From a virus (lineage: Duplodnaviria; Caudoviricetes): DNA of 46,403 bases. The notes beneath the pieces were generated by a model. That model was not told where the DNA came from. It did no database searches and saw nothing but the letters and a program-made list of their open reading frames with translations. Below are positions 1-46,403 of this stretch, one piece after another. Each line of letters begins with the position of its first letter. Within the stretch, counting starts at the first letter, position 1. The translations under genes were made by a program, and so were the position numbers. The stretch is taken from IMG/VR virus record IMGVR_UViG_3300044667_000191, positions 1 to 46,403 of that record. One strand, written 5' to 3'.

Positions 1-127
1 TCTGGGTGGGATATGGAAGCCCTGGGTCACGATGTCACGCTCCAACAATTTATGAATTCACCTCAAATTCAAGACGCAATCGCTAGATATAAGCTATCGC
101 AATATCTTAGACAGTATGGATCCCCCG
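1..127. repeat. Terminal direct repeat, left copy (identical to 46277-46403); most likely a circular-assembly overlap
   Basis: Exact 127-nt identity between the two ends; 127 is a common maximum assembler k-mer; the repeat lies mid-ORF. Confidence 0.92.
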
Positions 128-252
128 CTGCCGCTGCTGTTGCTTGGTACGGTGGCCCCGGTGCAGTTTCGCATATGTACGACAGAAATCCACAAGCCGG
201 AGGATATCCTTCACTTTATGCATATTGGCAGAGCGTTCTCTCGAAAATGTAA
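1..252 (+). CDS. 3' part of the lytic transglycosylase-like virion protein that starts at 45929 and crosses the junction
   Basis: Position 1 (=46277) is in frame with ATG 45929 (348 nt, 116 codons); AWYGGPG resembles the SLT motif III region. Confidence 0.85.
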   Translation, partial: SGWDMEALGHDVTLQQFMNSPQIQDAIARYKLSQYLRQYGSPAAAAVAWYGGPGAVSHMYDRNPQAGGYPSLYAYWQSVLSKM

Positions 253-270
253 AAGTGAGGGAAATTGGTT

Positions 271-453
271 ATGGTGGAAGATAGAAATCCCCGAACATTT
301 CGAGAGGTTGGAATGCTTATTGCCTCTGTAAAAAGTGATCTAGAAAGAGTTGAAAAGAAAGTAGATAGACTCCTTTCTGTATTCATTGTATCTATTATCT
401 GTCCAATCGTGGTAGCGGTAACCGTTGCAGTTATCATCAAAAATTCAAAATAG
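271..453 (+). CDS. Small coiled-coil protein with C-terminal transmembrane helix (holin-like candidate)
   Basis: GAGGGA RBS before ATG 271; hydrophobic LLSVFIVSIICPIVVAVTVAVII followed by KNSK. Confidence 0.6.
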   Translation: MVEDRNPRTFREVGMLIASVKSDLERVEKKVDRLLSVFIVSIICPIVVAVTVAVIIKNSK

Positions 454-591
454 AATCCGGACAAACCCATCAAATGTTCCTCATGATCGGGCAAAGTTAA
501 GCATATGATGATAAATGGAACATTAAAGTTACCACAAGTTAACGGTGTGTTAAGCATTGACGCCCTGATCAGGGCGTCTTAGGGTTCTTGC

Positions 592-897
592 ATGGGGAGC
601 CAATTCAGTTGGCAGAATGGAGCCGCATGCAAAGGGGTACCCTCGTACATTTTTTTCCCCGATGAAAAGCGCCCCAAGAAAGATGAGTACGCCGGAAAAA
701 CGTACCACAATTGGTGCTGCTCGTGCATTGTGCGGATTAAGTGTCGTGAGTTTGCGTACCTTCATGACATGCAAGGAATATGGGGAGATTCTACGGAATC
801 AGAAAGGGCGGCAATACAATCGCCCGAAGACAGAAGAGAATTGCGCGAGTACAAAGGAGATAACGGGGATTACTGGCCGTTGTACGGTCATGCGTAA
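592..897 (+). CDS. whiB: WhiB-family Fe-S transcription factor
   Basis: W-x4-AC...FFP...CxxC-x-V-x3-C...GIWG-x2-TESER signature; this family marks an actinobacterial host. Confidence 0.92.
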   Translation: MGSQFSWQNGAACKGVPSYIFFPDEKRPKKDEYAGKTYHNWCCSCIVRIKCREFAYLHDMQGIWGDSTESERAAIQSPEDRRELREYKGDNGDYWPLYGHA

Positions 898-909
898 TAT
901 GTGAACATG

Positions 910-946
910 AAAAAGCCCCTCGGCAGGGAGTACCGAGGGGCTTTCA
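910..946. terminator. Bidirectional intrinsic terminator where the two arms converge
   Basis: Stem AAAGCCCCTCGG (912-923) / CCGAGGGGCTTT (933-944) with A/T tracts on both sides, between convergent stop codons. Confidence 0.85.
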
Positions 947-953
947 CGTGTGC

Positions 954-1271
954 CTAATTAATTGGCCTTGGAGTCACGAGAGCGGGATGTATTACTTCTA
1001 GAATCCTTACTTCCATTCTTTGCCTATCAAGGCTAAACTTAATTACCAGTGCCCCACCAGGACAATCGATGAGAGATATGCTATATTCGTGACCACCCGG
1101 CTGATTAGGCTCCCGTGCGAATTTCTCTGGCTCATATTCCATGATCCGCATAATACTGTAAGTATTAGTTTTTGCTTCAAAAGCAAGACCGTAGATATTC
1201 GCTTCTGCCAATTTTGAGGGAATAACCGCCCATGGACCGGGTCCATCTGATATTCTCACGTCAGCCATCAA
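954..1271 (-). CDS. Hypothetical protein
   Basis: GGAG RBS; overlaps the upstream stop; last gene of the left arm. Confidence 0.7.
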   Translation of the reverse strand: MMADVRISDGPGPWAVIPSKLAEANIYGLAFEAKTNTYSIMRIMEYEPEKFAREPNQPGGHEYSISLIDCPGGALVIKFSLDRQRMEVRILEVIHPALVTPRPIN

Positions 1272-1494
1272 TATACTCCTTATGAAGCTCCCTTCTTAGA
1301 CGGAAGAATTCTATTGACCATACTACATTTATGCCAGCAGCAATAACCAGAAGAAAGGTAGTTACTGTATCATTCTCGTTCATTATGTGAAGATACAGAT
1401 TCACAAAGAAACTCATTGCTGCATTGATGCCAAATTCCCAGCTCACAAGGGAAAATACTTTACCAAGGACAGGAGGAGTTAACTTTTTTGTCAT
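1261..1494 (-). CDS. Small two-TM membrane protein
   Basis: Two hydrophobic segments; start overlaps the stop of the resolvase gene. Confidence 0.7.
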   Translation of the reverse strand: MTKKLTPPVLGKVFSLVSWEFGINAAMSFFVNLYLHIMNENDTVTTFLLVIAAGINVVWSIEFFRLRRELHKEYIDG

Positions 1495-2024
1495 TAAATT
1501 GTCTCCTGTCCAAATTTTGTTACATCGTCAACGCCGAGAATCATATTCCGCTTACGCATGAAATGGACTCCATGAATGTAAGCGGAAATATCATCCGGAA
1601 GATGCCCTTTGGGGACCTTAAAGTCACACCACTTTACACCCATAGGCAGGACATCCTTTGGCTCCTGGGTGACAAATTGAGCACCTTGCCATTGCGCGTA
1701 CATTTCACACGCACCGATTACGCGAATTGTTAGCTGTTCGCTCCAGAAATCTTTCGCACTAATGACGCCACCGAATTGCGACCGTCCATACGGAGAGCGT
1801 CCTCTCGGGTTTGTGTTTTCTGGCGGGCGAGTTCGATAATTTTCACAAACTACCGTACCTACATCGCCTAGACCTTGTGCAGTTTTCAGGAGATCATACA
1901 ATTCTGAAGGGCCATTCAGAATTGTCTTGATTCTCAAGTCTGCTTTCTTCGTTTCAGGAAAATACCTGAACATGCAAAATCCGATTCGAACTTCACCCGG
2001 ATCCACTGCAATAAGTAGGCTCAA
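1494..2024 (-). CDS. RuvC-like Holliday junction resolvase
   Basis: N-terminal IAVDPG, central VVCE, C-terminal DDISA; RNase H-fold acidic residues in RuvC spacing. Confidence 0.8.
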   Translation of the reverse strand: MSLLIAVDPGEVRIGFCMFRYFPETKKADLRIKTILNGPSELYDLLKTAQGLGDVGTVVCENYRTRPPENTNPRGRSPYGRSQFGGVISAKDFWSEQLTIRVIGACEMYAQWQGAQFVTQEPKDVLPMGVKWCDFKVPKGHLPDDISAYIHGVHFMRKRNMILGVDDVTKFGQETI

Positions 2025-2206
2025 TCTGTCTCCAACAATTTATTGACTTTTTCAAGAAGCGCCCTGAGATCTTTTCTATTCCTTTCATTATAATCGATAT
2101 GAATATTTTTACTACCATTATAAACCAAAGATTCAATAAGAAGACACTCCTTGGGAGATAGAATCAAGATAAGTCTTTCAGGGAGCTTACTATAATCAGT
2201 CGTCAT
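2021..2206 (-). CDS. Hypothetical protein (start re-called to ATG 2206)
   Basis: GGTGGGAG RBS before MTTDYSK; fills the gap between flanking genes. Confidence 0.6.
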   Translation of the reverse strand: MTTDYSKLPERLILILSPKECLLIESLVYNGSKNIHIDYNERNRKDLRALLEKVNKLLETD

Positions 2207-3242
2207 CTCCACCACTAATATTAGTAAAATCAATACCTTTCAAAGCCTCAGCAAACGAAAGACCCTTTGCAACCTTTTCTGCTTCTCGCTTCTTTTCTGG
2301 GTCAAGCGGCTGAAGTGGGATCGGATCTCTTCTGCGAAACAGAACAGGAGGCTCCGTCGGAAGAAGCATCATAAATGGTGCGAATTCAGCAGCAAATCTG
2401 GCCTTAGGGTTCATGAGATAGACTACCTTATATTTGCCCTTTTCTGCTTGTGCTTCTTTAGATTTCTTTTCATGATGCATAAGCAATACGGAAGATGCGG
2501 ATTGAGCTACTCCGGAATGACCGAAAAGCTCATCCACCGTAACATCTTCCATATTGCCTACAATTCCAGCCGGAAGCTTTCGTGTGTGAGAAATACAAAT
2601 CATCCACACATCTAGCTTATGGCGAAGCATGTAAAGATTATCAATTGTAGCATTAACCTGAGTGTCATCTTTCAGTGAATCTGCAAAGCTCACTGAGGCT
2701 GAATCGATGATTACTCCTGTCGCCCCAGTTGCTCTGATAAGCCAAAACAAATCGGCAACATCAGAATTCTTCCAGAGTTTAAACGGGTCAGGCTGACAGT
2801 ATGTTTCTAGTCCTTCACTAAGAAGCTTTTTGTCTACATCTGAAATATCAGGATACATGCCATGAAATCGAAACTGAAGCTCCGGCTTTGGCATCTCTAG
2901 ACTTAGGACTAGAATTTTTTGTTGTGGAATATCTTTCCCGATCTTCAGGGTCATTGTATCTTTGCCGTGAAGCATGTTTACGGCAATCTGAAGAACGAGA
3001 TTTGTTTTTCCAGTACCGGAGCGAGCACCAACGTACATTAGTCCACGATCCGGCAACAGACCTTCAATTACCCACTTAATCCTTTCTGTTGAATCGTAGA
3101 TCTCCCCGAAATTAAAAGTCTTTCGAACTACGATCCCAGGTGGGATAAGTGGCTTTTCGCGCTCTTGGTCGGGAGCGAGCGAGATTTCATTTTGTTCTCC
3201 CTCCTCGCTTTCAATTTCTAGAGACTGGTCAAACTCCTCCAA
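2196..3242 (-). CDS. RepA/DnaB-like (AAA_25-type) helicase with no attached primase domain
   Basis: WVIEGLLP...Walker A GARSGTGKT, LSLEM, Walker B VIIDS, SHTRK, LFGHSG. Confidence 0.85.
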   Translation of the reverse strand: MEEFDQSLEIESEEGEQNEISLAPDQEREKPLIPPGIVVRKTFNFGEIYDSTERIKWVIEGLLPDRGLMYVGARSGTGKTNLVLQIAVNMLHGKDTMTLKIGKDIPQQKILVLSLEMPKPELQFRFHGMYPDISDVDKKLLSEGLETYCQPDPFKLWKNSDVADLFWLIRATGATGVIIDSASVSFADSLKDDTQVNATIDNLYMLRHKLDVWMICISHTRKLPAGIVGNMEDVTVDELFGHSGVAQSASSVLLMHHEKKSKEAQAEKGKYKVVYLMNPKARFAAEFAPFMMLLPTEPPVLFRRRDPIPLQPLDPEKKREAEKVAKGLSFAEALKGIDFTNISGGDDD

Positions 3243-3261
3243 ACCTACTCCCTTTAAGTAG

Positions 3262-3291
3262 CACCGGGGGACTTGTGAGGGTCCCCCGGTG
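3262..3291. terminator. GC-rich hairpin (terminator or processing site) upstream of the helicase
   Basis: Perfect 11-bp stem GCACCGGGGAC / GTCCCCGGTGC in an intergenic gap. Confidence 0.55.
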
Positions 3292-3324
3292 CATTTTCAC
3301 CCAGTCCGCCGATTGGATGAAAGC

Positions 3325-3525
3325 TTACTCAGCTTCAGGGTCATATTCATCGTCGTAGCCAAGCCCTTTAATTCGAAGGGCTCCCCCACCTGCGTACGAA
3401 AAATAGACCTTTTCAATTTCGAGGAGAGATCCATCAGGAGTCTCCAATAGTACCGGACTTTTTTTTGATTCGGTAGTCATCTCGATTTGACTGAGAAGAT
3501 TACGAATCAATTCTTCAACAGTCAC
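3325..3525 (-). CDS. Hypothetical protein
   Basis: GAGGAG RBS; GTGA overlap with the upstream gene. Confidence 0.7.
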   Translation of the reverse strand: MTVEELIRNLLSQIEMTTESKKSPVLLETPDGSLLEIEKVYFSYAGGGALRIKGLGYDDEYDPEAE

Positions 3526-3827
3526 TCCTCGTCATCTTCTGTCAAATCAACGGAAAGGCCATCCACATCAAGGAACACCTTCGTCTTTACCGTGACCTCA
3601 GCATTACCCAGAAGTTCTGCGATTTCAGCCCGCTTAGCGTCCGCGATTTCCTGTCCGTTTTCGAACCGAACCTGAACGCTGTCAGCGACCATGTCGTCAT
3701 CGTACTCGGCCGCAAGCTGAGAAATTTGGCTCGTGAAGTCGGCCTTTTCCTGCTTTGACCACGGGGCAGTAGACCACACCTCAAAGGTAATTCGAGTCGC
3801 ACCCTTAGGGGCATCATTCGGGGTCAT
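3522..3827 (-). CDS. Hypothetical acidic protein
   Basis: AAGGAG RBS before ATG. Confidence 0.75.
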   Translation of the reverse strand: MTPNDAPKGATRITFEVWSTAPWSKQEKADFTSQISQLAAEYDDDMVADSVQVRFENGQEIADAKRAEIAELLGNAEVTVKTKVFLDVDGLSVDLTEDDEE

Positions 3828-3869
3828 TGCGTCGCTCCTTTTGTGTTACCAAGGCTAATTGTCTTGGCA

Positions 3870-3913
3870 CCCCAAATGCCCGAAACCGTAAGATACGGTC
3901 CGGGCTATTTGGG
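3870..3913 (-). terminator. Interrupted hairpin downstream of the SSB gene
   Basis: CCCAAAT-GCCCG-AA-ACCGTA-AGA-TACGGT-C-CGGGC-T-ATTTGGG. Confidence 0.5.
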
Positions 3914-3930
3914 CCTAAGCCTTTAGATGT

Positions 3931-4617
3931 TTACGCCCTACCTTCCACTTCGTCACGCATTGCCCTTTCTGCGGCCGAAATTCCACCACTGCTGGCCGAA
4001 TTTCCAGTCGGCTGGGCGAATTCATTCATGCCTTCGGATGATGCCCCACTGACCTGCGCCATAAGCGCATTATACTCTTCCGTACCCGGTTCGGGCATAC
4101 GCTTGAGACCCTGGGGAGAAAATCGAATTTCCCAGTAACCGCTCTCTTCATTCATGACCGCCTTAAGGCGAGTCAGGAATGGCCTACCGATCGTGTTTTT
4201 CGGGCGCGCCTGATTCATTTGGTCAACATTGTGACCAACAGCCCAAAGAAGCTTCTTGAAGTTTGACGCTACGGTCATGTCGTCCGGGTTGTTCTCAGGA
4301 TCGAAAACATTTCCGGTACTGTCCTGAATTGCCTTGGGGGTCGGAATCTGGTACCACCGACCGAATCCACGAAGCTTTTCGTACTTCGGCTCCATGTATT
4401 CGAAGACGAAATACGACCCAAACTTACCAGTAGGGGAAACCTTCGGCTGCCGCCATTCCTTGATTGCGATGATGTGATACCCATTACCAAAGTTGAACGG
4501 GTCATCGGCGACATCTTCGACCTTTACGCCAGAATCGGCGAAAAAGCCTCCACCTTCCCAGGAATCACCCCAGGCATTCGGGTCCTCGTTTTCCTGTTCC
4601 GGAGAATACTCCGACAT
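3931..4617 (-). CDS. Probable single-stranded DNA-binding protein
   Basis: Aromatic beta-rich core with acidic flexible ends; directly downstream of the AAA ATPase, as in Sak4-SSB modules. Confidence 0.6.
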   Translation of the reverse strand: MSEYSPEQENEDPNAWGDSWEGGGFFADSGVKVEDVADDPFNFGNGYHIIAIKEWRQPKVSPTGKFGSYFVFEYMEPKYEKLRGFGRWYQIPTPKAIQDSTGNVFDPENNPDDMTVASNFKKLLWAVGHNVDQMNQARPKNTIGRPFLTRLKAVMNEESGYWEIRFSPQGLKRMPEPGTEEYNALMAQVSGASSEGMNEFAQPTGNSASSGGISAAERAMRDEVEGRA

Positions 4618-5409
4618 TTACTGACCTGCTTTCCACTTGGCGATTTGCTCCACGAATTCCTCATCAGTGAGGATTGATTTGCCGAAGTTGAGTCGCGTTT
4701 TAGCTGCGACCATATCACCTGGCATGACCCGAATCTGACGGCCGGTTGGGCCACCTTTGTGCAACCATCCCATGACAGAAACATATTTCGCCATGAGCTT
4801 ATATGCTGCGCCGTGCATATCGGGTCGAGTCGATGCGCCTGGCACCGACTTATCACCTACTCTCAAATGTGCAAGCAACGTGACTGAACAATTCGTCATG
4901 CCTGCAATCATTCTCATGAGAGGGGCGAAGTTCTGTTCCGACAAAAGGTATGTCGGTTGTGTCGGAATATTTTCCGCGAGCTTGCCCTTATCTGTTTGGA
5001 TTTCGCGGTCTTCAATAATCCGACGAATTTCAGTACCTACGATTCCGGAAACCGTGTCAAGGACTACATTGTCTACTGGCTTTCCGTTTCGGCCAATAAA
5101 TTGACCATTCTCGCAAGCACGCAAAGCTAGCTTAAGTCGAGTATACCCTATTCCGTTGGGAGCATCATCTCGACCATCAAATAGGAGAGCCTCTGACTTC
5201 TGGTCCAATTCTGGATGATTCTTAAGAGAAAGAATTCCCTCTTCATCGGTTACAAAGAGATTCGACTCCCCGAGCTTTGCAGCGAGTACCGTCTTCCCCA
5301 ATCCTTGGTCAGAGAAAATTGCAATCTTTCGACCTTTAATATCAGCAGAAGTAAAAGTTCTTTTTTCGAGCCACTTCAAAGCTCCAGGATCCAACGGCTC
5401 AAGAGCCAT
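4618..5409 (-). CDS. AAA_24/Sak4-like recombination ATPase
   Basis: Walker A SDQGLGKT, DEEG, Walker B VVLDTVS, LLAH, C-terminal AKTR. Confidence 0.8.
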   Translation of the reverse strand: MALEPLDPGALKWLEKRTFTSADIKGRKIAIFSDQGLGKTVLAAKLGESNLFVTDEEGILSLKNHPELDQKSEALLFDGRDDAPNGIGYTRLKLALRACENGQFIGRNGKPVDNVVLDTVSGIVGTEIRRIIEDREIQTDKGKLAENIPTQPTYLLSEQNFAPLMRMIAGMTNCSVTLLAHLRVGDKSVPGASTRPDMHGAAYKLMAKYVSVMGWLHKGGPTGRQIRVMPGDMVAAKTRLNFGKSILTDEEFVEQIAKWKAGQ

Positions 5410-5689
5410 TTACGTCACCTTCCAAGTGGACTAGCTGGGAAATTGTAATACTCTCTGCCAGAATAATTCTCTCACCTTTCAAATGTGCGTCTTCCATTGC
5501 AGAGGTAAGCGCCTCTTTCTCGTTTTCCCCATTTACCGCATGAAAGGTTACATTACTACCGTACCGAAACTCCACCATCCAAACCCGCTTGGTGAAATCA
5601 ATCGGTACATCGGGCTTTCGCTCGCTGCCGACGAAGTGAATACTTTCAGAGTCACCCAACTCATTTGGCTCATTTTCACTGTCCGCCAT
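5399..5689 (-). CDS. Hypothetical protein (start re-called to ATG 5689)
   Basis: GGAGG RBS before MADSENE. Confidence 0.7.
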   Translation of the reverse strand: MADSENEPNELGDSESIHFVGSERKPDVPIDFTKRVWMVEFRYGSNVTFHAVNGENEKEALTSAMEDAHLKGERIILAESITISQLVHLEGDVNGS

Positions 5690-6611
5690 CGAGCGCCTCC
5701 AAATCTTGATACCCATAAGTATTGCGCTCATAGTCGGCAGCGATCGTAGGGGTCGGATCCCCTCCTTCAATAACTACCTCGCAAATCTGACTGTAATCAC
5801 AGAATTTGCAAGAATTCGTCGCGAGGTTCATCGTCACTCGCTCCATTGCCTCGGCGAAAGGCATTTGCTTGAGTGCAGCAATTCGCCTAGCAATTGACAA
5901 GTGATTCTGGTAAACCGACTCAGTCATCTTCCTCGTCGGTACAACAAACTTCCGATCGAAAAGCTGAGCAGGAGAAGGGTCGGCCATATCCCTTGTGCGA
6001 ATGAAGTTAAAAATCCCACGGCGAATTACGGGAGTCGGATGACCTCTGAAACCGTTTTCGCGCAGCGCTCGAATATAGAGGGGAAGTTGAGAATTCAGGT
6101 TAAACATAACCTGAGGCCACCAGTCATTAGTGGTCTTATGGTCTACCGGTGAAATCTCGCCAGCGTATTCACCTCGACGCTGGTAAATCACCATATCGAG
6201 CCGCATTGGCAGGTAGAAATCGTCTCCCGGCTCAGCTTCCATTGCATGAAAGTTTTCCGTTGAAATGATTTCCCAGTTTTCAACGTCAGATTTGTAGTGA
6301 GCAAAATACTTGCCCATAATATCGTACAGGCGTCGAAGCATTTCCATCTTCGGCCCGTCCGACATTTCAGAAGCCTTCAACCGCTCTTGACGAACGACAT
6401 GCATGCCAATTTCGACAGCCATGTTATAATCGATATCCTGCTTAATTGCACCGTAGAATACCTCAAGCGCACTATGCGCGATTATTCCACGAGTCCGAGC
6501 AGGACCAAATGACTTCTTTGCGAGCAAAGATTGTGGGTGATACTTTCGCAACCACGCGGTTTGACAACCGTTGAATTCGTTAACTTCGGAATTAGAAATC
6601 CCGATACGCAT
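5676..6611 (-). CDS. PD-(D/E)XK (Cas4/RecB-like) exonuclease
   Basis: S-x-S...C, RG-x3-H-x2-LE, RLD, DHKT, QLPLY, and C-terminal CKFCDYSQIC Fe-S cysteines. Confidence 0.85.
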   Translation of the reverse strand: MRIGISNSEVNEFNGCQTAWLRKYHPQSLLAKKSFGPARTRGIIAHSALEVFYGAIKQDIDYNMAVEIGMHVVRQERLKASEMSDGPKMEMLRRLYDIMGKYFAHYKSDVENWEIISTENFHAMEAEPGDDFYLPMRLDMVIYQRRGEYAGEISPVDHKTTNDWWPQVMFNLNSQLPLYIRALRENGFRGHPTPVIRRGIFNFIRTRDMADPSPAQLFDRKFVVPTRKMTESVYQNHLSIARRIAALKQMPFAEAMERVTMNLATNSCKFCDYSQICEVVIEGGDPTPTIAADYERNTYGYQDLEALDGGQ

Positions 6612-6705
6612 AGGGTTATCCCTTGCTTAATTTACTATGGAATGCCAGGGCCACCAAAGCATTCCTTCTGACCGTTCATGCGTGAATCTCAGGGCCACCA
6701 TTAAT

Positions 6706-6993
6706 TCACGCACAATTTTTGCAGTAGCAGATCGCTAGCGTGACTCGGCCATTCGGCCAGACCTTGAATCGCTCTTGCTCGAAGTCAACGAATTCAATTC
6801 CGCACTCGTAGCATTCGCGAATTCCCACTAGCGGGGACGGCTTACCGCAAGCGTAGCATACCGCACGCTGGGTAGTTGGGTCTACCGTCCACCCACCTGC
6901 ATCGTTCGTTCTTTTGACACAGTAACAGAACAATGCGCGCTTTGTTTCGAATGGGATTCTTTGGGGTGGTTTGTCCAGTTCTTCAATTTCCAA
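6706..6993 (-). CDS. Cys-rich zinc-binding hypothetical protein
   Basis: Multiple CxC/CxxC pairs. Confidence 0.6.
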   Translation of the reverse strand: MEIEELDKPPQRIPFETKRALFCYCVKRTNDAGGWTVDPTTQRAVCYACGKPSPLVGIRECYECGIEFVDFEQERFKVWPNGRVTLAICYCKNCA

Positions 6994-6996
6994 TTT

Positions 6997-7230
6997 TCAC
7001 AACCAATCTTTGACAATTCTAAGTGTATTCACCGGCTTGCAAACCAAGCAGGGAAAGTATCCCCAATTGCAAGCTTGCGTCAATTCCACCTGACGACGAG
7101 TCCAATGATTGATAGACAAACCTTCGAGATCTGGATTATTAAGATTCTGACCCCGACGCAAAGCTTCGCAATTAGACTTGTGATACTTCCTTCCACCTTT
7201 AGTAACGGTGACCATTACTGCTGACATCAA
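6997..7230 (-). CDS. Small zinc-binding protein (Ada metal-binding-like pattern)
   Basis: VTKGGRKYH-x3-C...GYFPCLVC; GGAGG RBS. Confidence 0.65.
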   Translation of the reverse strand: MMSAVMVTVTKGGRKYHKSNCEALRRGQNLNNPDLEGLSINHWTRRQVELTQACNWGYFPCLVCKPVNTLRIVKDWL

Positions 7231-7487
7231 TCCTCCAATTCAATTTCATCACTGTATCGAGTTGAGCCTGGATTGAAATAACGAAGTACGATTCGACCTG
7301 TACCATAAATATCAACGTCAATTTCAACACCAGAATACTTTTTAAACACCTCCTCAATTTCCTTTTTCGCCAAAAAAAGCTTTTCCTTGCCAGGGCTTAC
7401 ATATCTATCACATTCACGATGTTGACAGATATCCTGTTTACATGGGCCTTCGTGCTCGTGCAGACAGTGAGATTTCATTTCAGCCAC
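7227..7487 (-). CDS. Hypothetical protein
   Basis: Fills the operon gap; Cys/His-rich N-terminus; start uncertain. Confidence 0.6.
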   Translation of the reverse strand: MAEMKSHCLHEHEGPCKQDICQHRECDRYVSPGKEKLFLAKKEIEEVFKKYSGVEIDVDIYGTGRIVLRYFNPGSTRYSDEIELED

Positions 7488-7493
7488 TTTTTA

Positions 7494-7922
7494 TTAATCC
7501 CCTAAATCTCTCGGATTCAGCGCTCCGCCTTCACCTTCCCAAGTATGGATTGCAATACGCATTTCAATATAGCGCTTCGACATCTTCTTTGGATAGTTAA
7601 CTCTCTTTCTTCTTTTTCCCTGCTTCGGCTCTCTCGCTCGCTTCTCAGATTCATAAAAGCTTGCAAGCTTAGTATTAACTCTATTGAGAAGACGTGGAAG
7701 ATTTCCTTTTTTATTTTTTGTTAGATGAAGGATATTAAACTCCTTGCAGGGGTATTCAGGACAAAAATAAACGAAAAGCTCCCAACCTTTATCCCTGAAC
7801 CTATCCCGAGCAAGACTAGCGGCTTCAGACACCTTAGAGAAGGAAGATCCTTTATTTAGCCTCTTCGGACAATATAATGCCTTTTTCAATCTTTTGCCTT
7901 CACTAGAGTTTTCCCATTCCAA
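7494..7922 (-). CDS. Basic hypothetical protein
   Basis: K/R-rich ORF with C...C..C..H residues; start uncertain. Confidence 0.6.
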   Translation of the reverse strand: MEWENSSEGKRLKKALYCPKRLNKGSSFSKVSEAASLARDRFRDKGWELFVYFCPEYPCKEFNILHLTKNKKGNLPRLLNRVNTKLASFYESEKRAREPKQGKRRKRVNYPKKMSKRYIEMRIAIHTWEGEGGALNPRDLGD

Positions 7923-8479
7923 AATTCTTCATTTAGAGCTACATCAACAGGCGATGCCATGCGTGGATTATGCGGATCATATATTGCTCCCCAAACATAA
8001 TCAGGGTCATTCAATGTATGCCATCTATTGTGACAGAAATGACATATTCTATGAACATTTCCTTTTTCATTATTCAATGTATTCTTATCCGGGCCGTGGT
8101 GGCGGGCCTCCTGTTTTCCATTCAGACATCCTATAATAGGAAGTTTCCCGCCACCGCAATTCTTTTTCATCTGCCATTCGCAATCCGCTTCTGTGTCTAG
8201 CGGATACATTTTGGCAGCACGCTTTCGACCCGTAGACTGCTGATCTTTTAGCGCTGAATCATCTTTGTACGTGCGGAATGCTTGTGCGTCTTCCGATTCC
8301 TGATTATGATCCTCCGAATTTGACGAATCCCTAGAATCATCAACAGTACCAATGCTACCCAAAGGAGAAGGAATACGAATATCTCCATCTGGGAAAAAGC
8401 TAACATCGTCATTGTCTTCACAATTTCCCTTCAGTCGGCATTCATGAAAATCACCTTGGAGACACGCTACACATTTCAT
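7886..8479 (-). CDS. HNH-family nuclease-like protein
   Basis: RHHGPDKNTLNNEKGNVHRICHFCHNRWH matches HH...N...N...CxxCH...H. Confidence 0.7.
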   Translation of the reverse strand: MKCVACLQGDFHECRLKGNCEDNDDVSFFPDGDIRIPSPLGSIGTVDDSRDSSNSEDHNQESEDAQAFRTYKDDSALKDQQSTGRKRAAKMYPLDTEADCEWQMKKNCGGGKLPIIGCLNGKQEARHHGPDKNTLNNEKGNVHRICHFCHNRWHTLNDPDYVWGAIYDPHNPRMASPVDVALNEEFWNGKTLVKAKD

Positions 8480-8506
8480 GCCTCTATTATAGCTTAGGTT
8501 CGTTAA

Positions 8507-8698
8507 TTAGAAAAGGTTATGACAACCGTCCTCATGCCACTCACGATGATTACGACGCAATTCAATTGCATAGTCCTCATCGTCAGCATAATCTGACCAA
8601 CCACATTCGAGCAAAGAACATTCAATTTTAAGAGAAGGACTGATTGTAACTTCAGGCGGCTCCGTGTAAACCCAAGGAGTATACACTATTGCATTCAT
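8507..8698 (-). CDS. Small C2H2-like zinc-finger protein
   Basis: C-x4-CGW...H-x3-H; GGGAG RBS. Confidence 0.6.
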   Translation of the reverse strand: MNAIVYTPWVYTEPPEVTISPSLKIECSLLECGWSDYADDEDYAIELRRNHREWHEDGCHNLF

Positions 8699-8721
8699 CG
8701 TCGCTCCCCAGTGACGAAATG

Positions 8722-8919
8722 CTAATGAGTAAACTGGTTATATACCTCATCAAGTTCGTACTCAGTCAAAGCCATGATTTCTTCATGATTCAATTCATCA
8801 TCAAGAATAGTATTGAAAATCTTTTGCAGACCTTCGCGAACCAAAAGCAAACCTTCAGCTACTCCAGCGCTGTGGCGTACTTTTCGTCTTGCATTTCCGA
8901 GATCCCGTTCATTAATCAT
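8722..8919 (-). CDS. Hypothetical protein (start re-called to ATG 8919)
   Basis: GGAGGAAAA directly before MINERDLG. Confidence 0.7.
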   Translation of the reverse strand: MINERDLGNARRKVRHSAGVAEGLLLVREGLQKIFNTILDDELNHEEIMALTEYELDEVYNQFTH

Positions 8920-8992
8920 TTTTCCTCCAAAAACGCAAAACGGCGAATCATCTTGGAGTATCTGGCCTTCCAATTCGAATTAATCGAACTGG

Positions 8993-9253
8993 CAGATTCC
9001 GAGTGGCCCTACGAAATCACTTAACCAGACTTGCAAGATAATTCGCCGTCATTGCGGTGGAGCAATTACGCCCACTTACTTCCCCCTAATTCCCCGAGAG
9101 GTACGGTCAGTCAAAACCTCTCGGGGAAATTACTAGGGAGCGACGCTACCACCCGTGGTGGCCCGTCATAGTTAGTGTAGCACCTACACCGCCGACTATC
9201 AGCCTTGCAAATATGGACAAAGTGTGCTTCGGATCGAGCCACTTGCCGGTCTG
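8993..9253 (-). ncRNA. ~260-nt structured non-coding RNA of unrecognised family
   Basis: Fills an ORF-free gap. Nested helices: AGTGGCTC/GGGCCACT, CGAAG/TTTCG, CACTT/AAGTG, TTTGCAAG/CTTGCAAG, GATAGTCG/CGAATTATC, plus a perfect 13-bp hairpin (9090-9102/9116-9128). G-U pairs favour the minus strand. Confidence 0.7.
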
Positions 9254-9257
9254 TGGC

Positions 9258-9578
9258 CTATTCAGGCACTCCCCGACCTGCGGTGATCACCCAGAGTGCG
9301 GAATCCTCTTCGTATTTCACTGTGTGACTTACGCCACTCAATTCCGTTTCGCCGGTTTCGGGGTCAGAAAACGCAAATAGGTTTTCACCTAGAGCTTCAA
9401 GTTTATTTAGAAGCCCTGCGACAAGATGGTATATATCATATTCAAATGTCGTAGGCTCTTTTTTAGCCTCGGGAAGATTTGGTTCGTATTGACCGTTTGG
9501 CAAATTTCCAGTCGGCATGAGATTTCGACGTGCTTCGGCCGCATCCAAAGCTGCCGCCATGGCATCTTCACTGTCCAT
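9258..9578 (-). CDS. Hypothetical protein, apparent paralog of the adjacent upstream gene
   Basis: GGAGGGG RBS; shares Y..LV..LN.L..L.E...SG..T....DS..W pattern. Confidence 0.75.
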   Translation of the reverse strand: MDSEDAMAAALDAAEARRNLMPTGNLPNGQYEPNLPEAKKEPTTFEYDIYHLVAGLLNKLEALGENLFAFSDPETGETELSGVSHTVKYEEDSALWVITAGRGVPE

Positions 9579-9829
9579 TATTTAATTCCCCTCCGATACC
9601 ACTCTTTTGAGTCGGGATCAAGACAAATCGTATCTTCTTGACCTGAAATCATCATGAGTCCATCGACGTTTCTAATTTCGATATCTTCGTCAAGGCCCAT
9701 AAGGATATTAAGAGCATTGACCAAATCCTCATACCCTTTATCAATAGGTGTGAAGTAATCAAAATGTTCCTCAACCGCTTCGGTAAGCGTCTGGTAAGGA
9801 CGCAACAACTTCCTATTCGGATTACTCAT
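9578..9829 (-). CDS. Hypothetical protein (start re-called to ATG 9829)
   Basis: GGAGAG upstream of MSNPNRK; stop overlaps the next ATG. Confidence 0.7.
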   Translation of the reverse strand: MSNPNRKLLRPYQTLTEAVEEHFDYFTPIDKGYEDLVNALNILMGLDEDIEIRNVDGLMMISGQEDTICLDPDSKEWYRRGIK

Positions 9830-9899
9830 TACACTTCTCTCTCCAAGTAAATTCCCACAAACGCAGTTCGACAAGCGAACCACGCTTGAATCAATTCAC

Positions 9900-10121
9900 T
9901 TAATGACCATAAGCGTAGCGAATAGCATCTCTTCCCTTATAGCAGTCCTCAGGATTTTCTCCGCACGGTTCCTCTTTATGATTAGAAACCGTTCCACAAT
10001 TAGGGCAAGGGTGCCGACCAGTATTGCAATCCATGCAGCACCATTCACAACCGTCGTCGTCACCGTGATTACATTTACTTAAATCACGAACACACCCTTT
10101 ATCGCCCCACGACATGCCCAT
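9900..10121 (-). CDS. Small Cys/His-rich protein
   Basis: Nine Cys in ~73 aa, including CEWCCMDC and CPNC; start uncertain. Confidence 0.55.
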   Translation of the reverse strand: MGMSWGDKGCVRDLSKCNHGDDDGCEWCCMDCNTGRHPCPNCGTVSNHKEEPCGENPEDCYKGRDAIRYAYGH

Positions 10122-10140
10122 TGATTCTTCTTGTGACAAT

Positions 10141-12258
10141 TTACCCCTCCAGAAACTTTCGCATTGCCTCAGCAATATTCACATCAGCCTCGAAGCCATC
10201 AAGCATTTGCTTTTTCTCGTTCATGATTCCATCCATCAATTCAGTTGCGGTCTCCTCGCAGTGAAGAATGTGAACGATTGAATTGAACTCAGAGTCAAGA
10301 CGACGCACACGGTCCAGCATTTGTTCCTCCTTGCCAGGATTCCACTCCCGGTCAAGAATTACAATCTGCTGTGCACCGCTTAGGTTCAGACCGGTTGAGC
10401 CAGTTTTGTAATTGACAAGAATTACATCAAACTTATGCTCACCAACCTTTGTGTACTTTGCGTTAAAATCATCGACAATCATCTGTCGATCTTTTTGCGG
10501 AGTATCGCCATCGAATCGAGCTGCGCGAATCCCCTTACGAAGTAGTCTTTTCTGCATCTCCTCCAGGCCACGCTTAAATGCAGAAACTACGACAACTCGA
10601 TCACCGTTGTCCACAGCTTCATAGATGAGTTTTTCACCCTCATCCATAATAATGGACTCACCAGGCAAATCCTCAGGCTTCGTGGGCCAAAGAATTTCAC
10701 CAGTACCACACATTTCGCCAGTCTCAGCGTCACGCCAGATATCCCTGATTTCGATTCCGTCGGGCCAAGTTGCAGCTTGTCGCACTCGCGTATACCAAGC
10801 AAGAACATCATTTTGTGTAATTGCTCGACCGTCGGCAAATGCAATCTTCGCGCGCTGCTTCAAGTCTCGCGTGAATGCAGCGTAACGCGGGTAAAGTTCA
10901 TCATCCATGTCAAAGTAATGATGACGAACTTCCTGAGGCGGCATCTGAACGCCAGCAGAATCACGATTACGTGATGTAAACTTCATGCCCAATTTTTTGA
11001 GCAATACTTCAGGTCCACCATGCATAAATACCCATCGCATTCTCGGTGGACCATCGCACGTGCAGTTGTACGAATTCCTTACATTGCAACCTGCGCAACG
11101 CTTTTCACAGTAGTCTTCGAGAAATCTCTCCTCAGAGGGAAATCCCTTGACATCAATCAGATTAAGCATTGGCCACAAGTCATGAGGCCGGTTAAGAATC
11201 GGTGTTCCTGTCATTGGAAAGACATTCTTCACCGAACGGAAGGAATCAAACTTCTCCGGACGCGCCTCGCACTTAAGGCAAATAGTCCTACGCCAAGGTT
11301 GTGCTGCCTTCTCCTTTTCGGAAATCGGAGGAATAGCCGCACCACACTTATTACATTCATTCTCCGCGTAGATAATCTCGTTAATTCCGCGGAATGTAAA
11401 ACTATCCTTACCCTTGAATACGTGGGCTTCATCCAAAATAACAGTGTCAAATCGACAAGCCTTAAGCTTTTCGATAATAGACCTGTCTTTACGCCACACC
11501 TCATAGTTTGTAAGGACAATGCATTCGTCCATCAATCCCATAAGGTCAAGGATTTCCGACTTCAAGCCACGCTTCGTCTGATTCAGCACATGCACGAACT
11601 GATTCGGATACCACTTGCGAAATTCACGCTCAAAGTCCGGAAGGACAGGCTTAAGCGTGAATACCAAAACCTTTTTACCCTTGCCCTGCGCCCGTAGCAT
11701 ATTAACGGCCATAATGGCTTGAAGAGTTTTGCCTAGACCAGGCTTATCGCCAAGAATTGCCCGACCCGCTGCAACCATTCGATGCGCCCCCTCCAATTGA
11801 TGAGGAAGTGCCTTCTTTCCATCGATTCCGACTCGCCACGGGGCATTGTCGGTTGAATGGTCGATTTCCAGCCGCTTACGTCGCATTGCTTCAAGCGCTG
11901 CAAGCTCGGCCATAATTCGAGCCCACTCGCGCTGAAGCTTATCCAATTCCTTCTGGTCGTGACGAATGAAATTCTTCAGTTCGCGACGAGCGTCATCAAA
12001 TGGACGCTTACGCTCTCGAAGCTTCGAGAGAAACAGTTCAACTTGCTTTTGGATCTCGTCAAAGTCCGCCAAGTTAGACTCGACGTCCTTTATCTCACCC
12101 TTGCGAACAGACATCAATTCAATGATGTCTGTCATTCGCTCACGAAGGTCTGCCACACGCTCGAATGTGTCATTGTCCATGACATCGTGTAGCTTATTGA
12201 CACTAGCGAATTGCTTTTCAAATTCGCTCATATCAATAGAGGCGTTCTCATCCTCCAC
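10141..12258 (-). CDS. SNF2-family (SF2) helicase with N-terminal coiled coil
   Basis: LPHQLEG Q-motif, DKPGLGKT, DEAH, MTGTPILN, TGLNL, WNP, RVRR. Confidence 0.93.
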   Translation of the reverse strand: MEDENASIDMSEFEKQFASVNKLHDVMDNDTFERVADLRERMTDIIELMSVRKGEIKDVESNLADFDEIQKQVELFLSKLRERKRPFDDARRELKNFIRHDQKELDKLQREWARIMAELAALEAMRRKRLEIDHSTDNAPWRVGIDGKKALPHQLEGAHRMVAAGRAILGDKPGLGKTLQAIMAVNMLRAQGKGKKVLVFTLKPVLPDFEREFRKWYPNQFVHVLNQTKRGLKSEILDLMGLMDECIVLTNYEVWRKDRSIIEKLKACRFDTVILDEAHVFKGKDSFTFRGINEIIYAENECNKCGAAIPPISEKEKAAQPWRRTICLKCEARPEKFDSFRSVKNVFPMTGTPILNRPHDLWPMLNLIDVKGFPSEERFLEDYCEKRCAGCNVRNSYNCTCDGPPRMRWVFMHGGPEVLLKKLGMKFTSRNRDSAGVQMPPQEVRHHYFDMDDELYPRYAAFTRDLKQRAKIAFADGRAITQNDVLAWYTRVRQAATWPDGIEIRDIWRDAETGEMCGTGEILWPTKPEDLPGESIIMDEGEKLIYEAVDNGDRVVVVSAFKRGLEEMQKRLLRKGIRAARFDGDTPQKDRQMIVDDFNAKYTKVGEHKFDVILVNYKTGSTGLNLSGAQQIVILDREWNPGKEEQMLDRVRRLDSEFNSIVHILHCEETATELMDGIMNEKKQMLDGFEADVNIAEAMRKFLEG

Positions 12259-12577
12259 TTGGATGAATCTCCTTTCCAGCGTCTTTAATTAGAAGAAATT
12301 GTGGAGGAATCGGAGCACCCATTTGGGACGAAATCAGAGGAGAAGAAATCAAGTCCTCTGTCCCTCCTGCGTACACCCCCAACAACATCACCATACGAGT
12401 ATTATCCTCGTTTAGGAGAAATCCGTCCACCAAGAGAGAGTAAAGTTTTTTGTTGAGATCCCAACCATCTACATGTAGAAAATTAAGTGCATTAGCCACG
12501 TAGTCAAAATCAACCTCAGTTTTTTTTGTCTTCGTCAAGTCAAGAAATTTCAGTCGAAACTTAATTGGATCAGCCAT
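12248..12577 (-). CDS. Hypothetical protein
   Basis: AGGAAGGA RBS; overlaps the helicase start. Confidence 0.7.
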   Translation of the reverse strand: MADPIKFRLKFLDLTKTKKTEVDFDYVANALNFLHVDGWDLNKKLYSLLVDGFLLNEDNTRMVMLLGVYAGGTEDLISSPLISSQMGAPIPPQFLLIKDAGKEIHPSGG

Positions 12578-12593
12578 ATCTTTCCTTCCTGTT

Positions 12594-12730
12594 TAAATTA
12601 AGCGGGTCCCTTCGGATTAATGACACGGCGGGCAAGCGGCCCTTAAAGGCGGCCACACGCTCATTCTTCGCTGGGCCGACTTTCGCGGACAGCTTACCTC
12701 GCCGTGTCAAATCCTCTCCCGCTTAATTTA
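12594..12730 (-). ncRNA. 137-nt long-hairpin element, motif copy A
   Basis: Perfect 13-bp TAAATTAAGCGGG/CCCGCTTAATTTA, then GGATT/AATCC, perfect 10-bp TGACACGGCG/CGCCGTGTCA and GGTAAGC/GCTTGCC; fills almost the whole intergenic gap. Confidence 0.7.
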
Positions 12731-12731
12731 T

Positions 12732-13085
12732 TTATCGTGGAATCATGAATTCAGAGCCCATGTGAATATAAGGAAGCCAAGATTGCATATCTTCTGTGCG
12801 ATAGGTGACACACATTTCCGCCGGATGAATCCATTTAATACCATTCAAAAATGTAAGCATTTGCTGCGGCGTTAGATCCTTCACGTGGGCAGCAAAAAAC
12901 TCGCGAAAGTCGAGTCGTCCACTTCGAATATCCCTGGCCATTTCATGAAATGGTCCACTTCGGGAAATGGCTTCTGTGTACCGCCCCTGCTGATCCCACT
13001 CGTGCCAAATCATACGATTGAGCACGGGAATGTTTTGAATGTCGTCCTCGTGCGGCATGAGGACGTATGTTGTGACATTGCTCAT
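12732..13085 (-). CDS. Hypothetical protein
   Basis: AAGGAG RBS; ATGA overlap. Confidence 0.75.
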   Translation of the reverse strand: MSNVTTYVLMPHEDDIQNIPVLNRMIWHEWDQQGRYTEAISRSGPFHEMARDIRSGRLDFREFFAAHVKDLTPQQMLTFLNGIKWIHPAEMCVTYRTEDMQSWLPYIHMGSEFMIPR

Positions 13086-13288
13086 TGCTTATTCTCCTTC
13101 TCCTTTTCCTGATATTCTTCCCATTTCCTTTGAGTAATATAAAGAGTGGCGATAAAAAGTACCAGCTCGCCTCCAAATTTTGTATAATCACGCTCAGAGA
13201 AGCTGATGACCAACCCAATTGCTTGAAGAACGGAAATTACCGTAAGAACAATGTGGAGATTTCCGATTTTCTCGACAAACTTTTTCAC
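13082..13288 (-). CDS. Small two-TM membrane protein
   Basis: Two hydrophobic helices and a charged C-terminus. Confidence 0.7.
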   Translation of the reverse strand: MKKFVEKIGNLHIVLTVISVLQAIGLVISFSERDYTKFGGELVLFIATLYITQRKWEEYQEKEKENKQ

Positions 13289-13323
13289 TTAGCCCTTCAA
13301 TTCACTGGTTTCTTTTACTTGTG

Positions 13324-13421
13324 TAGCCCTGCCAAGATTCGAACTTGGTGCGACACAGATTCGGAAGGGTTAGATTCGAAGGAGTTTACCAAATCTGATC
13401 CGTCGCCTGCCTACCAGGGCC
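13324..13421 (-). ncRNA. tRNA-like RNA with no D-stem and no canonical anticodon arm (98 nt)
   Basis: Acceptor GGCCCTG/CAGGGCT plus discriminator A; T-arm CCAAG-TTCGAAT-CTTGG; 8-nt linker GTAGGCAG; long arm GCGAC/GTCGC + CAGATTTGG/CCGAATCTG with a 24-nt loop; no encoded CCA. Confidence 0.8.
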
Positions 13422-13424
13422 AAA

Positions 13425-13472
13425 CGTAACGGCAATTTCCAGTCATCGGCGTAACCGAAAACTGCCGCTACG
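13425..13472 (-). other. Leader hairpin 3 nt upstream of the tRNA-like RNA
   Basis: CGTAGCGGCAGTTT/AAATTGCCGTTACG, 14 bp with two G-U pairs on the minus strand. Confidence 0.55.
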
Positions 13473-13479
13473 GGTCTAT

Positions 13480-13665
13480 TTAGTTATTGAGCTTATGGAA
13501 TGAATCTTTACAGGGTTGAATTTCACCTTCACTTTGCATTGCTGGATGCAGTTTTGGGTCAGGTGAATTACAGGTGGGACACTTTTCCGTCTTTGCTTGA
13601 AGTGGCTCATGGGTGACTTCGGCACCCACTTCGGAAATCCCAAGAATCACAACAACCTTATTCAA
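13480..13665 (-). CDS. Hypothetical protein with CxxC
   Basis: ORF abuts the upstream stop; weak RBS. Confidence 0.5.
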   Translation of the reverse strand: MNKVVVILGISEVGAEVTHEPLQAKTEKCPTCNSPDPKLHPAMQSEGEIQPCKDSFHKLNN

Positions 13666-13914
13666 TTAATGTGTATAACTGTATCTTGTTTTCACTACAA
13701 ATGCATGATGAATATTTCCTCCCCCAGCTCCACTGTGAATGTCAGAGATACCTAGAATGACAATTGTGTCCTGCATGCTCGCCCATTCTACTGACTCAAA
13801 AGCCGAGTCATCGTAAAAAGTTAGTGGGAGCTTGCCACGCGAATCAAGTTGAATCTCAGGTAGCAGGCGTGTACTAGGAAATCCGCCACTAATCCCGAGT
13901 GCAGTCCATTTCAT
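13666..13914 (-). CDS. Hypothetical protein
   Basis: ATGA overlap with the upstream gene. Confidence 0.6.
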   Translation of the reverse strand: MKWTALGISGGFPSTRLLPEIQLDSRGKLPLTFYDDSAFESVEWASMQDTIVILGISDIHSGAGGGNIHHAFVVKTRYSYTH

Positions 13915-14258
13915 TTTCTCTTATCGTCCTTCGAGGCCGTCTTCCGCATTAGAGGATTAGGATGATTCCCCCATGCCCAATCCAACGCTTCGTCTTTTGG
14001 TCCTCTATGAACCCCCAGAACGAAACATTTGTTGCGCGATTCAATCTGCGCACCAGCGATAAGTGAATCAACGCTGACTGAACCAGCATTTGAATTCCAT
14101 TTGTTTACAAAAAGAACCACCATCCTTTTATCTGTGTACTCGATTACCGATGGCCTAGCTTGAATTTCGTCCTCTTCTTCGACTGGCCAAATTACTACAC
14201 AAATTCTGCCAATGCGTAACTTCGTTTTCTCGCTTGAGAGCCTTCGAGTGGTTAGCAC
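13911..14258 (-). CDS. Hypothetical protein (start re-called to GTG 14258)
   Basis: GGAGG upstream; removes the overlap with the preceding ORF. Confidence 0.6.
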   Translation of the reverse strand: MLTTRRLSSEKTKLRIGRICVVIWPVEEEDEIQARPSVIEYTDKRMVVLFVNKWNSNAGSVSVDSLIAGAQIESRNKCFVLGVHRGPKDEALDWAWGNHPNPLMRKTASKDDKRK

Positions 14259-14266
14259 CGGCTTCT

Positions 14267-14521
14267 TTACCTCCGGGTTTGTGAATTTCCATTCGCACGA
14301 CGAGAACGGCGGGCCTTGCGAGTTTCCTGTTCCTCTTTCCATTCCCTTTCGAGCTTGTCTCGTTCTTGACTCAATTCGAAAATGCTCATCCTTCGAATTG
14401 ATGCTACATACCGCCCCGGAAGTGCACCCACCGGAGAAAGCTTCCGCCTCAAAGCAGAAATTTCACCAAGTAGAATTTCGCGAGCCATCTCTTCGCTTAT
14501 GTTCTGTACTACCATTTTCAC
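14267..14521 (-). CDS. Basic hypothetical protein
   Basis: AGGGAG RBS; helical, Arg-rich C-terminus. Confidence 0.65.
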   Translation of the reverse strand: MKMVVQNISEEMAREILLGEISALRRKLSPVGALPGRYVASIRRMSIFELSQERDKLEREWKEEQETRKARRSRRANGNSQTRR

Positions 14522-14544
14522 TCCCTAGTGCTGAACGCGAGGTT

Positions 14545-14626
14545 CGCAACCTCAAAGCGATAGGTCAAGGAATTAGCTTAAGGGCCACACCTAATTCGCT
14601 GACCTCAACCTATCACTTTCAAGCTA
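14545..14626 (-). other. Long intergenic hairpin carrying a GUGUGGCCCUUAAG loop
   Basis: AAAGTGATAGGT/ACCTATCGCTTT outer stem and GAATTAG/CTAATTC inner stem. Confidence 0.55.
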
Positions 14627-14628
14627 CG

Positions 14629-16011
14629 CTACTTCTTTACGAACATTTCTCGGAACTTAGCAATGCTATCTTCCGAGTTCCGCTTTGTTACTACTTCCAT
14701 TTCGAATGGCTTATCGTTGGTGCGGAAGTAAATGACAACGACCTTACGGCCATTATCATAGGTCCGCGCCTCAACTTCCAAAATCGAATGAATAAGAAAA
14801 GCTTGTTGCAGCGCCCCCTCGGTTTCTCCAAATCTTTTTACTGTTGCCATAAACCCATTAAGCGCCCAATCTGGGAGAGTCTTTGGATCTCCTGTGACTA
14901 CCCTGCCAACAATTTTTGCCTCTTTGTCCTCTTCGAATGCGTCAGCAAATGGAGTAGCCTTTACCGTAACTTGCTTAGGAAACGGTTTCACTTGCTTCAA
15001 ATTATTAGCCTCGACTCCTTCCTTACCGAAATCTATCTCAACCTTTCCGCCGTTCTTCGTGTCGAGTTTAATTTCAGCGCTTGATGGAATTTCGCTAGGC
15101 TTTACTCCAAGCTTATTTGCTACCTGGGAGAACATATCCCAACCGTCTCTAAAGCCAGACGAATATCCTTTCTCTGCATTCTCCTGCGACTTATCGAAAA
15201 TTTCCAACATATCCCTGTCGCGTTGGTCTTCAACATTGACCAAACGCATAATTGCATTCTTCAATTCCAGCATGGCCCGAGCAATGTCATTCATCCTTTC
15301 TTTTTGGTCTTTCACTTCTGCCACGGCCTGGAATTGCTGGTCTACCACTTTGCGCTGGTTCTCGCCAAAATTCGCACCAAGCGAGTTATTAATTGCACTT
15401 ACGTCGCGCTTCAATTCGTGAATCTCGCGCCGCAATTCACGCAAGTCCATACCTTCGGCGTTAGGGGTAATCGCCTGGACCGGACTGGGCGTACCGTGAC
15501 GCTGACGCTTTCTTTCTGCGCGAGTCATATTTACCTTTGGTGCCTCGGATTCGGAATCCTGCTGCGCCGGAATTTCCACTTGCATTTGCTGAACGACCTT
15601 TTCGATGCCGCGCGGCTCCTTCTTTTTGCTGGGTTCGCTCGGCATCACCTTTGCCTTTTCGTCAGACTCTGTCGCCTGCCGACTTGCTTCAGCTTCGAAT
15701 ACCTCAGTCGAAATCCAGAGGTACTTTGCGTGGTGACCATTTGGAATCTCGCCGTACTTCTCGATTTGCTCCCGAACGCGAAGAGTTTGAATTGCACCAT
15801 TTGCGGCACCGACAGTCAGATCAAGCTTGTGGTACTTTCGAATCAGAAACCTGATTGTCTCGGAAGTGAAAGCCACGTCAGGATCGTTAGGCTTTTCAGT
15901 CAGTGAATCCCGATAAGCTCTCATCATTACGTCGAGGACCATTTCAAGCCTAGTCATCTTTTTGGATGCTACTTTTGATTCGTGGTGCTTCTGATTTGTC
16001 ACGATCTTCAC
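14629..16011 (-). CDS. Hypothetical 460-aa protein: possible N-terminal winged HTH plus coiled coil
   Basis: AAAGGA RBS; helix-helix-helix-wing pattern in the first ~100 aa; heptad repeats centrally. Confidence 0.75.
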   Translation of the reverse strand: MKIVTNQKHHESKVASKKMTRLEMVLDVMMRAYRDSLTEKPNDPDVAFTSETIRFLIRKYHKLDLTVGAANGAIQTLRVREQIEKYGEIPNGHHAKYLWISTEVFEAEASRQATESDEKAKVMPSEPSKKKEPRGIEKVVQQMQVEIPAQQDSESEAPKVNMTRAERKRQRHGTPSPVQAITPNAEGMDLRELRREIHELKRDVSAINNSLGANFGENQRKVVDQQFQAVAEVKDQKERMNDIARAMLELKNAIMRLVNVEDQRDRDMLEIFDKSQENAEKGYSSGFRDGWDMFSQVANKLGVKPSEIPSSAEIKLDTKNGGKVEIDFGKEGVEANNLKQVKPFPKQVTVKATPFADAFEEDKEAKIVGRVVTGDPKTLPDWALNGFMATVKRFGETEGALQQAFLIHSILEVEARTYDNGRKVVVIYFRTNDKPFEMEVVTKRNSEDSIAKFREMFVKK

Positions 16012-16017
16012 TTTCCT

Positions 16018-16218
16018 TTAGTTTGGAAACCTGACGCTACCCGAGCACGAACAACCAACTTTGGGATCTTGGCAATCGTGCACATTCAGTGATTGCTCAA
16101 GATTGTGGTAAGCAAAAAAGATTCCCTCAAGTGAAGCGTTCCCGTGAGTGTTCTTTACTTCCTCAAGAAATGTTTTGATTGCACTCTTGAGGTAATCTAC
16201 TTGCTCCTGTGGTGTCAC
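16018..16218 (-). CDS. Hypothetical protein
   Basis: GGAG RBS supplied by the 17-bp repeat. Confidence 0.65.
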   Translation of the reverse strand: MTPQEQVDYLKSAIKTFLEEVKNTHGNASLEGIFFAYHNLEQSLNVHDCQDPKVGCSCSGSVRFPN

Positions 16219-16223
16219 TTCTT

Positions 16224-16240
16224 ACTCCGAGCGAATGTAG
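16224..16240. repeat. 17-bp direct repeat, copy 1 (ACTCCGAGCGAATGTAG)
   Basis: Identical to 16630-16646. Confidence 0.9.
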
Positions 16241-16278
16241 GTTTTTGCACTCCATGCAACTTTCTTAGTCATGCGTTA

Positions 16279-16623
16279 TCACGCTCTTTCGCTCGCTTGG
16301 GTCTTTCTCTTTTTATATTCTTCTCGAAGCTTAATCCAGCATGATTTACAGTAGCCGTCCAGCCCGTCCTTACTTCCTTTTCTTTTGTGAAATTCACTCG
16401 CAGACTTCTTTACTTTACAGCGGTAACATTTTTTTTCAGAAACAACTCCCAATCCTCGACTCACACGATTCACATTTCCTCGTCGATACTTGCGATAAAA
16501 CTCTGATCGACATTCTGAACATTGCACGCAAAGTCCATCAGCTCGACTTGAATCACGCGCAAATTCTTTAACTGATTTCACCTTTTTACAGTGACCACAT
16601 TTCTTTGTGGCATTTTCTGTCAC
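16279..16623 (-). CDS. Tandem zinc-ribbon protein (endonuclease VII/HNH N-terminal-type repeats, no nuclease domain)
   Basis: Two copies of KKCxxCKxxK...EF...DGL...CxxC; start re-called to GTG 16623 after GGAG. Confidence 0.75.
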   Translation of the reverse strand: MTENATKKCGHCKKVKSVKEFARDSSRADGLCVQCSECRSEFYRKYRRGNVNRVSRGLGVVSEKKCYRCKVKKSASEFHKRKGSKDGLDGYCKSCWIKLREEYKKRKTQASERA

Positions 16624-16627
16624 GTGC

Positions 16628-17377
16628 TCACTCCGAGCGAATGTAGTCGAAAGCCAACTGGAAAAGAGTAGGGTTGCTCTGCTGTGCCCGCCTGTTCTGA
16701 AATGCAATTCGATCACGGTACTGATCGAACCAAACAGTTGAGTTATTGAAGTCAGACACTATTTTCAAAACATACCGCAACTCGGCCTCGACCTTCAAAA
16801 GCTCTTTTTGGGCTCCGGCTACAAATTCTTCTTGACCGGCAACACCAGACGTCAATACGACACCTGCCATCGCACGCCGAATTCCATTCGAAATCGAAGT
16901 GCGTAGTAGGTTTTTGTCTGGATCGTTGTTCAACGGATTTGAGTCTGGCGAGACTACAATCTCAAGAAAATCATTAACTGTTTTCATGTCCCCACCAAAT
17001 GGAATGATGGGTACCTCATCGAAGGAATCTGAATCCTCATACATACTCTTGTCTGCCAATTCGTAGGTCATTGCGTTCCCACGCTTGGCAACACTGCGAA
17101 TGAATCCTTTCTTTTCCAAATCATAAATGCAACGGCGAACCGTTCTATCTGTGATATGAGGAATAATTGCAGACAGTTCAGAGACAGTCACTTTTCCTTT
17201 TGAGTCTTTGATTGCCTTAAAAACCATCTGCTCATTACTTTCGGCCAATGCAATACGTGTGAGTGGTGTACTCAATTTGAAATTCCCTCCTCTCGATATT
17301 CGCCGAAGCTCTGCCCGGTGCCCGGTATGTCCGATATAAGGGTCACTTTGAAAAACGGACTTTGACACTTCACCCAT
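16628..17377 (-). CDS. Winged-HTH DNA-binding protein (start re-called to ATG 17377)
   Basis: VTVSELSAIIPHITDRTVRRCIYDLEKKGFIRS...YEL wHTH signature; AAGGAG RBS. Confidence 0.85.
   Translation of the reverse strand: MGEVSKSVFQSDPYIGHTGHRAELRRISRGGNFKLSTPLTRIALAESNEQMVFKAIKDSKGKVTVSELSAIIPHITDRTVRRCIYDLEKKGFIRSVAKRGNAMTYELADKSMYEDSDSFDEVPIIPFGGDMKTVNDFLEIVVSPDSNPLNNDPDKNLLRTSISNGIRRAMAGVVLTSGVAGQEEFVAGAQKELLKVEAELRYVLKIVSDFNNSTVWFDQYRDRIAFQNRRAQQSNPTLFQLAFDYIRSE
16630..16646. repeat. 17-bp direct repeat, copy 2
   Basis: Identical to 16224-16240; encodes the terminal YIRSE of the wHTH gene. Confidence 0.9.
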
Positions 17378-17449
17378 GGTAGCAGACTCCTTCACTGTCA
17401 TGTGTCAAAGTGTCAAAGTCGCAGGTCAGACGTACTTTGACATTGACAC
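17360..17449. promoter_or_regulatory. Cluster of (G)TGTCAAAG direct and inverted repeats (operator or iteron-like)
   Basis: Copies at 17360-68 (inverted), 17402-10, 17410-18, 17435-42 (inverted) and 17443-49 (inverted, partial), straddling the wHTH start. Confidence 0.7.
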
Positions 17450-17456
17450 GCACTTT

Positions 17457-17795
17457 GGCGGGCAGTGCGAGTGTTCGTTCGTTCCTCACTCTCACTGCCC
17501 CGCCGAATGCAACAGTGAAATACCTAGAGCTTGCCTTCACTGTGACAATGTGTGTCCGTTTTGCCCATCGATAGCCTAGTGTGCACTTCATGTGCACATT
17601 AGGCCGTTTGGAGTACATTCGAATTTCTCTGAGACGAAATGCATTCTAACCGAGTAATCGAATTTGTGGACTCGATTACTCTATTGATTGCACTTCACTT
17701 ACGCTTTATGGCAATTCCTACGAATCCACCAGAGTGAAAGTAAAGCGTTGTCGTGTCCATTTGCTTGACTTGATCACCAAGTGATGCAATCCAAT
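17457..17795. other. Hairpin-dense non-coding tract
   Basis: Stem-loops at 17457-17504, 17512-17543, 17574-17604, 17652-17681 and a nested 17683-17795. Confidence 0.6.
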
Positions 17796-17849
17796 TATTA
17801 GCTCGACGCCCTCGCCAATTGGCATGACGAATTGTGCTTCGCTTGTTCA

Positions 17850-18047
17850 TTAGAAAGGAGCTCCATCAAATGTCGTGTTCCACAATGGACGATTAGCCAA
17901 CCGATATACAACACGCTCACTGATGAACATGTCACTGTTACGCCAATACTTCAGCATTACAGTGTCCGTTGGCTCGTACAATCCAGTTCGTACGGCCTTG
18001 CTTCCGCTATATGTGAATGTGATTTCAATTATCTTGCGCAACTTCAC
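17850..18047 (-). CDS. Hypothetical protein (start GTG 18047)
   Basis: GAGGAG RBS; GTGA overlap. Confidence 0.6.
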   Translation of the reverse strand: MKLRKIIEITFTYSGSKAVRTGLYEPTDTVMLKYWRNSDMFISERVVYRLANRPLWNTTFDGAPF

Positions 18048-18178
18048 CCTAAAAGCTCCTCGCAAATCAAGCACTGACCATCCCGCTTTTCACAGTTAAC
18101 GACATGCTCGTACAATTCATCATCAGTCATGTCATCGGAATGGTTTTCACTGTTCTGTTCTGATTCCTCATCCAACAT
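18044..18178 (-). CDS. Very small acidic/Cys protein; start uncertain
   Basis: H-x3-C...CxxC; stop coupled to the next gene; ATG 18178 overlaps a predicted -10, so the true start may be downstream. Confidence 0.4.
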   Translation of the reverse strand: MLDEESEQNSENHSDDMTDDELYEHVVNCEKRDGQCLICEELLG

Positions 18179-18205
18179 GGTGTGGGCGCCCCAAATTCCA
18201 GTCAC
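18174..18205 (-). promoter_or_regulatory. Repeated promoter motif, copy 3
   Basis: GTGACTGGAA-N16-CATGTT, just downstream of a terminator. Confidence 0.55.
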
Positions 18206-18242
18206 GTGAGCTTTTTCGATAAAGGTTTTGTTTGCGCAAAAC

Positions 18243-18277
18243 AAAAAAGCCCCGCAACCTAATTGGTTACGGGGCTT
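18243..18277 (-). terminator. Intrinsic terminator
   Basis: GCCCCGTAACC-AATTA-GGTTGCGGGGC followed by TTTTTT on the minus strand. Confidence 0.9.
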
Positions 18278-18282
18278 AATTG

Positions 18283-18462
18283 CTAATGCTGTCCAGCCTT
18301 ATTCGGAATGATTTGGTGATCATCCGATTGCGGAACTATATGATACCACTTTTTTTCACCACAATGATCAACCGAAATTTGCGTCTTGCATACCATGCAA
18401 ATTCGCGGCGGGTAGGTGCGCGGCTCTAACTGCACCTTGTTCTTCTTACGCCAGATTCTCAT
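18283..18462 (-). CDS. Small basic CxxC/His protein (start ATG 18462)
   Basis: AAGGGG RBS before MRIWRKK. Confidence 0.6.
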   Translation of the reverse strand: MRIWRKKNKVQLEPRTYPPRICMVCKTQISVDHCGEKKWYHIVPQSDDHQIIPNKAGQH

Positions 18463-18477
18463 TTTACCCCTTAGCTG

Positions 18478-18512
18478 AAAATGGCCGAGCAACTTTCGCT
18501 GCCCGGCCATTT
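18478..18512 (-). terminator. Hairpin terminator after the 381-aa gene
   Basis: AAATGGCCG..GCA / TGC..CGGCCATTT followed by T on the minus strand. Confidence 0.65.
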
Positions 18513-18520
18513 CATTTCGC

Positions 18521-19666
18521 TTAGTTCTTGTTTGCGTTTGCGCGGTCCTGCATTGCCTTCTGCTTTGCACTCAATGCAGCAGTTGCCGGACCCTGCGGAA
18601 CACGAGGCAGATTCTCATTTGCCTTAGTGTCCTCATTTACCTTCGCAGGCTCATTTGCCTTTTCGATTGCCTCTGCCTTGTTTTCCTCGGCGGGCTTTTC
18701 GGCAGGCTTTTCGGTTTCGGGCTTCGCGCTGTCGTCCGACTTGTTCTCAGTGTCAGTGGACTTTGCGCGCACATTCCGCGTCACCTTGAACTTCACGGTC
18801 TGCGGAATCTTCGTGGTCTTTTCGTCGTTGGGGTTCTGAACTTCGATGTCACGAGTGAAATCGAATTCCACAACCTCAGGCAGTGCGGCCGAGTCACGGA
18901 ATGAAGCATTGTACGCCTCGTACATGCGGCGCTCCAATGTCTCATCGTCAATCGCGTTGTCCGTGAGCTTCTTTGCGTTCCACTTCTCGTTCAAGACGTC
19001 AGCAGCAATGATGAAATTGCTCTTACCGCCCTTTGTGACGACCACACCGTCCATTTCAACGGTGTCGATGCGTGTCCGGTACTGGCGTCCCTCGGAAATT
19101 CCACCCATGGACTTTCGTCCGCGACCGCCCTTGATGGATTGCACCTCAGGGATGAGCGAAAGTACACCACCGTCGATTGCTTTGCCAGCAATCGTGAGGT
19201 ACTGGTCTGCGATATCGGCGAATGCTGCTGCGCGTGCCTTCTCGTCTTCGATGAGCTTTGCTTCTTCGTTTGCCGCCTTGCGCTCGATTTCGACTTGTTC
19301 CGGAGTGAGCGGCGGCTGAATTTGGGTCTTTGCCCATGCACGAAGCTTATCCTTAAGCTTCATCATTTCTTCGACAACCGCCTGGTAGTTCTTCTCGATT
19401 TCGAGAATTTCAGCCGGTGCCTGATTCGCATTCGTGCGAGTTGTCCAAAGCGCATCCAAGACAGATTCGTCATTGGCGTCCGCTGCGCGCGTCTGCTGAA
19501 TTCGCAGGACACGCGAATTGTGACGTGCAACCAATTCGAAAAGACCGGTGAGGGTCTTTTCGATCATGTCGGTTACCGCTTGAGGCTGACCGGTGTCAGC
19601 GAGGATCGCAGCGAACGGAGATTCGGTCACTGCGTCTTCGGCCTTAACCTCGGTCGTTTCGGACAT
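18521..19666 (-). CDS. Hypothetical 381-aa early protein (coiled coil, charged disordered tail)
   Basis: GAAAGGA RBS; has its own promoter and terminator. Confidence 0.85.
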   Translation of the reverse strand: MSETTEVKAEDAVTESPFAAILADTGQPQAVTDMIEKTLTGLFELVARHNSRVLRIQQTRAADANDESVLDALWTTRTNANQAPAEILEIEKNYQAVVEEMMKLKDKLRAWAKTQIQPPLTPEQVEIERKAANEEAKLIEDEKARAAAFADIADQYLTIAGKAIDGGVLSLIPEVQSIKGGRGRKSMGGISEGRQYRTRIDTVEMDGVVVTKGGKSNFIIAADVLNEKWNAKKLTDNAIDDETLERRMYEAYNASFRDSAALPEVVEFDFTRDIEVQNPNDEKTTKIPQTVKFKVTRNVRAKSTDTENKSDDSAKPETEKPAEKPAEENKAEAIEKANEPAKVNEDTKANENLPRVPQGPATAALSAKQKAMQDRANANKN

Positions 19667-19704
19667 TTCTCGTTCCTTTCGGGTTGGCGTTGCTCCCTAC
19701 CCAG

Positions 19705-19716
19705 ATATTACCACAT
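19705..19716 (-). promoter_or_regulatory. Extended -10 promoter for the 381-aa gene
   Basis: TGTGG-TAATAT about 40 nt upstream of the ATG. Confidence 0.6.
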
Positions 19717-19724
19717 GGCGAGAG

Positions 19725-19960
19725 CGAATCGCGCACCTACGCGCGTTCCAATGCACACAGTTCAGGGTCAGACAGTAGTCATACCGGACGCTGCGTGCAA
19801 AGGAAACAACGCATGGGATGAATTCAAGGTTCGACGCAATTCAGATTACACAGCGCTTTGATATCGCGCTCTCAGACTAATTCGGCATTAGGCACACTGT
19901 TGAATTGAAAAGAGCGAGCAATTCGCGTCTGCGATGAGGCGACTTACGACGCGCTTGCGA
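19725..19960 (-). ncRNA. Candidate ~240-nt multi-hairpin RNA or long leader
   Basis: No convincing ORF; lies directly after promoter copy 2; helices CGCGTC/GACGCG, CGCTCT/AGAGCG, GCGCTGTGT/ACGCAGCGT. Confidence 0.45.
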
Positions 19961-19965
19961 GATAC

Positions 19966-20003
19966 ATACTAGGCGACCAGCCAAAAATTCCACTCGCAAT
20001 TCC
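19966..20003 (-). promoter_or_regulatory. Repeated promoter motif, copy 2
   Basis: GGAATTGCGAGTGGAA-N16-TAGTAT. Confidence 0.65.
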
Positions 20004-20009
20004 AGCCGG

Positions 20010-20052
20010 GCTTTGACCGCGCAGACCAATTCGGCCTGCGCGCGTCAAAGTC
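20010..20052 (-). terminator. Long GC-rich hairpin after the first early operon
   Basis: CTTTGAC-G-CGCGCAG-GCC...GGT-CTGCGCG-GTCAAAG; no U-tract. Confidence 0.55.
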
Positions 20053-20060
20053 AGGTTGGA

Positions 20061-20273
20061 TCACTTACCGGCAGGCGACCAAATGCACCAGAGGACTTTG
20101 CCCGTTTTGCAATCGAATACCTCTGCGACAATCCAGCGGTATCCATCTGCCCCGTCGATTTCTCGGTATTCGTAATCGAGCGGACCGCCAGGAATTTGGA
20201 TGAATTCTGAGCGAGCTACGACCATTTGCGCTGTGTGCTTTGCGTCGGCTACTTCGCGAAACCTCTTCAGCAT
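20061..20273 (-). CDS. Hypothetical early protein (start ATG 20273)
   Basis: GAGGAG RBS before MLKRFREV. Confidence 0.7.
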   Translation of the reverse strand: MLKRFREVADAKHTAQMVVARSEFIQIPGGPLDYEYREIDGADGYRWIVAEVFDCKTGKVLWCIWSPAGK

Positions 20274-20274
20274 T

Positions 20275-20415
20275 TCAGTTCTCCTCGTCGTGAGTGCACT
20301 CTTTGATTGCGCGAATTGCTGCGTCAAGCATGGGAATCAATTCTTCGATCTCCAGCTCGTTCCCGTAGTAGCCTTTTGCGATCAATTCAAGCGCTTCGTC
20401 TTTTTCTGAGGCCAT
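20275..20415 (-). CDS. 46-aa acidic early protein, not in the supplied ORF track
   Basis: MASEKDEALELIAKGYYGNELEIEELIPMLDAAIRAIKECTHDEEN*; AGGAAGGGA RBS; stop lies 1 nt before the next ATG. Confidence 0.75.
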   Translation of the reverse strand: MASEKDEALELIAKGYYGNELEIEELIPMLDAAIRAIKECTHDEEN

Positions 20416-20474
20416 TTCAATTCCCTTCCTTTCTGTGAATTCTTGCGAACCCTTCGAATTGGCCCGACGGATGA

Positions 20475-20512
20475 ATCATGGCATGTTGTCCGAGATTTCC
20501 ACTCGCGATTCC
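20475..20512 (-). promoter_or_regulatory. Repeated promoter motif, copy 1
   Basis: GGAATCGCGAGTGGAA-N16-CATGAT, with TG extension. Confidence 0.65.
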
Positions 20513-20526
20513 GTTTTAGGTTCCGT

Positions 20527-20556
20527 AATCTGCCAGGTACCGTTTTCTCTTGTCAA
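20527..20556 (-). promoter_or_regulatory. Principal-sigma leftward promoter
   Basis: TTGACA-N18-CAGATT with TGG immediately before the -10. Confidence 0.65.
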
Positions 20557-20583
20557 CCATTCGCGCGAACTCAGTTCAAGCCC

Positions 20584-20612
20584 TTGCCGTCAACCAGACG
20601 AACACATAGAAT
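20584..20612 (+). promoter_or_regulatory. Principal-sigma rightward promoter
   Basis: TTGCCG-N17-TAGAAT, divergent from the leftward promoter. Confidence 0.7.
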
Positions 20613-20626
20613 AGGGGCAGCGGAGC

Positions 20627-20712
20627 AAGGAACGCCTAAGCCCCAAATTAGGTTTGTTCCTTAAAAAGAATGCCCACTTTCGGACGGGATTTGGTGGCCC
20701 TAGTCCCGTCCG
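20627..20712 (+). promoter_or_regulatory. Two leader hairpins upstream of the XRE gene
   Basis: AAGGAAC-GCCTAA/TTAGGT-GTTCCTT, and CGGACGGGAT/GTCCCGTCCG enclosing TTGGTGGCCCTA. Confidence 0.6.
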
Positions 20713-20748
20713 TCCACTCCCCCATCATTTACTTAACACGGGAGGGTA

Positions 20749-21327
20749 TTGTTCGTTGGACAGGTATGCAATCCAATTGTTGAGGCACGCCTGGAAAGTG
20801 GATACTCAGTAACCACTTTGGCTAAAAAGTTGGGCGTCTCCAAACAATACATTTCTCGCGCTGAACACGGAACGTATTCGTCACTTAATAATAAGCTCAT
20901 TACGTATGGCTCAAAGCAGCTTGGAATTAAGCCAGGCGTTTTTGTCCAGCGCTACAAGGAATTCCAGAATGTAACCCGAGTGGCCACGGTCGAAAATGTC
21001 AACCCTCAAATGTTGGCACGCAGAGGTAGCAAGTCTCCCGGGAATGTCATTTTTGTAAACTGGCGCTCCGGGTACTGGAATTCTATAACCTCTTTTTGCA
21101 ATGCATTCTGTCTTCATCCAGAAATTGTACGAGCATATGAAGATGGGATTCGTGAAGAAATGCCAGCTTCCATGCGTGATATATTGTCAAAGCTAAAAAT
21201 TCTTGACCCCAATTGGTGTGATGACCCAACAAAAGTTCAAAAGTCAAATCCACTTGATTTCTTGAATAGCGCACAGCGGACAATCGAAATACTCAAGCGA
21301 AATAGTATTTCACCCCTGAAGCCCTGA
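20749..21327 (+). CDS. XRE-family regulator, probably two HTH domains
   Basis: IVEARLESGYSVTTLAKKLGVSKQYISRAEHG, and a second degenerate unit ending VRAYEDG; GGAGG RBS. Confidence 0.85.
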   Translation: MFVGQVCNPIVEARLESGYSVTTLAKKLGVSKQYISRAEHGTYSSLNNKLITYGSKQLGIKPGVFVQRYKEFQNVTRVATVENVNPQMLARRGSKSPGNVIFVNWRSGYWNSITSFCNAFCLHPEIVRAYEDGIREEMPASMRDILSKLKILDPNWCDDPTKVQKSNPLDFLNSAQRTIEILKRNSISPLKP

Positions 21328-21495
21328 AGCTCTGTACGCCGTTCTAAGGCATGTTCAGGAAGCGACCTTCCCTATCTACCCACAAGGGGGTCTGGACGCT
21401 CAGAGGTGCCTTCAAGCGCCGGGAAGGGGTATCTGTGGGGTTTGATCATGCGATCCGGCCCCGGACCCCTCTAGATGATCTTGAAATGAGGAAAA

Positions 21496-22407
21496 ATGGC
21501 CAAACCCATGTCGGCAAACCAATTTATTTCACAAATGACCCGTTGGGGAATTACGGTACACGAGGATTTCCGTGATTGGGCAACACATAATCGCGGCAAC
21601 AGAGGGAATGGATGGGGACCCGTTCACGGAATTGTGCAGCACCACACTGGAGCAGATAACACAACGCCTGATTTCCTCTATCACGGAGACGGCAATCTCC
21701 CAGGGCCGCTCTGTCATGTGGGAAACGATGTCAACGGAATTCTTCATCTCATTGGATGGGGGCGGGCAAATCACGCTGGTGGTGGAGACTCGCGAGTCCT
21801 AAATCATGTAATTAATGAGGATTACGGTCAACATATCCTCGTTCCTAAATTTGGCGAGGGAGACGATGGCGCTTACGATGGAAATGGTGTTTTCTACGGA
21901 ATAGAGAACATGTATTCCGGTGGACACCCAATGAGCACCAAGCAAATGCACACAGCAATTCTTTTTTCCGCTGCGATTTGTGAATTCCACCAATGGACTG
22001 AGCTAAGTGTAATTGGCCACGGAGAATGGTCACATTACAAAACTGATCCAAGCGAAAGTGAAAATGGCAAGAAGATGATGGATATGGTCCAGTTTCGCAA
22101 TTATGTAAAGGTTGCACTTAAGGCTGGACCCGGCCACAAGCCGTCAATTGAAACCAAAGTTCCAAGGTTCCCTGGAATTCTGCACCCTGGAATTACCTCT
22201 AAATATGTCACAATGCTCGATGAGCAACTGATAAAAATCGGATATAAGCGGTATTACAACAGCGGCCCAGGTCCATATTTCGGAAAAGGTACCGCAAATG
22301 CAGTTAAGGCATTCATGTCTCACCATAAGGAATTGTGGACCGGCGGCGAACCTGATTCAATAGTTGGCCCTAAGACATGGGAAGCAATCTTTAGAACAAA
22401 GGATTAA
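21496..22407 (+). CDS. Endolysin: N-acetylmuramoyl-L-alanine amidase (Amidase_2) plus C-terminal peptidoglycan-binding domain
   Basis: IVQHHTG, PGPLCH, GRANHAG, YGIE, VIGHGEW..KTDP; FGKGTANAVKAF...DSIVGPKTW. Confidence 0.92.
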   Translation: MAKPMSANQFISQMTRWGITVHEDFRDWATHNRGNRGNGWGPVHGIVQHHTGADNTTPDFLYHGDGNLPGPLCHVGNDVNGILHLIGWGRANHAGGGDSRVLNHVINEDYGQHILVPKFGEGDDGAYDGNGVFYGIENMYSGGHPMSTKQMHTAILFSAAICEFHQWTELSVIGHGEWSHYKTDPSESENGKKMMDMVQFRNYVKVALKAGPGHKPSIETKVPRFPGILHPGITSKYVTMLDEQLIKIGYKRYYNSGPGPYFGKGTANAVKAFMSHHKELWTGGEPDSIVGPKTWEAIFRTKD

Positions 22408-22410
22408 AAA

Positions 22411-22638
22411 ATGAGGACGTACACACGAACACATATTCATGTGACTTTCGCTAATCCATACCTTAGATGTGAAACTTGCGGGAAAAGGGCAGAAGGATTT
22501 CACGATGAAAGTAAATGTGGATGCACAGAAGGAAATTACAATGTCCCCTGTGAGCATCCGATCGGGGTGAACGATATTTGCCCCTCATGGTCTCCCGTTG
22601 ACGGATGTACTTGCAAAACGCCTCACGCGAAAGGCTAG
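22411..22638 (+). CDS. Small Cys/His-rich protein
   Basis: Eight Cys in 75 aa; follows the endolysin stop. Confidence 0.6.
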   Translation: MRTYTRTHIHVTFANPYLRCETCGKRAEGFHDESKCGCTEGNYNVPCEHPIGVNDICPSWSPVDGCTCKTPHAKG

Positions 22639-22642
22639 TGGG

Positions 22643-22891
22643 ATGGATGGTTCAGAATTCACGATTGAAATTTCAAAACAGCCTGAAAGTTTTGTGCGAG
22701 AGTTCTGGATCAAAGTTCCTATTGGCGAACAAATGCTATATCATTTTTGGAAAGGAGAAGAACAACCCAGCATGCAATCTCTGATTGACAAGCTAGCTAA
22801 AGCTTTTACCGAATGGTTGGAGGAAGGGAATAATGAACGAACAGGAACAAACGTCATCCCCCTCTCCTCAAGGAAGCTTTTTGACCGATGA
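22643..22891 (+). CDS. Hypothetical protein
   Basis: Fills the gap; start re-called to MDGSEF. Confidence 0.55.
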   Translation: MDGSEFTIEISKQPESFVREFWIKVPIGEQMLYHFWKGEEQPSMQSLIDKLAKAFTEWLEEGNNERTGTNVIPLSSRKLFDR

Positions 22892-23606
22892 AGAACTCGA
22901 TTTGGTTTTCTTCATTGAACGCTATCATTCTAGTACTGGCAATTCACCTGATGACAAAAAGATATGTCAAAGGTTTTCAAACATCACGCCAGAGTTCCTC
23001 TCAGCCTTCAAAAAGAATCCGCTTGTCCTTCGGTCAATGGCGGCTCGCGGCATTCCATTCCCGGACCCCGGCGAAAAGTTTTCTCAGCGTCAAATGTCTG
23101 CTGCCGCCACAATGCTTTCATATGTTGATCGTCGTTCGGACGAGAAAAAGCTACGTGATATTGGCGTCACTCCGCGAGAGTGGGCAGGATGGCTCCAAGA
23201 TGAAGAATTTGCCACCTATCTACGGGATAGATCAGAAAGGATGGCAACAAATTCCCTTCATGAAGCACACCTTGGATTGATTAAGGGAATGCGCTCAGGA
23301 AATACGGCCTCGATCAAACTTTTTCTAGAAATGCAGGGCCGATACAATCCTGAGCAGGAAAATGCAATTAATGTAAGACTCGTTCTACATAAGTTCATTG
23401 AGGTAATTCAGAAATATGTGCGCGATCCTATTACGCTACACAATATTGCACGAGACCTCTCAAGTATTGCAACTGAAGAAAGTTTTGGCCAGGCTTTGGG
23501 GAGAACGATAATCCAAGGAGACAATTCGTTTTCACCCAGAGTGAAACCGGCCGAAATTGTTTCATCTGAACCACCCATGTTCGAGCCGCCAAGGATCGGA
23601 AAATGA
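22833..23606 (+). CDS. Probable terminase small subunit (HTH)
   Basis: HTH-like RDIGVTPREWAGWLQDEEF followed by helices ending GNTASIKLFLEMQGRY, a common TerS pattern. Confidence 0.6.
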   Translation: MNEQEQTSSPSPQGSFLTDEELDLVFFIERYHSSTGNSPDDKKICQRFSNITPEFLSAFKKNPLVLRSMAARGIPFPDPGEKFSQRQMSAAATMLSYVDRRSDEKKLRDIGVTPREWAGWLQDEEFATYLRDRSERMATNSLHEAHLGLIKGMRSGNTASIKLFLEMQGRYNPEQENAINVRLVLHKFIEVIQKYVRDPITLHNIARDLSSIATEESFGQALGRTIIQGDNSFSPRVKPAEIVSSEPPMFEPPRIGK

Positions 23607-23992
23607 CGATGGAACTAACTCCTTCAAATTCTCCAACGGATCCATTCGGGCAAGTTACGCCAGAACAGCAAACAAAAGATTCAGCACATCAAGGACCAAT
23701 TCCTGAAATTGTCAATCAAGCTCATTTTAGGGCTGACACCGATTCACACCAACATGCACTACATCACACTCTTGGTAAGGGAAGAAATCAGTCAGCTCCA
23801 GGGGCTCACATTCATGATGGTGTTGATTCCCTAATGCTAGGTCCCATGATTTTTGATTCCACGCCAGGAAATGAAGGAAAAATAATACCTTCTCTCTCCA
23901 TATCTGGTTCACGCGGGGGCAATGCAGCACTTGCTTCCGTCATTGCGCTCCTTCAACAAGTCATAAATTTCACTGATAATACGACAGCCTAA
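23603..23992 (+). CDS. Probable minor virion protein
   Basis: His-rich HHTLG...GAHIHDG motif seen in tail/fibre proteins. Confidence 0.55.
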   Translation: MTMELTPSNSPTDPFGQVTPEQQTKDSAHQGPIPEIVNQAHFRADTDSHQHALHHTLGKGRNQSAPGAHIHDGVDSLMLGPMIFDSTPGNEGKIIPSLSISGSRGGNAALASVIALLQQVINFTDNTTA

Positions 23993-24002
23993 GGGGCGCA
24001 AA

Positions 24003-24272
24003 GTGGTCATCAAGGAATTCACTGGGACCGTAACCGCAGTAACCAATGGCGGTGCAAGTTTTATTTATGAGGGAACTGCCACGTTCAGTTTGACTCTTAA
24101 GGACCCAAGCACGCCCGGATACACTCTGGAGCGTGCTTGTCTTATGCTCGATGCAATTTGTGATCAACTTTACCAAGATAATCAAAGTGTCACAATCACT
24201 GGCACAGTGGTTTCATCTGATGACGCAAATACTGAACTTCTTTACACATGGAGCCCCAATCACCCTCGATGA
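24003..24272 (+). CDS. Hypothetical protein
   Basis: AAGGGG RBS, GTG start. Confidence 0.65.
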   Translation: MVIKEFTGTVTAVTNGGASFIYEGTATFSLTLKDPSTPGYTLERACLMLDAICDQLYQDNQSVTITGTVVSSDDANTELLYTWSPNHPR

Positions 24273-24284
24273 ATTAGAGGATAC

Positions 24285-24971
24285 ATGGGAAGCTATACAA
24301 CAAAGTATAAATTTTACAAACCAGATCCAAGTGAAAATGTAAATGTGGATACACACCTAAATGCCAATCTGGGAATCGTAGATTCTAGCCTTAGAGGTCA
24401 AGTTGATTATGAACAATACCTCACAGCTCAGTCTGGAATCGATAATACAACTTTGTCAAAAGTAAAAAAAGGTCACAAATTTTACAAGCCTTACAGTAAT
24501 TCTGTTATAGCTTCTGCTGGCTCTGGAAATTTTCCATGGCAAGACAAGAATGCATCTGTACCCAGTTTTACTAAAATTGATACATTCAATATCTTGAGCA
24601 CGATTTCAGGCCCATGGGCCGCACATCCAGTTTTTCCGCCCGGGTATAGACTAATTACTTCGCCCGGAAGCGGAACGACCGAAGTGGAATTTTTCGGTAG
24701 AATTTGGCAGACGGGTTCACCAATTACATCAAACTTCACGTTTACACCCGTGCTGACCCTTTCCGTGGCTCCACAAGCAATCGTGCCAGCAACATCAAAA
24801 TATTTTCAAGCAAGTGGAGGCGATTGTACTTCTGGGTATATGACGTATCGTCTAATATTCAATGCTGCCACTGGAAATATGGATCTCTACAAAATGGGTA
24901 GCGGAGTGCCTGTAGCGGGTTCTGAGAATTATGTTGATTTTAGTGGAGTCCGATACAGTTTGGAGGAATAG
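24285..24971 (+). CDS. Tail fibre/receptor-binding paralog 1
   Basis: N-terminal KFYKP...HLNANL motif; beta-rich C-terminus ending YVDFSGVRY. Confidence 0.7.
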   Translation: MGSYTTKYKFYKPDPSENVNVDTHLNANLGIVDSSLRGQVDYEQYLTAQSGIDNTTLSKVKKGHKFYKPYSNSVIASAGSGNFPWQDKNASVPSFTKIDTFNILSTISGPWAAHPVFPPGYRLITSPGSGTTEVEFFGRIWQTGSPITSNFTFTPVLTLSVAPQAIVPATSKYFQASGGDCTSGYMTYRLIFNAATGNMDLYKMGSGVPVAGSENYVDFSGVRYSLEE

Positions 24972-25600
24972 TGACCTATCTTAATTTCAATAAAGTTGTG
25001 CCTCCTTACCCAAATGATCCACTGGTAGATGTAAATAACCATCTAAATGCAAACTGGGATACACTAGAAACAAAGTTGAATGCTCTAAATCTCGGCTCTA
25101 CAACAATTATAAGCCCAGATGTTGGTCAAGAAATTGTTAGCTCAACTCCAAATTTTCGAGTTTGGAATGGATCGGCCTGGCGGGATCCTGATAATATTTC
25201 AGCAGCGTGGACAGCGTGGAATTTGGTACCTCTAAGTGGAAATGTCGTTACTCGAACAAGTGGATCTAGCTCCTTTCCGCTTAAGTGGCGGTCAAATCCA
25301 CTAATAAGGCAAGTCCAATTGGTTGGTGGACTACAAAGGGACGTATCTCAAACGGCATGGGCAACAGGATTTACTGTAATCACAGATGGAGCTTCTGGAA
25401 TTCCATCAACACAGGGCCCAATTGGTGGACTATCGCTTCAAGAATCAGCAGCAGCACTACCAAATTCACCGGCAAATGGAGCCTGCGGACGTCACCAAAT
25501 TGATATCAGTGGTGGCTTTGTTCGAATTCAGTCACGTTATGTCGGTGGCCCCGGCGGAGGAAATTTTCTAATGTACAATGGAGTGAAATGGTGGTACTGA
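24971..25600 (+). CDS. Tail fibre/receptor-binding paralog 2
   Basis: NFNK...HLNANWD motif; VWNGSAW; ends NGVKWWY. Confidence 0.7.
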   Translation: MTYLNFNKVVPPYPNDPLVDVNNHLNANWDTLETKLNALNLGSTTIISPDVGQEIVSSTPNFRVWNGSAWRDPDNISAAWTAWNLVPLSGNVVTRTSGSSSFPLKWRSNPLIRQVQLVGGLQRDVSQTAWATGFTVITDGASGIPSTQGPIGGLSLQESAAALPNSPANGACGRHQIDISGGFVRIQSRYVGGPGGGNFLMYNGVKWWY

Positions 25601-26893
25601 ATGACTGATCTTTATGCAAACTGGGCACAGCTTGCGGCGAATGAAACTTTGAATGTTGATTATAGACTTCCAGTAAGATATAATACGTCAAGCGTAGCCC
25701 ATATTGCAATTCATGGTGGAGCAATTGAGCCTGGAACTACAGAATTGGCAAGCTCATGCGCAGCATTTGGATATCAGAATTACTATTCAGTTGAAGGAAT
25801 AAAAGCTTCAAATAATAGCGACCTACATATTACTTCGACTAATTTTGATGAACCCACTGCTCTAAATTTGGTGGAGAGTTCTAATTTTTGTTTTAGCTTT
25901 CATGGCTTCACCGGCACAGCCGGAGTTGCTGAAAGTTATATTGGCGGACTAGATACAGTAAATAGAGATCTAGTAGTTTCTGCATTGCAGCGCGCTGGAT
26001 TCACCGCAAGCAGTGGAACGCAAGAATTGAATGGCAATGACCCTACAAATATTGTCAATAAAACTCTTCAAAATAAGGGCGTGCAGATTGAAATTTCAAA
26101 CGCTCAGCGCGCCCTATTTTTTCCATCAAGTGATTTGAGTAGAACAAATCGTGAAACGGGTATTCGAACCGACGCTTTTTATCAATACGTAAAAGCAATT
26201 GTCAGTGTCTCGAATGCGGTGGAAGATCGGCCACAGCAGACAAGCAATTATAAATTCAATAAACCATTGTCAACTGATAAAATAAATGACTTTGAGACAT
26301 GGCTAAATGCAAACTGGGATAAGGCGGCCTATTCGACAGCGCCTTTGCAAATCACTGGCGCACTCCCCCAATCTGGTCCATTCAATATCGGTGATAGAAT
26401 TTATCGAACTGACGATACGTCAATTTACATCCTAATCTGTAAAGATTCCACATGGGGATGGTTTTGGCGTCCGGTTCATGCAGCAATTTCACCATGGATC
26501 ACTGTTCCAAATTCAGTAATTGGATCGGGCTGGACAGGAAATCCAGATCCATCAAATCCATTTGCCGTAGCACTAGATAACCGTGGAAGCTGCCATTGGC
26601 GAGGTGCGATAGCTCTTACCTCAGGGGTTATGACCCCCAATGTTAATTATCTACCCCTCGCCAATGTTCCTGTAGGCATTCGCCCCCGCATGGGAATGTC
26701 AACATTTCTGGGGTATTCATCATTTGGTGCAGCGTCAGGAGAAATTGAGAGCGCGCGAATCTTTATAAACTCAACAAGTGGCCAAGTGCTTTTTTATGTT
26801 CAAGGAGTATTTACGGTAGGGTCGCAGATATCAAAGCTTTATCTTGATAAGGTAAAGTATCCGATCGGAAATGCAATATATGATGTAGCGTAA
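25601..26893 (+). CDS. Poly-gamma-glutamate hydrolase (PghP/DUF867-like) domain fused to tail paralog 3
   Basis: AIHGGAIEPGTTELA, LHITSTNFDEP, SFHG, GVQIEIS; then YKFNKP...WLNANWD and a fibre-like C-terminal half. Confidence 0.85.
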   Translation: MTDLYANWAQLAANETLNVDYRLPVRYNTSSVAHIAIHGGAIEPGTTELASSCAAFGYQNYYSVEGIKASNNSDLHITSTNFDEPTALNLVESSNFCFSFHGFTGTAGVAESYIGGLDTVNRDLVVSALQRAGFTASSGTQELNGNDPTNIVNKTLQNKGVQIEISNAQRALFFPSSDLSRTNRETGIRTDAFYQYVKAIVSVSNAVEDRPQQTSNYKFNKPLSTDKINDFETWLNANWDKAAYSTAPLQITGALPQSGPFNIGDRIYRTDDTSIYILICKDSTWGWFWRPVHAAISPWITVPNSVIGSGWTGNPDPSNPFAVALDNRGSCHWRGAIALTSGVMTPNVNYLPLANVPVGIRPRMGMSTFLGYSSFGAASGEIESARIFINSTSGQVLFYVQGVFTVGSQISKLYLDKVKYPIGNAIYDVA

Positions 26894-27068
26894 GGAAGAT
26901 TTTCGACTTTCCTAAATTCAGCGGGAGCGTCGAAATCCTAAGCGAGCGGTAGACTGTTGCAAAACGGGCACGGCCCCGGAGGGGTTCTGCCCGTGAAGCA
27001 ATAGTCCTGCCCGCTGGATTTCGTAAGCGAGGGACCCGCTGAATTTTTAGGAAAGTTAAAATCTTCCT
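26893..27068 (+). ncRNA. 176-nt rod-like hairpin element, motif copy B
   Basis: Stacked helices AGGAAGATTTT/AAAATCTTCCT, ACTTTCCTA/TAGGAAAGT, AATTCAGCGGG/CCCGCTGAATT, CGAAATCC/GGATTTCG, AGCGG/CCGCT, ACTGTTGC/GCAATAGT, ACGGGCA/TGCCCGT, GCCCC/GGGGT. Confidence 0.8.
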
Positions 27069-27093
27069 GCGTCTTTTATGAAGATGGAGGAAT

Positions 27094-28632
27094 TTGCCTC
27101 GTGCCCCAAAACGAATTGTCACGATTCAAGATGCTTTCCGAGACCTCGGAGAAAATCTCGCGAGAGTTGCGGACTTCCCGGACATCAACTCGTACCGGCC
27201 TCATTACAAGCAGGAGCTTTTTCATAGAGGTGTTGAGAGAATTCGTCTGTATATTGGCGGAAACCGTTCCGGAAAAACCACAGGGGGTATTGTCGAAGAT
27301 ATTTGGTGGCTCACAAGAAAGCATCCTTACCAGCGAATTCCAGACCGTCCAATCGCAGGACGGATCATTTCGGTTGATTTTCTCAATGGAATTGAAAAAA
27401 TCATCAAGCCCCAGCTAAAGCAATGGCTTCCTCCTTCATTGCTTCGTGGTGGAACGTGGACAGACGCGTATGAAGCAAGTACGCGGACTTTGTATTTGGA
27501 TAATGGTTCTTTCGTTGAATTGATGTCTTATGACCAAGATTTGGATAAATTCGCAGGTACATCTCGTGATTTTGTTCATTTTGACGAAGAGCCACCGGAA
27601 GCAATCTATACAGAGAATATGGCGCGTCTTATCGACCGCAAAGGTCATTGTTGGATTACAATGACTCCAATTGAGGGTATGACATGGATTTATGACACAA
27701 TTTATGAACCTGGAATTCTAGGGTCAGGTTCAATAAAAGTAATTGAAGTGGGTATGGAAGAAAATCCTTACCTTGACCAAGAAGAGGTCCAGGTATTTCT
27801 AAATTCTCTTAGTGAGGATGAAAAGAATGCACGAGGACATGGCAAGTTTGTACAAATGGGCGGTCTCGTCTATAAAGGATTCGACCCAAGAATTCATTGC
27901 GTTGAATCCGTGGATTTGGACCAACTTCGCAACCGTGAAATCTATACATGGTACCTTTCGCTCGACCACGGGTTCAACAATCCAACCGCGGTGTTGTGGC
28001 ATGCTGTCGATTTGGACAACAACGTCATCACTTTTGCGGAGCATTATGAGTCGGGAAGAATCGTTGATTATCACGCACAAGTCATACATGAAAGGAATCG
28101 TATCCATAAAAGGGTGCCTGATATCAACATTTGCGATCCTGCTCTGGCTCAAAGGCAACCGCTCACGGGAACCTCTATTCAGACTGAATATGCTATCAGG
28201 GGAATTGGATTCGCCCTTGGCAATAATGATGTCCAGACGGGCATTGCGAAGGTATCTCAATATCTTGCAATACGAAATGACGGTAAGCCGTCCTGGCATA
28301 TTTCGAGGTCTTGTGGTAACCTGATAAGAGAAATGCAAAGGCTGCGTTGGAAAACGTGGGCCAGCAAGAAACAAGCTTCACAGAATAACCCGTATGATCA
28401 AATTCACAAAAAAGATGATCACGCATGTGATTCAGCTAGATACTTTTTCAGCTTTATGCCTGAATTGAAAACTATCCCCCCGCTTCCTGATTCAAACCCT
28501 TCGGCGGGTATTCCACAAATTGGAAGTAATGGAATGAGGCCGATTCATGGTTTCACCGATCCTAACCTTCGTCCGGAAAATCTTGGGCGAGGAAAAACAA
28601 ATTGGAAAATTGTATTGAGTGATGATATGTAA
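27094..28632 (+). CDS. terL: Terminase large subunit
   Basis: Walker A GGNRSGKT, Walker B VHFDEEP, TMTP, nuclease LSLDHG and DDHACDSARY; GGAGG RBS. Confidence 0.95.
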   Translation: MPRAPKRIVTIQDAFRDLGENLARVADFPDINSYRPHYKQELFHRGVERIRLYIGGNRSGKTTGGIVEDIWWLTRKHPYQRIPDRPIAGRIISVDFLNGIEKIIKPQLKQWLPPSLLRGGTWTDAYEASTRTLYLDNGSFVELMSYDQDLDKFAGTSRDFVHFDEEPPEAIYTENMARLIDRKGHCWITMTPIEGMTWIYDTIYEPGILGSGSIKVIEVGMEENPYLDQEEVQVFLNSLSEDEKNARGHGKFVQMGGLVYKGFDPRIHCVESVDLDQLRNREIYTWYLSLDHGFNNPTAVLWHAVDLDNNVITFAEHYESGRIVDYHAQVIHERNRIHKRVPDINICDPALAQRQPLTGTSIQTEYAIRGIGFALGNNDVQTGIAKVSQYLAIRNDGKPSWHISRSCGNLIREMQRLRWKTWASKKQASQNNPYDQIHKKDDHACDSARYFFSFMPELKTIPPLPDSNPSAGIPQIGSNGMRPIHGFTDPNLRPENLGRGKTNWKIVLSDDM

Positions 28633-28807
28633 AAGATGCAGGACTGCTGCTGATAGAAATTGGCAGAAAAGACATGAAACATGCGACAATTTCTGGACTA
28701 AAAAGCCAGATGGAATCGGCATAATTTTGCGAGAAGTTCCTAGTACAACTCATTGTGACTGTCAACATTTGCCTAAGGGAGCCTGGAATGGTGGACCTCG
28801 ATCCTAA
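28619..28807 (+). CDS. Small Cys/His protein
   Basis: CxxC...HxxC...CDCQH; overlaps neighbours at both ends. Confidence 0.55.
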   Translation: MMICKRCRTAADRNWQKRHETCDNFWTKKPDGIGIILREVPSTTHCDCQHLPKGAWNGGPRS

Positions 28808-29162
28808 GATTTGGGAAAATCCTACACTTGGCGATGCAGCAACAAATGGTTTCATTGATGAGATGGAAGCACAGGCAATTGAGAACGCCGCAGCTAAGCG
28901 AGAAGGGCGACAGCCCCTAATTGCTCGTCGTCTTCACCGTTACCCCGGGGCTTCGAATGATGTAAATATTGATTCTTCTTACGATAGCGGTATGAGATGG
29001 TATAATTCTTGGGAACTTCCTGAGACTGATCCTGATTATGCACCTAGGTCTAACGAATTTTCTGAAGTTGAGCCGCAGGCGGCACCAGTTAATAATGGTG
29101 CTTACGGTGCAGCAATGGATCCTGATTTTCTTTTTGAGGAGCACCCTGCGAATGAAGATTGA
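28788..29162 (+). CDS. Hypothetical acidic protein (start ATG 28788)
   Basis: AAGGGAG RBS before MVDLDPK. Confidence 0.7.
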   Translation: MVDLDPKIWENPTLGDAATNGFIDEMEAQAIENAAAKREGRQPLIARRLHRYPGASNDVNIDSSYDSGMRWYNSWELPETDPDYAPRSNEFSEVEPQAAPVNNGAYGAAMDPDFLFEEHPANED

Positions 29163-29640
29163 TTTTCAGCTTAAAGAGCTGAGCCCAAATTCTCGATTTT
29201 CTATTCATGAGGCTCCTCCGCTATTTCCAGGTTGCTGCTTTATTTGTAGCACGGGGTCGGGAGATGGGAGAAAATTTCTTTATTTTGGCAAGAGTTTGCC
29301 TCTTCAGGGAGCTATTTATTTTTGCTCTGAATGTGTTAGGGAAATAGCAGAAGCTATTGGCTATTATCCTTCTGAAGTTCTTCAAATGCTCCTAGAAGGA
29401 AATAAAGAATTTCAGTCTGCTAACCAATCGCTAAAAAAAGTGTTGGAAAGTAAGGATGAGACAATTCGAACTATGGCTCGCACCATCAGTGATTGCAATT
29501 GTAGCATTGGCGGGTCTAATCCTTCTGATGATGAAATTGATGAAGCTTGTTCAGAATCAGAATCAGATGATCCGAAGCCTCTCAAACTTGACGGCCTCGA
29601 AAGATTTGGCAGCATACGTAGCGCTGGAGAAGACGAATAA
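29152..29640 (+). CDS. Zinc-finger/coiled-coil hypothetical protein (start ATG 29152)
   Basis: GAGGAG RBS; CFIC...CSEC. Confidence 0.7.
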   Translation: MKIDFQLKELSPNSRFSIHEAPPLFPGCCFICSTGSGDGRKFLYFGKSLPLQGAIYFCSECVREIAEAIGYYPSEVLQMLLEGNKEFQSANQSLKKVLESKDETIRTMARTISDCNCSIGGSNPSDDEIDEACSESESDDPKPLKLDGLERFGSIRSAGEDE

Positions 29641-29803
29641 TTCAGAAATTAACGATGGAATACAGTTTGTCCCGCTTGATGATGAGTCAGTTGCGCGAAG
29701 GCTTGCTAGCGAGTATTCTGATAACGGGATGGATCCTTCTATGGCTTACGCAAAAGAAGATGATCCTCTCATTGACTTTGGTGGAACAGAAGCTTTTCAT
29801 TAA
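29456..29803 (+). CDS. Protein with N-terminal TM helix, overlapping the upstream gene
   Basis: LWLAPSVIAIVALAGLILLMM; covers the otherwise empty 29641-29803 stretch. Confidence 0.55.
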   Translation: MRQFELWLAPSVIAIVALAGLILLMMKLMKLVQNQNQMIRSLSNLTASKDLAAYVALEKTNNSEINDGIQFVPLDDESVARRLASEYSDNGMDPSMAYAKEDDPLIDFGGTEAFH

Positions 29804-29818
29804 CGGAGAAGGGGGTGA

Positions 29819-32059
29819 ATGGCTGCCCTAATAAAAGGATTCAGTACAAATGGAAGTAAGCAGGCTCCGACTTCAGATCAATCTGAACTTACACCTGAAC
29901 AAATTTCTGCAACTGCAAATAGATCAAAAGACGCAGAGTTTGCGAACAAGGTAGTAACTTGGGCTAAATCTGCTCACGTTCGCTGTAGAGCGAAGCGTCA
30001 GCAAATGGAACGTCAATGGTACATTAACATGGCGTTCTATATTGGTCGTCAGAATGTAATGACGATTCCAGTGAATCAGGGGAATTCTTCGGGCACGCGA
30101 CTTTATACACCCCCCGTTCCATATTATCGATCGCGGCCTGTTTTTAATCGCATTCGTCCCATCATTCGTACTGAGCTTTCACGCCTTACCTCACAAAAGC
30201 CCTCCGCGACAATCGTTCCGGCTACGGGCGAGGATCAAGATTTGGCAGCGGCTCAAGCTGGCGAACAGATTTGGGAAGCGATTTATAGAGAGAAGAAAAT
30301 TAGGACTGTATTTCGCCAGTCTTGTTTTTGGTCTCTTATTTGCGGCGTGGGTTTCATGAAATGTTATTGGAATCCTGCCCAAAAGGATGAAGATGGATCT
30401 AAGGGCGATTTCTGCTATGAGACAGTGACGCCATTTCATCTTTTTGTTCCTGACATGCTCTGCGAAGACATTGAAGATCAGCCATATGTAATCCACATTC
30501 AGACTAAATCTCTGGAGTGGGTGAAAATGCATTATCCTAACATTAAGGCTCAGCCTAACGTTATGGAGGCTGACGATATTCTTAGTGATTCTTTTCTTTC
30601 TCTTGTCGGTGCAAATGATATGCGCCGAAATGCTGTTCTTATATATGAGGTATGGGTAAAGCCGGGAAATGTTGAATTTTTGCCTGATGGCGGAATGTTT
30701 ACAATTGTTGGTGACACTCTTGTTCAATTCGTAGAGGGAAATCCATACAAGCACGGACAATATCCGTTCGTAAAGTTTCCCCATATTCCAACAGGCCGTT
30801 TTTACGCAGACTCGATTATTAATGATCTTTTGCCGGTTCAGAGAGAATATAATCGAACCCGTGGTCAGGTAATTGAGTCTAAGAATAGAATGGCTCATCC
30901 TCAATTGATTGCTGCTCAGGGTTCGGTATTGGCGTCTAAAATGACGACTGAACCTGGTCAGGTAATTTATTACAAGCTTGGATTTCCCCCTCCGGAACCT
31001 TTGCCTTTGCAGAGTGTCCCAGCTTATGTAATGCAGGAAATTGATCGTCTTCTCATGGATTTTGAAGACATTTCCGGTCAGCATCAAGTTTCAAAAGGTC
31101 AGGTACCTCCGGGAATTACTGCTGCAACTGCTATCTCTTATTTGCAAGAGCAAGACGATTCCATGCTTTCAACAACCTATTCTGCGGTGGAAGACGGTTT
31201 TGAAAAAATAGGGTATCAGACTCTTTGTTATGTGAAACAATACTGGAATACACCTCGCTTGGTTAAAGTTGTTGGCCGCGATGGTCAATTTAATGTTCTC
31301 GCTTTTCAGGGTTCAGACCTGAGAGAGAATACAGATATTAGAATTGAAGCTGGTTCCGCGCTCCCAACTTCAAAAGCTGCCAAGCAAGCTCTTTTGATGG
31401 ATCTTATGACTCAGGGATTCATTCCACCCGAAAAGGGTCTAGAGCTTATGGAAGTTGGAGGAGTGCAGCGTCTTTATGAAGAGATTCAAATTGATTCTGC
31501 ACAAGCTTCTCGTGAGAACATGAGAATGGCCGCTGTTACACAGGATGTATTGAGTCAATATCTTCTTACTTTTGTTGCTCCTCCTGACCCAACCGAATCG
31601 GATCCAATTATTGGAGCACCGATTCCACCTGATCCTAATGCTCCGCCACAGTTGGTAGATCCAAACACTGGCGGACCTTTGGTGGATCAATCTGGACAAC
31701 CAACCGAACCTCCGCTAATTGTTCCAGTTAATTCTTACGATAATCACCAAATTCATATTACAGTTCATAATAATTACAGGAAGTCCCAACAATACGAAGG
31801 TCTTCCTCCAGAAGTAAAAAGTCTTTTTGAAGAACACGTTAATCAACATATGCAAATGCTTGGGATGATCCCCGGGCAACCTGCCCCAACTATGAATTCC
31901 AATCCGATTTCATCTGGCGGAATGCAGGCCGGTCAGGTAACTCCGGAAATGCTTCAGCAAGTTTCACAACAAAGCTCAGGGCCACAAAATGGTCCACAGC
32001 CTGGTCAAAATCAACAAACTGAACAAGCTGGGCCCCAATCCTTCCCTGGAGGTATTTAA
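29819..32059 (+). CDS. Portal protein (podovirus-type) with Pro/Gln-rich C-terminus
   Basis: 746 aa between terL and scaffold; FY.GRQ, NRIRPII, G.GFMKCYW, YPFV, EDISG patterns. Confidence 0.88.
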   Translation: MAALIKGFSTNGSKQAPTSDQSELTPEQISATANRSKDAEFANKVVTWAKSAHVRCRAKRQQMERQWYINMAFYIGRQNVMTIPVNQGNSSGTRLYTPPVPYYRSRPVFNRIRPIIRTELSRLTSQKPSATIVPATGEDQDLAAAQAGEQIWEAIYREKKIRTVFRQSCFWSLICGVGFMKCYWNPAQKDEDGSKGDFCYETVTPFHLFVPDMLCEDIEDQPYVIHIQTKSLEWVKMHYPNIKAQPNVMEADDILSDSFLSLVGANDMRRNAVLIYEVWVKPGNVEFLPDGGMFTIVGDTLVQFVEGNPYKHGQYPFVKFPHIPTGRFYADSIINDLLPVQREYNRTRGQVIESKNRMAHPQLIAAQGSVLASKMTTEPGQVIYYKLGFPPPEPLPLQSVPAYVMQEIDRLLMDFEDISGQHQVSKGQVPPGITAATAISYLQEQDDSMLSTTYSAVEDGFEKIGYQTLCYVKQYWNTPRLVKVVGRDGQFNVLAFQGSDLRENTDIRIEAGSALPTSKAAKQALLMDLMTQGFIPPEKGLELMEVGGVQRLYEEIQIDSAQASRENMRMAAVTQDVLSQYLLTFVAPPDPTESDPIIGAPIPPDPNAPPQLVDPNTGGPLVDQSGQPTEPPLIVPVNSYDNHQIHITVHNNYRKSQQYEGLPPEVKSLFEEHVNQHMQMLGMIPGQPAPTMNSNPISSGGMQAGQVTPEMLQQVSQQSSGPQNGPQPGQNQQTEQAGPQSFPGGI

Positions 32060-32328
32060 TGGCTGGAATTCAGATTGGTCCCATCAGGAACGGCATTACG
32101 AATTCTCAGCGAGCCGTTAGTGGGCAGCTCGGTGGAGCTTCGAATTTTACAACTCCTGTGAATTATTCTTCAATTACAGCACTTCGTTCCGCTCTTTCGA
32201 CAGCAAATGGGACTTATTACACTACCGCACGACTCGACTCCATGACTGTAAATGACATGATTTTTGCATTGCGCAGTATTCAGGACCCTAAGACAATTTC
32301 GGATTATTTTACTGCACAGGCGGCATAA
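32059..32328 (+). CDS. Small head-associated hypothetical protein
   Basis: GGAGG RBS; coupled to the portal stop. Confidence 0.7.
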   Translation: MAGIQIGPIRNGITNSQRAVSGQLGGASNFTTPVNYSSITALRSALSTANGTYYTTARLDSMTVNDMIFALRSIQDPKTISDYFTAQAA

Positions 32329-32529
32329 ATGGCGAACCTCCCTCCTTTCCTTATCTCAAAGCAACAGGGAAATGGAAATGAACCCCCTTCTCCTGGTGCC
32401 CCAAATGGCGGAACTTCTTCCGGTAAGGTTCCTCCTCAGTTCCTAAAGGGAAAGAATAAAAAGGGAAATAGTGGCCGTCAGGCTGCAATTGCTCGACGAA
32501 TGAAATCCATCGCTCAGCAGAAAAGGTGA
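32329..32529 (+). CDS. Small basic, low-complexity protein
   Basis: PPFL/PPQFL repeats; K/R-rich C-terminus. Confidence 0.65.
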   Translation: MANLPPFLISKQQGNGNEPPSPGAPNGGTSSGKVPPQFLKGKNKKGNSGRQAAIARRMKSIAQQKR

Positions 32530-32537
32530 AAAACTAG

Positions 32538-32768
32538 ATGACGTATAGCCTTAGCCAAATTGAGGATATGTTTAAATTTCATCCCCCAAAGGATGATTCA
32601 GTAATTGATGCTCACAATACGGTTAGGGCTACTCTAGTTTCCGCGGCCAAGCTTATTCTTGACTGTACTCCCCCATCGGTTGAACAAGACATTGCTATCG
32701 ATAGGATTCGTGAAGCAATGTTTTGGTCTAATGCTGCAATTGCTTGCAATCAAGAGAATCGAGGTTGA
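32538..32768 (+). CDS. Acb2/Tad1-like helical-hairpin protein (putative nucleotide sponge)
   Basis: FKFHPP...H..VR...P.S.E...AIDRIREAMFWSNAAIA pattern, recognised from memory. Confidence 0.65.
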   Translation: MTYSLSQIEDMFKFHPPKDDSVIDAHNTVRATLVSAAKLILDCTPPSVEQDIAIDRIREAMFWSNAAIACNQENRG

Positions 32769-32769
32769 A

Positions 32770-33129
32770 ATGTCTCGCCACCCCTCAATTCAGCATCTTG
32801 TAAATCTTCTCAAAGTTAATGAAAATCTCCCAGAGGATCTCAAGAAGATTTCTTCTCGATTCGAGAAGCTTCGGGATGACCTTTTGGAGGATGTCAAGGA
32901 AGACACTCCGGAAGTTGCAGCCGGTCTCCGAAAGATTCTTGAAGCTAAGGATTGTTTTGTTCGCGCTGGCGGACTGGTTTTGGGTCAGATTTCTGAACTT
33001 GTAGATGATGTAACGACGGATCCTGAGACCGACGGTGAAGTAAATTCTCCCGTTGAATCAAATCTCCCAGTAGAGTCTAATTCTTCTGATGTTTCGGTTG
33101 ACCAGGCTGGCGTAAGCCCTACCGAGTAG
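32770..33129 (+). CDS. Helical-hairpin protein of the LRKxLEAKDCxVRA type with an acidic tail (start ATG 32770)
   Basis: GAGG RBS; LPEDL..IS..F..L...PEVAAGLRKILEAKDCFVRA. Confidence 0.7.
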   Translation: MSRHPSIQHLVNLLKVNENLPEDLKKISSRFEKLRDDLLEDVKEDTPEVAAGLRKILEAKDCFVRAGGLVLGQISELVDDVTTDPETDGEVNSPVESNLPVESNSSDVSVDQAGVSPTE

Positions 33130-33189
33130 TTAATATCTATATACGGTCTAGGGCCTCTTTGAGGTACGGGCCTGAGAAGAGGAATTAAA

Positions 33190-33990
33190 ATGGGAACGCC
33201 AATTGATCCCGGTGCGGTACAGGGTGACCCGAATACTCCAGGGCCAAATCCGGCATGGAATGACGTTCTTTCGCAGGTTCCTGCGGAATATCACCAAGTC
33301 CTAACGGATAATTTCAAGAAGTGGGATCAGGACGCTCAATCGAAGATAGAGCAGGCCAACAACAAGATAAAGGCTTTTGAGCCTTATCAGGCTTTTCTGG
33401 ATAACCAGATTCCCCCCAGCGAACTTGAAAATGGTTTGCGCCTCATGTATGAGGTCAACACCAATCCAAAGGATGTATGGGAAGCTTTGGGTAAGGCGTA
33501 TAATTTGACGCCTGCCCAGGTTCAGCAAATCGCTAAAGACGCTGCCGGTGCCGGTGATGGTACCGATCCAAATACTATTTCGCAGCAACAGCAAATGCAG
33601 GATCCTCGATTTGATCAGCTTAAGCAGGGAATTGAGCTTGTTTCTCAAATTGTTCTTCAAGATCAGCAGGCAAAGCAAGCTGCTCTTGAAGATCAAAAGC
33701 TTGATGCTGAATTGAAGGAACTTGAAAAGAAGCATGGTAAATTTGATCAGGGTTATGTTCTCGCGATGATGCATAATGGTCTTGACGGTGAATCTGCTGT
33801 TAAGGCTTTTCAGTCACTTCGTACTGGAATTCTTCAAGATGGCGAACAGCCTTTCGCTCCACAGATCATAGGAAGTTCGTCCGGTGGTACCGGATACCCT
33901 TCTCAGGCAATTGACCCCAGGAAGCTTGACGATAAAGGCACTCGCGATTTGGTTCGCCAAATGCTTGAGGCTGCCAATCGTCAGCCATAA
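33190..33990 (+). CDS. Capsid scaffolding protein
   Basis: Acidic, Gln-rich and helical; immediately upstream of the capsid gene. Confidence 0.8.
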   Translation: MGTPIDPGAVQGDPNTPGPNPAWNDVLSQVPAEYHQVLTDNFKKWDQDAQSKIEQANNKIKAFEPYQAFLDNQIPPSELENGLRLMYEVNTNPKDVWEALGKAYNLTPAQVQQIAKDAAGAGDGTDPNTISQQQQMQDPRFDQLKQGIELVSQIVLQDQQAKQAALEDQKLDAELKELEKKHGKFDQGYVLAMMHNGLDGESAVKAFQSLRTGILQDGEQPFAPQIIGSSSGGTGYPSQAIDPRKLDDKGTRDLVRQMLEAANRQP

Positions 33991-34005
33991 TTAAGTCGGA
34001 GGTAC

Positions 34006-35196
34006 ATGGGAGCTACGCTCACCACCGCCACAAACATTCTTAAGGAAATTTACGAACCCCGCATTCAAGACCAACTTCAGAATATGCTCACTACCTCAAA
34101 GAGAATTGAGCAGACCTCAGAAGGTGTAACTCAGGATGTTGGTGGTAAGTACGTAGTTTTCCCAATTCACACCAAGCGTAACCCTGGAATTGGTGCTCGT
34201 CAGGAAATGGAAACACTTCCTACAGCAGGTAATCAGGGATATGCGCGTGCGCAGGTCAATTTGGCCTACCTCTATGGCGCAGTAAGACTCTCTGGTCAGA
34301 CAATGGAATTGGCGAAGACAAATGCTCAGGCATTTGCTTCTGTTCTTGATCAGGAGATTAACGGAATTCAGACGGACTTGGCAAAGGATATGAACCGCCA
34401 GATCTATGGAACTTCCGTTGGCGCAATGGCTGTTGCAAATGGTACTTACACTACGACAAATACCTTTCCCACGAATAATACTCAGTACATTGAACGTGGT
34501 CAGGTAATCGATATTTATGATTCCACTGGGGCTACACAGAGAGCCACTGCTCGAAATGTTACTGCCGTCGTAAAGAATACTTCAGTAACTTTTGATGGTG
34601 CTGCTATAACTGGTGCTGCGAACGACATTATCGTTCGCCAGGGAAACCTCAATCGAGAGACAATAGGTCTTCAGCAGATTGTCTCAAACACGGGCACTCT
34701 TTACAATATTGACCCTACGGTTGAAACTCTCTGGCAGTCAATTGTAGATTCTAATAGTGGTACTAACCGTGCACTTTCTGAATCTCTGATGATTAAAACC
34801 GTAGATAACGTCATTACCAATGGTGGCAGCACAACTGCAATTTTCACTACTCTTGGTGTGCGTCGATCTTACTTCAATCTTCTTTCACAGCAGCGTCAGT
34901 ATGTGAACACGCAGAAGTTTGAAGGTGGATTTACGGGCCTCGCATTCACTACGGATAATGGCGAAATTCCAGTCATCTCTGATGTTGACTGTCAGCCGAA
35001 CCGTATGTATTTCCTCAACGAAAAGCAGTTGAAGATTTATCGTGAGGGAGATTGGTCCTTTATGGACATGGATGGCAATAAGTGGCAGCGCGTAATTGGT
35101 GTTGATGCTTATGATGCAACACTTTACAAATACTGCCAGCTCGGCACTCACCGACGTAATTCTCATGCCATTGTTCAGGATGTCACCGAGAGCTAA
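34006..35196 (+). CDS. Major capsid protein
   Basis: 396 aa; strong GGAGG RBS; followed by a terminator; LKEIY.P, DMNRQIYG, I..DVDC patterns. Confidence 0.9.
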   Translation: MGATLTTATNILKEIYEPRIQDQLQNMLTTSKRIEQTSEGVTQDVGGKYVVFPIHTKRNPGIGARQEMETLPTAGNQGYARAQVNLAYLYGAVRLSGQTMELAKTNAQAFASVLDQEINGIQTDLAKDMNRQIYGTSVGAMAVANGTYTTTNTFPTNNTQYIERGQVIDIYDSTGATQRATARNVTAVVKNTSVTFDGAAITGAANDIIVRQGNLNRETIGLQQIVSNTGTLYNIDPTVETLWQSIVDSNSGTNRALSESLMIKTVDNVITNGGSTTAIFTTLGVRRSYFNLLSQQRQYVNTQKFEGGFTGLAFTTDNGEIPVISDVDCQPNRMYFLNEKQLKIYREGDWSFMDMDGNKWQRVIGVDAYDATLYKYCQLGTHRRNSHAIVQDVTES

Positions 35197-35208
35197 TTCT
35201 TTTTCTTG

Positions 35209-35243
35209 AGGCGGCCCTGGTGAATTAACTGGGGCCGCCTTTT
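35209..35243 (+). terminator. Intrinsic terminator after the capsid gene
   Basis: AGGCGGCCC...GGGCCGCCT-TTT. Confidence 0.85.
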
Positions 35244-35260
35244 GGTATAAATGGAGGAAA

Positions 35261-35713
35261 ATGGCAGAAATTGAATCAAGAAATACAATGCTTCAAAACT
35301 CATTTATAAAAAATGGTGATGGCGATTATGCCATTAAGACTGCTCCTGCAAATCCTACTCTTGCCTATGCAACTTCATCAAATAGTAGTGGCGTTGTTAC
35401 TTCACCTGGCGCCGGTGCCTCAATTGCTGCAACAAGTTCAGTTTCAGCAGGCGTTTATGATGTAACAGTAACTGTTTTTATTACTGGCACAACAGCTACA
35501 GCGGATATTAATAATTGCCGTCTTACCGCTGCGGGAAATTCCGTTGGCAGAATTATTGCACCAATCAATGGAACAAGTGGTGCAAATTCGAATGCCGTAA
35601 CCACATTTCGAGTAAATATGGGTTCTAATGGAACTTTTGCAGTAATTGCGGTTGGAGCGGGAACTACTGGAGCTATTTATGCAGCTTCAGTAATTGCCAA
35701 TAGGGTGGCGTAA
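35261..35713 (+). CDS. Ala/Thr/Gly-rich beta protein (capsid decoration or fibre candidate)
   Basis: Composition, position after the capsid gene, GGAGG RBS. Confidence 0.6.
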   Translation: MAEIESRNTMLQNSFIKNGDGDYAIKTAPANPTLAYATSSNSSGVVTSPGAGASIAATSSVSAGVYDVTVTVFITGTTATADINNCRLTAAGNSVGRIIAPINGTSGANSNAVTTFRVNMGSNGTFAVIAVGAGTTGAIYAASVIANRVA

Positions 35714-36231
35714 TGGGTGATAAAAATCTCTCTCATTTGATGGCAAATGGAAATTATTATTTTCCTGAGGGTGGTCATTTCGTCAGCCAGAAGCAAGTCA
35801 GGATTCACCAAATTCTTCAAGATTACGACCCGAATCTTGAATTGCAGTGGATCCCGCCGGACAGGAGATCCGCCGCTGACGTGGCGTTCCGTGTGCTCTG
35901 TAGACCCCCAGGAAGGGCCCCGTATGTCGTTGTGACGGCCTCTGAGGCGGACGAGAGGCTCCTTGCCAGAGTCTTTGAGAGCGACCAGCGTAGAGCCGCA
36001 CAGCGCCTCGGGAAAAATGAGAATTTGCTCAATTTTATAGATAATTACAATAATGCTCTTGAACTCATGAAGGCAAAGGAAAGAGAGGAAGCTCGAAAAG
36101 AAGACCATGAAATTGCAGCGAGAGCATTTGCTAATGAGAAGTCCAGATTCAGGCACAAGGTCAATGGAAGGGTGATTGACTTTGAACGTAGCTCAGATAG
36201 CCAGTCGAGTAAAACGATCATTTGGCGATGA
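35713..36231 (+). CDS. Hypothetical virion-morphogenesis protein
   Basis: TAATG coupling; lies within the structural operon. Confidence 0.7.
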   Translation: MGDKNLSHLMANGNYYFPEGGHFVSQKQVRIHQILQDYDPNLELQWIPPDRRSAADVAFRVLCRPPGRAPYVVVTASEADERLLARVFESDQRRAAQRLGKNENLLNFIDNYNNALELMKAKEREEARKEDHEIAARAFANEKSRFRHKVNGRVIDFERSSDSQSSKTIIWR

Positions 36232-36859
36232 AGCTGGAATTCAAATCACCGATGATGACATAATCGGTTGGATCAATGAGGCTCAAGAGCAAATAGCGAA
36301 TGATAATCAAAGTCTTCTTGAAGCAACCGGAGTGGCAGATATAGTTGCGGGCCAGGCTGATTATACTCCACCAATTGATATGGCAATACTTAGATCGCTT
36401 CAGTATAATGGAATTCATCTAAATAGAATGAGCTTTAATCAATTTAATGAATACCTTGACGGATTCCGTAAAACAAATCCAGCAATTTATGGAAATGGTA
36501 TTCCCGATAATTATATGGTATGGAATAATGTCATAACTCTATTTCCAACCCCTCAAGAAAGTATTTCCAGTGGCCTAGTAATATACTATATTAAGCATCC
36601 CACAATTATTTCAACTTTTGCCGACTCTCTCACCGTTCCGGTGCAATATCATAAAGCAATTGTTGACTATTGTCTTACTCAGGCTTATGAACTTGATGAA
36701 GATGCACAAAAAGCAAACATGAAAAAGTCAGATTACAACGATAATGTAATGAAACTTAACAATAGAAATGAGGAAAGTGAGGAATATTATCCAACGATTA
36801 CCACACTTCCAGAAGATGAAAACTTTGGATCTTGGGGATTTTGGGGAGGATATTCTTAA
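36176..36859 (+). CDS. Tail adaptor (head-to-tail connector)
   Basis: WINEAQ, GQADY.PP.D, ITLFPTP, VP.QYHKAIVDY patterns of podoviral adaptors. Confidence 0.8.
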   Translation: MTLNVAQIASRVKRSFGDEAGIQITDDDIIGWINEAQEQIANDNQSLLEATGVADIVAGQADYTPPIDMAILRSLQYNGIHLNRMSFNQFNEYLDGFRKTNPAIYGNGIPDNYMVWNNVITLFPTPQESISSGLVIYYIKHPTIISTFADSLTVPVQYHKAIVDYCLTQAYELDEDAQKANMKKSDYNDNVMKLNNRNEESEEYYPTITTLPEDENFGSWGFWGGYS

Positions 36860-38571
36860 TGGCAGGAACCACTCTAGTAACCGGTCGAAGAATTCTCTGG
36901 AATGCAGTTCATGAGCTAAAAATTGGACCGTACGCTGGTGGAATAAATCGATATTCTGATGTTTCAGCAATCGCCGATAACGAAATGGCTGATTGTGTTA
37001 ATTTTGACATTGACTTGGATGGATCTCTCAAATCTCGTCCTCCATGGAGACTTCTTTACGGAAATGGGCTTACTCCAGCAATTCCATCTTCTACTGTATA
37101 TAATTCATTTCAACTAGTCCTTGGATCATATACCTATAATAGTATCCGGATGATTTTTTATCATTCAGATATTGCGAATGCTGGTGCCGCTGGCTGTTCT
37201 GTATATTTTGTCGATGGCCCTTCGGCCGGAACTATAAATTTCATTGCTTCTGGTACTTTTAGTAAATCAATTAGATACGGTGACAAGGTATACATAATTC
37301 CCGATGTGAAAAATTCCAATGATAATGGAATTGAATATGATCTGACAAATAATACATTTTCAACAGCACCTCTTAAGCGAGGATATTCTTGCTCCGTTTA
37401 CAAAGATAGACTTTGGATTTCTGGACGGCGAGGTCTTACCCCAGAAAGTCGCTTGTTTTTTTCTGATCCAGGCAATATGAAATCTTTCCAAGCTACAAGT
37501 TTTTTTGACATTAATCCTGGAGACGGTGACGCAACGCAAGATTTGGCAGTTTATCAGGACAACCTAATTATATTCAAGGATTCGGCAACTTATGTCCTAA
37601 CCTTTGACTCCAATCCGGCCCAGGCCGCATTGCAAGTAGTTAATACAGACGTCGGCGTCTCTGGTCCTAGATGTGTAGTTTCCTATGAAAACTCAATATT
37701 CATTCTCCAGTATAATAACGTATATGAAATGGTGAATTACGATTTTACTAGAGTAAGTGTAAAAATTCCTTTTGAGTATGACGCCACTCTTCCAGATCAA
37801 ACCTCAGGGTATTCTTGGAGAGATCCAATTTGGTTGAGTAGAATTGGTGATAGGCTTATCGCGCGATTTTATAATCGTCTTTACGTGTATCACTTGAGGC
37901 TTAGAGCATGGACTAGGTGGGATTCGCAAGATACAAATATTAAATATTTGGGATACGTAGCTCTAATTGATAATACGAATACTGGTTTGCGTCTAGGATA
38001 CAATTCTTATGTTGCAACTTCATCTCTTAATGCTCAGCAAGATTCTTCCAATACTGGACCGGTGACAGATTGGGGAAGTTTTGAAAAATTCTTTATTCTA
38101 GATGATAGATATGAAACTAAATTCACTGAAAATGGAGATGTTACAAAAGTTCCCAAAGATATTAAATGTTCGATGATAACTCGTGCATTCGATATGGGAT
38201 ATTCTCACAGATTTAAGCATTTGATGCACTGGGGAGGCGACGTGATTACCGGTAGAGACGTAACCGGAACGGCATTGCCATTTGCTGTTGATCACAGTGC
38301 ATCTTGGTCTCAACTTGCAAATTACCAATGGCATCAACTAAATACTTGGCAAGTGCCACTATTTCAAGTTCCCAGTACAGTTGTTTCACAGCCAGTTGGT
38401 TCTGGTATAAATCGCAGGTTTATTAGATTTTTGAAGGCTTTGAGATTTCGTTTGATTCAGTTTGAAATTGATATGATAACGGCAGGTAATACCGTAGACG
38501 GGCCAGCTAGGGTATACTCAATAACAGCGTTTGTATCTGCAAGGCAGCTCGCTTCTAAGGCGGTGAATTAA
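36859..38571 (+). CDS. Tail nozzle/stabilisation beta-propeller protein (start ATG 36859)
   Basis: GGIN...NF...DGSLKSR, YKDRLW, RLFFSD, LIIFK repeats; GGAGG RBS. Confidence 0.8.
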   Translation: MAGTTLVTGRRILWNAVHELKIGPYAGGINRYSDVSAIADNEMADCVNFDIDLDGSLKSRPPWRLLYGNGLTPAIPSSTVYNSFQLVLGSYTYNSIRMIFYHSDIANAGAAGCSVYFVDGPSAGTINFIASGTFSKSIRYGDKVYIIPDVKNSNDNGIEYDLTNNTFSTAPLKRGYSCSVYKDRLWISGRRGLTPESRLFFSDPGNMKSFQATSFFDINPGDGDATQDLAVYQDNLIIFKDSATYVLTFDSNPAQAALQVVNTDVGVSGPRCVVSYENSIFILQYNNVYEMVNYDFTRVSVKIPFEYDATLPDQTSGYSWRDPIWLSRIGDRLIARFYNRLYVYHLRLRAWTRWDSQDTNIKYLGYVALIDNTNTGLRLGYNSYVATSSLNAQQDSSNTGPVTDWGSFEKFFILDDRYETKFTENGDVTKVPKDIKCSMITRAFDMGYSHRFKHLMHWGGDVITGRDVTGTALPFAVDHSASWSQLANYQWHQLNTWQVPLFQVPSTVVSQPVGSGINRRFIRFLKALRFRLIQFEIDMITAGNTVDGPARVYSITAFVSARQLASKAVN

Positions 38572-38832
38572 TTGGCGGATATTTTTGGGAATCGAAGAAT
38601 TCCTAACCCAAAGCCTGGGGCTCCGATAAATTTTAATTCATACGCTGCCGGTGATAAGAAATATGGCAGTGGTAGATCTATGCCCAATATCGGCCCAGTG
38701 AGCGGAATGGGCATGATGGGTTATGCAAATAGAGAGCAGAGGGCAAAAGCAAGAAAAGATGCCATAATGAGGCGCCTAAAAGCTCAACAGTCCGGAAATG
38801 TTATGAACTCGAATATTTTGGGGGTGATGTAA
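38572..38832 (+). CDS. Small basic internal virion protein candidate
   Basis: Abuts both neighbours; G/M/R-rich. Confidence 0.65.
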   Translation: MADIFGNRRIPNPKPGAPINFNSYAAGDKKYGSGRSMPNIGPVSGMGMMGYANREQRAKARKDAIMRRLKAQQSGNVMNSNILGVM

Positions 38833-39513
38833 TTGGTGGCTATCCCTGGGCTTAATTCTAATAGCATTTTTGGCACTGGGTATGTAAATCCTTTCAATAA
38901 TTCCCTTAATTCTGTTCCTTCAATATTTTCTCCAGATAGAGTAATTCACAACACAATTGGAGCTAATGCCCCAGGTGGCACTCCAGTGGGAGTACCATTT
39001 CCCACAAGCCCAATTCATCATTTTACAGTCAGGCAAGCAACTGAACCCTCACATATGGTTGGCCCCGGGGGTTCGACTGCGCCCGCGAAAAAGCAACCTC
39101 TTTCTCCTTTGGAAAAATGGCTCGCTGGTGATACTACATATCAGCAGCAATTGGCTGAATTTAATAAGTCAAAAGCTGATGAAACTACGGATTATAACAG
39201 ACAGGTAGGAATAACAAATAGAGATTATGCGCAAACCCAAAGGGAGCTAAATGTTCAAGCACAGAGAGACAGAATGGATCAGCAAAATGATTTTGCTGGT
39301 AGAGGAATTCTTCACTCAGGAGTTTACGCAAAAGCTCTAGGCGACTACAATACTGATCTCAATACTAAACTTCACAATCTTCTAACTGGAAAAAATGATA
39401 AACTCGGCGATTTGGCTAGCGAAAGAAATTCATTCTTGCAGGAACTTCAACTTCAAATGAATGCAGCAAAGCAAGACGCGATTAGGCGCCGTGCGCAATC
39501 TCTCGGTATTTAG
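38833..39513 (+). CDS. Internal virion (ejection) protein candidate
   Basis: Coiled coil with AGRGILHSG; follows the nozzle gene. Confidence 0.7.
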   Translation: MVAIPGLNSNSIFGTGYVNPFNNSLNSVPSIFSPDRVIHNTIGANAPGGTPVGVPFPTSPIHHFTVRQATEPSHMVGPGGSTAPAKKQPLSPLEKWLAGDTTYQQQLAEFNKSKADETTDYNRQVGITNRDYAQTQRELNVQAQRDRMDQQNDFAGRGILHSGVYAKALGDYNTDLNTKLHNLLTGKNDKLGDLASERNSFLQELQLQMNAAKQDAIRRRAQSLGI

Positions 39514-39521
39514 GGAGGTAA

Positions 39522-40814
39522 ATGTCACTTCTCGATATCCTAAATGGCAATAATGTACCACCTGGTTTCATGGGTGATCCAGTTGGAACTGCCCAAGCGA
39601 TTCAGAGAGCAATTGATCAGCAGGTTGCAAATTTGAGAGCAGGCGTAACTCCTCAAAATTCTCCATCAATCGCTCAATTGGGTGGTCCACAAAATTCAGA
39701 TCCTTACCAACAACTTCAACAACAACTCTTTCAGCAGATAAATTCAATTCCATCATATATTACGCCTATGTCTCAATTGCAACAGCAGGCACAGGCTCAA
39801 GTTAATTCTATATATGATCCCCAAATTGCCGCCCTTATCGGCACTATGGAAAATCAGAAAGAGTCAACTAAAAAGAGTCAAAACTCTGCCAAGAATATGT
39901 ACAATAGTCTTGCCCAGGATCTTGCGAGTCAGATTCCTGGAATTACATCTCAAATGAGACAAGCTCAAGATGAGGCTACCAATAGATATGCACAAGCCGC
40001 ACAGCAATCACAACAGGATTATTCTCAACAAGCATCTCAGCAACAGCAAATTCTTAATCAACTTGGTCTACAAAGTGCCCAGCAGGCAACAAGCGCTCAA
40101 AGTGCGGCAGATCAAAACTACTTTAAGCAGCAGAATCAACTTTCAAAAAATCAAACCCTCGACGCACTCCAGCAGCAACAAAATTCCGATGTTGGTTATC
40201 AGAGGAATATCTCTGATAATTCAAGAATGGCCGGAACAAACGCGGTTGAAGATCTCCAAAGACAGCTTGATGATTTCCTTAACCAAGGAAATGTCCAGCT
40301 CGGCACGATCCAGGCGGAAAAATCTAGCCAACTTGGGAATGTTCTCCAGCAGCTTATATCCGCTGATCAGCGCAATGCTCAATCTCAGCGGCAAAACCAA
40401 ATCGACAACATGCTTAAGTTGTTCAATTTCCAGTTGGATGCACAAAAGGCATCTTCCGCCGCAAATAGAAATAATGACATATTCAAGGGAACCAGTGGCC
40501 CGGCTGGAGCCGCTAATTACCTAGCGGAAGCATTGGGTGGAGATCGGAAGAATACTGCAAGTCAAATTCTTCAACTAATTAATGATACAATGGCTGATCC
40601 TAATGTAGTTTCTGGTCACCATCCCGAATTGGATTCTCAGGGAAATCCCATGAAAGATCCAATTACTGGAAAACCGATCACTATGACAAATACAGATCAG
40701 TACATTGAAGATTTGCTTCGCAGTAAAATGGAACAGGCCACGGGAGGTTACAGTACAGGAGATATTAATTCTGCCATTAACGCTCTTTTGGCTTATCTTG
40801 GCAAGCTGAGGTAA
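39522..40814 (+). CDS. Gln-rich internal virion (ejection) protein
   Basis: Very high Q/N helical content; GGAGG RBS. Confidence 0.75.
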   Translation: MSLLDILNGNNVPPGFMGDPVGTAQAIQRAIDQQVANLRAGVTPQNSPSIAQLGGPQNSDPYQQLQQQLFQQINSIPSYITPMSQLQQQAQAQVNSIYDPQIAALIGTMENQKESTKKSQNSAKNMYNSLAQDLASQIPGITSQMRQAQDEATNRYAQAAQQSQQDYSQQASQQQQILNQLGLQSAQQATSAQSAADQNYFKQQNQLSKNQTLDALQQQQNSDVGYQRNISDNSRMAGTNAVEDLQRQLDDFLNQGNVQLGTIQAEKSSQLGNVLQQLISADQRNAQSQRQNQIDNMLKLFNFQLDAQKASSAANRNNDIFKGTSGPAGAANYLAEALGGDRKNTASQILQLINDTMADPNVVSGHHPELDSQGNPMKDPITGKPITMTNTDQYIEDLLRSKMEQATGGYSTGDINSAINALLAYLGKLR

Positions 40815-40825
40815 ATAAGGAGAAG

Positions 40826-43800
40826 ATGAAATACCAGCCCCTTGACTTGAGCTTCATTGCTAATAGAAATTCAGCTCAGCAAGATTCAACCAGAAACATT
40901 GCTCAAATGCTTCTGGCTAATAGTGGCTGGTCTGATTTGGCAAATGCAACTCAAGAACAAATTGCTCAGCAAGTTTCTGCGATGAATGCCCCTCATCGAG
41001 TTAGTGGAATTTCACGTGTACTAGATTTGTTGAGCACTCCAACATACACGATTGCTAATTCACTTGAAAATGCACTCGCAGGTCACCAAAAAGACAATCA
41101 AAATTCGGTTCTTTCAGATATTGGTGATACTCTTCTCGGCGGCACCAAGGGTGCTGGTAAAGGTTTTCTCGCTGGTCTTCGCGGAACATTTGGAACCGAT
41201 TCCGCTGCTGGAAATCCAGCAGATAAAACGCACTTTGTAGATGTTCTTAATCGTCTTAATTTGCATATGTCTACTGACGAAGCGCTTGATCCTGCAAATT
41301 ACGACAAAGTTAAAACTGCATTGTCAAAAATGAAAGTGAATCAACTTGGAGGAAACGGAAAAGATAATCTTTATTACCCAAATGGAGTAACAGATAAAGA
41401 TGTCCAGAATTATTTTAAGAAAATGGGCATCATTGGAATATTTGATGATGTCATCTCTGACCCTCTAAATTTGGTTAATCCTGCCAGCATTTTGGGAGGT
41501 GCCAAGGATGCTATATTTGGTGCACGGAAAACAGCAGATGTAGCAAGTGGCCTTAGAGAAGCAAATAATGCGAATAAATTTGCGGATCAAGGGCGTTTGA
41601 TACCCACTCCCCCGGCTGACATTGTTAAATCTGTCTCTGGAAAACTAAATGCAACACCATACAACCCCTCGGCGACCCAAGGGGTTGGAAAAATTCGCAG
41701 CGTAGGTACAACAATAATTCCAAATGTTGAAAATGACCTTCAATTGGGTAGAAAACTAGCTGATGCTAGAGTAATAGAATACCCCAAAGGTCAAAAGTTT
41801 AATACAACTAGAATTGCTGATCAGAAATTTAGAGCGGAAAACCCAAGCGGTACAGCTCTATCAAGGAAAACGCAAAAAGAACTCTCTAGCAGAATTCTTC
41901 GAATTATTTCTTCTGGGGATCCAGATTGGCTCAATAAGGTATATTCTCAGGTACATAATGCATTTAAGGGTGAATATGTACCTCAACATACTTATGACCT
42001 TTTTGAGCGTGTTAACGCTGTTTCGGAATCTAGAAAAATCCATCCGAAGCAATTTATGAAGCAGCTAGTTGTTGATATACCGCGAAGAATTGCTGCTGAT
42101 TCAACACATGCCGCTATTGAATCTGCTAGAAAAGCTGGTGCAGAAATTTCACCTGCTCAACAGATTGTTAATACCGGTAAAGGTACAGATGTAATTCTGC
42201 AAAAAATGGCAGAATTGCCGAAGCCGTTGAAGTCTAAGCAGACTGATATTGCTGCGAACGTAATCCAAAAATATCAAAGTAGAATCCTAGGGAATCAAGC
42301 TCCCACGACTGAGCGAATCCCTGGGGCAATGAATCGTGCAATCAGTAGCGGTACGAATGCTAGATACTCCGGACCACAGCAAGTAAATATGCTGCAAACT
42401 ATTTTGCATTCGTATCGTCATACTGGTTCACCTAAAAAATTTGATAGTGCCACAAGGATTCTCGAACATATTGAGAATTACTTTAAAGCAAAAGGCGCAA
42501 TTCCTTTTAGTACGGTGAGGATTAGCGAGGGAGTTAATCTAGACCTGTCCAAAGTTCTTAAAGCAATTGGCCCTCAAGCTGCAATGATGAATAGAAATCT
42601 CCTAACAAAAATTTTGGCAGGAGATTCTGATGCAATGGCATCTTTGCCTGCTGACGCAATTCAAAGAATTGAAAATCTCAAAGCTGGTGAAGCTCTCGCT
42701 TCAGCGCCAGGAGTAAAGGCTGGAATCGATCATGGAAAAGAAATTGGCAGTTTGGTGGCCAAGGCTCCAATGGCGCCAGCGAGAAAAATACCGATAATTC
42801 AAAATGTAATTAAGAATACTAAACTTGCCGCGATAAATGCTGGAGGTGGAGAAGCTGGAGCATATATCGCTGGTCGCTACATCCGGGATCATTTCAATAT
42901 GGCTGGGCCGATTGATTTGGTCTATAAGAATACTAAATTGGATACTGCGGCTGTTCTTGCAGAAGCAGCGAAAACAAATGCAAAATTCACAAGGGTCGAT
43001 CCAAAGCAAATCAAAAGACTTAATTCGAGTCTAGCTAGTCAAATGCAGTCTCCGCCCGTGCATCAATTGAGTGGAATAATTGGTGTAGGCGCAAGAGTTG
43101 CTGATTGGTTTGGAGCACGATTCAACGCTGCCTATGGCAATGCAGACTTTCGTCCAATTTTTCTTAAGCACCAGGCATCTGCTTATTCAACTGCTGCCCT
43201 TCGAAGTAGATATATAAATGGCCTTCGCAGACAATTTGGCGCAGACCCTGATCTATGGTCAAATGCTATGAAGTCTGCTCAGGGGAATCTTCCTCCGGTC
43301 GGAATTGACGAAGTGGATGCTCTTTCTCAGGAAATCCAGAAAACCATGGAAAGTCTTTTCGGTGGTTCTGGAATTCGAGAAGGGGCCATGGCGGAAGCTA
43401 CAGTAGCAACTCGATCCCGCCTAACGATGAATGAATTGAATTCATCACTGAAGCGATTCGGCCTCGGTGGGTTTAAATTTACAAATGAAAGCGCAGTAAA
43501 AGATGCTGCCGGAATTTCTCAGGATTACTCTCAAGGAATTGATTGGCTGAAATCCTGGGAAAGCTGGACTATCCAAGACCCATACAAATTTTTGCATCAA
43601 ATTCAGAGTGCAGTCGAGTACGCTGCCCGAGAAAAGCTGATGTTTGATGAAATAGCTTCTCGATTTGGCAGTTTTGCAAAACTTGGTTCCGGGAAAAATG
43701 CTGTCAAGTATGGAATTAATCACCCAAGGCTAAAAGGTGTTTACTTTACAGAAGAAGGCGCTCGTCAAGGAGAGACATTTCTTCGAATGCTAAAGGAAAT

Positions 43801-45067
43801 TAATTCTCCTACATCTAAAGGATTGCAGCACGTTCAGCACGTATTGTCAAAATTTAAGGCAGCAGTTACCGTTTATTGGCCTGCGCATCATGTAAATAAC
43901 CTTATTGGTGATACATTCATGAATTGGTATGCTGGGGTTAATTCAATCACCCCCTATACCATGGCAATCAAGGTGATGCGTTCACAAAAGGGTGTATACA
44001 AAGATATAGAAGAACTGTCAACAATAACTAGCCCTAATGCGCTTCGTGAAGCAATTGAGGGAATGCAAAGCGTTCGCGGACTGAACGCTAAAGCTGTTGG
44101 AAATCAAGTTATCTTTACTATGAGAAATGGGGAGCGCGTCTCAAATGACATGGTTGCAACAGCAGCGAGAAAGGTCGGAATTCTTCCATCCGGTCGGGTG
44201 CTTGAAGACGTGCAAACGGATACCTCTGGAATTCTTGACCGAATCGGATTGCCCGGTCGCTATCGTGGACGCGGGCAGCAATTTGTCCATGCCATGTCTG
44301 AGACCCGCGACCATTTTCCCCGATACGCTCAATTCATAAATGAGCTAATGAATTCTACAAAACCTTTCGAACAGGCAATCGAAGACGCTGGATCTATGGT
44401 TCGAAAGTGGCACCCTGATGGAATGGATATAACTCAATTTGAAAGAAATGTGGCAAAAACTGTTCTTCCTTTTTACTCTTGGATGAGAAAAGCGATTCCG
44501 CTTATGATTGAAACCGCTTTGACTTCACCAGGAAAAATTAAGGCTTATCCTCAACTTATTGAGGCAATACAGATTTATAATGGAATTACACCAGAAGATG
44601 ATATTTCACAGCCGTTCCCGACCGATCAACTTTTTCCGGACTGGCTCCGAGAAAAGGGGATTGGACCAATTATGGGCGGGCCTGGAAATTATACAGTAAT
44701 TAATCCGGCCATTCCATCTCAAGATGTTTTGTCATCTATGTTCGTGCCAAAGAAAACCGCTGAAGGTTATCTTAATCCTTTGATAAAGGATCCAATTGAA
44801 TTGCTTCAGGGTCACGAAATGATGACAGACCAAGGAATTGGCGGAAATAACTCTCAGAGCGTTTTGGATTACCTCCTTAAGCAGACTCCTGTTGTAAATA
44901 ATATAGGTCGAGCAAGTGGTGCTTTTGGAGTAAGTCAAGCAGGGAGCCAAAGTTCTGAAATACAAAATTTGCTAAACCTGCTAGGCGCTAGAATGACAGA
45001 CACTGGGCCATATCAAAAATCTGCTCAATTTGACTTGAGGGAATACTTGAAAAATAGGCGGAAATAA
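40826..45067 (+). CDS. Large internal virion (ejection/DNA translocation) protein
   Basis: 1413 aa; C-terminal LPFYSWMRK-type motif; position typical of the largest podoviral core protein. Confidence 0.75.
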   Translation: MKYQPLDLSFIANRNSAQQDSTRNIAQMLLANSGWSDLANATQEQIAQQVSAMNAPHRVSGISRVLDLLSTPTYTIANSLENALAGHQKDNQNSVLSDIGDTLLGGTKGAGKGFLAGLRGTFGTDSAAGNPADKTHFVDVLNRLNLHMSTDEALDPANYDKVKTALSKMKVNQLGGNGKDNLYYPNGVTDKDVQNYFKKMGIIGIFDDVISDPLNLVNPASILGGAKDAIFGARKTADVASGLREANNANKFADQGRLIPTPPADIVKSVSGKLNATPYNPSATQGVGKIRSVGTTIIPNVENDLQLGRKLADARVIEYPKGQKFNTTRIADQKFRAENPSGTALSRKTQKELSSRILRIISSGDPDWLNKVYSQVHNAFKGEYVPQHTYDLFERVNAVSESRKIHPKQFMKQLVVDIPRRIAADSTHAAIESARKAGAEISPAQQIVNTGKGTDVILQKMAELPKPLKSKQTDIAANVIQKYQSRILGNQAPTTERIPGAMNRAISSGTNARYSGPQQVNMLQTILHSYRHTGSPKKFDSATRILEHIENYFKAKGAIPFSTVRISEGVNLDLSKVLKAIGPQAAMMNRNLLTKILAGDSDAMASLPADAIQRIENLKAGEALASAPGVKAGIDHGKEIGSLVAKAPMAPARKIPIIQNVIKNTKLAAINAGGGEAGAYIAGRYIRDHFNMAGPIDLVYKNTKLDTAAVLAEAAKTNAKFTRVDPKQIKRLNSSLASQMQSPPVHQLSGIIGVGARVADWFGARFNAAYGNADFRPIFLKHQASAYSTAALRSRYINGLRRQFGADPDLWSNAMKSAQGNLPPVGIDEVDALSQEIQKTMESLFGGSGIREGAMAEATVATRSRLTMNELNSSLKRFGLGGFKFTNESAVKDAAGISQDYSQGIDWLKSWESWTIQDPYKFLHQIQSAVEYAAREKLMFDEIASRFGSFAKLGSGKNAVKYGINHPRLKGVYFTEEGARQGETFLRMLKEINSPTSKGLQHVQHVLSKFKAAVTVYWPAHHVNNLIGDTFMNWYAGVNSITPYTMAIKVMRSQKGVYKDIEELSTITSPNALREAIEGMQSVRGLNAKAVGNQVIFTMRNGERVSNDMVATAARKVGILPSGRVLEDVQTDTSGILDRIGLPGRYRGRGQQFVHAMSETRDHFPRYAQFINELMNSTKPFEQAIEDAGSMVRKWHPDGMDITQFERNVAKTVLPFYSWMRKAIPLMIETALTSPGKIKAYPQLIEAIQIYNGITPEDDISQPFPTDQLFPDWLREKGIGPIMGGPGNYTVINPAIPSQDVLSSMFVPKKTAEGYLNPLIKDPIELLQGHEMMTDQGIGGNNSQSVLDYLLKQTPVVNNIGRASGAFGVSQAGSQSSEIQNLLNLLGARMTDTGPYQKSAQFDLREYLKNRRK

Positions 45068-45912
45068 TGGTTGGCTTCGTCTCACCGTCACCTCAATTCC
45101 AAGCTTTTATGAATTACCTTCCACAAAGACAGGGGGTAGGATTTAATTATACATCACCCTCCGCCTACATTGGGCCTGGGCAACAATTGACTACTGGCCA
45201 ACTTTTTGCACAAAAATTGAGTCAAAGAGCTAGTCAGGCACAACAAAATTATACAAATCAAAGTACGCAGAATAACATGCCTTTGGCATCTGATATATTG
45301 AATCGTTCCGCAAATGGAATTCAACTAGATCAATATTTTCAGCCTAGACAAAATCTTACTGATTTTTCGAGTGTATACAATAATCAATTGCAAGACACTC
45401 GAAATATTGGAAATTTTGCCACTCAGGCGGCAGAGGCGCGAAATGCTTTCGCTCAAGCCGTTCGTGCACAAAATATGCAAGTTGGAAATTATATTAACAA
45501 TTTGCCTGCTGGTGCAACGCCAGATAATATTGGTGCACAAGCGGTTGCAATTGCCAAAACGGTCGTGAAGAATGGTACACCATATCAATGGGGTGGAAAT
45601 TCACTTAAAACTGGAGTTGACTGTTCTGGCCTAATTCAGCAAATCTACGGTAAACTAGGAATCAAACTGCCTCGCGTGACTTACGAACAGGCAAAATCTG
45701 GAAAAGTAGTTAATAGAAATCAGCTCCTTCCTGGAGACTTGATCTTCTACAATACCGGGAGTAGAGATCCAAATGGTATTGGAAGAAATGGTCACGTGGC
45801 CCTTTATATTGGCAATGGCCAAGTAATTGAAGCAGCAGGCAGGGGTACTACTGTGCACATTACTAACATTGATTACCCCGGGCAATACAGTATGGCCGTT
45901 CGGCCCTGGTAA
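45067..45912 (+). CDS. NlpC/P60 peptidoglycan peptidase with Gln-rich N-terminus
   Basis: GTPYQWGG, DCSGL, LPR, PGDLIFY, HVALYIG. Confidence 0.93.
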   Translation: MVGFVSPSPQFQAFMNYLPQRQGVGFNYTSPSAYIGPGQQLTTGQLFAQKLSQRASQAQQNYTNQSTQNNMPLASDILNRSANGIQLDQYFQPRQNLTDFSSVYNNQLQDTRNIGNFATQAAEARNAFAQAVRAQNMQVGNYINNLPAGATPDNIGAQAVAIAKTVVKNGTPYQWGGNSLKTGVDCSGLIQQIYGKLGIKLPRVTYEQAKSGKVVNRNQLLPGDLIFYNTGSRDPNGIGRNGHVALYIGNGQVIEAAGRGTTVHITNIDYPGQYSMAVRPW

Positions 45913-45928
45913 TTATAAAAGGGGGTCC

Positions 45929-46403
45929 ATGGCAGTTACCTTTTCCCAGTCTCCAAATCTTACAAATTTTCTTAATCAGCTTGACACAATTAAGTCTCAG
46001 GGTAATTACAATTTGCCAATGAAATTGCCCGCTCCGCCCCTTCCGTCCACAATTGGCCAAGGCCCTGTGAGCCCGTCTAACGGCATGGGAGGGGCGCTCG
46101 GCACCTTCGATCCAACAGGGCATCCCGTCGCGCCACAGGGCGGTACAGACACGCTCTCGCGCCTCATGGCGGCCATCAAGAAGCAGGAGTCGGGCGGGAA
46201 CTACGGTGCCCGCAATTCTATGTACGGTGCTGCTGGAGCCTTTCAAATCCTACCTTCTAATTTCACTCAATCAGGTTCTGGGTGGGATATGGAAGCCCTG
46301 GGTCACGATGTCACGCTCCAACAATTTATGAATTCACCTCAAATTCAAGACGCAATCGCTAGATATAAGCTATCGCAATATCTTAGACAGTATGGATCCC
46401 CCG
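45929..46403 (+). CDS. Lytic transglycosylase-like virion protein, 5' part (199 aa in total, continues at 128-252)
   Basis: AIKKQESGGNYGARN...GAAGAFQILP (catalytic ES, G-x-x-Q); absent from the ORF track because it crosses the end. Confidence 0.88.
   Translation, partial: MAVTFSQSPNLTNFLNQLDTIKSQGNYNLPMKLPAPPLPSTIGQGPVSPSNGMGGALGTFDPTGHPVAPQGGTDTLSRLMAAIKKQESGGNYGARNSMYGAAGAFQILPSNFTQSGSGWDMEALGHDVTLQQFMNSPQIQDAIARYKLSQYLRQYGSP
46277..46403. repeat. Terminal direct repeat, right copy
   Basis: Identical to 1-127. Confidence 0.92.

Follow-up and report, generated by a model that had tools for sequence, protein, structure and literature searches.

Genomic context of the predicted RNA

The window, i.e., the whole stretch of 46,403 nt that was analyzed, is the complete genome of a podovirus. 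The phage is an uncultured soil phage, and its host is likely a Streptomyces. More than 80 helicase clusters at >40% identity represent its family in public data, and the group nearest to the window is at 65-69%. The collection searched contained no cultured close member (best capsid match 45%), weak matches to the capsid protein were found in only 2 of 401 actinomycete genomes, and no plasmid record matched it. None of the 72 ORFs scanned against Pfam belonged to an integrase or partition family. A contig of 46,429 bp with a 50% identical helicase bears a name that gives a Streptomyces griseosporeus assembly, and alignment-based helicase scans of collections of viruses, metagenomes, and genomes yielded few further close relatives among the matches listed. 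Eight close genomes, namely, the window and seven relatives (a six-genome clade and G005), were compared, and these form three lineages only.

The predicted RNA is encoded on the minus strand, upstream of a gene for a PD-(D/E)XK exonuclease, which is followed by a gene for a Sak4-like annealing protein; phrog_1218 and phrog_124 were matched at this gene pair. Candidate target sites precede the exonuclease gene and are also present at three further loci (Table 1).

Table 1. Positions of the predicted RNA, its arms, and its candidate target sites in the window.
Feature	Position	Strand	Remarks
Site at the 3' end of the whiB-like gene	882..890	+	Complement of the H2 loop; gene 592-897
Sak4-like annealing protein gene	4618-5409		Comes after the exonuclease gene
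PD-(D/E)XK exonuclease gene	5676..6611	-	PF12705, E 3e-17; main conserved target
Target hairpin 2, exonuclease leader	6639..6665	-	Ends 28 nt upstream of the start codon (6611)
Single-stranded spacer site	6668..6675	-	Complementary to the H2 loop
Target hairpin 1, exonuclease leader	6677..6714	-	Overlaps the stop codon of ORF 6993-6706
Predicted regulatory RNA, about 239 nt	8929..9167	-	H1, H2, small extra hairpin, H3, U-rich tail
H3 long stem	8939..9050	-	Conserved 4x5 internal loop (9030-9033/8956-8960), side hairpin 8970-8993
H3 apical (docking) loop	9002..9011	-	Complementary to the loops of the target hairpins
H2 hairpin	9079..9141	-	Loop about 9101-9110, opening cost 0.8 kcal/mol
H1 hairpin	9142..9167	-	Contains another complement of the target loops (9 nt, 9156-9164), which is self-paired
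Predicted promoter, -10 hexamer	9174..9179	-	One mismatch to the hexamer of the relatives
Target hairpin 14555-14618	14555..14618	-	After the stop of ORF 16011-14629, before ORF 14521-14267
Target hairpin, leader of the XRE-family gene	20681..20712	+	Gene 20749-21327

A loop motif is enriched in the non-coding DNA

A preliminary description of this DNA had noted a recurring 7-mer (GTGGCCC) in hairpin loops of several leaders; the coordinates and stems that it quoted are all present in the sequence. The motif occurs 12 times, compared to 2.9 expected copies, and none of 100 shuffles reached this number. Six copies are situated in the 3,464 non-coding bases, as had been described, compared to an expectation of 0.21-0.22. 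The motif is the top-ranked 7-mer of this fraction, and the enrichment over background, for which a count had been proposed, is present at a Bonferroni p of 7.5e-4, corrected for all 7-mers. For the six copies in coding DNA, the excess over chance is not clear (p 0.056). A copy at position 152 lies inside a conserved ORF that spans the assembly junction.

Four copies were verified to occupy the loop or the apex of stable hairpins on the sense strand. The z-scores are -3.2 for the two exonuclease-leader hairpins folded together, -5.0 for the hairpin at 14555-14618, and -4.2 for the hairpin upstream of the XRE-family gene, which is on the strand opposite to the other three. Several of these "leader" hairpins are located at, or directly 3' of, the stop codon of the upstream gene. 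Read-through of the stop codon into the exonuclease gene was rejected, because the gap is 94 nt and the frames differ. A variant in hairpin A (12651-12658) had also been listed, but it is paired within the stem; hairpin A was discarded as a target for this reason and because a search of 11 other records revealed no homologue.

Conservation of the target hairpins differs between the loci. Motif-bearing hairpins are found at the position of hairpin 1 in all seven close relatives, as a tandem pair in six, and six relatives also have a motif hairpin at the whiB stop codon. The XRE leaders of the seven relatives lack the target hairpin, and neither of the genes flanking the hairpin at 14555-14618 has a homologue in the relatives.

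Short matches are common, the motif was first chosen post hoc, and half of its 12 copies are coding, all of which would be expected from chance matches among GC-rich terminator-like hairpins. However, the enrichment holds after correction over all 7-mers, and the conservation, covariation, and out-of-sample matches in the relatives described below also speak against chance, which we regard as extremely improbable.

A conserved predicted RNA with three arms

The preliminary description had proposed a 260-nt RNA at 8993-9258, but the conserved RNA extends from 9167 to 8929 on the minus strand. Its putative start was placed from the position of the -10-like box, which is the same relative to the RNA in all eight close genomes. 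The box and the U-rich tail are kept in all eight, and a canonical -35 box at normal spacing is absent by eye. The RNA of the window has a predicted folding energy of -121.4 kcal/mol (z -10.4, reached by 0 of 200 shuffles), the sense strand of the locus folds better than the antisense strand in 8/8 genomes, and the architecture of H1, H2, and a long H3 is common to all of them at predicted lengths of 171-310 nt. Among six relatives, 19 of 37 pairs are changed on both sides (0/500 shuffles), and 98% of the alignment cells are paired, compared to 44-55% when the alignment is slid. The core of the H3 apical loop is invariant in the alignments.

In the relatives, the RNA was missed by blastn and nhmmer and was found by synteny and a covariance model. 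Model R1, built from five relatives without the window, matches positions 9052-8934 with 40.8 bits (E 1.3e-8), and the window is among only two matches in 27 sources. No match to R1 was found in G005, G007-G009, G012-G015, DS1, or Jasmine, nor, in searches that had no positive control, in 14 further viral records and 151 actinomycete genomes. A pattern derived from H3 gave 23 matches, five of them known members and 18 unrelated. The RNA region had no nucleotide match among 50,697 phage records, no Rfam family was found in the window (E up to 1) or at 8850-9350 (E up to 10), and the RNA loci of four relatives did not match C4 or related models.

Three complements of the motif had been assigned to the RNA. 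The one at 9003-9010 stands and lies in the H3 apical loop (9002-9011), and the core of this copy is exposed (unpaired probability 0.94-1.0 for five bases). The copy at 9156-9164 is inside the RNA, but it is locked in the H1 stem with an opening cost of 12 kcal/mol, and it is specific to the window. The third copy, at 9253-9258, was rejected as part of the RNA, since it is upstream of the predicted promoter. The earlier caveat that the complementary segments are partly paired arose from the wrong boundaries; with corrected ends it does not apply to the H3 core. Altogether, the motif of the preliminary description has held up, while the RNA boundaries, the copy at 9253-9258, and the hairpin A variant have not; related phages have kept the RNA together with the loop motif and the target hairpins.

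Complementarity between RNA and targets

In the window, the H3 apical loop can form 8-9 Watson-Crick pairs with the target loops, or 10 including G-U. With hairpins labeled according to rough ORF calls and approximate limits of the strands, loops complementary to the H3 apical loop were found in 26 of 578 sense versus 3 of 524 antisense non-coding hairpins (p 2e-5), and in 28 of 4,729 sense coding hairpins (p 5e-12 versus sense non-coding). The base after the core hexamer is a C in all four targets of the window, matching an extra G in the loop of its RNA; in five relatives it is a C in 1 of 22 target hairpins (by eye).

This strand bias bears on the second proposal of the preliminary description, a DNA operator for the XRE, wHTH, or WhiB protein, which would be placed independently of the strand, and likewise on an RNA loop bound by a phage protein. 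The complement in the RNA would then be this site read from the opposite strand. The repetition of a short motif close to regulatory genes, its hexamer core retained across genomes, and a copy in the XRE leader would suit a protein site. However, the sites are on the transcribed strand and flip with it, leaving the operator unsupported, and only the RNA has an exposed complement on the sense strand. In addition, two further arms are complementary through letters that vary from genome to genome, a pattern that one protein site is insufficient to explain, and other conserved repeats of the divergent promoter region are better operator candidates. A protein site is thus very unlikely.

The further arms are complementary to sites of the exonuclease leader. 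In the six-genome clade, H1 matches the spacer between the exonuclease-leader hairpins (6-8 pairs in 6/6), and H2 matches the exonuclease ribosome site (8-9 pairs in five, 6 in G004, where a longer match across a one-base bulge is seen by eye). For both arms, the own genome was the best partner in 2/720 permutations, values that overstate independence, because the eight close genomes form only three lineages. The H2 loop of G003 is pyrimidine-rich, and its match to four of seven foreign exonuclease sites is as good as that to the own site. Among other motif hairpins, examined out of sample, 3 of 29 are followed by an H2 match of at least 10 nt, versus 1 of 1,227 control hairpins (p 4e-5); the three matches comprise 10, 11, and 13 nt, and all are at ribosome sites of early genes.

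The exonuclease ribosome site is left unmatched by the H2 loop in two genomes, the window (3 pairs) and G005 (4 pairs). In the window, the H2 loop has 8 Watson-Crick pairs with the exonuclease spacer and 9 with the whiB 3' end; these two matches count only because they are at conserved target places, as other 8-nt sense matches of the H2 loop region occur within coding DNA. RNA positions 28-36 form a further match, to the ribosome site at 14521-14529; within the RNA, these positions are paired at the base of H2. Matches of 7-8 nt between the XRE leader and the RNA linker were dismissed as chance-level at that search size.

The sequence following hairpin 1 can pair with the own RNA in every close relative, and each of the eight close genomes has two or more RNA segments that match its exonuclease leader. 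In G005, loop and target are both shifted (7/7 pairs), and the RNA linker can pair over 10 nt with the own spacer. The more distant G007 (helicase 33% identical) has unrelated letters, with 8 pairs between apex and leader loop and 7 between a side loop and the start codon. The pairing letters thus differ in the window, G005, and G007, and complementarity is retained in each. Of the 11 more distant genomes examined, such predicted pairing was found only in G007 and possibly in G014, and was absent in G008, G012, G013, G015, DS1, and G423-G426; loop matches of 6-8 nt in G008, G012, G013, G015, and G423-G426 were rejected as chance level. At the level of sequence, a conserved secondary structure is combined with exposed pairing segments, at up to three arms, which co-vary with targets at other loci.

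Possible mode of action

Because the matches between loops and sites change together between phages, the RNA is likely regulatory and would dock on phage messages. The probable explanation is a three-armed, multi-target antisense RNA of about 240 nt, which makes loop-loop kissing contacts with the phage's own early mRNAs and probably represses translation. The proposal that one sRNA pairs with exposed loops on several leaders is thus well supported by the comparisons, and further arms and sites have been added to it. Transcription would start from the -10 box and end at the U-rich tail after H3, the H3 loop would nucleate binding on the loop of a target hairpin, and a second arm would then pair with the single-stranded spacer beside it. 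In the six-genome clade, the H2 loop would finally cover the region from the Shine-Dalgarno sequence to the start codon and exclude the ribosome. In the window, H1, H2, and H3 are antiparallel to hairpin 2, the spacer, and hairpin 1, respectively. No loop of its RNA covers the exonuclease ribosome site, and therefore the translation block is borrowed from the relatives; repression in the window would have to be steric or via decay, and this is the weakest link of the scheme. The RNA likely serves to silence early genes, either when infection is at a late stage or in a carrier state; the genes concerned would be the first early gene, the one that follows the wHTH gene, the exonuclease and Sak4-like genes, and whiB, and in the window also the XRE gene.

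RNA-RNA pairing could also have a mainly transcriptional outcome, in which termination is promoted or relieved, or the RNA could act in cis as the 5' leader of the exonuclease operon. Like terminators, most of the target hairpins lie across a stop codon or immediately behind it. The RNA is upstream of the exonuclease gene on the same strand, and in five relatives a complement of the apical loop is seen by eye in the start region of the gene that comes first after the RNA. A precedent is the CI RNA, which is described to pair with two sites to terminate transcription (PMC4825925). However, the tracts after the exonuclease-leader hairpins are A-rich and not U-rich, H2 matches are on ribosome sites in six genomes, and the whiB and XRE targets are out of cis reach, because they are far upstream and on the opposite strand. 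We regard this alternative as unlikely.

Neither the sites at the whiB stop codon nor those directly before the promoter of the RNA are followed by a ribosome site that could be blocked, which would fit pairing that guides cleavage of the kissing complex by RNase III, or stabilization or activation. The long H3 stem with its 4x5 internal loop presumably resembles RNase III substrates such as T7 R1.1. RNase III is reported to cut RNAIII-coa duplexes, including the loop-loop contact (PMC2837412). Alone, such an outcome leaves the tracking of ribosome-site sequences by H2 in six genomes unexplained. Moreover, the exonuclease ribosome site is mostly unpaired in models of the free leader, so that there is nothing for an activator to open. 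As a replacement for a ribosome block we give this outcome a low probability, but it can be compatible with the antisense repressor, with both acting together.

Comparison with known regulatory RNAs

The RNAIII of Staphylococcus aureus combines masking of the Shine-Dalgarno sequence with a loop-loop contact, for example on the coa mRNA (PMC2837412). RNAIII is a chromosomal quorum-sensing effector of Firmicutes, in contrast to the predicted phage-encoded RNA of about 240 nt, and its targets differ from the phage genes with dedicated hairpins proposed here. Sequence or covariance matches to RNAIII and an agr context are absent, with no Rfam match and a phage context. The predicted complementarity would fit RNAIII-like masking plus loop-loop contact in six relatives, but not at the exonuclease site of the window.

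The C4 RNA of phages P1/P7 and the CI RNA of phage P4 have a length of about 77 nt. The predicted RNA is three times longer, has three arms, and is complementary to genes on both strands. According to the sources for C4 (RF01695; PMC8198154, PMC2864571, PMC5499578) and for CI, which shuts off replication genes (PMC4825925), these short RNAs of enterobacterial phages are processed by RNase P and act within one operon, CI by termination. The shared features, as far as these sources describe them, are an RNA encoded by the phage upstream within the region that it controls and base pairing at two or more sites of phage transcripts. The predicted RNA has two putative single-stranded segments with paired target sites downstream in the same direction of transcription. 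Rfam revealed no sequence or structure match to C4 (RF01695). PreS (LPR1) of phage lambda and VpdS of a Vibrio phage are phage-encoded, trans-acting base-pairing sRNAs with many targets, and PreS is described as Hfq-bound, with one seed and mainly host mRNAs as targets (bioRxiv 10.1101/2024.10.31.621285); in contrast, several loops of the predicted RNA are complementary to the phage's own mRNAs. On our best reading, the RNA would work like RNAIII or C4/CI, outside any Rfam family.

Implications for the phage family

Few phage-encoded regulatory RNAs are described according to a recent report (bioRxiv 10.1101/2024.10.31.621285), and our literature search found none for Streptomyces or related actinophages. 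A set of 10,006 candidate viral structured RNAs, derived in part from IMG/VR 3.0, is reported in PMC10690425 and may include part of the predicted RNA. A possible, though rather doubtful, extension is an RNA-only master switch of the phage, with address hairpins on the first early gene, the recombination module, and transcripts of transcription regulators, and with one three-armed RNA that reads address, spacer, and ribosome site. The pairing code is rewritten in each lineage (window, G005, the six-genome clade, G007), and therefore such a switch may set the decision between early and late infection or the carrier state, and likewise phage-specific exclusion, in a large family of Streptomyces podoviruses that is uncultured. 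Targets and pairing bases are predicted to the nucleotide, and natural compensatory variants exist in several lineages, so that leaders and RNAs can be swapped between phages as a direct test. If true, the RNA would represent a naturally occurring antisense design with multiple arms, in a Gram-positive host of high GC content, and would be a candidate for the life-cycle switch of a phage family of this breadth, and it might yield orthogonal RNA-leader pairs for the engineering of Streptomyces.

Phage genome and relatives

The window spans the complete genome of a phage. Its two ends share a 127-nt repeat, which most probably arose where the ends of a circular contig overlapped in assembly. Among the encoded proteins are a P22-like portal, an SU10-type capsid and adaptor, an SNF2 helicase, a PD-(D/E)XK exonuclease, an XRE regulator, a WhiB-like regulator and a Sak4-like protein. 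The nearest named phages by capsid (42-45% identity) are Cellulosimicrobium DS1, Arthrobacter Jasmine/Adat and Microbacterium Shocker, and many uncultured relatives are closer. Streptomyces is the likely host, because two helicase relatives carry Streptomyces names. One related helicase, 50% identical, bears the name of a Streptomyces griseosporeus assembly and lies on a contig of 46,429 bp, the size of a whole phage, which may reflect a carrier state or contamination. Five palindromic 6-mers, expected 14-26 times on two strands, are entirely missing from the whole window, consistent with restriction-site avoidance.

Seven close relatives from IMG/VR were used for comparison; G011 and L084 were left out as duplicates, as their protein identities were the same as those of G001. 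The close genomes share about 70% nucleotide identity across alignable parts. G001-G004, G006 and G010 form a single clade, and G005 and the window each lie outside of it.

Features of the window
Feature	Coordinates	Remarks
Terminal repeat	1-127; 46277-46403	exact, 127 nt
ORF across the junction	45827 to 252	conserved, 233 aa
whiB 3' end	882-890	9 nt complementary to H2 loop
Exonuclease leader spacer	6668-6675	minus strand; 8 nt complementary to H2 loop
RNA	9167-8929	minus strand; fold z -10.4
Intergenic hairpin	12590-12730	very stable, inner part z -7.6; without nucleotide homologue in relatives
Intergenic hairpin	13421-13473	very stable; without nucleotide homologue in relatives; 24.7 bits on H3 model, via stem only
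Element at wHTH gene start	17403-17430	28 nt; 89-93% in G002, G004, G006, partial in G003
Repeated element, divergent early/XRE region	19981-20003; 20490-20512	23 nt; conserved in several relatives; adjoins tandem -35-like boxes
Poly-gamma-glutamate hydrolase domain	25601-26893	among late genes; E 3e-56
Acb2/Tad1-family anti-defence gene	32538-32768	among late genes; E 5e-12

The loop motif and the predicted RNA

The motif GTGGCCC occurs 12 times in the window versus 2.9 copies expected, and every coordinate in the preliminary description was verified in the sequence. The six non-coding copies reported there (0.2 expected) make it the top-ranked 7-mer of the non-coding DNA (Bonferroni p 7.5e-4), and the coding copies are close to background. 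Four copies lie at the apices of transcribed-strand hairpins: the minus strand has three of these, and the fourth, in front of the XRE gene, is on the plus strand. The variant at 12651-12658 in hairpin A is paired within the stem, and the hairpin has no homologue in the 11 other records searched.

In all eight close genomes a predicted RNA locus lies in the gap that separates the helicase and exonuclease clusters. Its common layout, found in 8/8 genomes, is a -10-like hexamer, then the arms H1 and H2, the long stem H3 and finally a tail rich in U, with a total length of 171-310 nt; in the window it runs from 9167 to 8929, in place of the originally proposed ends 8993-9258. The RNA may end at this tail or may continue as a leader; a U-tract is required by the mycobacterial polymerase (PMC3993855). 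In 8/8 genomes the fold of the sense strand is better than that of the antisense strand. Among six relatives, 19 of 37 H2/H3 pairs have changes on both sides, a number reached by no shuffle, although the structure was taken from the same alignment and kinship of the sequences inflates such counts; slid pairings were only about 50% paired. In a search of 27 sources, an H3 model from five relatives had just two matches, G003 and the window (E 1.3e-8); G005, in which H3 is reduced, was missed. No Rfam family matched the RNA.

The H3 apical loop carries the motif complement and is exposed in the predicted fold. Of two further complements once assigned to the RNA, that at 9253-9258 lies upstream of the predicted promoter, and that at 9156-9164 is indeed inside the RNA, in the window only, but is self-paired in H1.

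Complementarity to target leaders

The exonuclease leader contains two tandem motif hairpins in six relatives and one in G005. Further places at which most relatives keep motif hairpins are the whiB stop, the region after the wHTH gene, and the regions upstream of the RNA's promoter and of the first early gene. Complementarity of hairpin loops to each genome's own H3 loop was counted over all eight genomes after removal of the RNA's own locus. It was found in 26/578 sense versus 3/524 antisense non-coding hairpins, and in 28/4,729 sense and 20/4,354 antisense coding hairpins; the non-coding sense enrichment favours the initial proposal of an sRNA acting on leader loops. The H3 loop of the window has an extra G, and a matching C is present in 4/4 window targets versus 1/22 target hairpins of five relatives (by eye); in G005 both the H3 loop and the target are shifted. 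At the sequence level, the letters of the H3 loop and the target loops move together between genomes.

The hairpin before the RNA's promoter lies just past the last helicase-cluster gene (L275, about 290-335; same place in G002, G003, G004, G006 and G010) and is missing in the window and G005; transcription reading through this region would place target and RNA on the same molecule. In G002-G006 the first gene that follows the RNA has a ribosome site or start codon complementary to the apical loop (by eye), a possible cis pseudoknot that is not present in the window, G001 and G010.

Within the clade of six genomes the H1 loop has 6-8 nt of complementarity to the single-stranded spacer that separates the two exonuclease hairpins. 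The H2 loop is complementary to the exonuclease ribosome site over 8-9 nt in five clade genomes and 6 in G004; the stretch involved begins at the Shine-Dalgarno sequence and reaches up to 1-7 nt from the likely start codon (distance by eye). For H1 and H2 alike, 2/720 RNA-genome permutations scored as well as the true assignment. Both matches were first spotted by eye and permuted later, and therefore an independent, out-of-sample test is important. In this test, 3/29 other motif hairpins were followed by an H2 match of at least 10 nt, versus 1/1,227 control hairpins; the three were 10, 11 and 13 nt long and located on ribosome sites. The H1 result was weaker (2/29 versus 9/1,227 at 8 nt, p 0.025). 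The exonuclease spacer of G005 has a 10-nt pairing with the linker between H2 and H3. Opening of the loop segments costs 0-5 kcal/mol, set against -4 to -18 kcal/mol for the isolated duplexes.

Putative mode of action

It had also been considered that the motif is a DNA operator for a phage protein. This is unlikely, because the sites follow the transcribed strand and the three arms co-vary with different letters. The repeated 23-nt element and the adjoining -35-like boxes are better candidates for an operator or promoter; the 28-nt wHTH element is a candidate operator or origin.

Most simply, the findings are accounted for by a multi-arm antisense RNA. H3 kissing would nucleate binding on the target, a second arm would hold the spacer, and H2 would cover the ribosome site. 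RNA-RNA pairing is judged highly probable, and translational repression is rather likely to be the main outcome. In the window, the order H1, H2, H3 is colinear with that of hairpin 2, spacer and hairpin 1; no RNA loop covers the exonuclease ribosome site, and the use of H1 would cost 12 kcal/mol. A ribosome site is absent from the whiB 3' target and from the target upstream of the RNA's promoter, and therefore added decay or decoy roles are favoured.

The distant relative G007 (33% helicase identity) has a syntenic RNA of unrelated sequence, with 8 pairs between its apex and an exonuclease-leader loop, 7 pairs between a side loop and the start codon region, and a separate canonical terminator. 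G014, with 7 pairs between a long-stem apex and an exonuclease-leader loop, may be a further case; in nine other distant genomes no loop-leader match was above chance. The helicase-exonuclease intergenic region is strongly folded in L390-L393 (G423-G426), G008 and G014, undetected by the H3 model.

Multi-arm antisense pairing of the proposed kind is described for RNAIII on coa mRNA (PMC2837412). The P4 CI RNA pairs at two sites, leading to termination and shut-off of replication genes (PMC4825925), full repression of P1 ant requires C4 (PMC8198154), and C4 and CI RNAs are RNase P substrates (PMC5499578). Rfam gave no membership of the RNA in the C4, CI or RNAIII families. Its distinguishing features are the three contact sites, their covariation within each genome and the out-of-sample result. 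In the actinophage literature searched, mostly outside subscription journals, no RNA of this kind was found described; a fragment of it may be included as an unannotated model in a survey (PMC10690425). The RNA represents a real, conserved, apparently undescribed, phage-borne family, for which multi-site antisense action is predicted.

Follow-up and report, generated by a model that had tools for sequence, protein, structure and literature searches.

Few trans-acting RNAs are, to our knowledge, known to coordinate a phage's own gene classes, and our literature searches found none that does so in an actinophage. In plasmids, the ColE1 RNA I/RNA II, R1 CopA/CopT and IncI Inc/repZ pairs kiss through 6-8 complementary loop bases on stable hairpins, and these antisense RNAs are countertranscripts fully complementary to one target. 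Among phages, the HK022 put antiterminator RNA forms two stems one base apart at the start of its transcript and binds RNA polymerase, and the P4 CI and P1 C4 RNAs are small processed RNAs. According to the part of the published account available to us, the P4 CI RNA pairs with sites both upstream and downstream of itself, stopping replication-gene expression (PMC4825925). Here we describe a non-coding element from a tailed phage. The window, by which we mean the whole 46,403-nt stretch of DNA that was analyzed, corresponds to a complete virus record of 46.4 kb that has direct terminal repeats. Judged from sequence and predicted structure, the element is a new RNA family, with no match to any Rfam family.

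The genes of the window include a P22/SU10-like portal and capsid, WhiB, an SNF2 helicase, a PD-(D/E)XK exonuclease, a Sak4-like protein and an AAA helicase, and the phages of its clade are podovirus-like. The closest cultured phages (Cellulosimicrobium DS1, Arthrobacter Jasmine/Adat and Microbacterium Shocker) have 29-45% protein identity to the window, and an assembly of Streptomyces griseosporeus (JCM 4766) includes a 46.4-kb contig of a relative with a 50%-identical helicase. Because of these cultured neighbors and the S. griseosporeus relative, we infer that the host of the window and its relatives is probably actinobacterial. The contig (L163, G008:C11) is an entire 46,429-nt clade member with repeated ends and 51% GC in the part measured; its presence in the assembly could reflect a carrier state, an infection or contamination. 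Blastn gave no match for the window or the L163 element in GenBank phages, and none for the L163 element in plasmids.

Several other parts of the window were recorded along the way. The AAA_25 helicase gene (2196-3242, minus) lacks the primase-like domain that outgroups have fused to AAA_25, and no primase or polymerase was found among the window ORFs scanned. There was no GC-skew or iteron signal of a replication origin in the window. An HNH-like gene (7886-8479, minus) is kept across the wider podovirus family; it had no Pfam or PHROG match, a protein atlas search gave no usable family, and it was rejected as a partner of the RNA because it is also present in phages without the RNA. A poly-gamma-glutamate hydrolase domain lies on a probable tail protein (25601-26893, plus). 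About 900 nt at 17390-18300 (minus) are rich in perfect hairpins, with a clear terminator near 18280. Long intergenic hairpins at about 12575-12725 (minus) and about 26895-27065 (plus) have a common basal motif, GCGGGAG ... AGGGACCCGC, and each lies directly 5' of a ribosome site, that of gene 12577-12248 and that of the terminase large subunit, respectively. L304 and L306 also have the motif upstream of their terminase gene, and L085 has it once; these hairpins are possibly processing or operator sites.

The initial annotation had proposed a rod-shaped, phage-encoded RNA at 9253-8993, within a 338-nt gap. The gap (8920-9257) separates two minus-strand ORFs, one with its stop at 9258 and the next with its ATG at 8919, and the perfect 13-bp stem with a 13-nt loop reported in it is present. 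Folding of 9253-8993 reproduced the nested long-range helices, of which there are seven, comprising 37 bp with three G-U pairs; the fold as a whole has 92 pairs, 10 of them G-U. Its stability exceeded that of all 200 shuffles (z = -5.7 on the minus strand and -5.6 on the plus strand). A genome-wide z scan, with 8 shuffles over up to 37.8 kb, was too noisy for ranking. The view that the RNA belongs to no known family also held: there was no Rfam match for the window at gathering or E-value thresholds (E up to 10) or for the loci of five relatives (E up to 5), and ARAGORN found no tRNA or tmRNA. Literature searches yielded no description of this RNA, and four supplementary files of a viral structured-RNA catalogue contained no match, although the alignment archives of that catalogue may hold the family (PMC10690425). 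The fold itself is genuine, but what is conserved is something other than the rod; the original observation is partly confirmed and the interpretation placed on it partly supported.

In at least eight distinct relatives, a non-coding gap follows the SNF2 helicase gene at the matching position. A covariance model of the 3' domain, made from eight relatives with the window left out, matched the window at 9054-8932 on the minus strand only (48 bits, E 1.5e-12). This match extends 60 nt past the element as first annotated, and the next match in the window scored 19.5 bits. A sequence-only HMM from eight relatives did not detect the window; the covariance model alone did. Within the 3' domain, 95% of alignment cells pair and two-sided changes are found at 12 of 28 pairs, a result equaled by none of 500 shuffles, and sliding the alignment brought pairing down to 27-54%. 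P7 was out of register across rows of alignment A2 (75% pairing), which lowered its pair count. Pairing of P1, P4 and P5 showed similar covarying behavior in the relatives, with two-sided changes at 11 of the 12 pairs of the P5 upper helix. The conserved fold consists of three domains side by side with unpaired ends, and the elements of the relatives include a P2/P3 region. Together, homologues, covariation and G-U bias support the annotated proposal of a structured, phage-encoded minus-strand RNA outside Rfam.

The window, the relatives and the basal relative L312, whose short element has the promoter, P4, P5 and P6, group on a single branch in a quick tree of helicases (SH-aLRT 100; 10 of 28 rows). 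Relatives of the helicase with 45-73% identity number about 85. Since the ten genomes belong to a single clade, they do not count as ten independent events, and L005 and L085 in particular are closely related. Searching 80 HNH-anchored loci with the covariance model returned just six matches, all previously known members, and there was no match in 60 other Streptomyces genomes or in DS1, Jasmine, Shocker or L007. In the sister phage L007, which bears a primase, this gap contains another strongly folded element (L007:10960-11400, equivalent to L322), one that the model did not match. Contigs covering only 9226-9510 and 9561-9915 contributed no variants. Separately, the second-best model match in the window (E 0.0009) is a 21-bp hairpin at 13419-13475 (minus), with a base resembling the P6 base of the relatives.

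The features of the element and of its candidate targets are collected in Table 1. A predicted -10 box, TAYACT, with G at -14 is found in all ten genomes. Six variable bases follow it, and position -1 is a pyrimidine and +1 a purine in 9/10 genomes each; the -35 box is poor, and +1 was placed by us at the first base of P4. A G at -14 can compensate for a weak -35 in actinobacteria. No match to a plus-strand promoter facing the element was found in the window. In the part of the S. coelicolor study available to us, promoters have a TANNNT -10 box and prefer a purine at +1 and a pyrimidine at -1, a pattern that the predicted promoter of the element fits (PMC4895711). The predicted RNA would run from this internal promoter for about 235 nt, from 9167 to about 8930, and would terminate at the U-run after P6, where all ten genomes have 5-7 T within the first nine bases. 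Predicted RNAs from the ten genomes are 165-303 nt long and have z scores of -7.0 to -9.5 (30 shuffles each), and the sense strand has the lower energy in each genome; the z score of the window RNA, -7.7, is equal on both strands.

Table 1. Coordinates of the element, its predicted signals and its candidate targets in the window.
Feature	Position	Strand	Description
Rod 5' strand	9204..9253	-	window-specific antisense arm against 9037-8993
Predicted promoter	9174..9202	-	-10 TACACT (9179-9174), G at -14 (TG extension), weak -35-like CTGATA (9202-9197)
P4, first hairpin	9142..9167	-	pairing probability 1.0; begins at the predicted +1 (9167)
P5, long hairpin one base after P4	9082..9140	-	perfect 13-bp core, 9128-9116 / 9102-9090
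P6 arm	8939..9050	-	17-bp base, 9050-9034 x 8955-8939; upper stem, 9029-9023 x 8967-8961
P7 hairpin	8995..9018	-	loop UAGGGCCACU with invariant GGCCAC (9008-9003); predicted kissing loop
U-rich tail after P6	8929..8938	-	possible terminator; adjoins GGAGG site (8928-8924) of gene starting at 8919
Ribosome-binding region of small conserved gene 8698-8507	8699..8712	-	14-nt complementarity to RNA +23..+36 (9145-9132)
Target hairpin 1, tandem pair before exonuclease gene	6677..6714	-	loop with GTGGCCCT; 10-bp duplex with P7, -17.9 kcal/mol
Target hairpin 2, tandem pair	6639..6665	-	about 28 nt before exonuclease start (6611)
Long intergenic hairpin	14545..14629	-	GTGGCCCT in apical part; 8-bp duplex with P7
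Hairpin with GTGGCCCT loop	20681..20712	+	about 40 nt before XRE-type HTH gene (20749)

P6 has a conserved 4x5 internal loop (CAAG / NACUC), and its junction bears P7 plus an optional hairpin, P8 (8992-8970). Because the predicted start is downstream of the 5' strand of the rod, this strand would be present only in read-through RNA; it carries GTGGCT (9242-9237), the counterpart of an upstream GUGGCC-loop hairpin, P1, in the relatives. The RNA also has complementarity to the ribosome-binding region of gene 8698 that exceeds its complementarity to all 102 other starts in the window and is comparable in just two of the eight relatives. Own-genome pairing at this gene differed from cross-genome pairing (p 0.001; 0.012 without the window). 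As a conserved mechanism this pairing was rejected, being strong in 3/9 genomes relative to their own other starts.

The rod did not stand as the shape of the RNA, nor did 8993 as its end: the rod dominates only if the sequence ends before about 8945. Read-through sequences ending at 8975, 8960 or 8950 fold mainly as the rod, which is gone once 8940 is included; from that point the 17-bp P6 stem beats it by about 9 kcal/mol. When the full gap was folded, the 3' strand of the rod paired with 8955-8939 (probability 0.99) and the probability of the rod was 0.0. The rod excludes this alternative arm, P6, which is the fold conserved in the relatives. A check of pairing in homologues thus gave a divided result, the fold with the P6 arm being kept and covarying and the rod pairing being absent in 8/8 relatives, in which no rod-like upstream pairing was seen (z -0.7 to +1.3). 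In the window, pairing of the upstream segment with the P6 5' arm and P7 has a z score of -4.8, and none of 1000 shuffles was as good, yet 2 of 1398 genome tiles were equal. The findpath upper bound for refolding from rod to P6 is 35 kcal/mol. We interpret the rod as a lineage-specific, extended P1-P7 contact, present only in read-through RNA and likely to silence those copies.

All nine full elements have the same GGCCAC in the P7 loop, and in all nine its complement (6-8 bp) lies upstream in the same operon, in the relatives within the loop of P1. P1 is at a fixed position, -126 to -129, in 8/8 relatives, and the pair flanking the P1-P7 match varies among four genomes (G-C, C-G, U-A or A-U). 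An unbiased count of hairpin-loop hexamers in the clade genomes ranked GTGGCC first and GGCCAC second of about 4086-4096 (52 versus 17.6 expected). With the element masked and stricter limits, GTGGCC was still first (20 versus 3.7 expected; in 9/9 genomes) and GGCCAC was outside the top ten. In primase-bearing outgroups (230 kb) GTGGCC was not enriched in loops, ranking 955, and in the genome of L312 its rank was 1725. The hairpins with this word are intergenic and on coding strands, and some are syntenic. All ten genomes have a tandem pair before the exonuclease gene, and further hairpins follow the wHTH gene and, in some genomes, lie by whiB and before the AAA helicase gene; none was found in the late arm. 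The loop word, its repeated complementary hairpins and the conserved fold co-occur in this clade.

Matched changes were found on the two sides of the proposed contact. The window loop AGGGCCAC is matched by GTGGCCCT at all four distant hairpins, with duplexes of 8-10 bp. In L312 the loop is GCCACCTT and the syntenic hairpin has AAGGTGGC (8 bp), so that both sides are changed, and the L312 loop pairs better with its own target (-14.6) than in the cross pairings (-10.2 and -12.5). GGTAAC loops recur on hairpins of L312 (L312:6270-6300 and 9100-9120), including the second one before the exonuclease gene, and GGTAAC is perhaps a second loop word there. Across the nine genomes, flank covariation over 37 hand-picked targets was modest (permutation p 0.023; 0.086 without the window), and the core 6 bp had no true two-sided change among the nine full elements. 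The GUGGCC strand of these 37 hairpins has the more G-U pairs (48 versus 15) and is more stable in 26/37 (p 0.005), a strand bias that the choice by fold may have inflated. P7 alone has no clear strand bias (6/9 more stable; G-U 6 versus 7).

Most target hairpins do not overlap a ribosome-binding site. Near the start of the next gene, which is often unrelated, GTGGYY was present in 7/10 genomes, with starts assigned by eye, compared with 26 of 582 background starts (4.5%); the window, L083 and L277 are without this downstream word. No hairpin like that before the XRE-type gene of the window was seen upstream of the XRE gene in seven relatives. Repeated GGTTGACA (-35-like) boxes on the early strand occur at 20500-20600 and upstream of the XRE gene in the seven relatives, and mark a divergent control region.

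The initial annotation had offered an RNA polymerase-binding RNA, a protein sponge and an antisense hub as options, and the last is favored because one loop complements a family of repeated mRNA hairpin loops. We lean, by a little, toward the reading that the short RNA controls early and recombination genes in trans, as an antisense regulator, and that its read-through copies silence themselves. The complementarity of GGCCAC to the repeated GUGGCC hairpins makes loop-to-loop repression of those genes likely. RNA made from the internal promoter would expose its GGCCAC loop and kiss, presumably in trans, the GUGGCC-loop hairpins beside early and recombination genes. The outcome would be repression, through blocked translation initiation or mRNA processing; the repressive sign is guessed by analogy with kissing systems already described. 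Transcripts that read through from upstream promoters would bring their own copy of the target, in the form of the P1 hairpin in the relatives and of the 37-bp rod in the window, and their loop would be masked in cis. The rod would form before the P6 3' arm is made and would be slow to undo, both masking P7 and delaying formation of P6, the terminator. Only RNA from the internal promoter would then be active, and it could bring about early-gene shut-off or a carrier-state switch.

A bolder version of this regulator, which we find rather doubtful, is that one large folded RNA addresses every mRNA hairpin with the six-base word and either brings to it a protein attached to the conserved internal loop or serves there as a primer for DNA; the loss of primase in this clade maps to the same branch. 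If true, it would be a programmable hairpin-addressed RNA effector without a described counterpart.

It is unlikely that the element acts solely as a leader or attenuator in cis, with P6 and the U-run terminating transcription ahead of the downstream recombination/replication genes or gating their ribosome site. The off-switch would be the GUGGCC copy (P1 or rod) that pairs with P7 in read-through RNA, and the distant hairpins would serve another purpose. Such a role agrees with the end of P6, where 5-7 T follow and, in most genomes, the next ribosome site is 10-30 nt downstream, with the dominance of the rod until about 8945 and the findpath barrier to P6 of up to 35 kcal/mol, and with the fixed position of P1 in all eight relatives. 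However, it leaves unaccounted for the recurrence of the word kilobases away and its change together with P7, and the extended rod is missing in 8/8 relatives. Attenuation in cis and kissing regulation in trans can be compatible.

Operator hairpins typically repeat one loop word on stems that are otherwise unrelated. The GUGGCC hairpins might then be sites of protein binding or cleavage, with P7 a site of the same kind on the opposite strand and the RNA a scaffold or sponge, an explanation that we consider quite unlikely. The lack of strand bias in P7 alone would suit it, as would the conserved 257-aa wHTH and 381-aa orphan proteins of the clade (an atlas search with the latter gave no usable family). 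But the arm that bears P7 folds better on the sense strand in 10/10 genomes, the variants GTGGTC and GTGGCT retain G-U pairing with GGCCAC, and loop and target have shifted together in L312.

We give little credence to a replication RNA that takes the place of the lost primase by kissing GTGGCC hairpins in single-stranded DNA or forming a ColE1 RNA II-like hybrid, and that is cut into primers. Searches of the window, and of nearly the entire length of six related virus records, found no primase domain. Of the 80 HNH-anchored loci, 35 have the domain, in 34 cases as a fusion with the AAA helicase, and the RNA is absent from all 35. This correlation is weak because primase loss and RNA gain on one branch are a single event and because L329 and L337 also have no primase domain, yet gave no RNA match. 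In addition, the hairpins track the direction of transcription and none was found in the late arm, there is no GC-skew turn at 9 kb, and phages can rely on the DnaG of their host.

That the RNA is a 6S/Ms1-like rod binding to host RNA polymerase, the lead offered by the initial annotation, is extremely unlikely: the length is in the Ms1/6S RNA range given in the part of that account available to us (PMC9130861) and the truncated sequence folds as an irregular rod, but this rod is window-specific, requires a truncated 3' end, includes the predicted promoter and is neither the full-length fold nor conserved, the conserved fold being three adjacent domains with unpaired ends, and the Rfam searches of the window (E up to 10) and of five relatives' loci (E up to 5) gave no match.

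Because the new RNA family comes with named targets and with compensatory alleles that occur naturally, the kissing model is directly testable, and the S. griseosporeus member offers a possible host and source of phage. If the model is true, Streptomyces could gain an orthogonal gene-control part in the six-base loop code, which may also account for how these integrase-less phages time their early genes or persist in the host.

Comparison with described RNAs places the element nearest to the phage antisense regulators. By geometry alone, it resembles the HK022 put RNA in having two hairpins (P4 and P5) one base apart right after the predicted start; its hairpins are much longer, and put leaves P6/P7 and the loop code unaccounted for. 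The defining feature of the phi29 pRNA was taken to be a packaging motor without a small terminase, whereas the window has a terminase small subunit match at 22833-23606 (phrog_24579, E 1e-7). No reverse transcriptase, a feature of retron msr-msd RNAs, was found among the 52 ORFs scanned in the window. Size, strong folding and the probably actinobacterial host are shared with Ms1/6S. Unlike those RNAs, as described in the part of the source available to us, the element is without a model match, paired ends, a conserved central-bubble rod and HAD-hydrolase synteny, and it has a predicted internal promoter (PMC9130861). In contrast to the plasmid countertranscripts, it has 6-10 nt of complementarity to several non-overlapping targets on the same strand.

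The P4 CI RNA (seqA/seqB/seqC), P1 C4 and Gifsy-1 IsrK resemble the element in having complementary sites on both sides of their own gene, before replication functions, as far as the available parts of the two sources describe them (PMC4825925, PMC8198154). The upstream target is present, with 6-8 bp, in 9/9 full elements; a downstream target at a translation start is seen in 7/10 genomes and not in the window, and distant hairpins are found in all. P4 CI and P1 C4 are processed from a leader, whereas the sequence of the element suggests a primary transcript. Those two RNAs bring about premature termination and maintain lysogeny. Its targets are dispersed hairpin loops up to 11 kb away, and no integrase was found among the 52 ORFs scanned in the window. 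Because it has no Rfam match, is larger (160-300 nt), has a predicted internal promoter of its own and has dispersed hairpin targets, we place the element outside the P4 CI family. By analogy, the best reading is that it works like the P4 CI RNA, as a multi-target kissing-loop antisense regulator.
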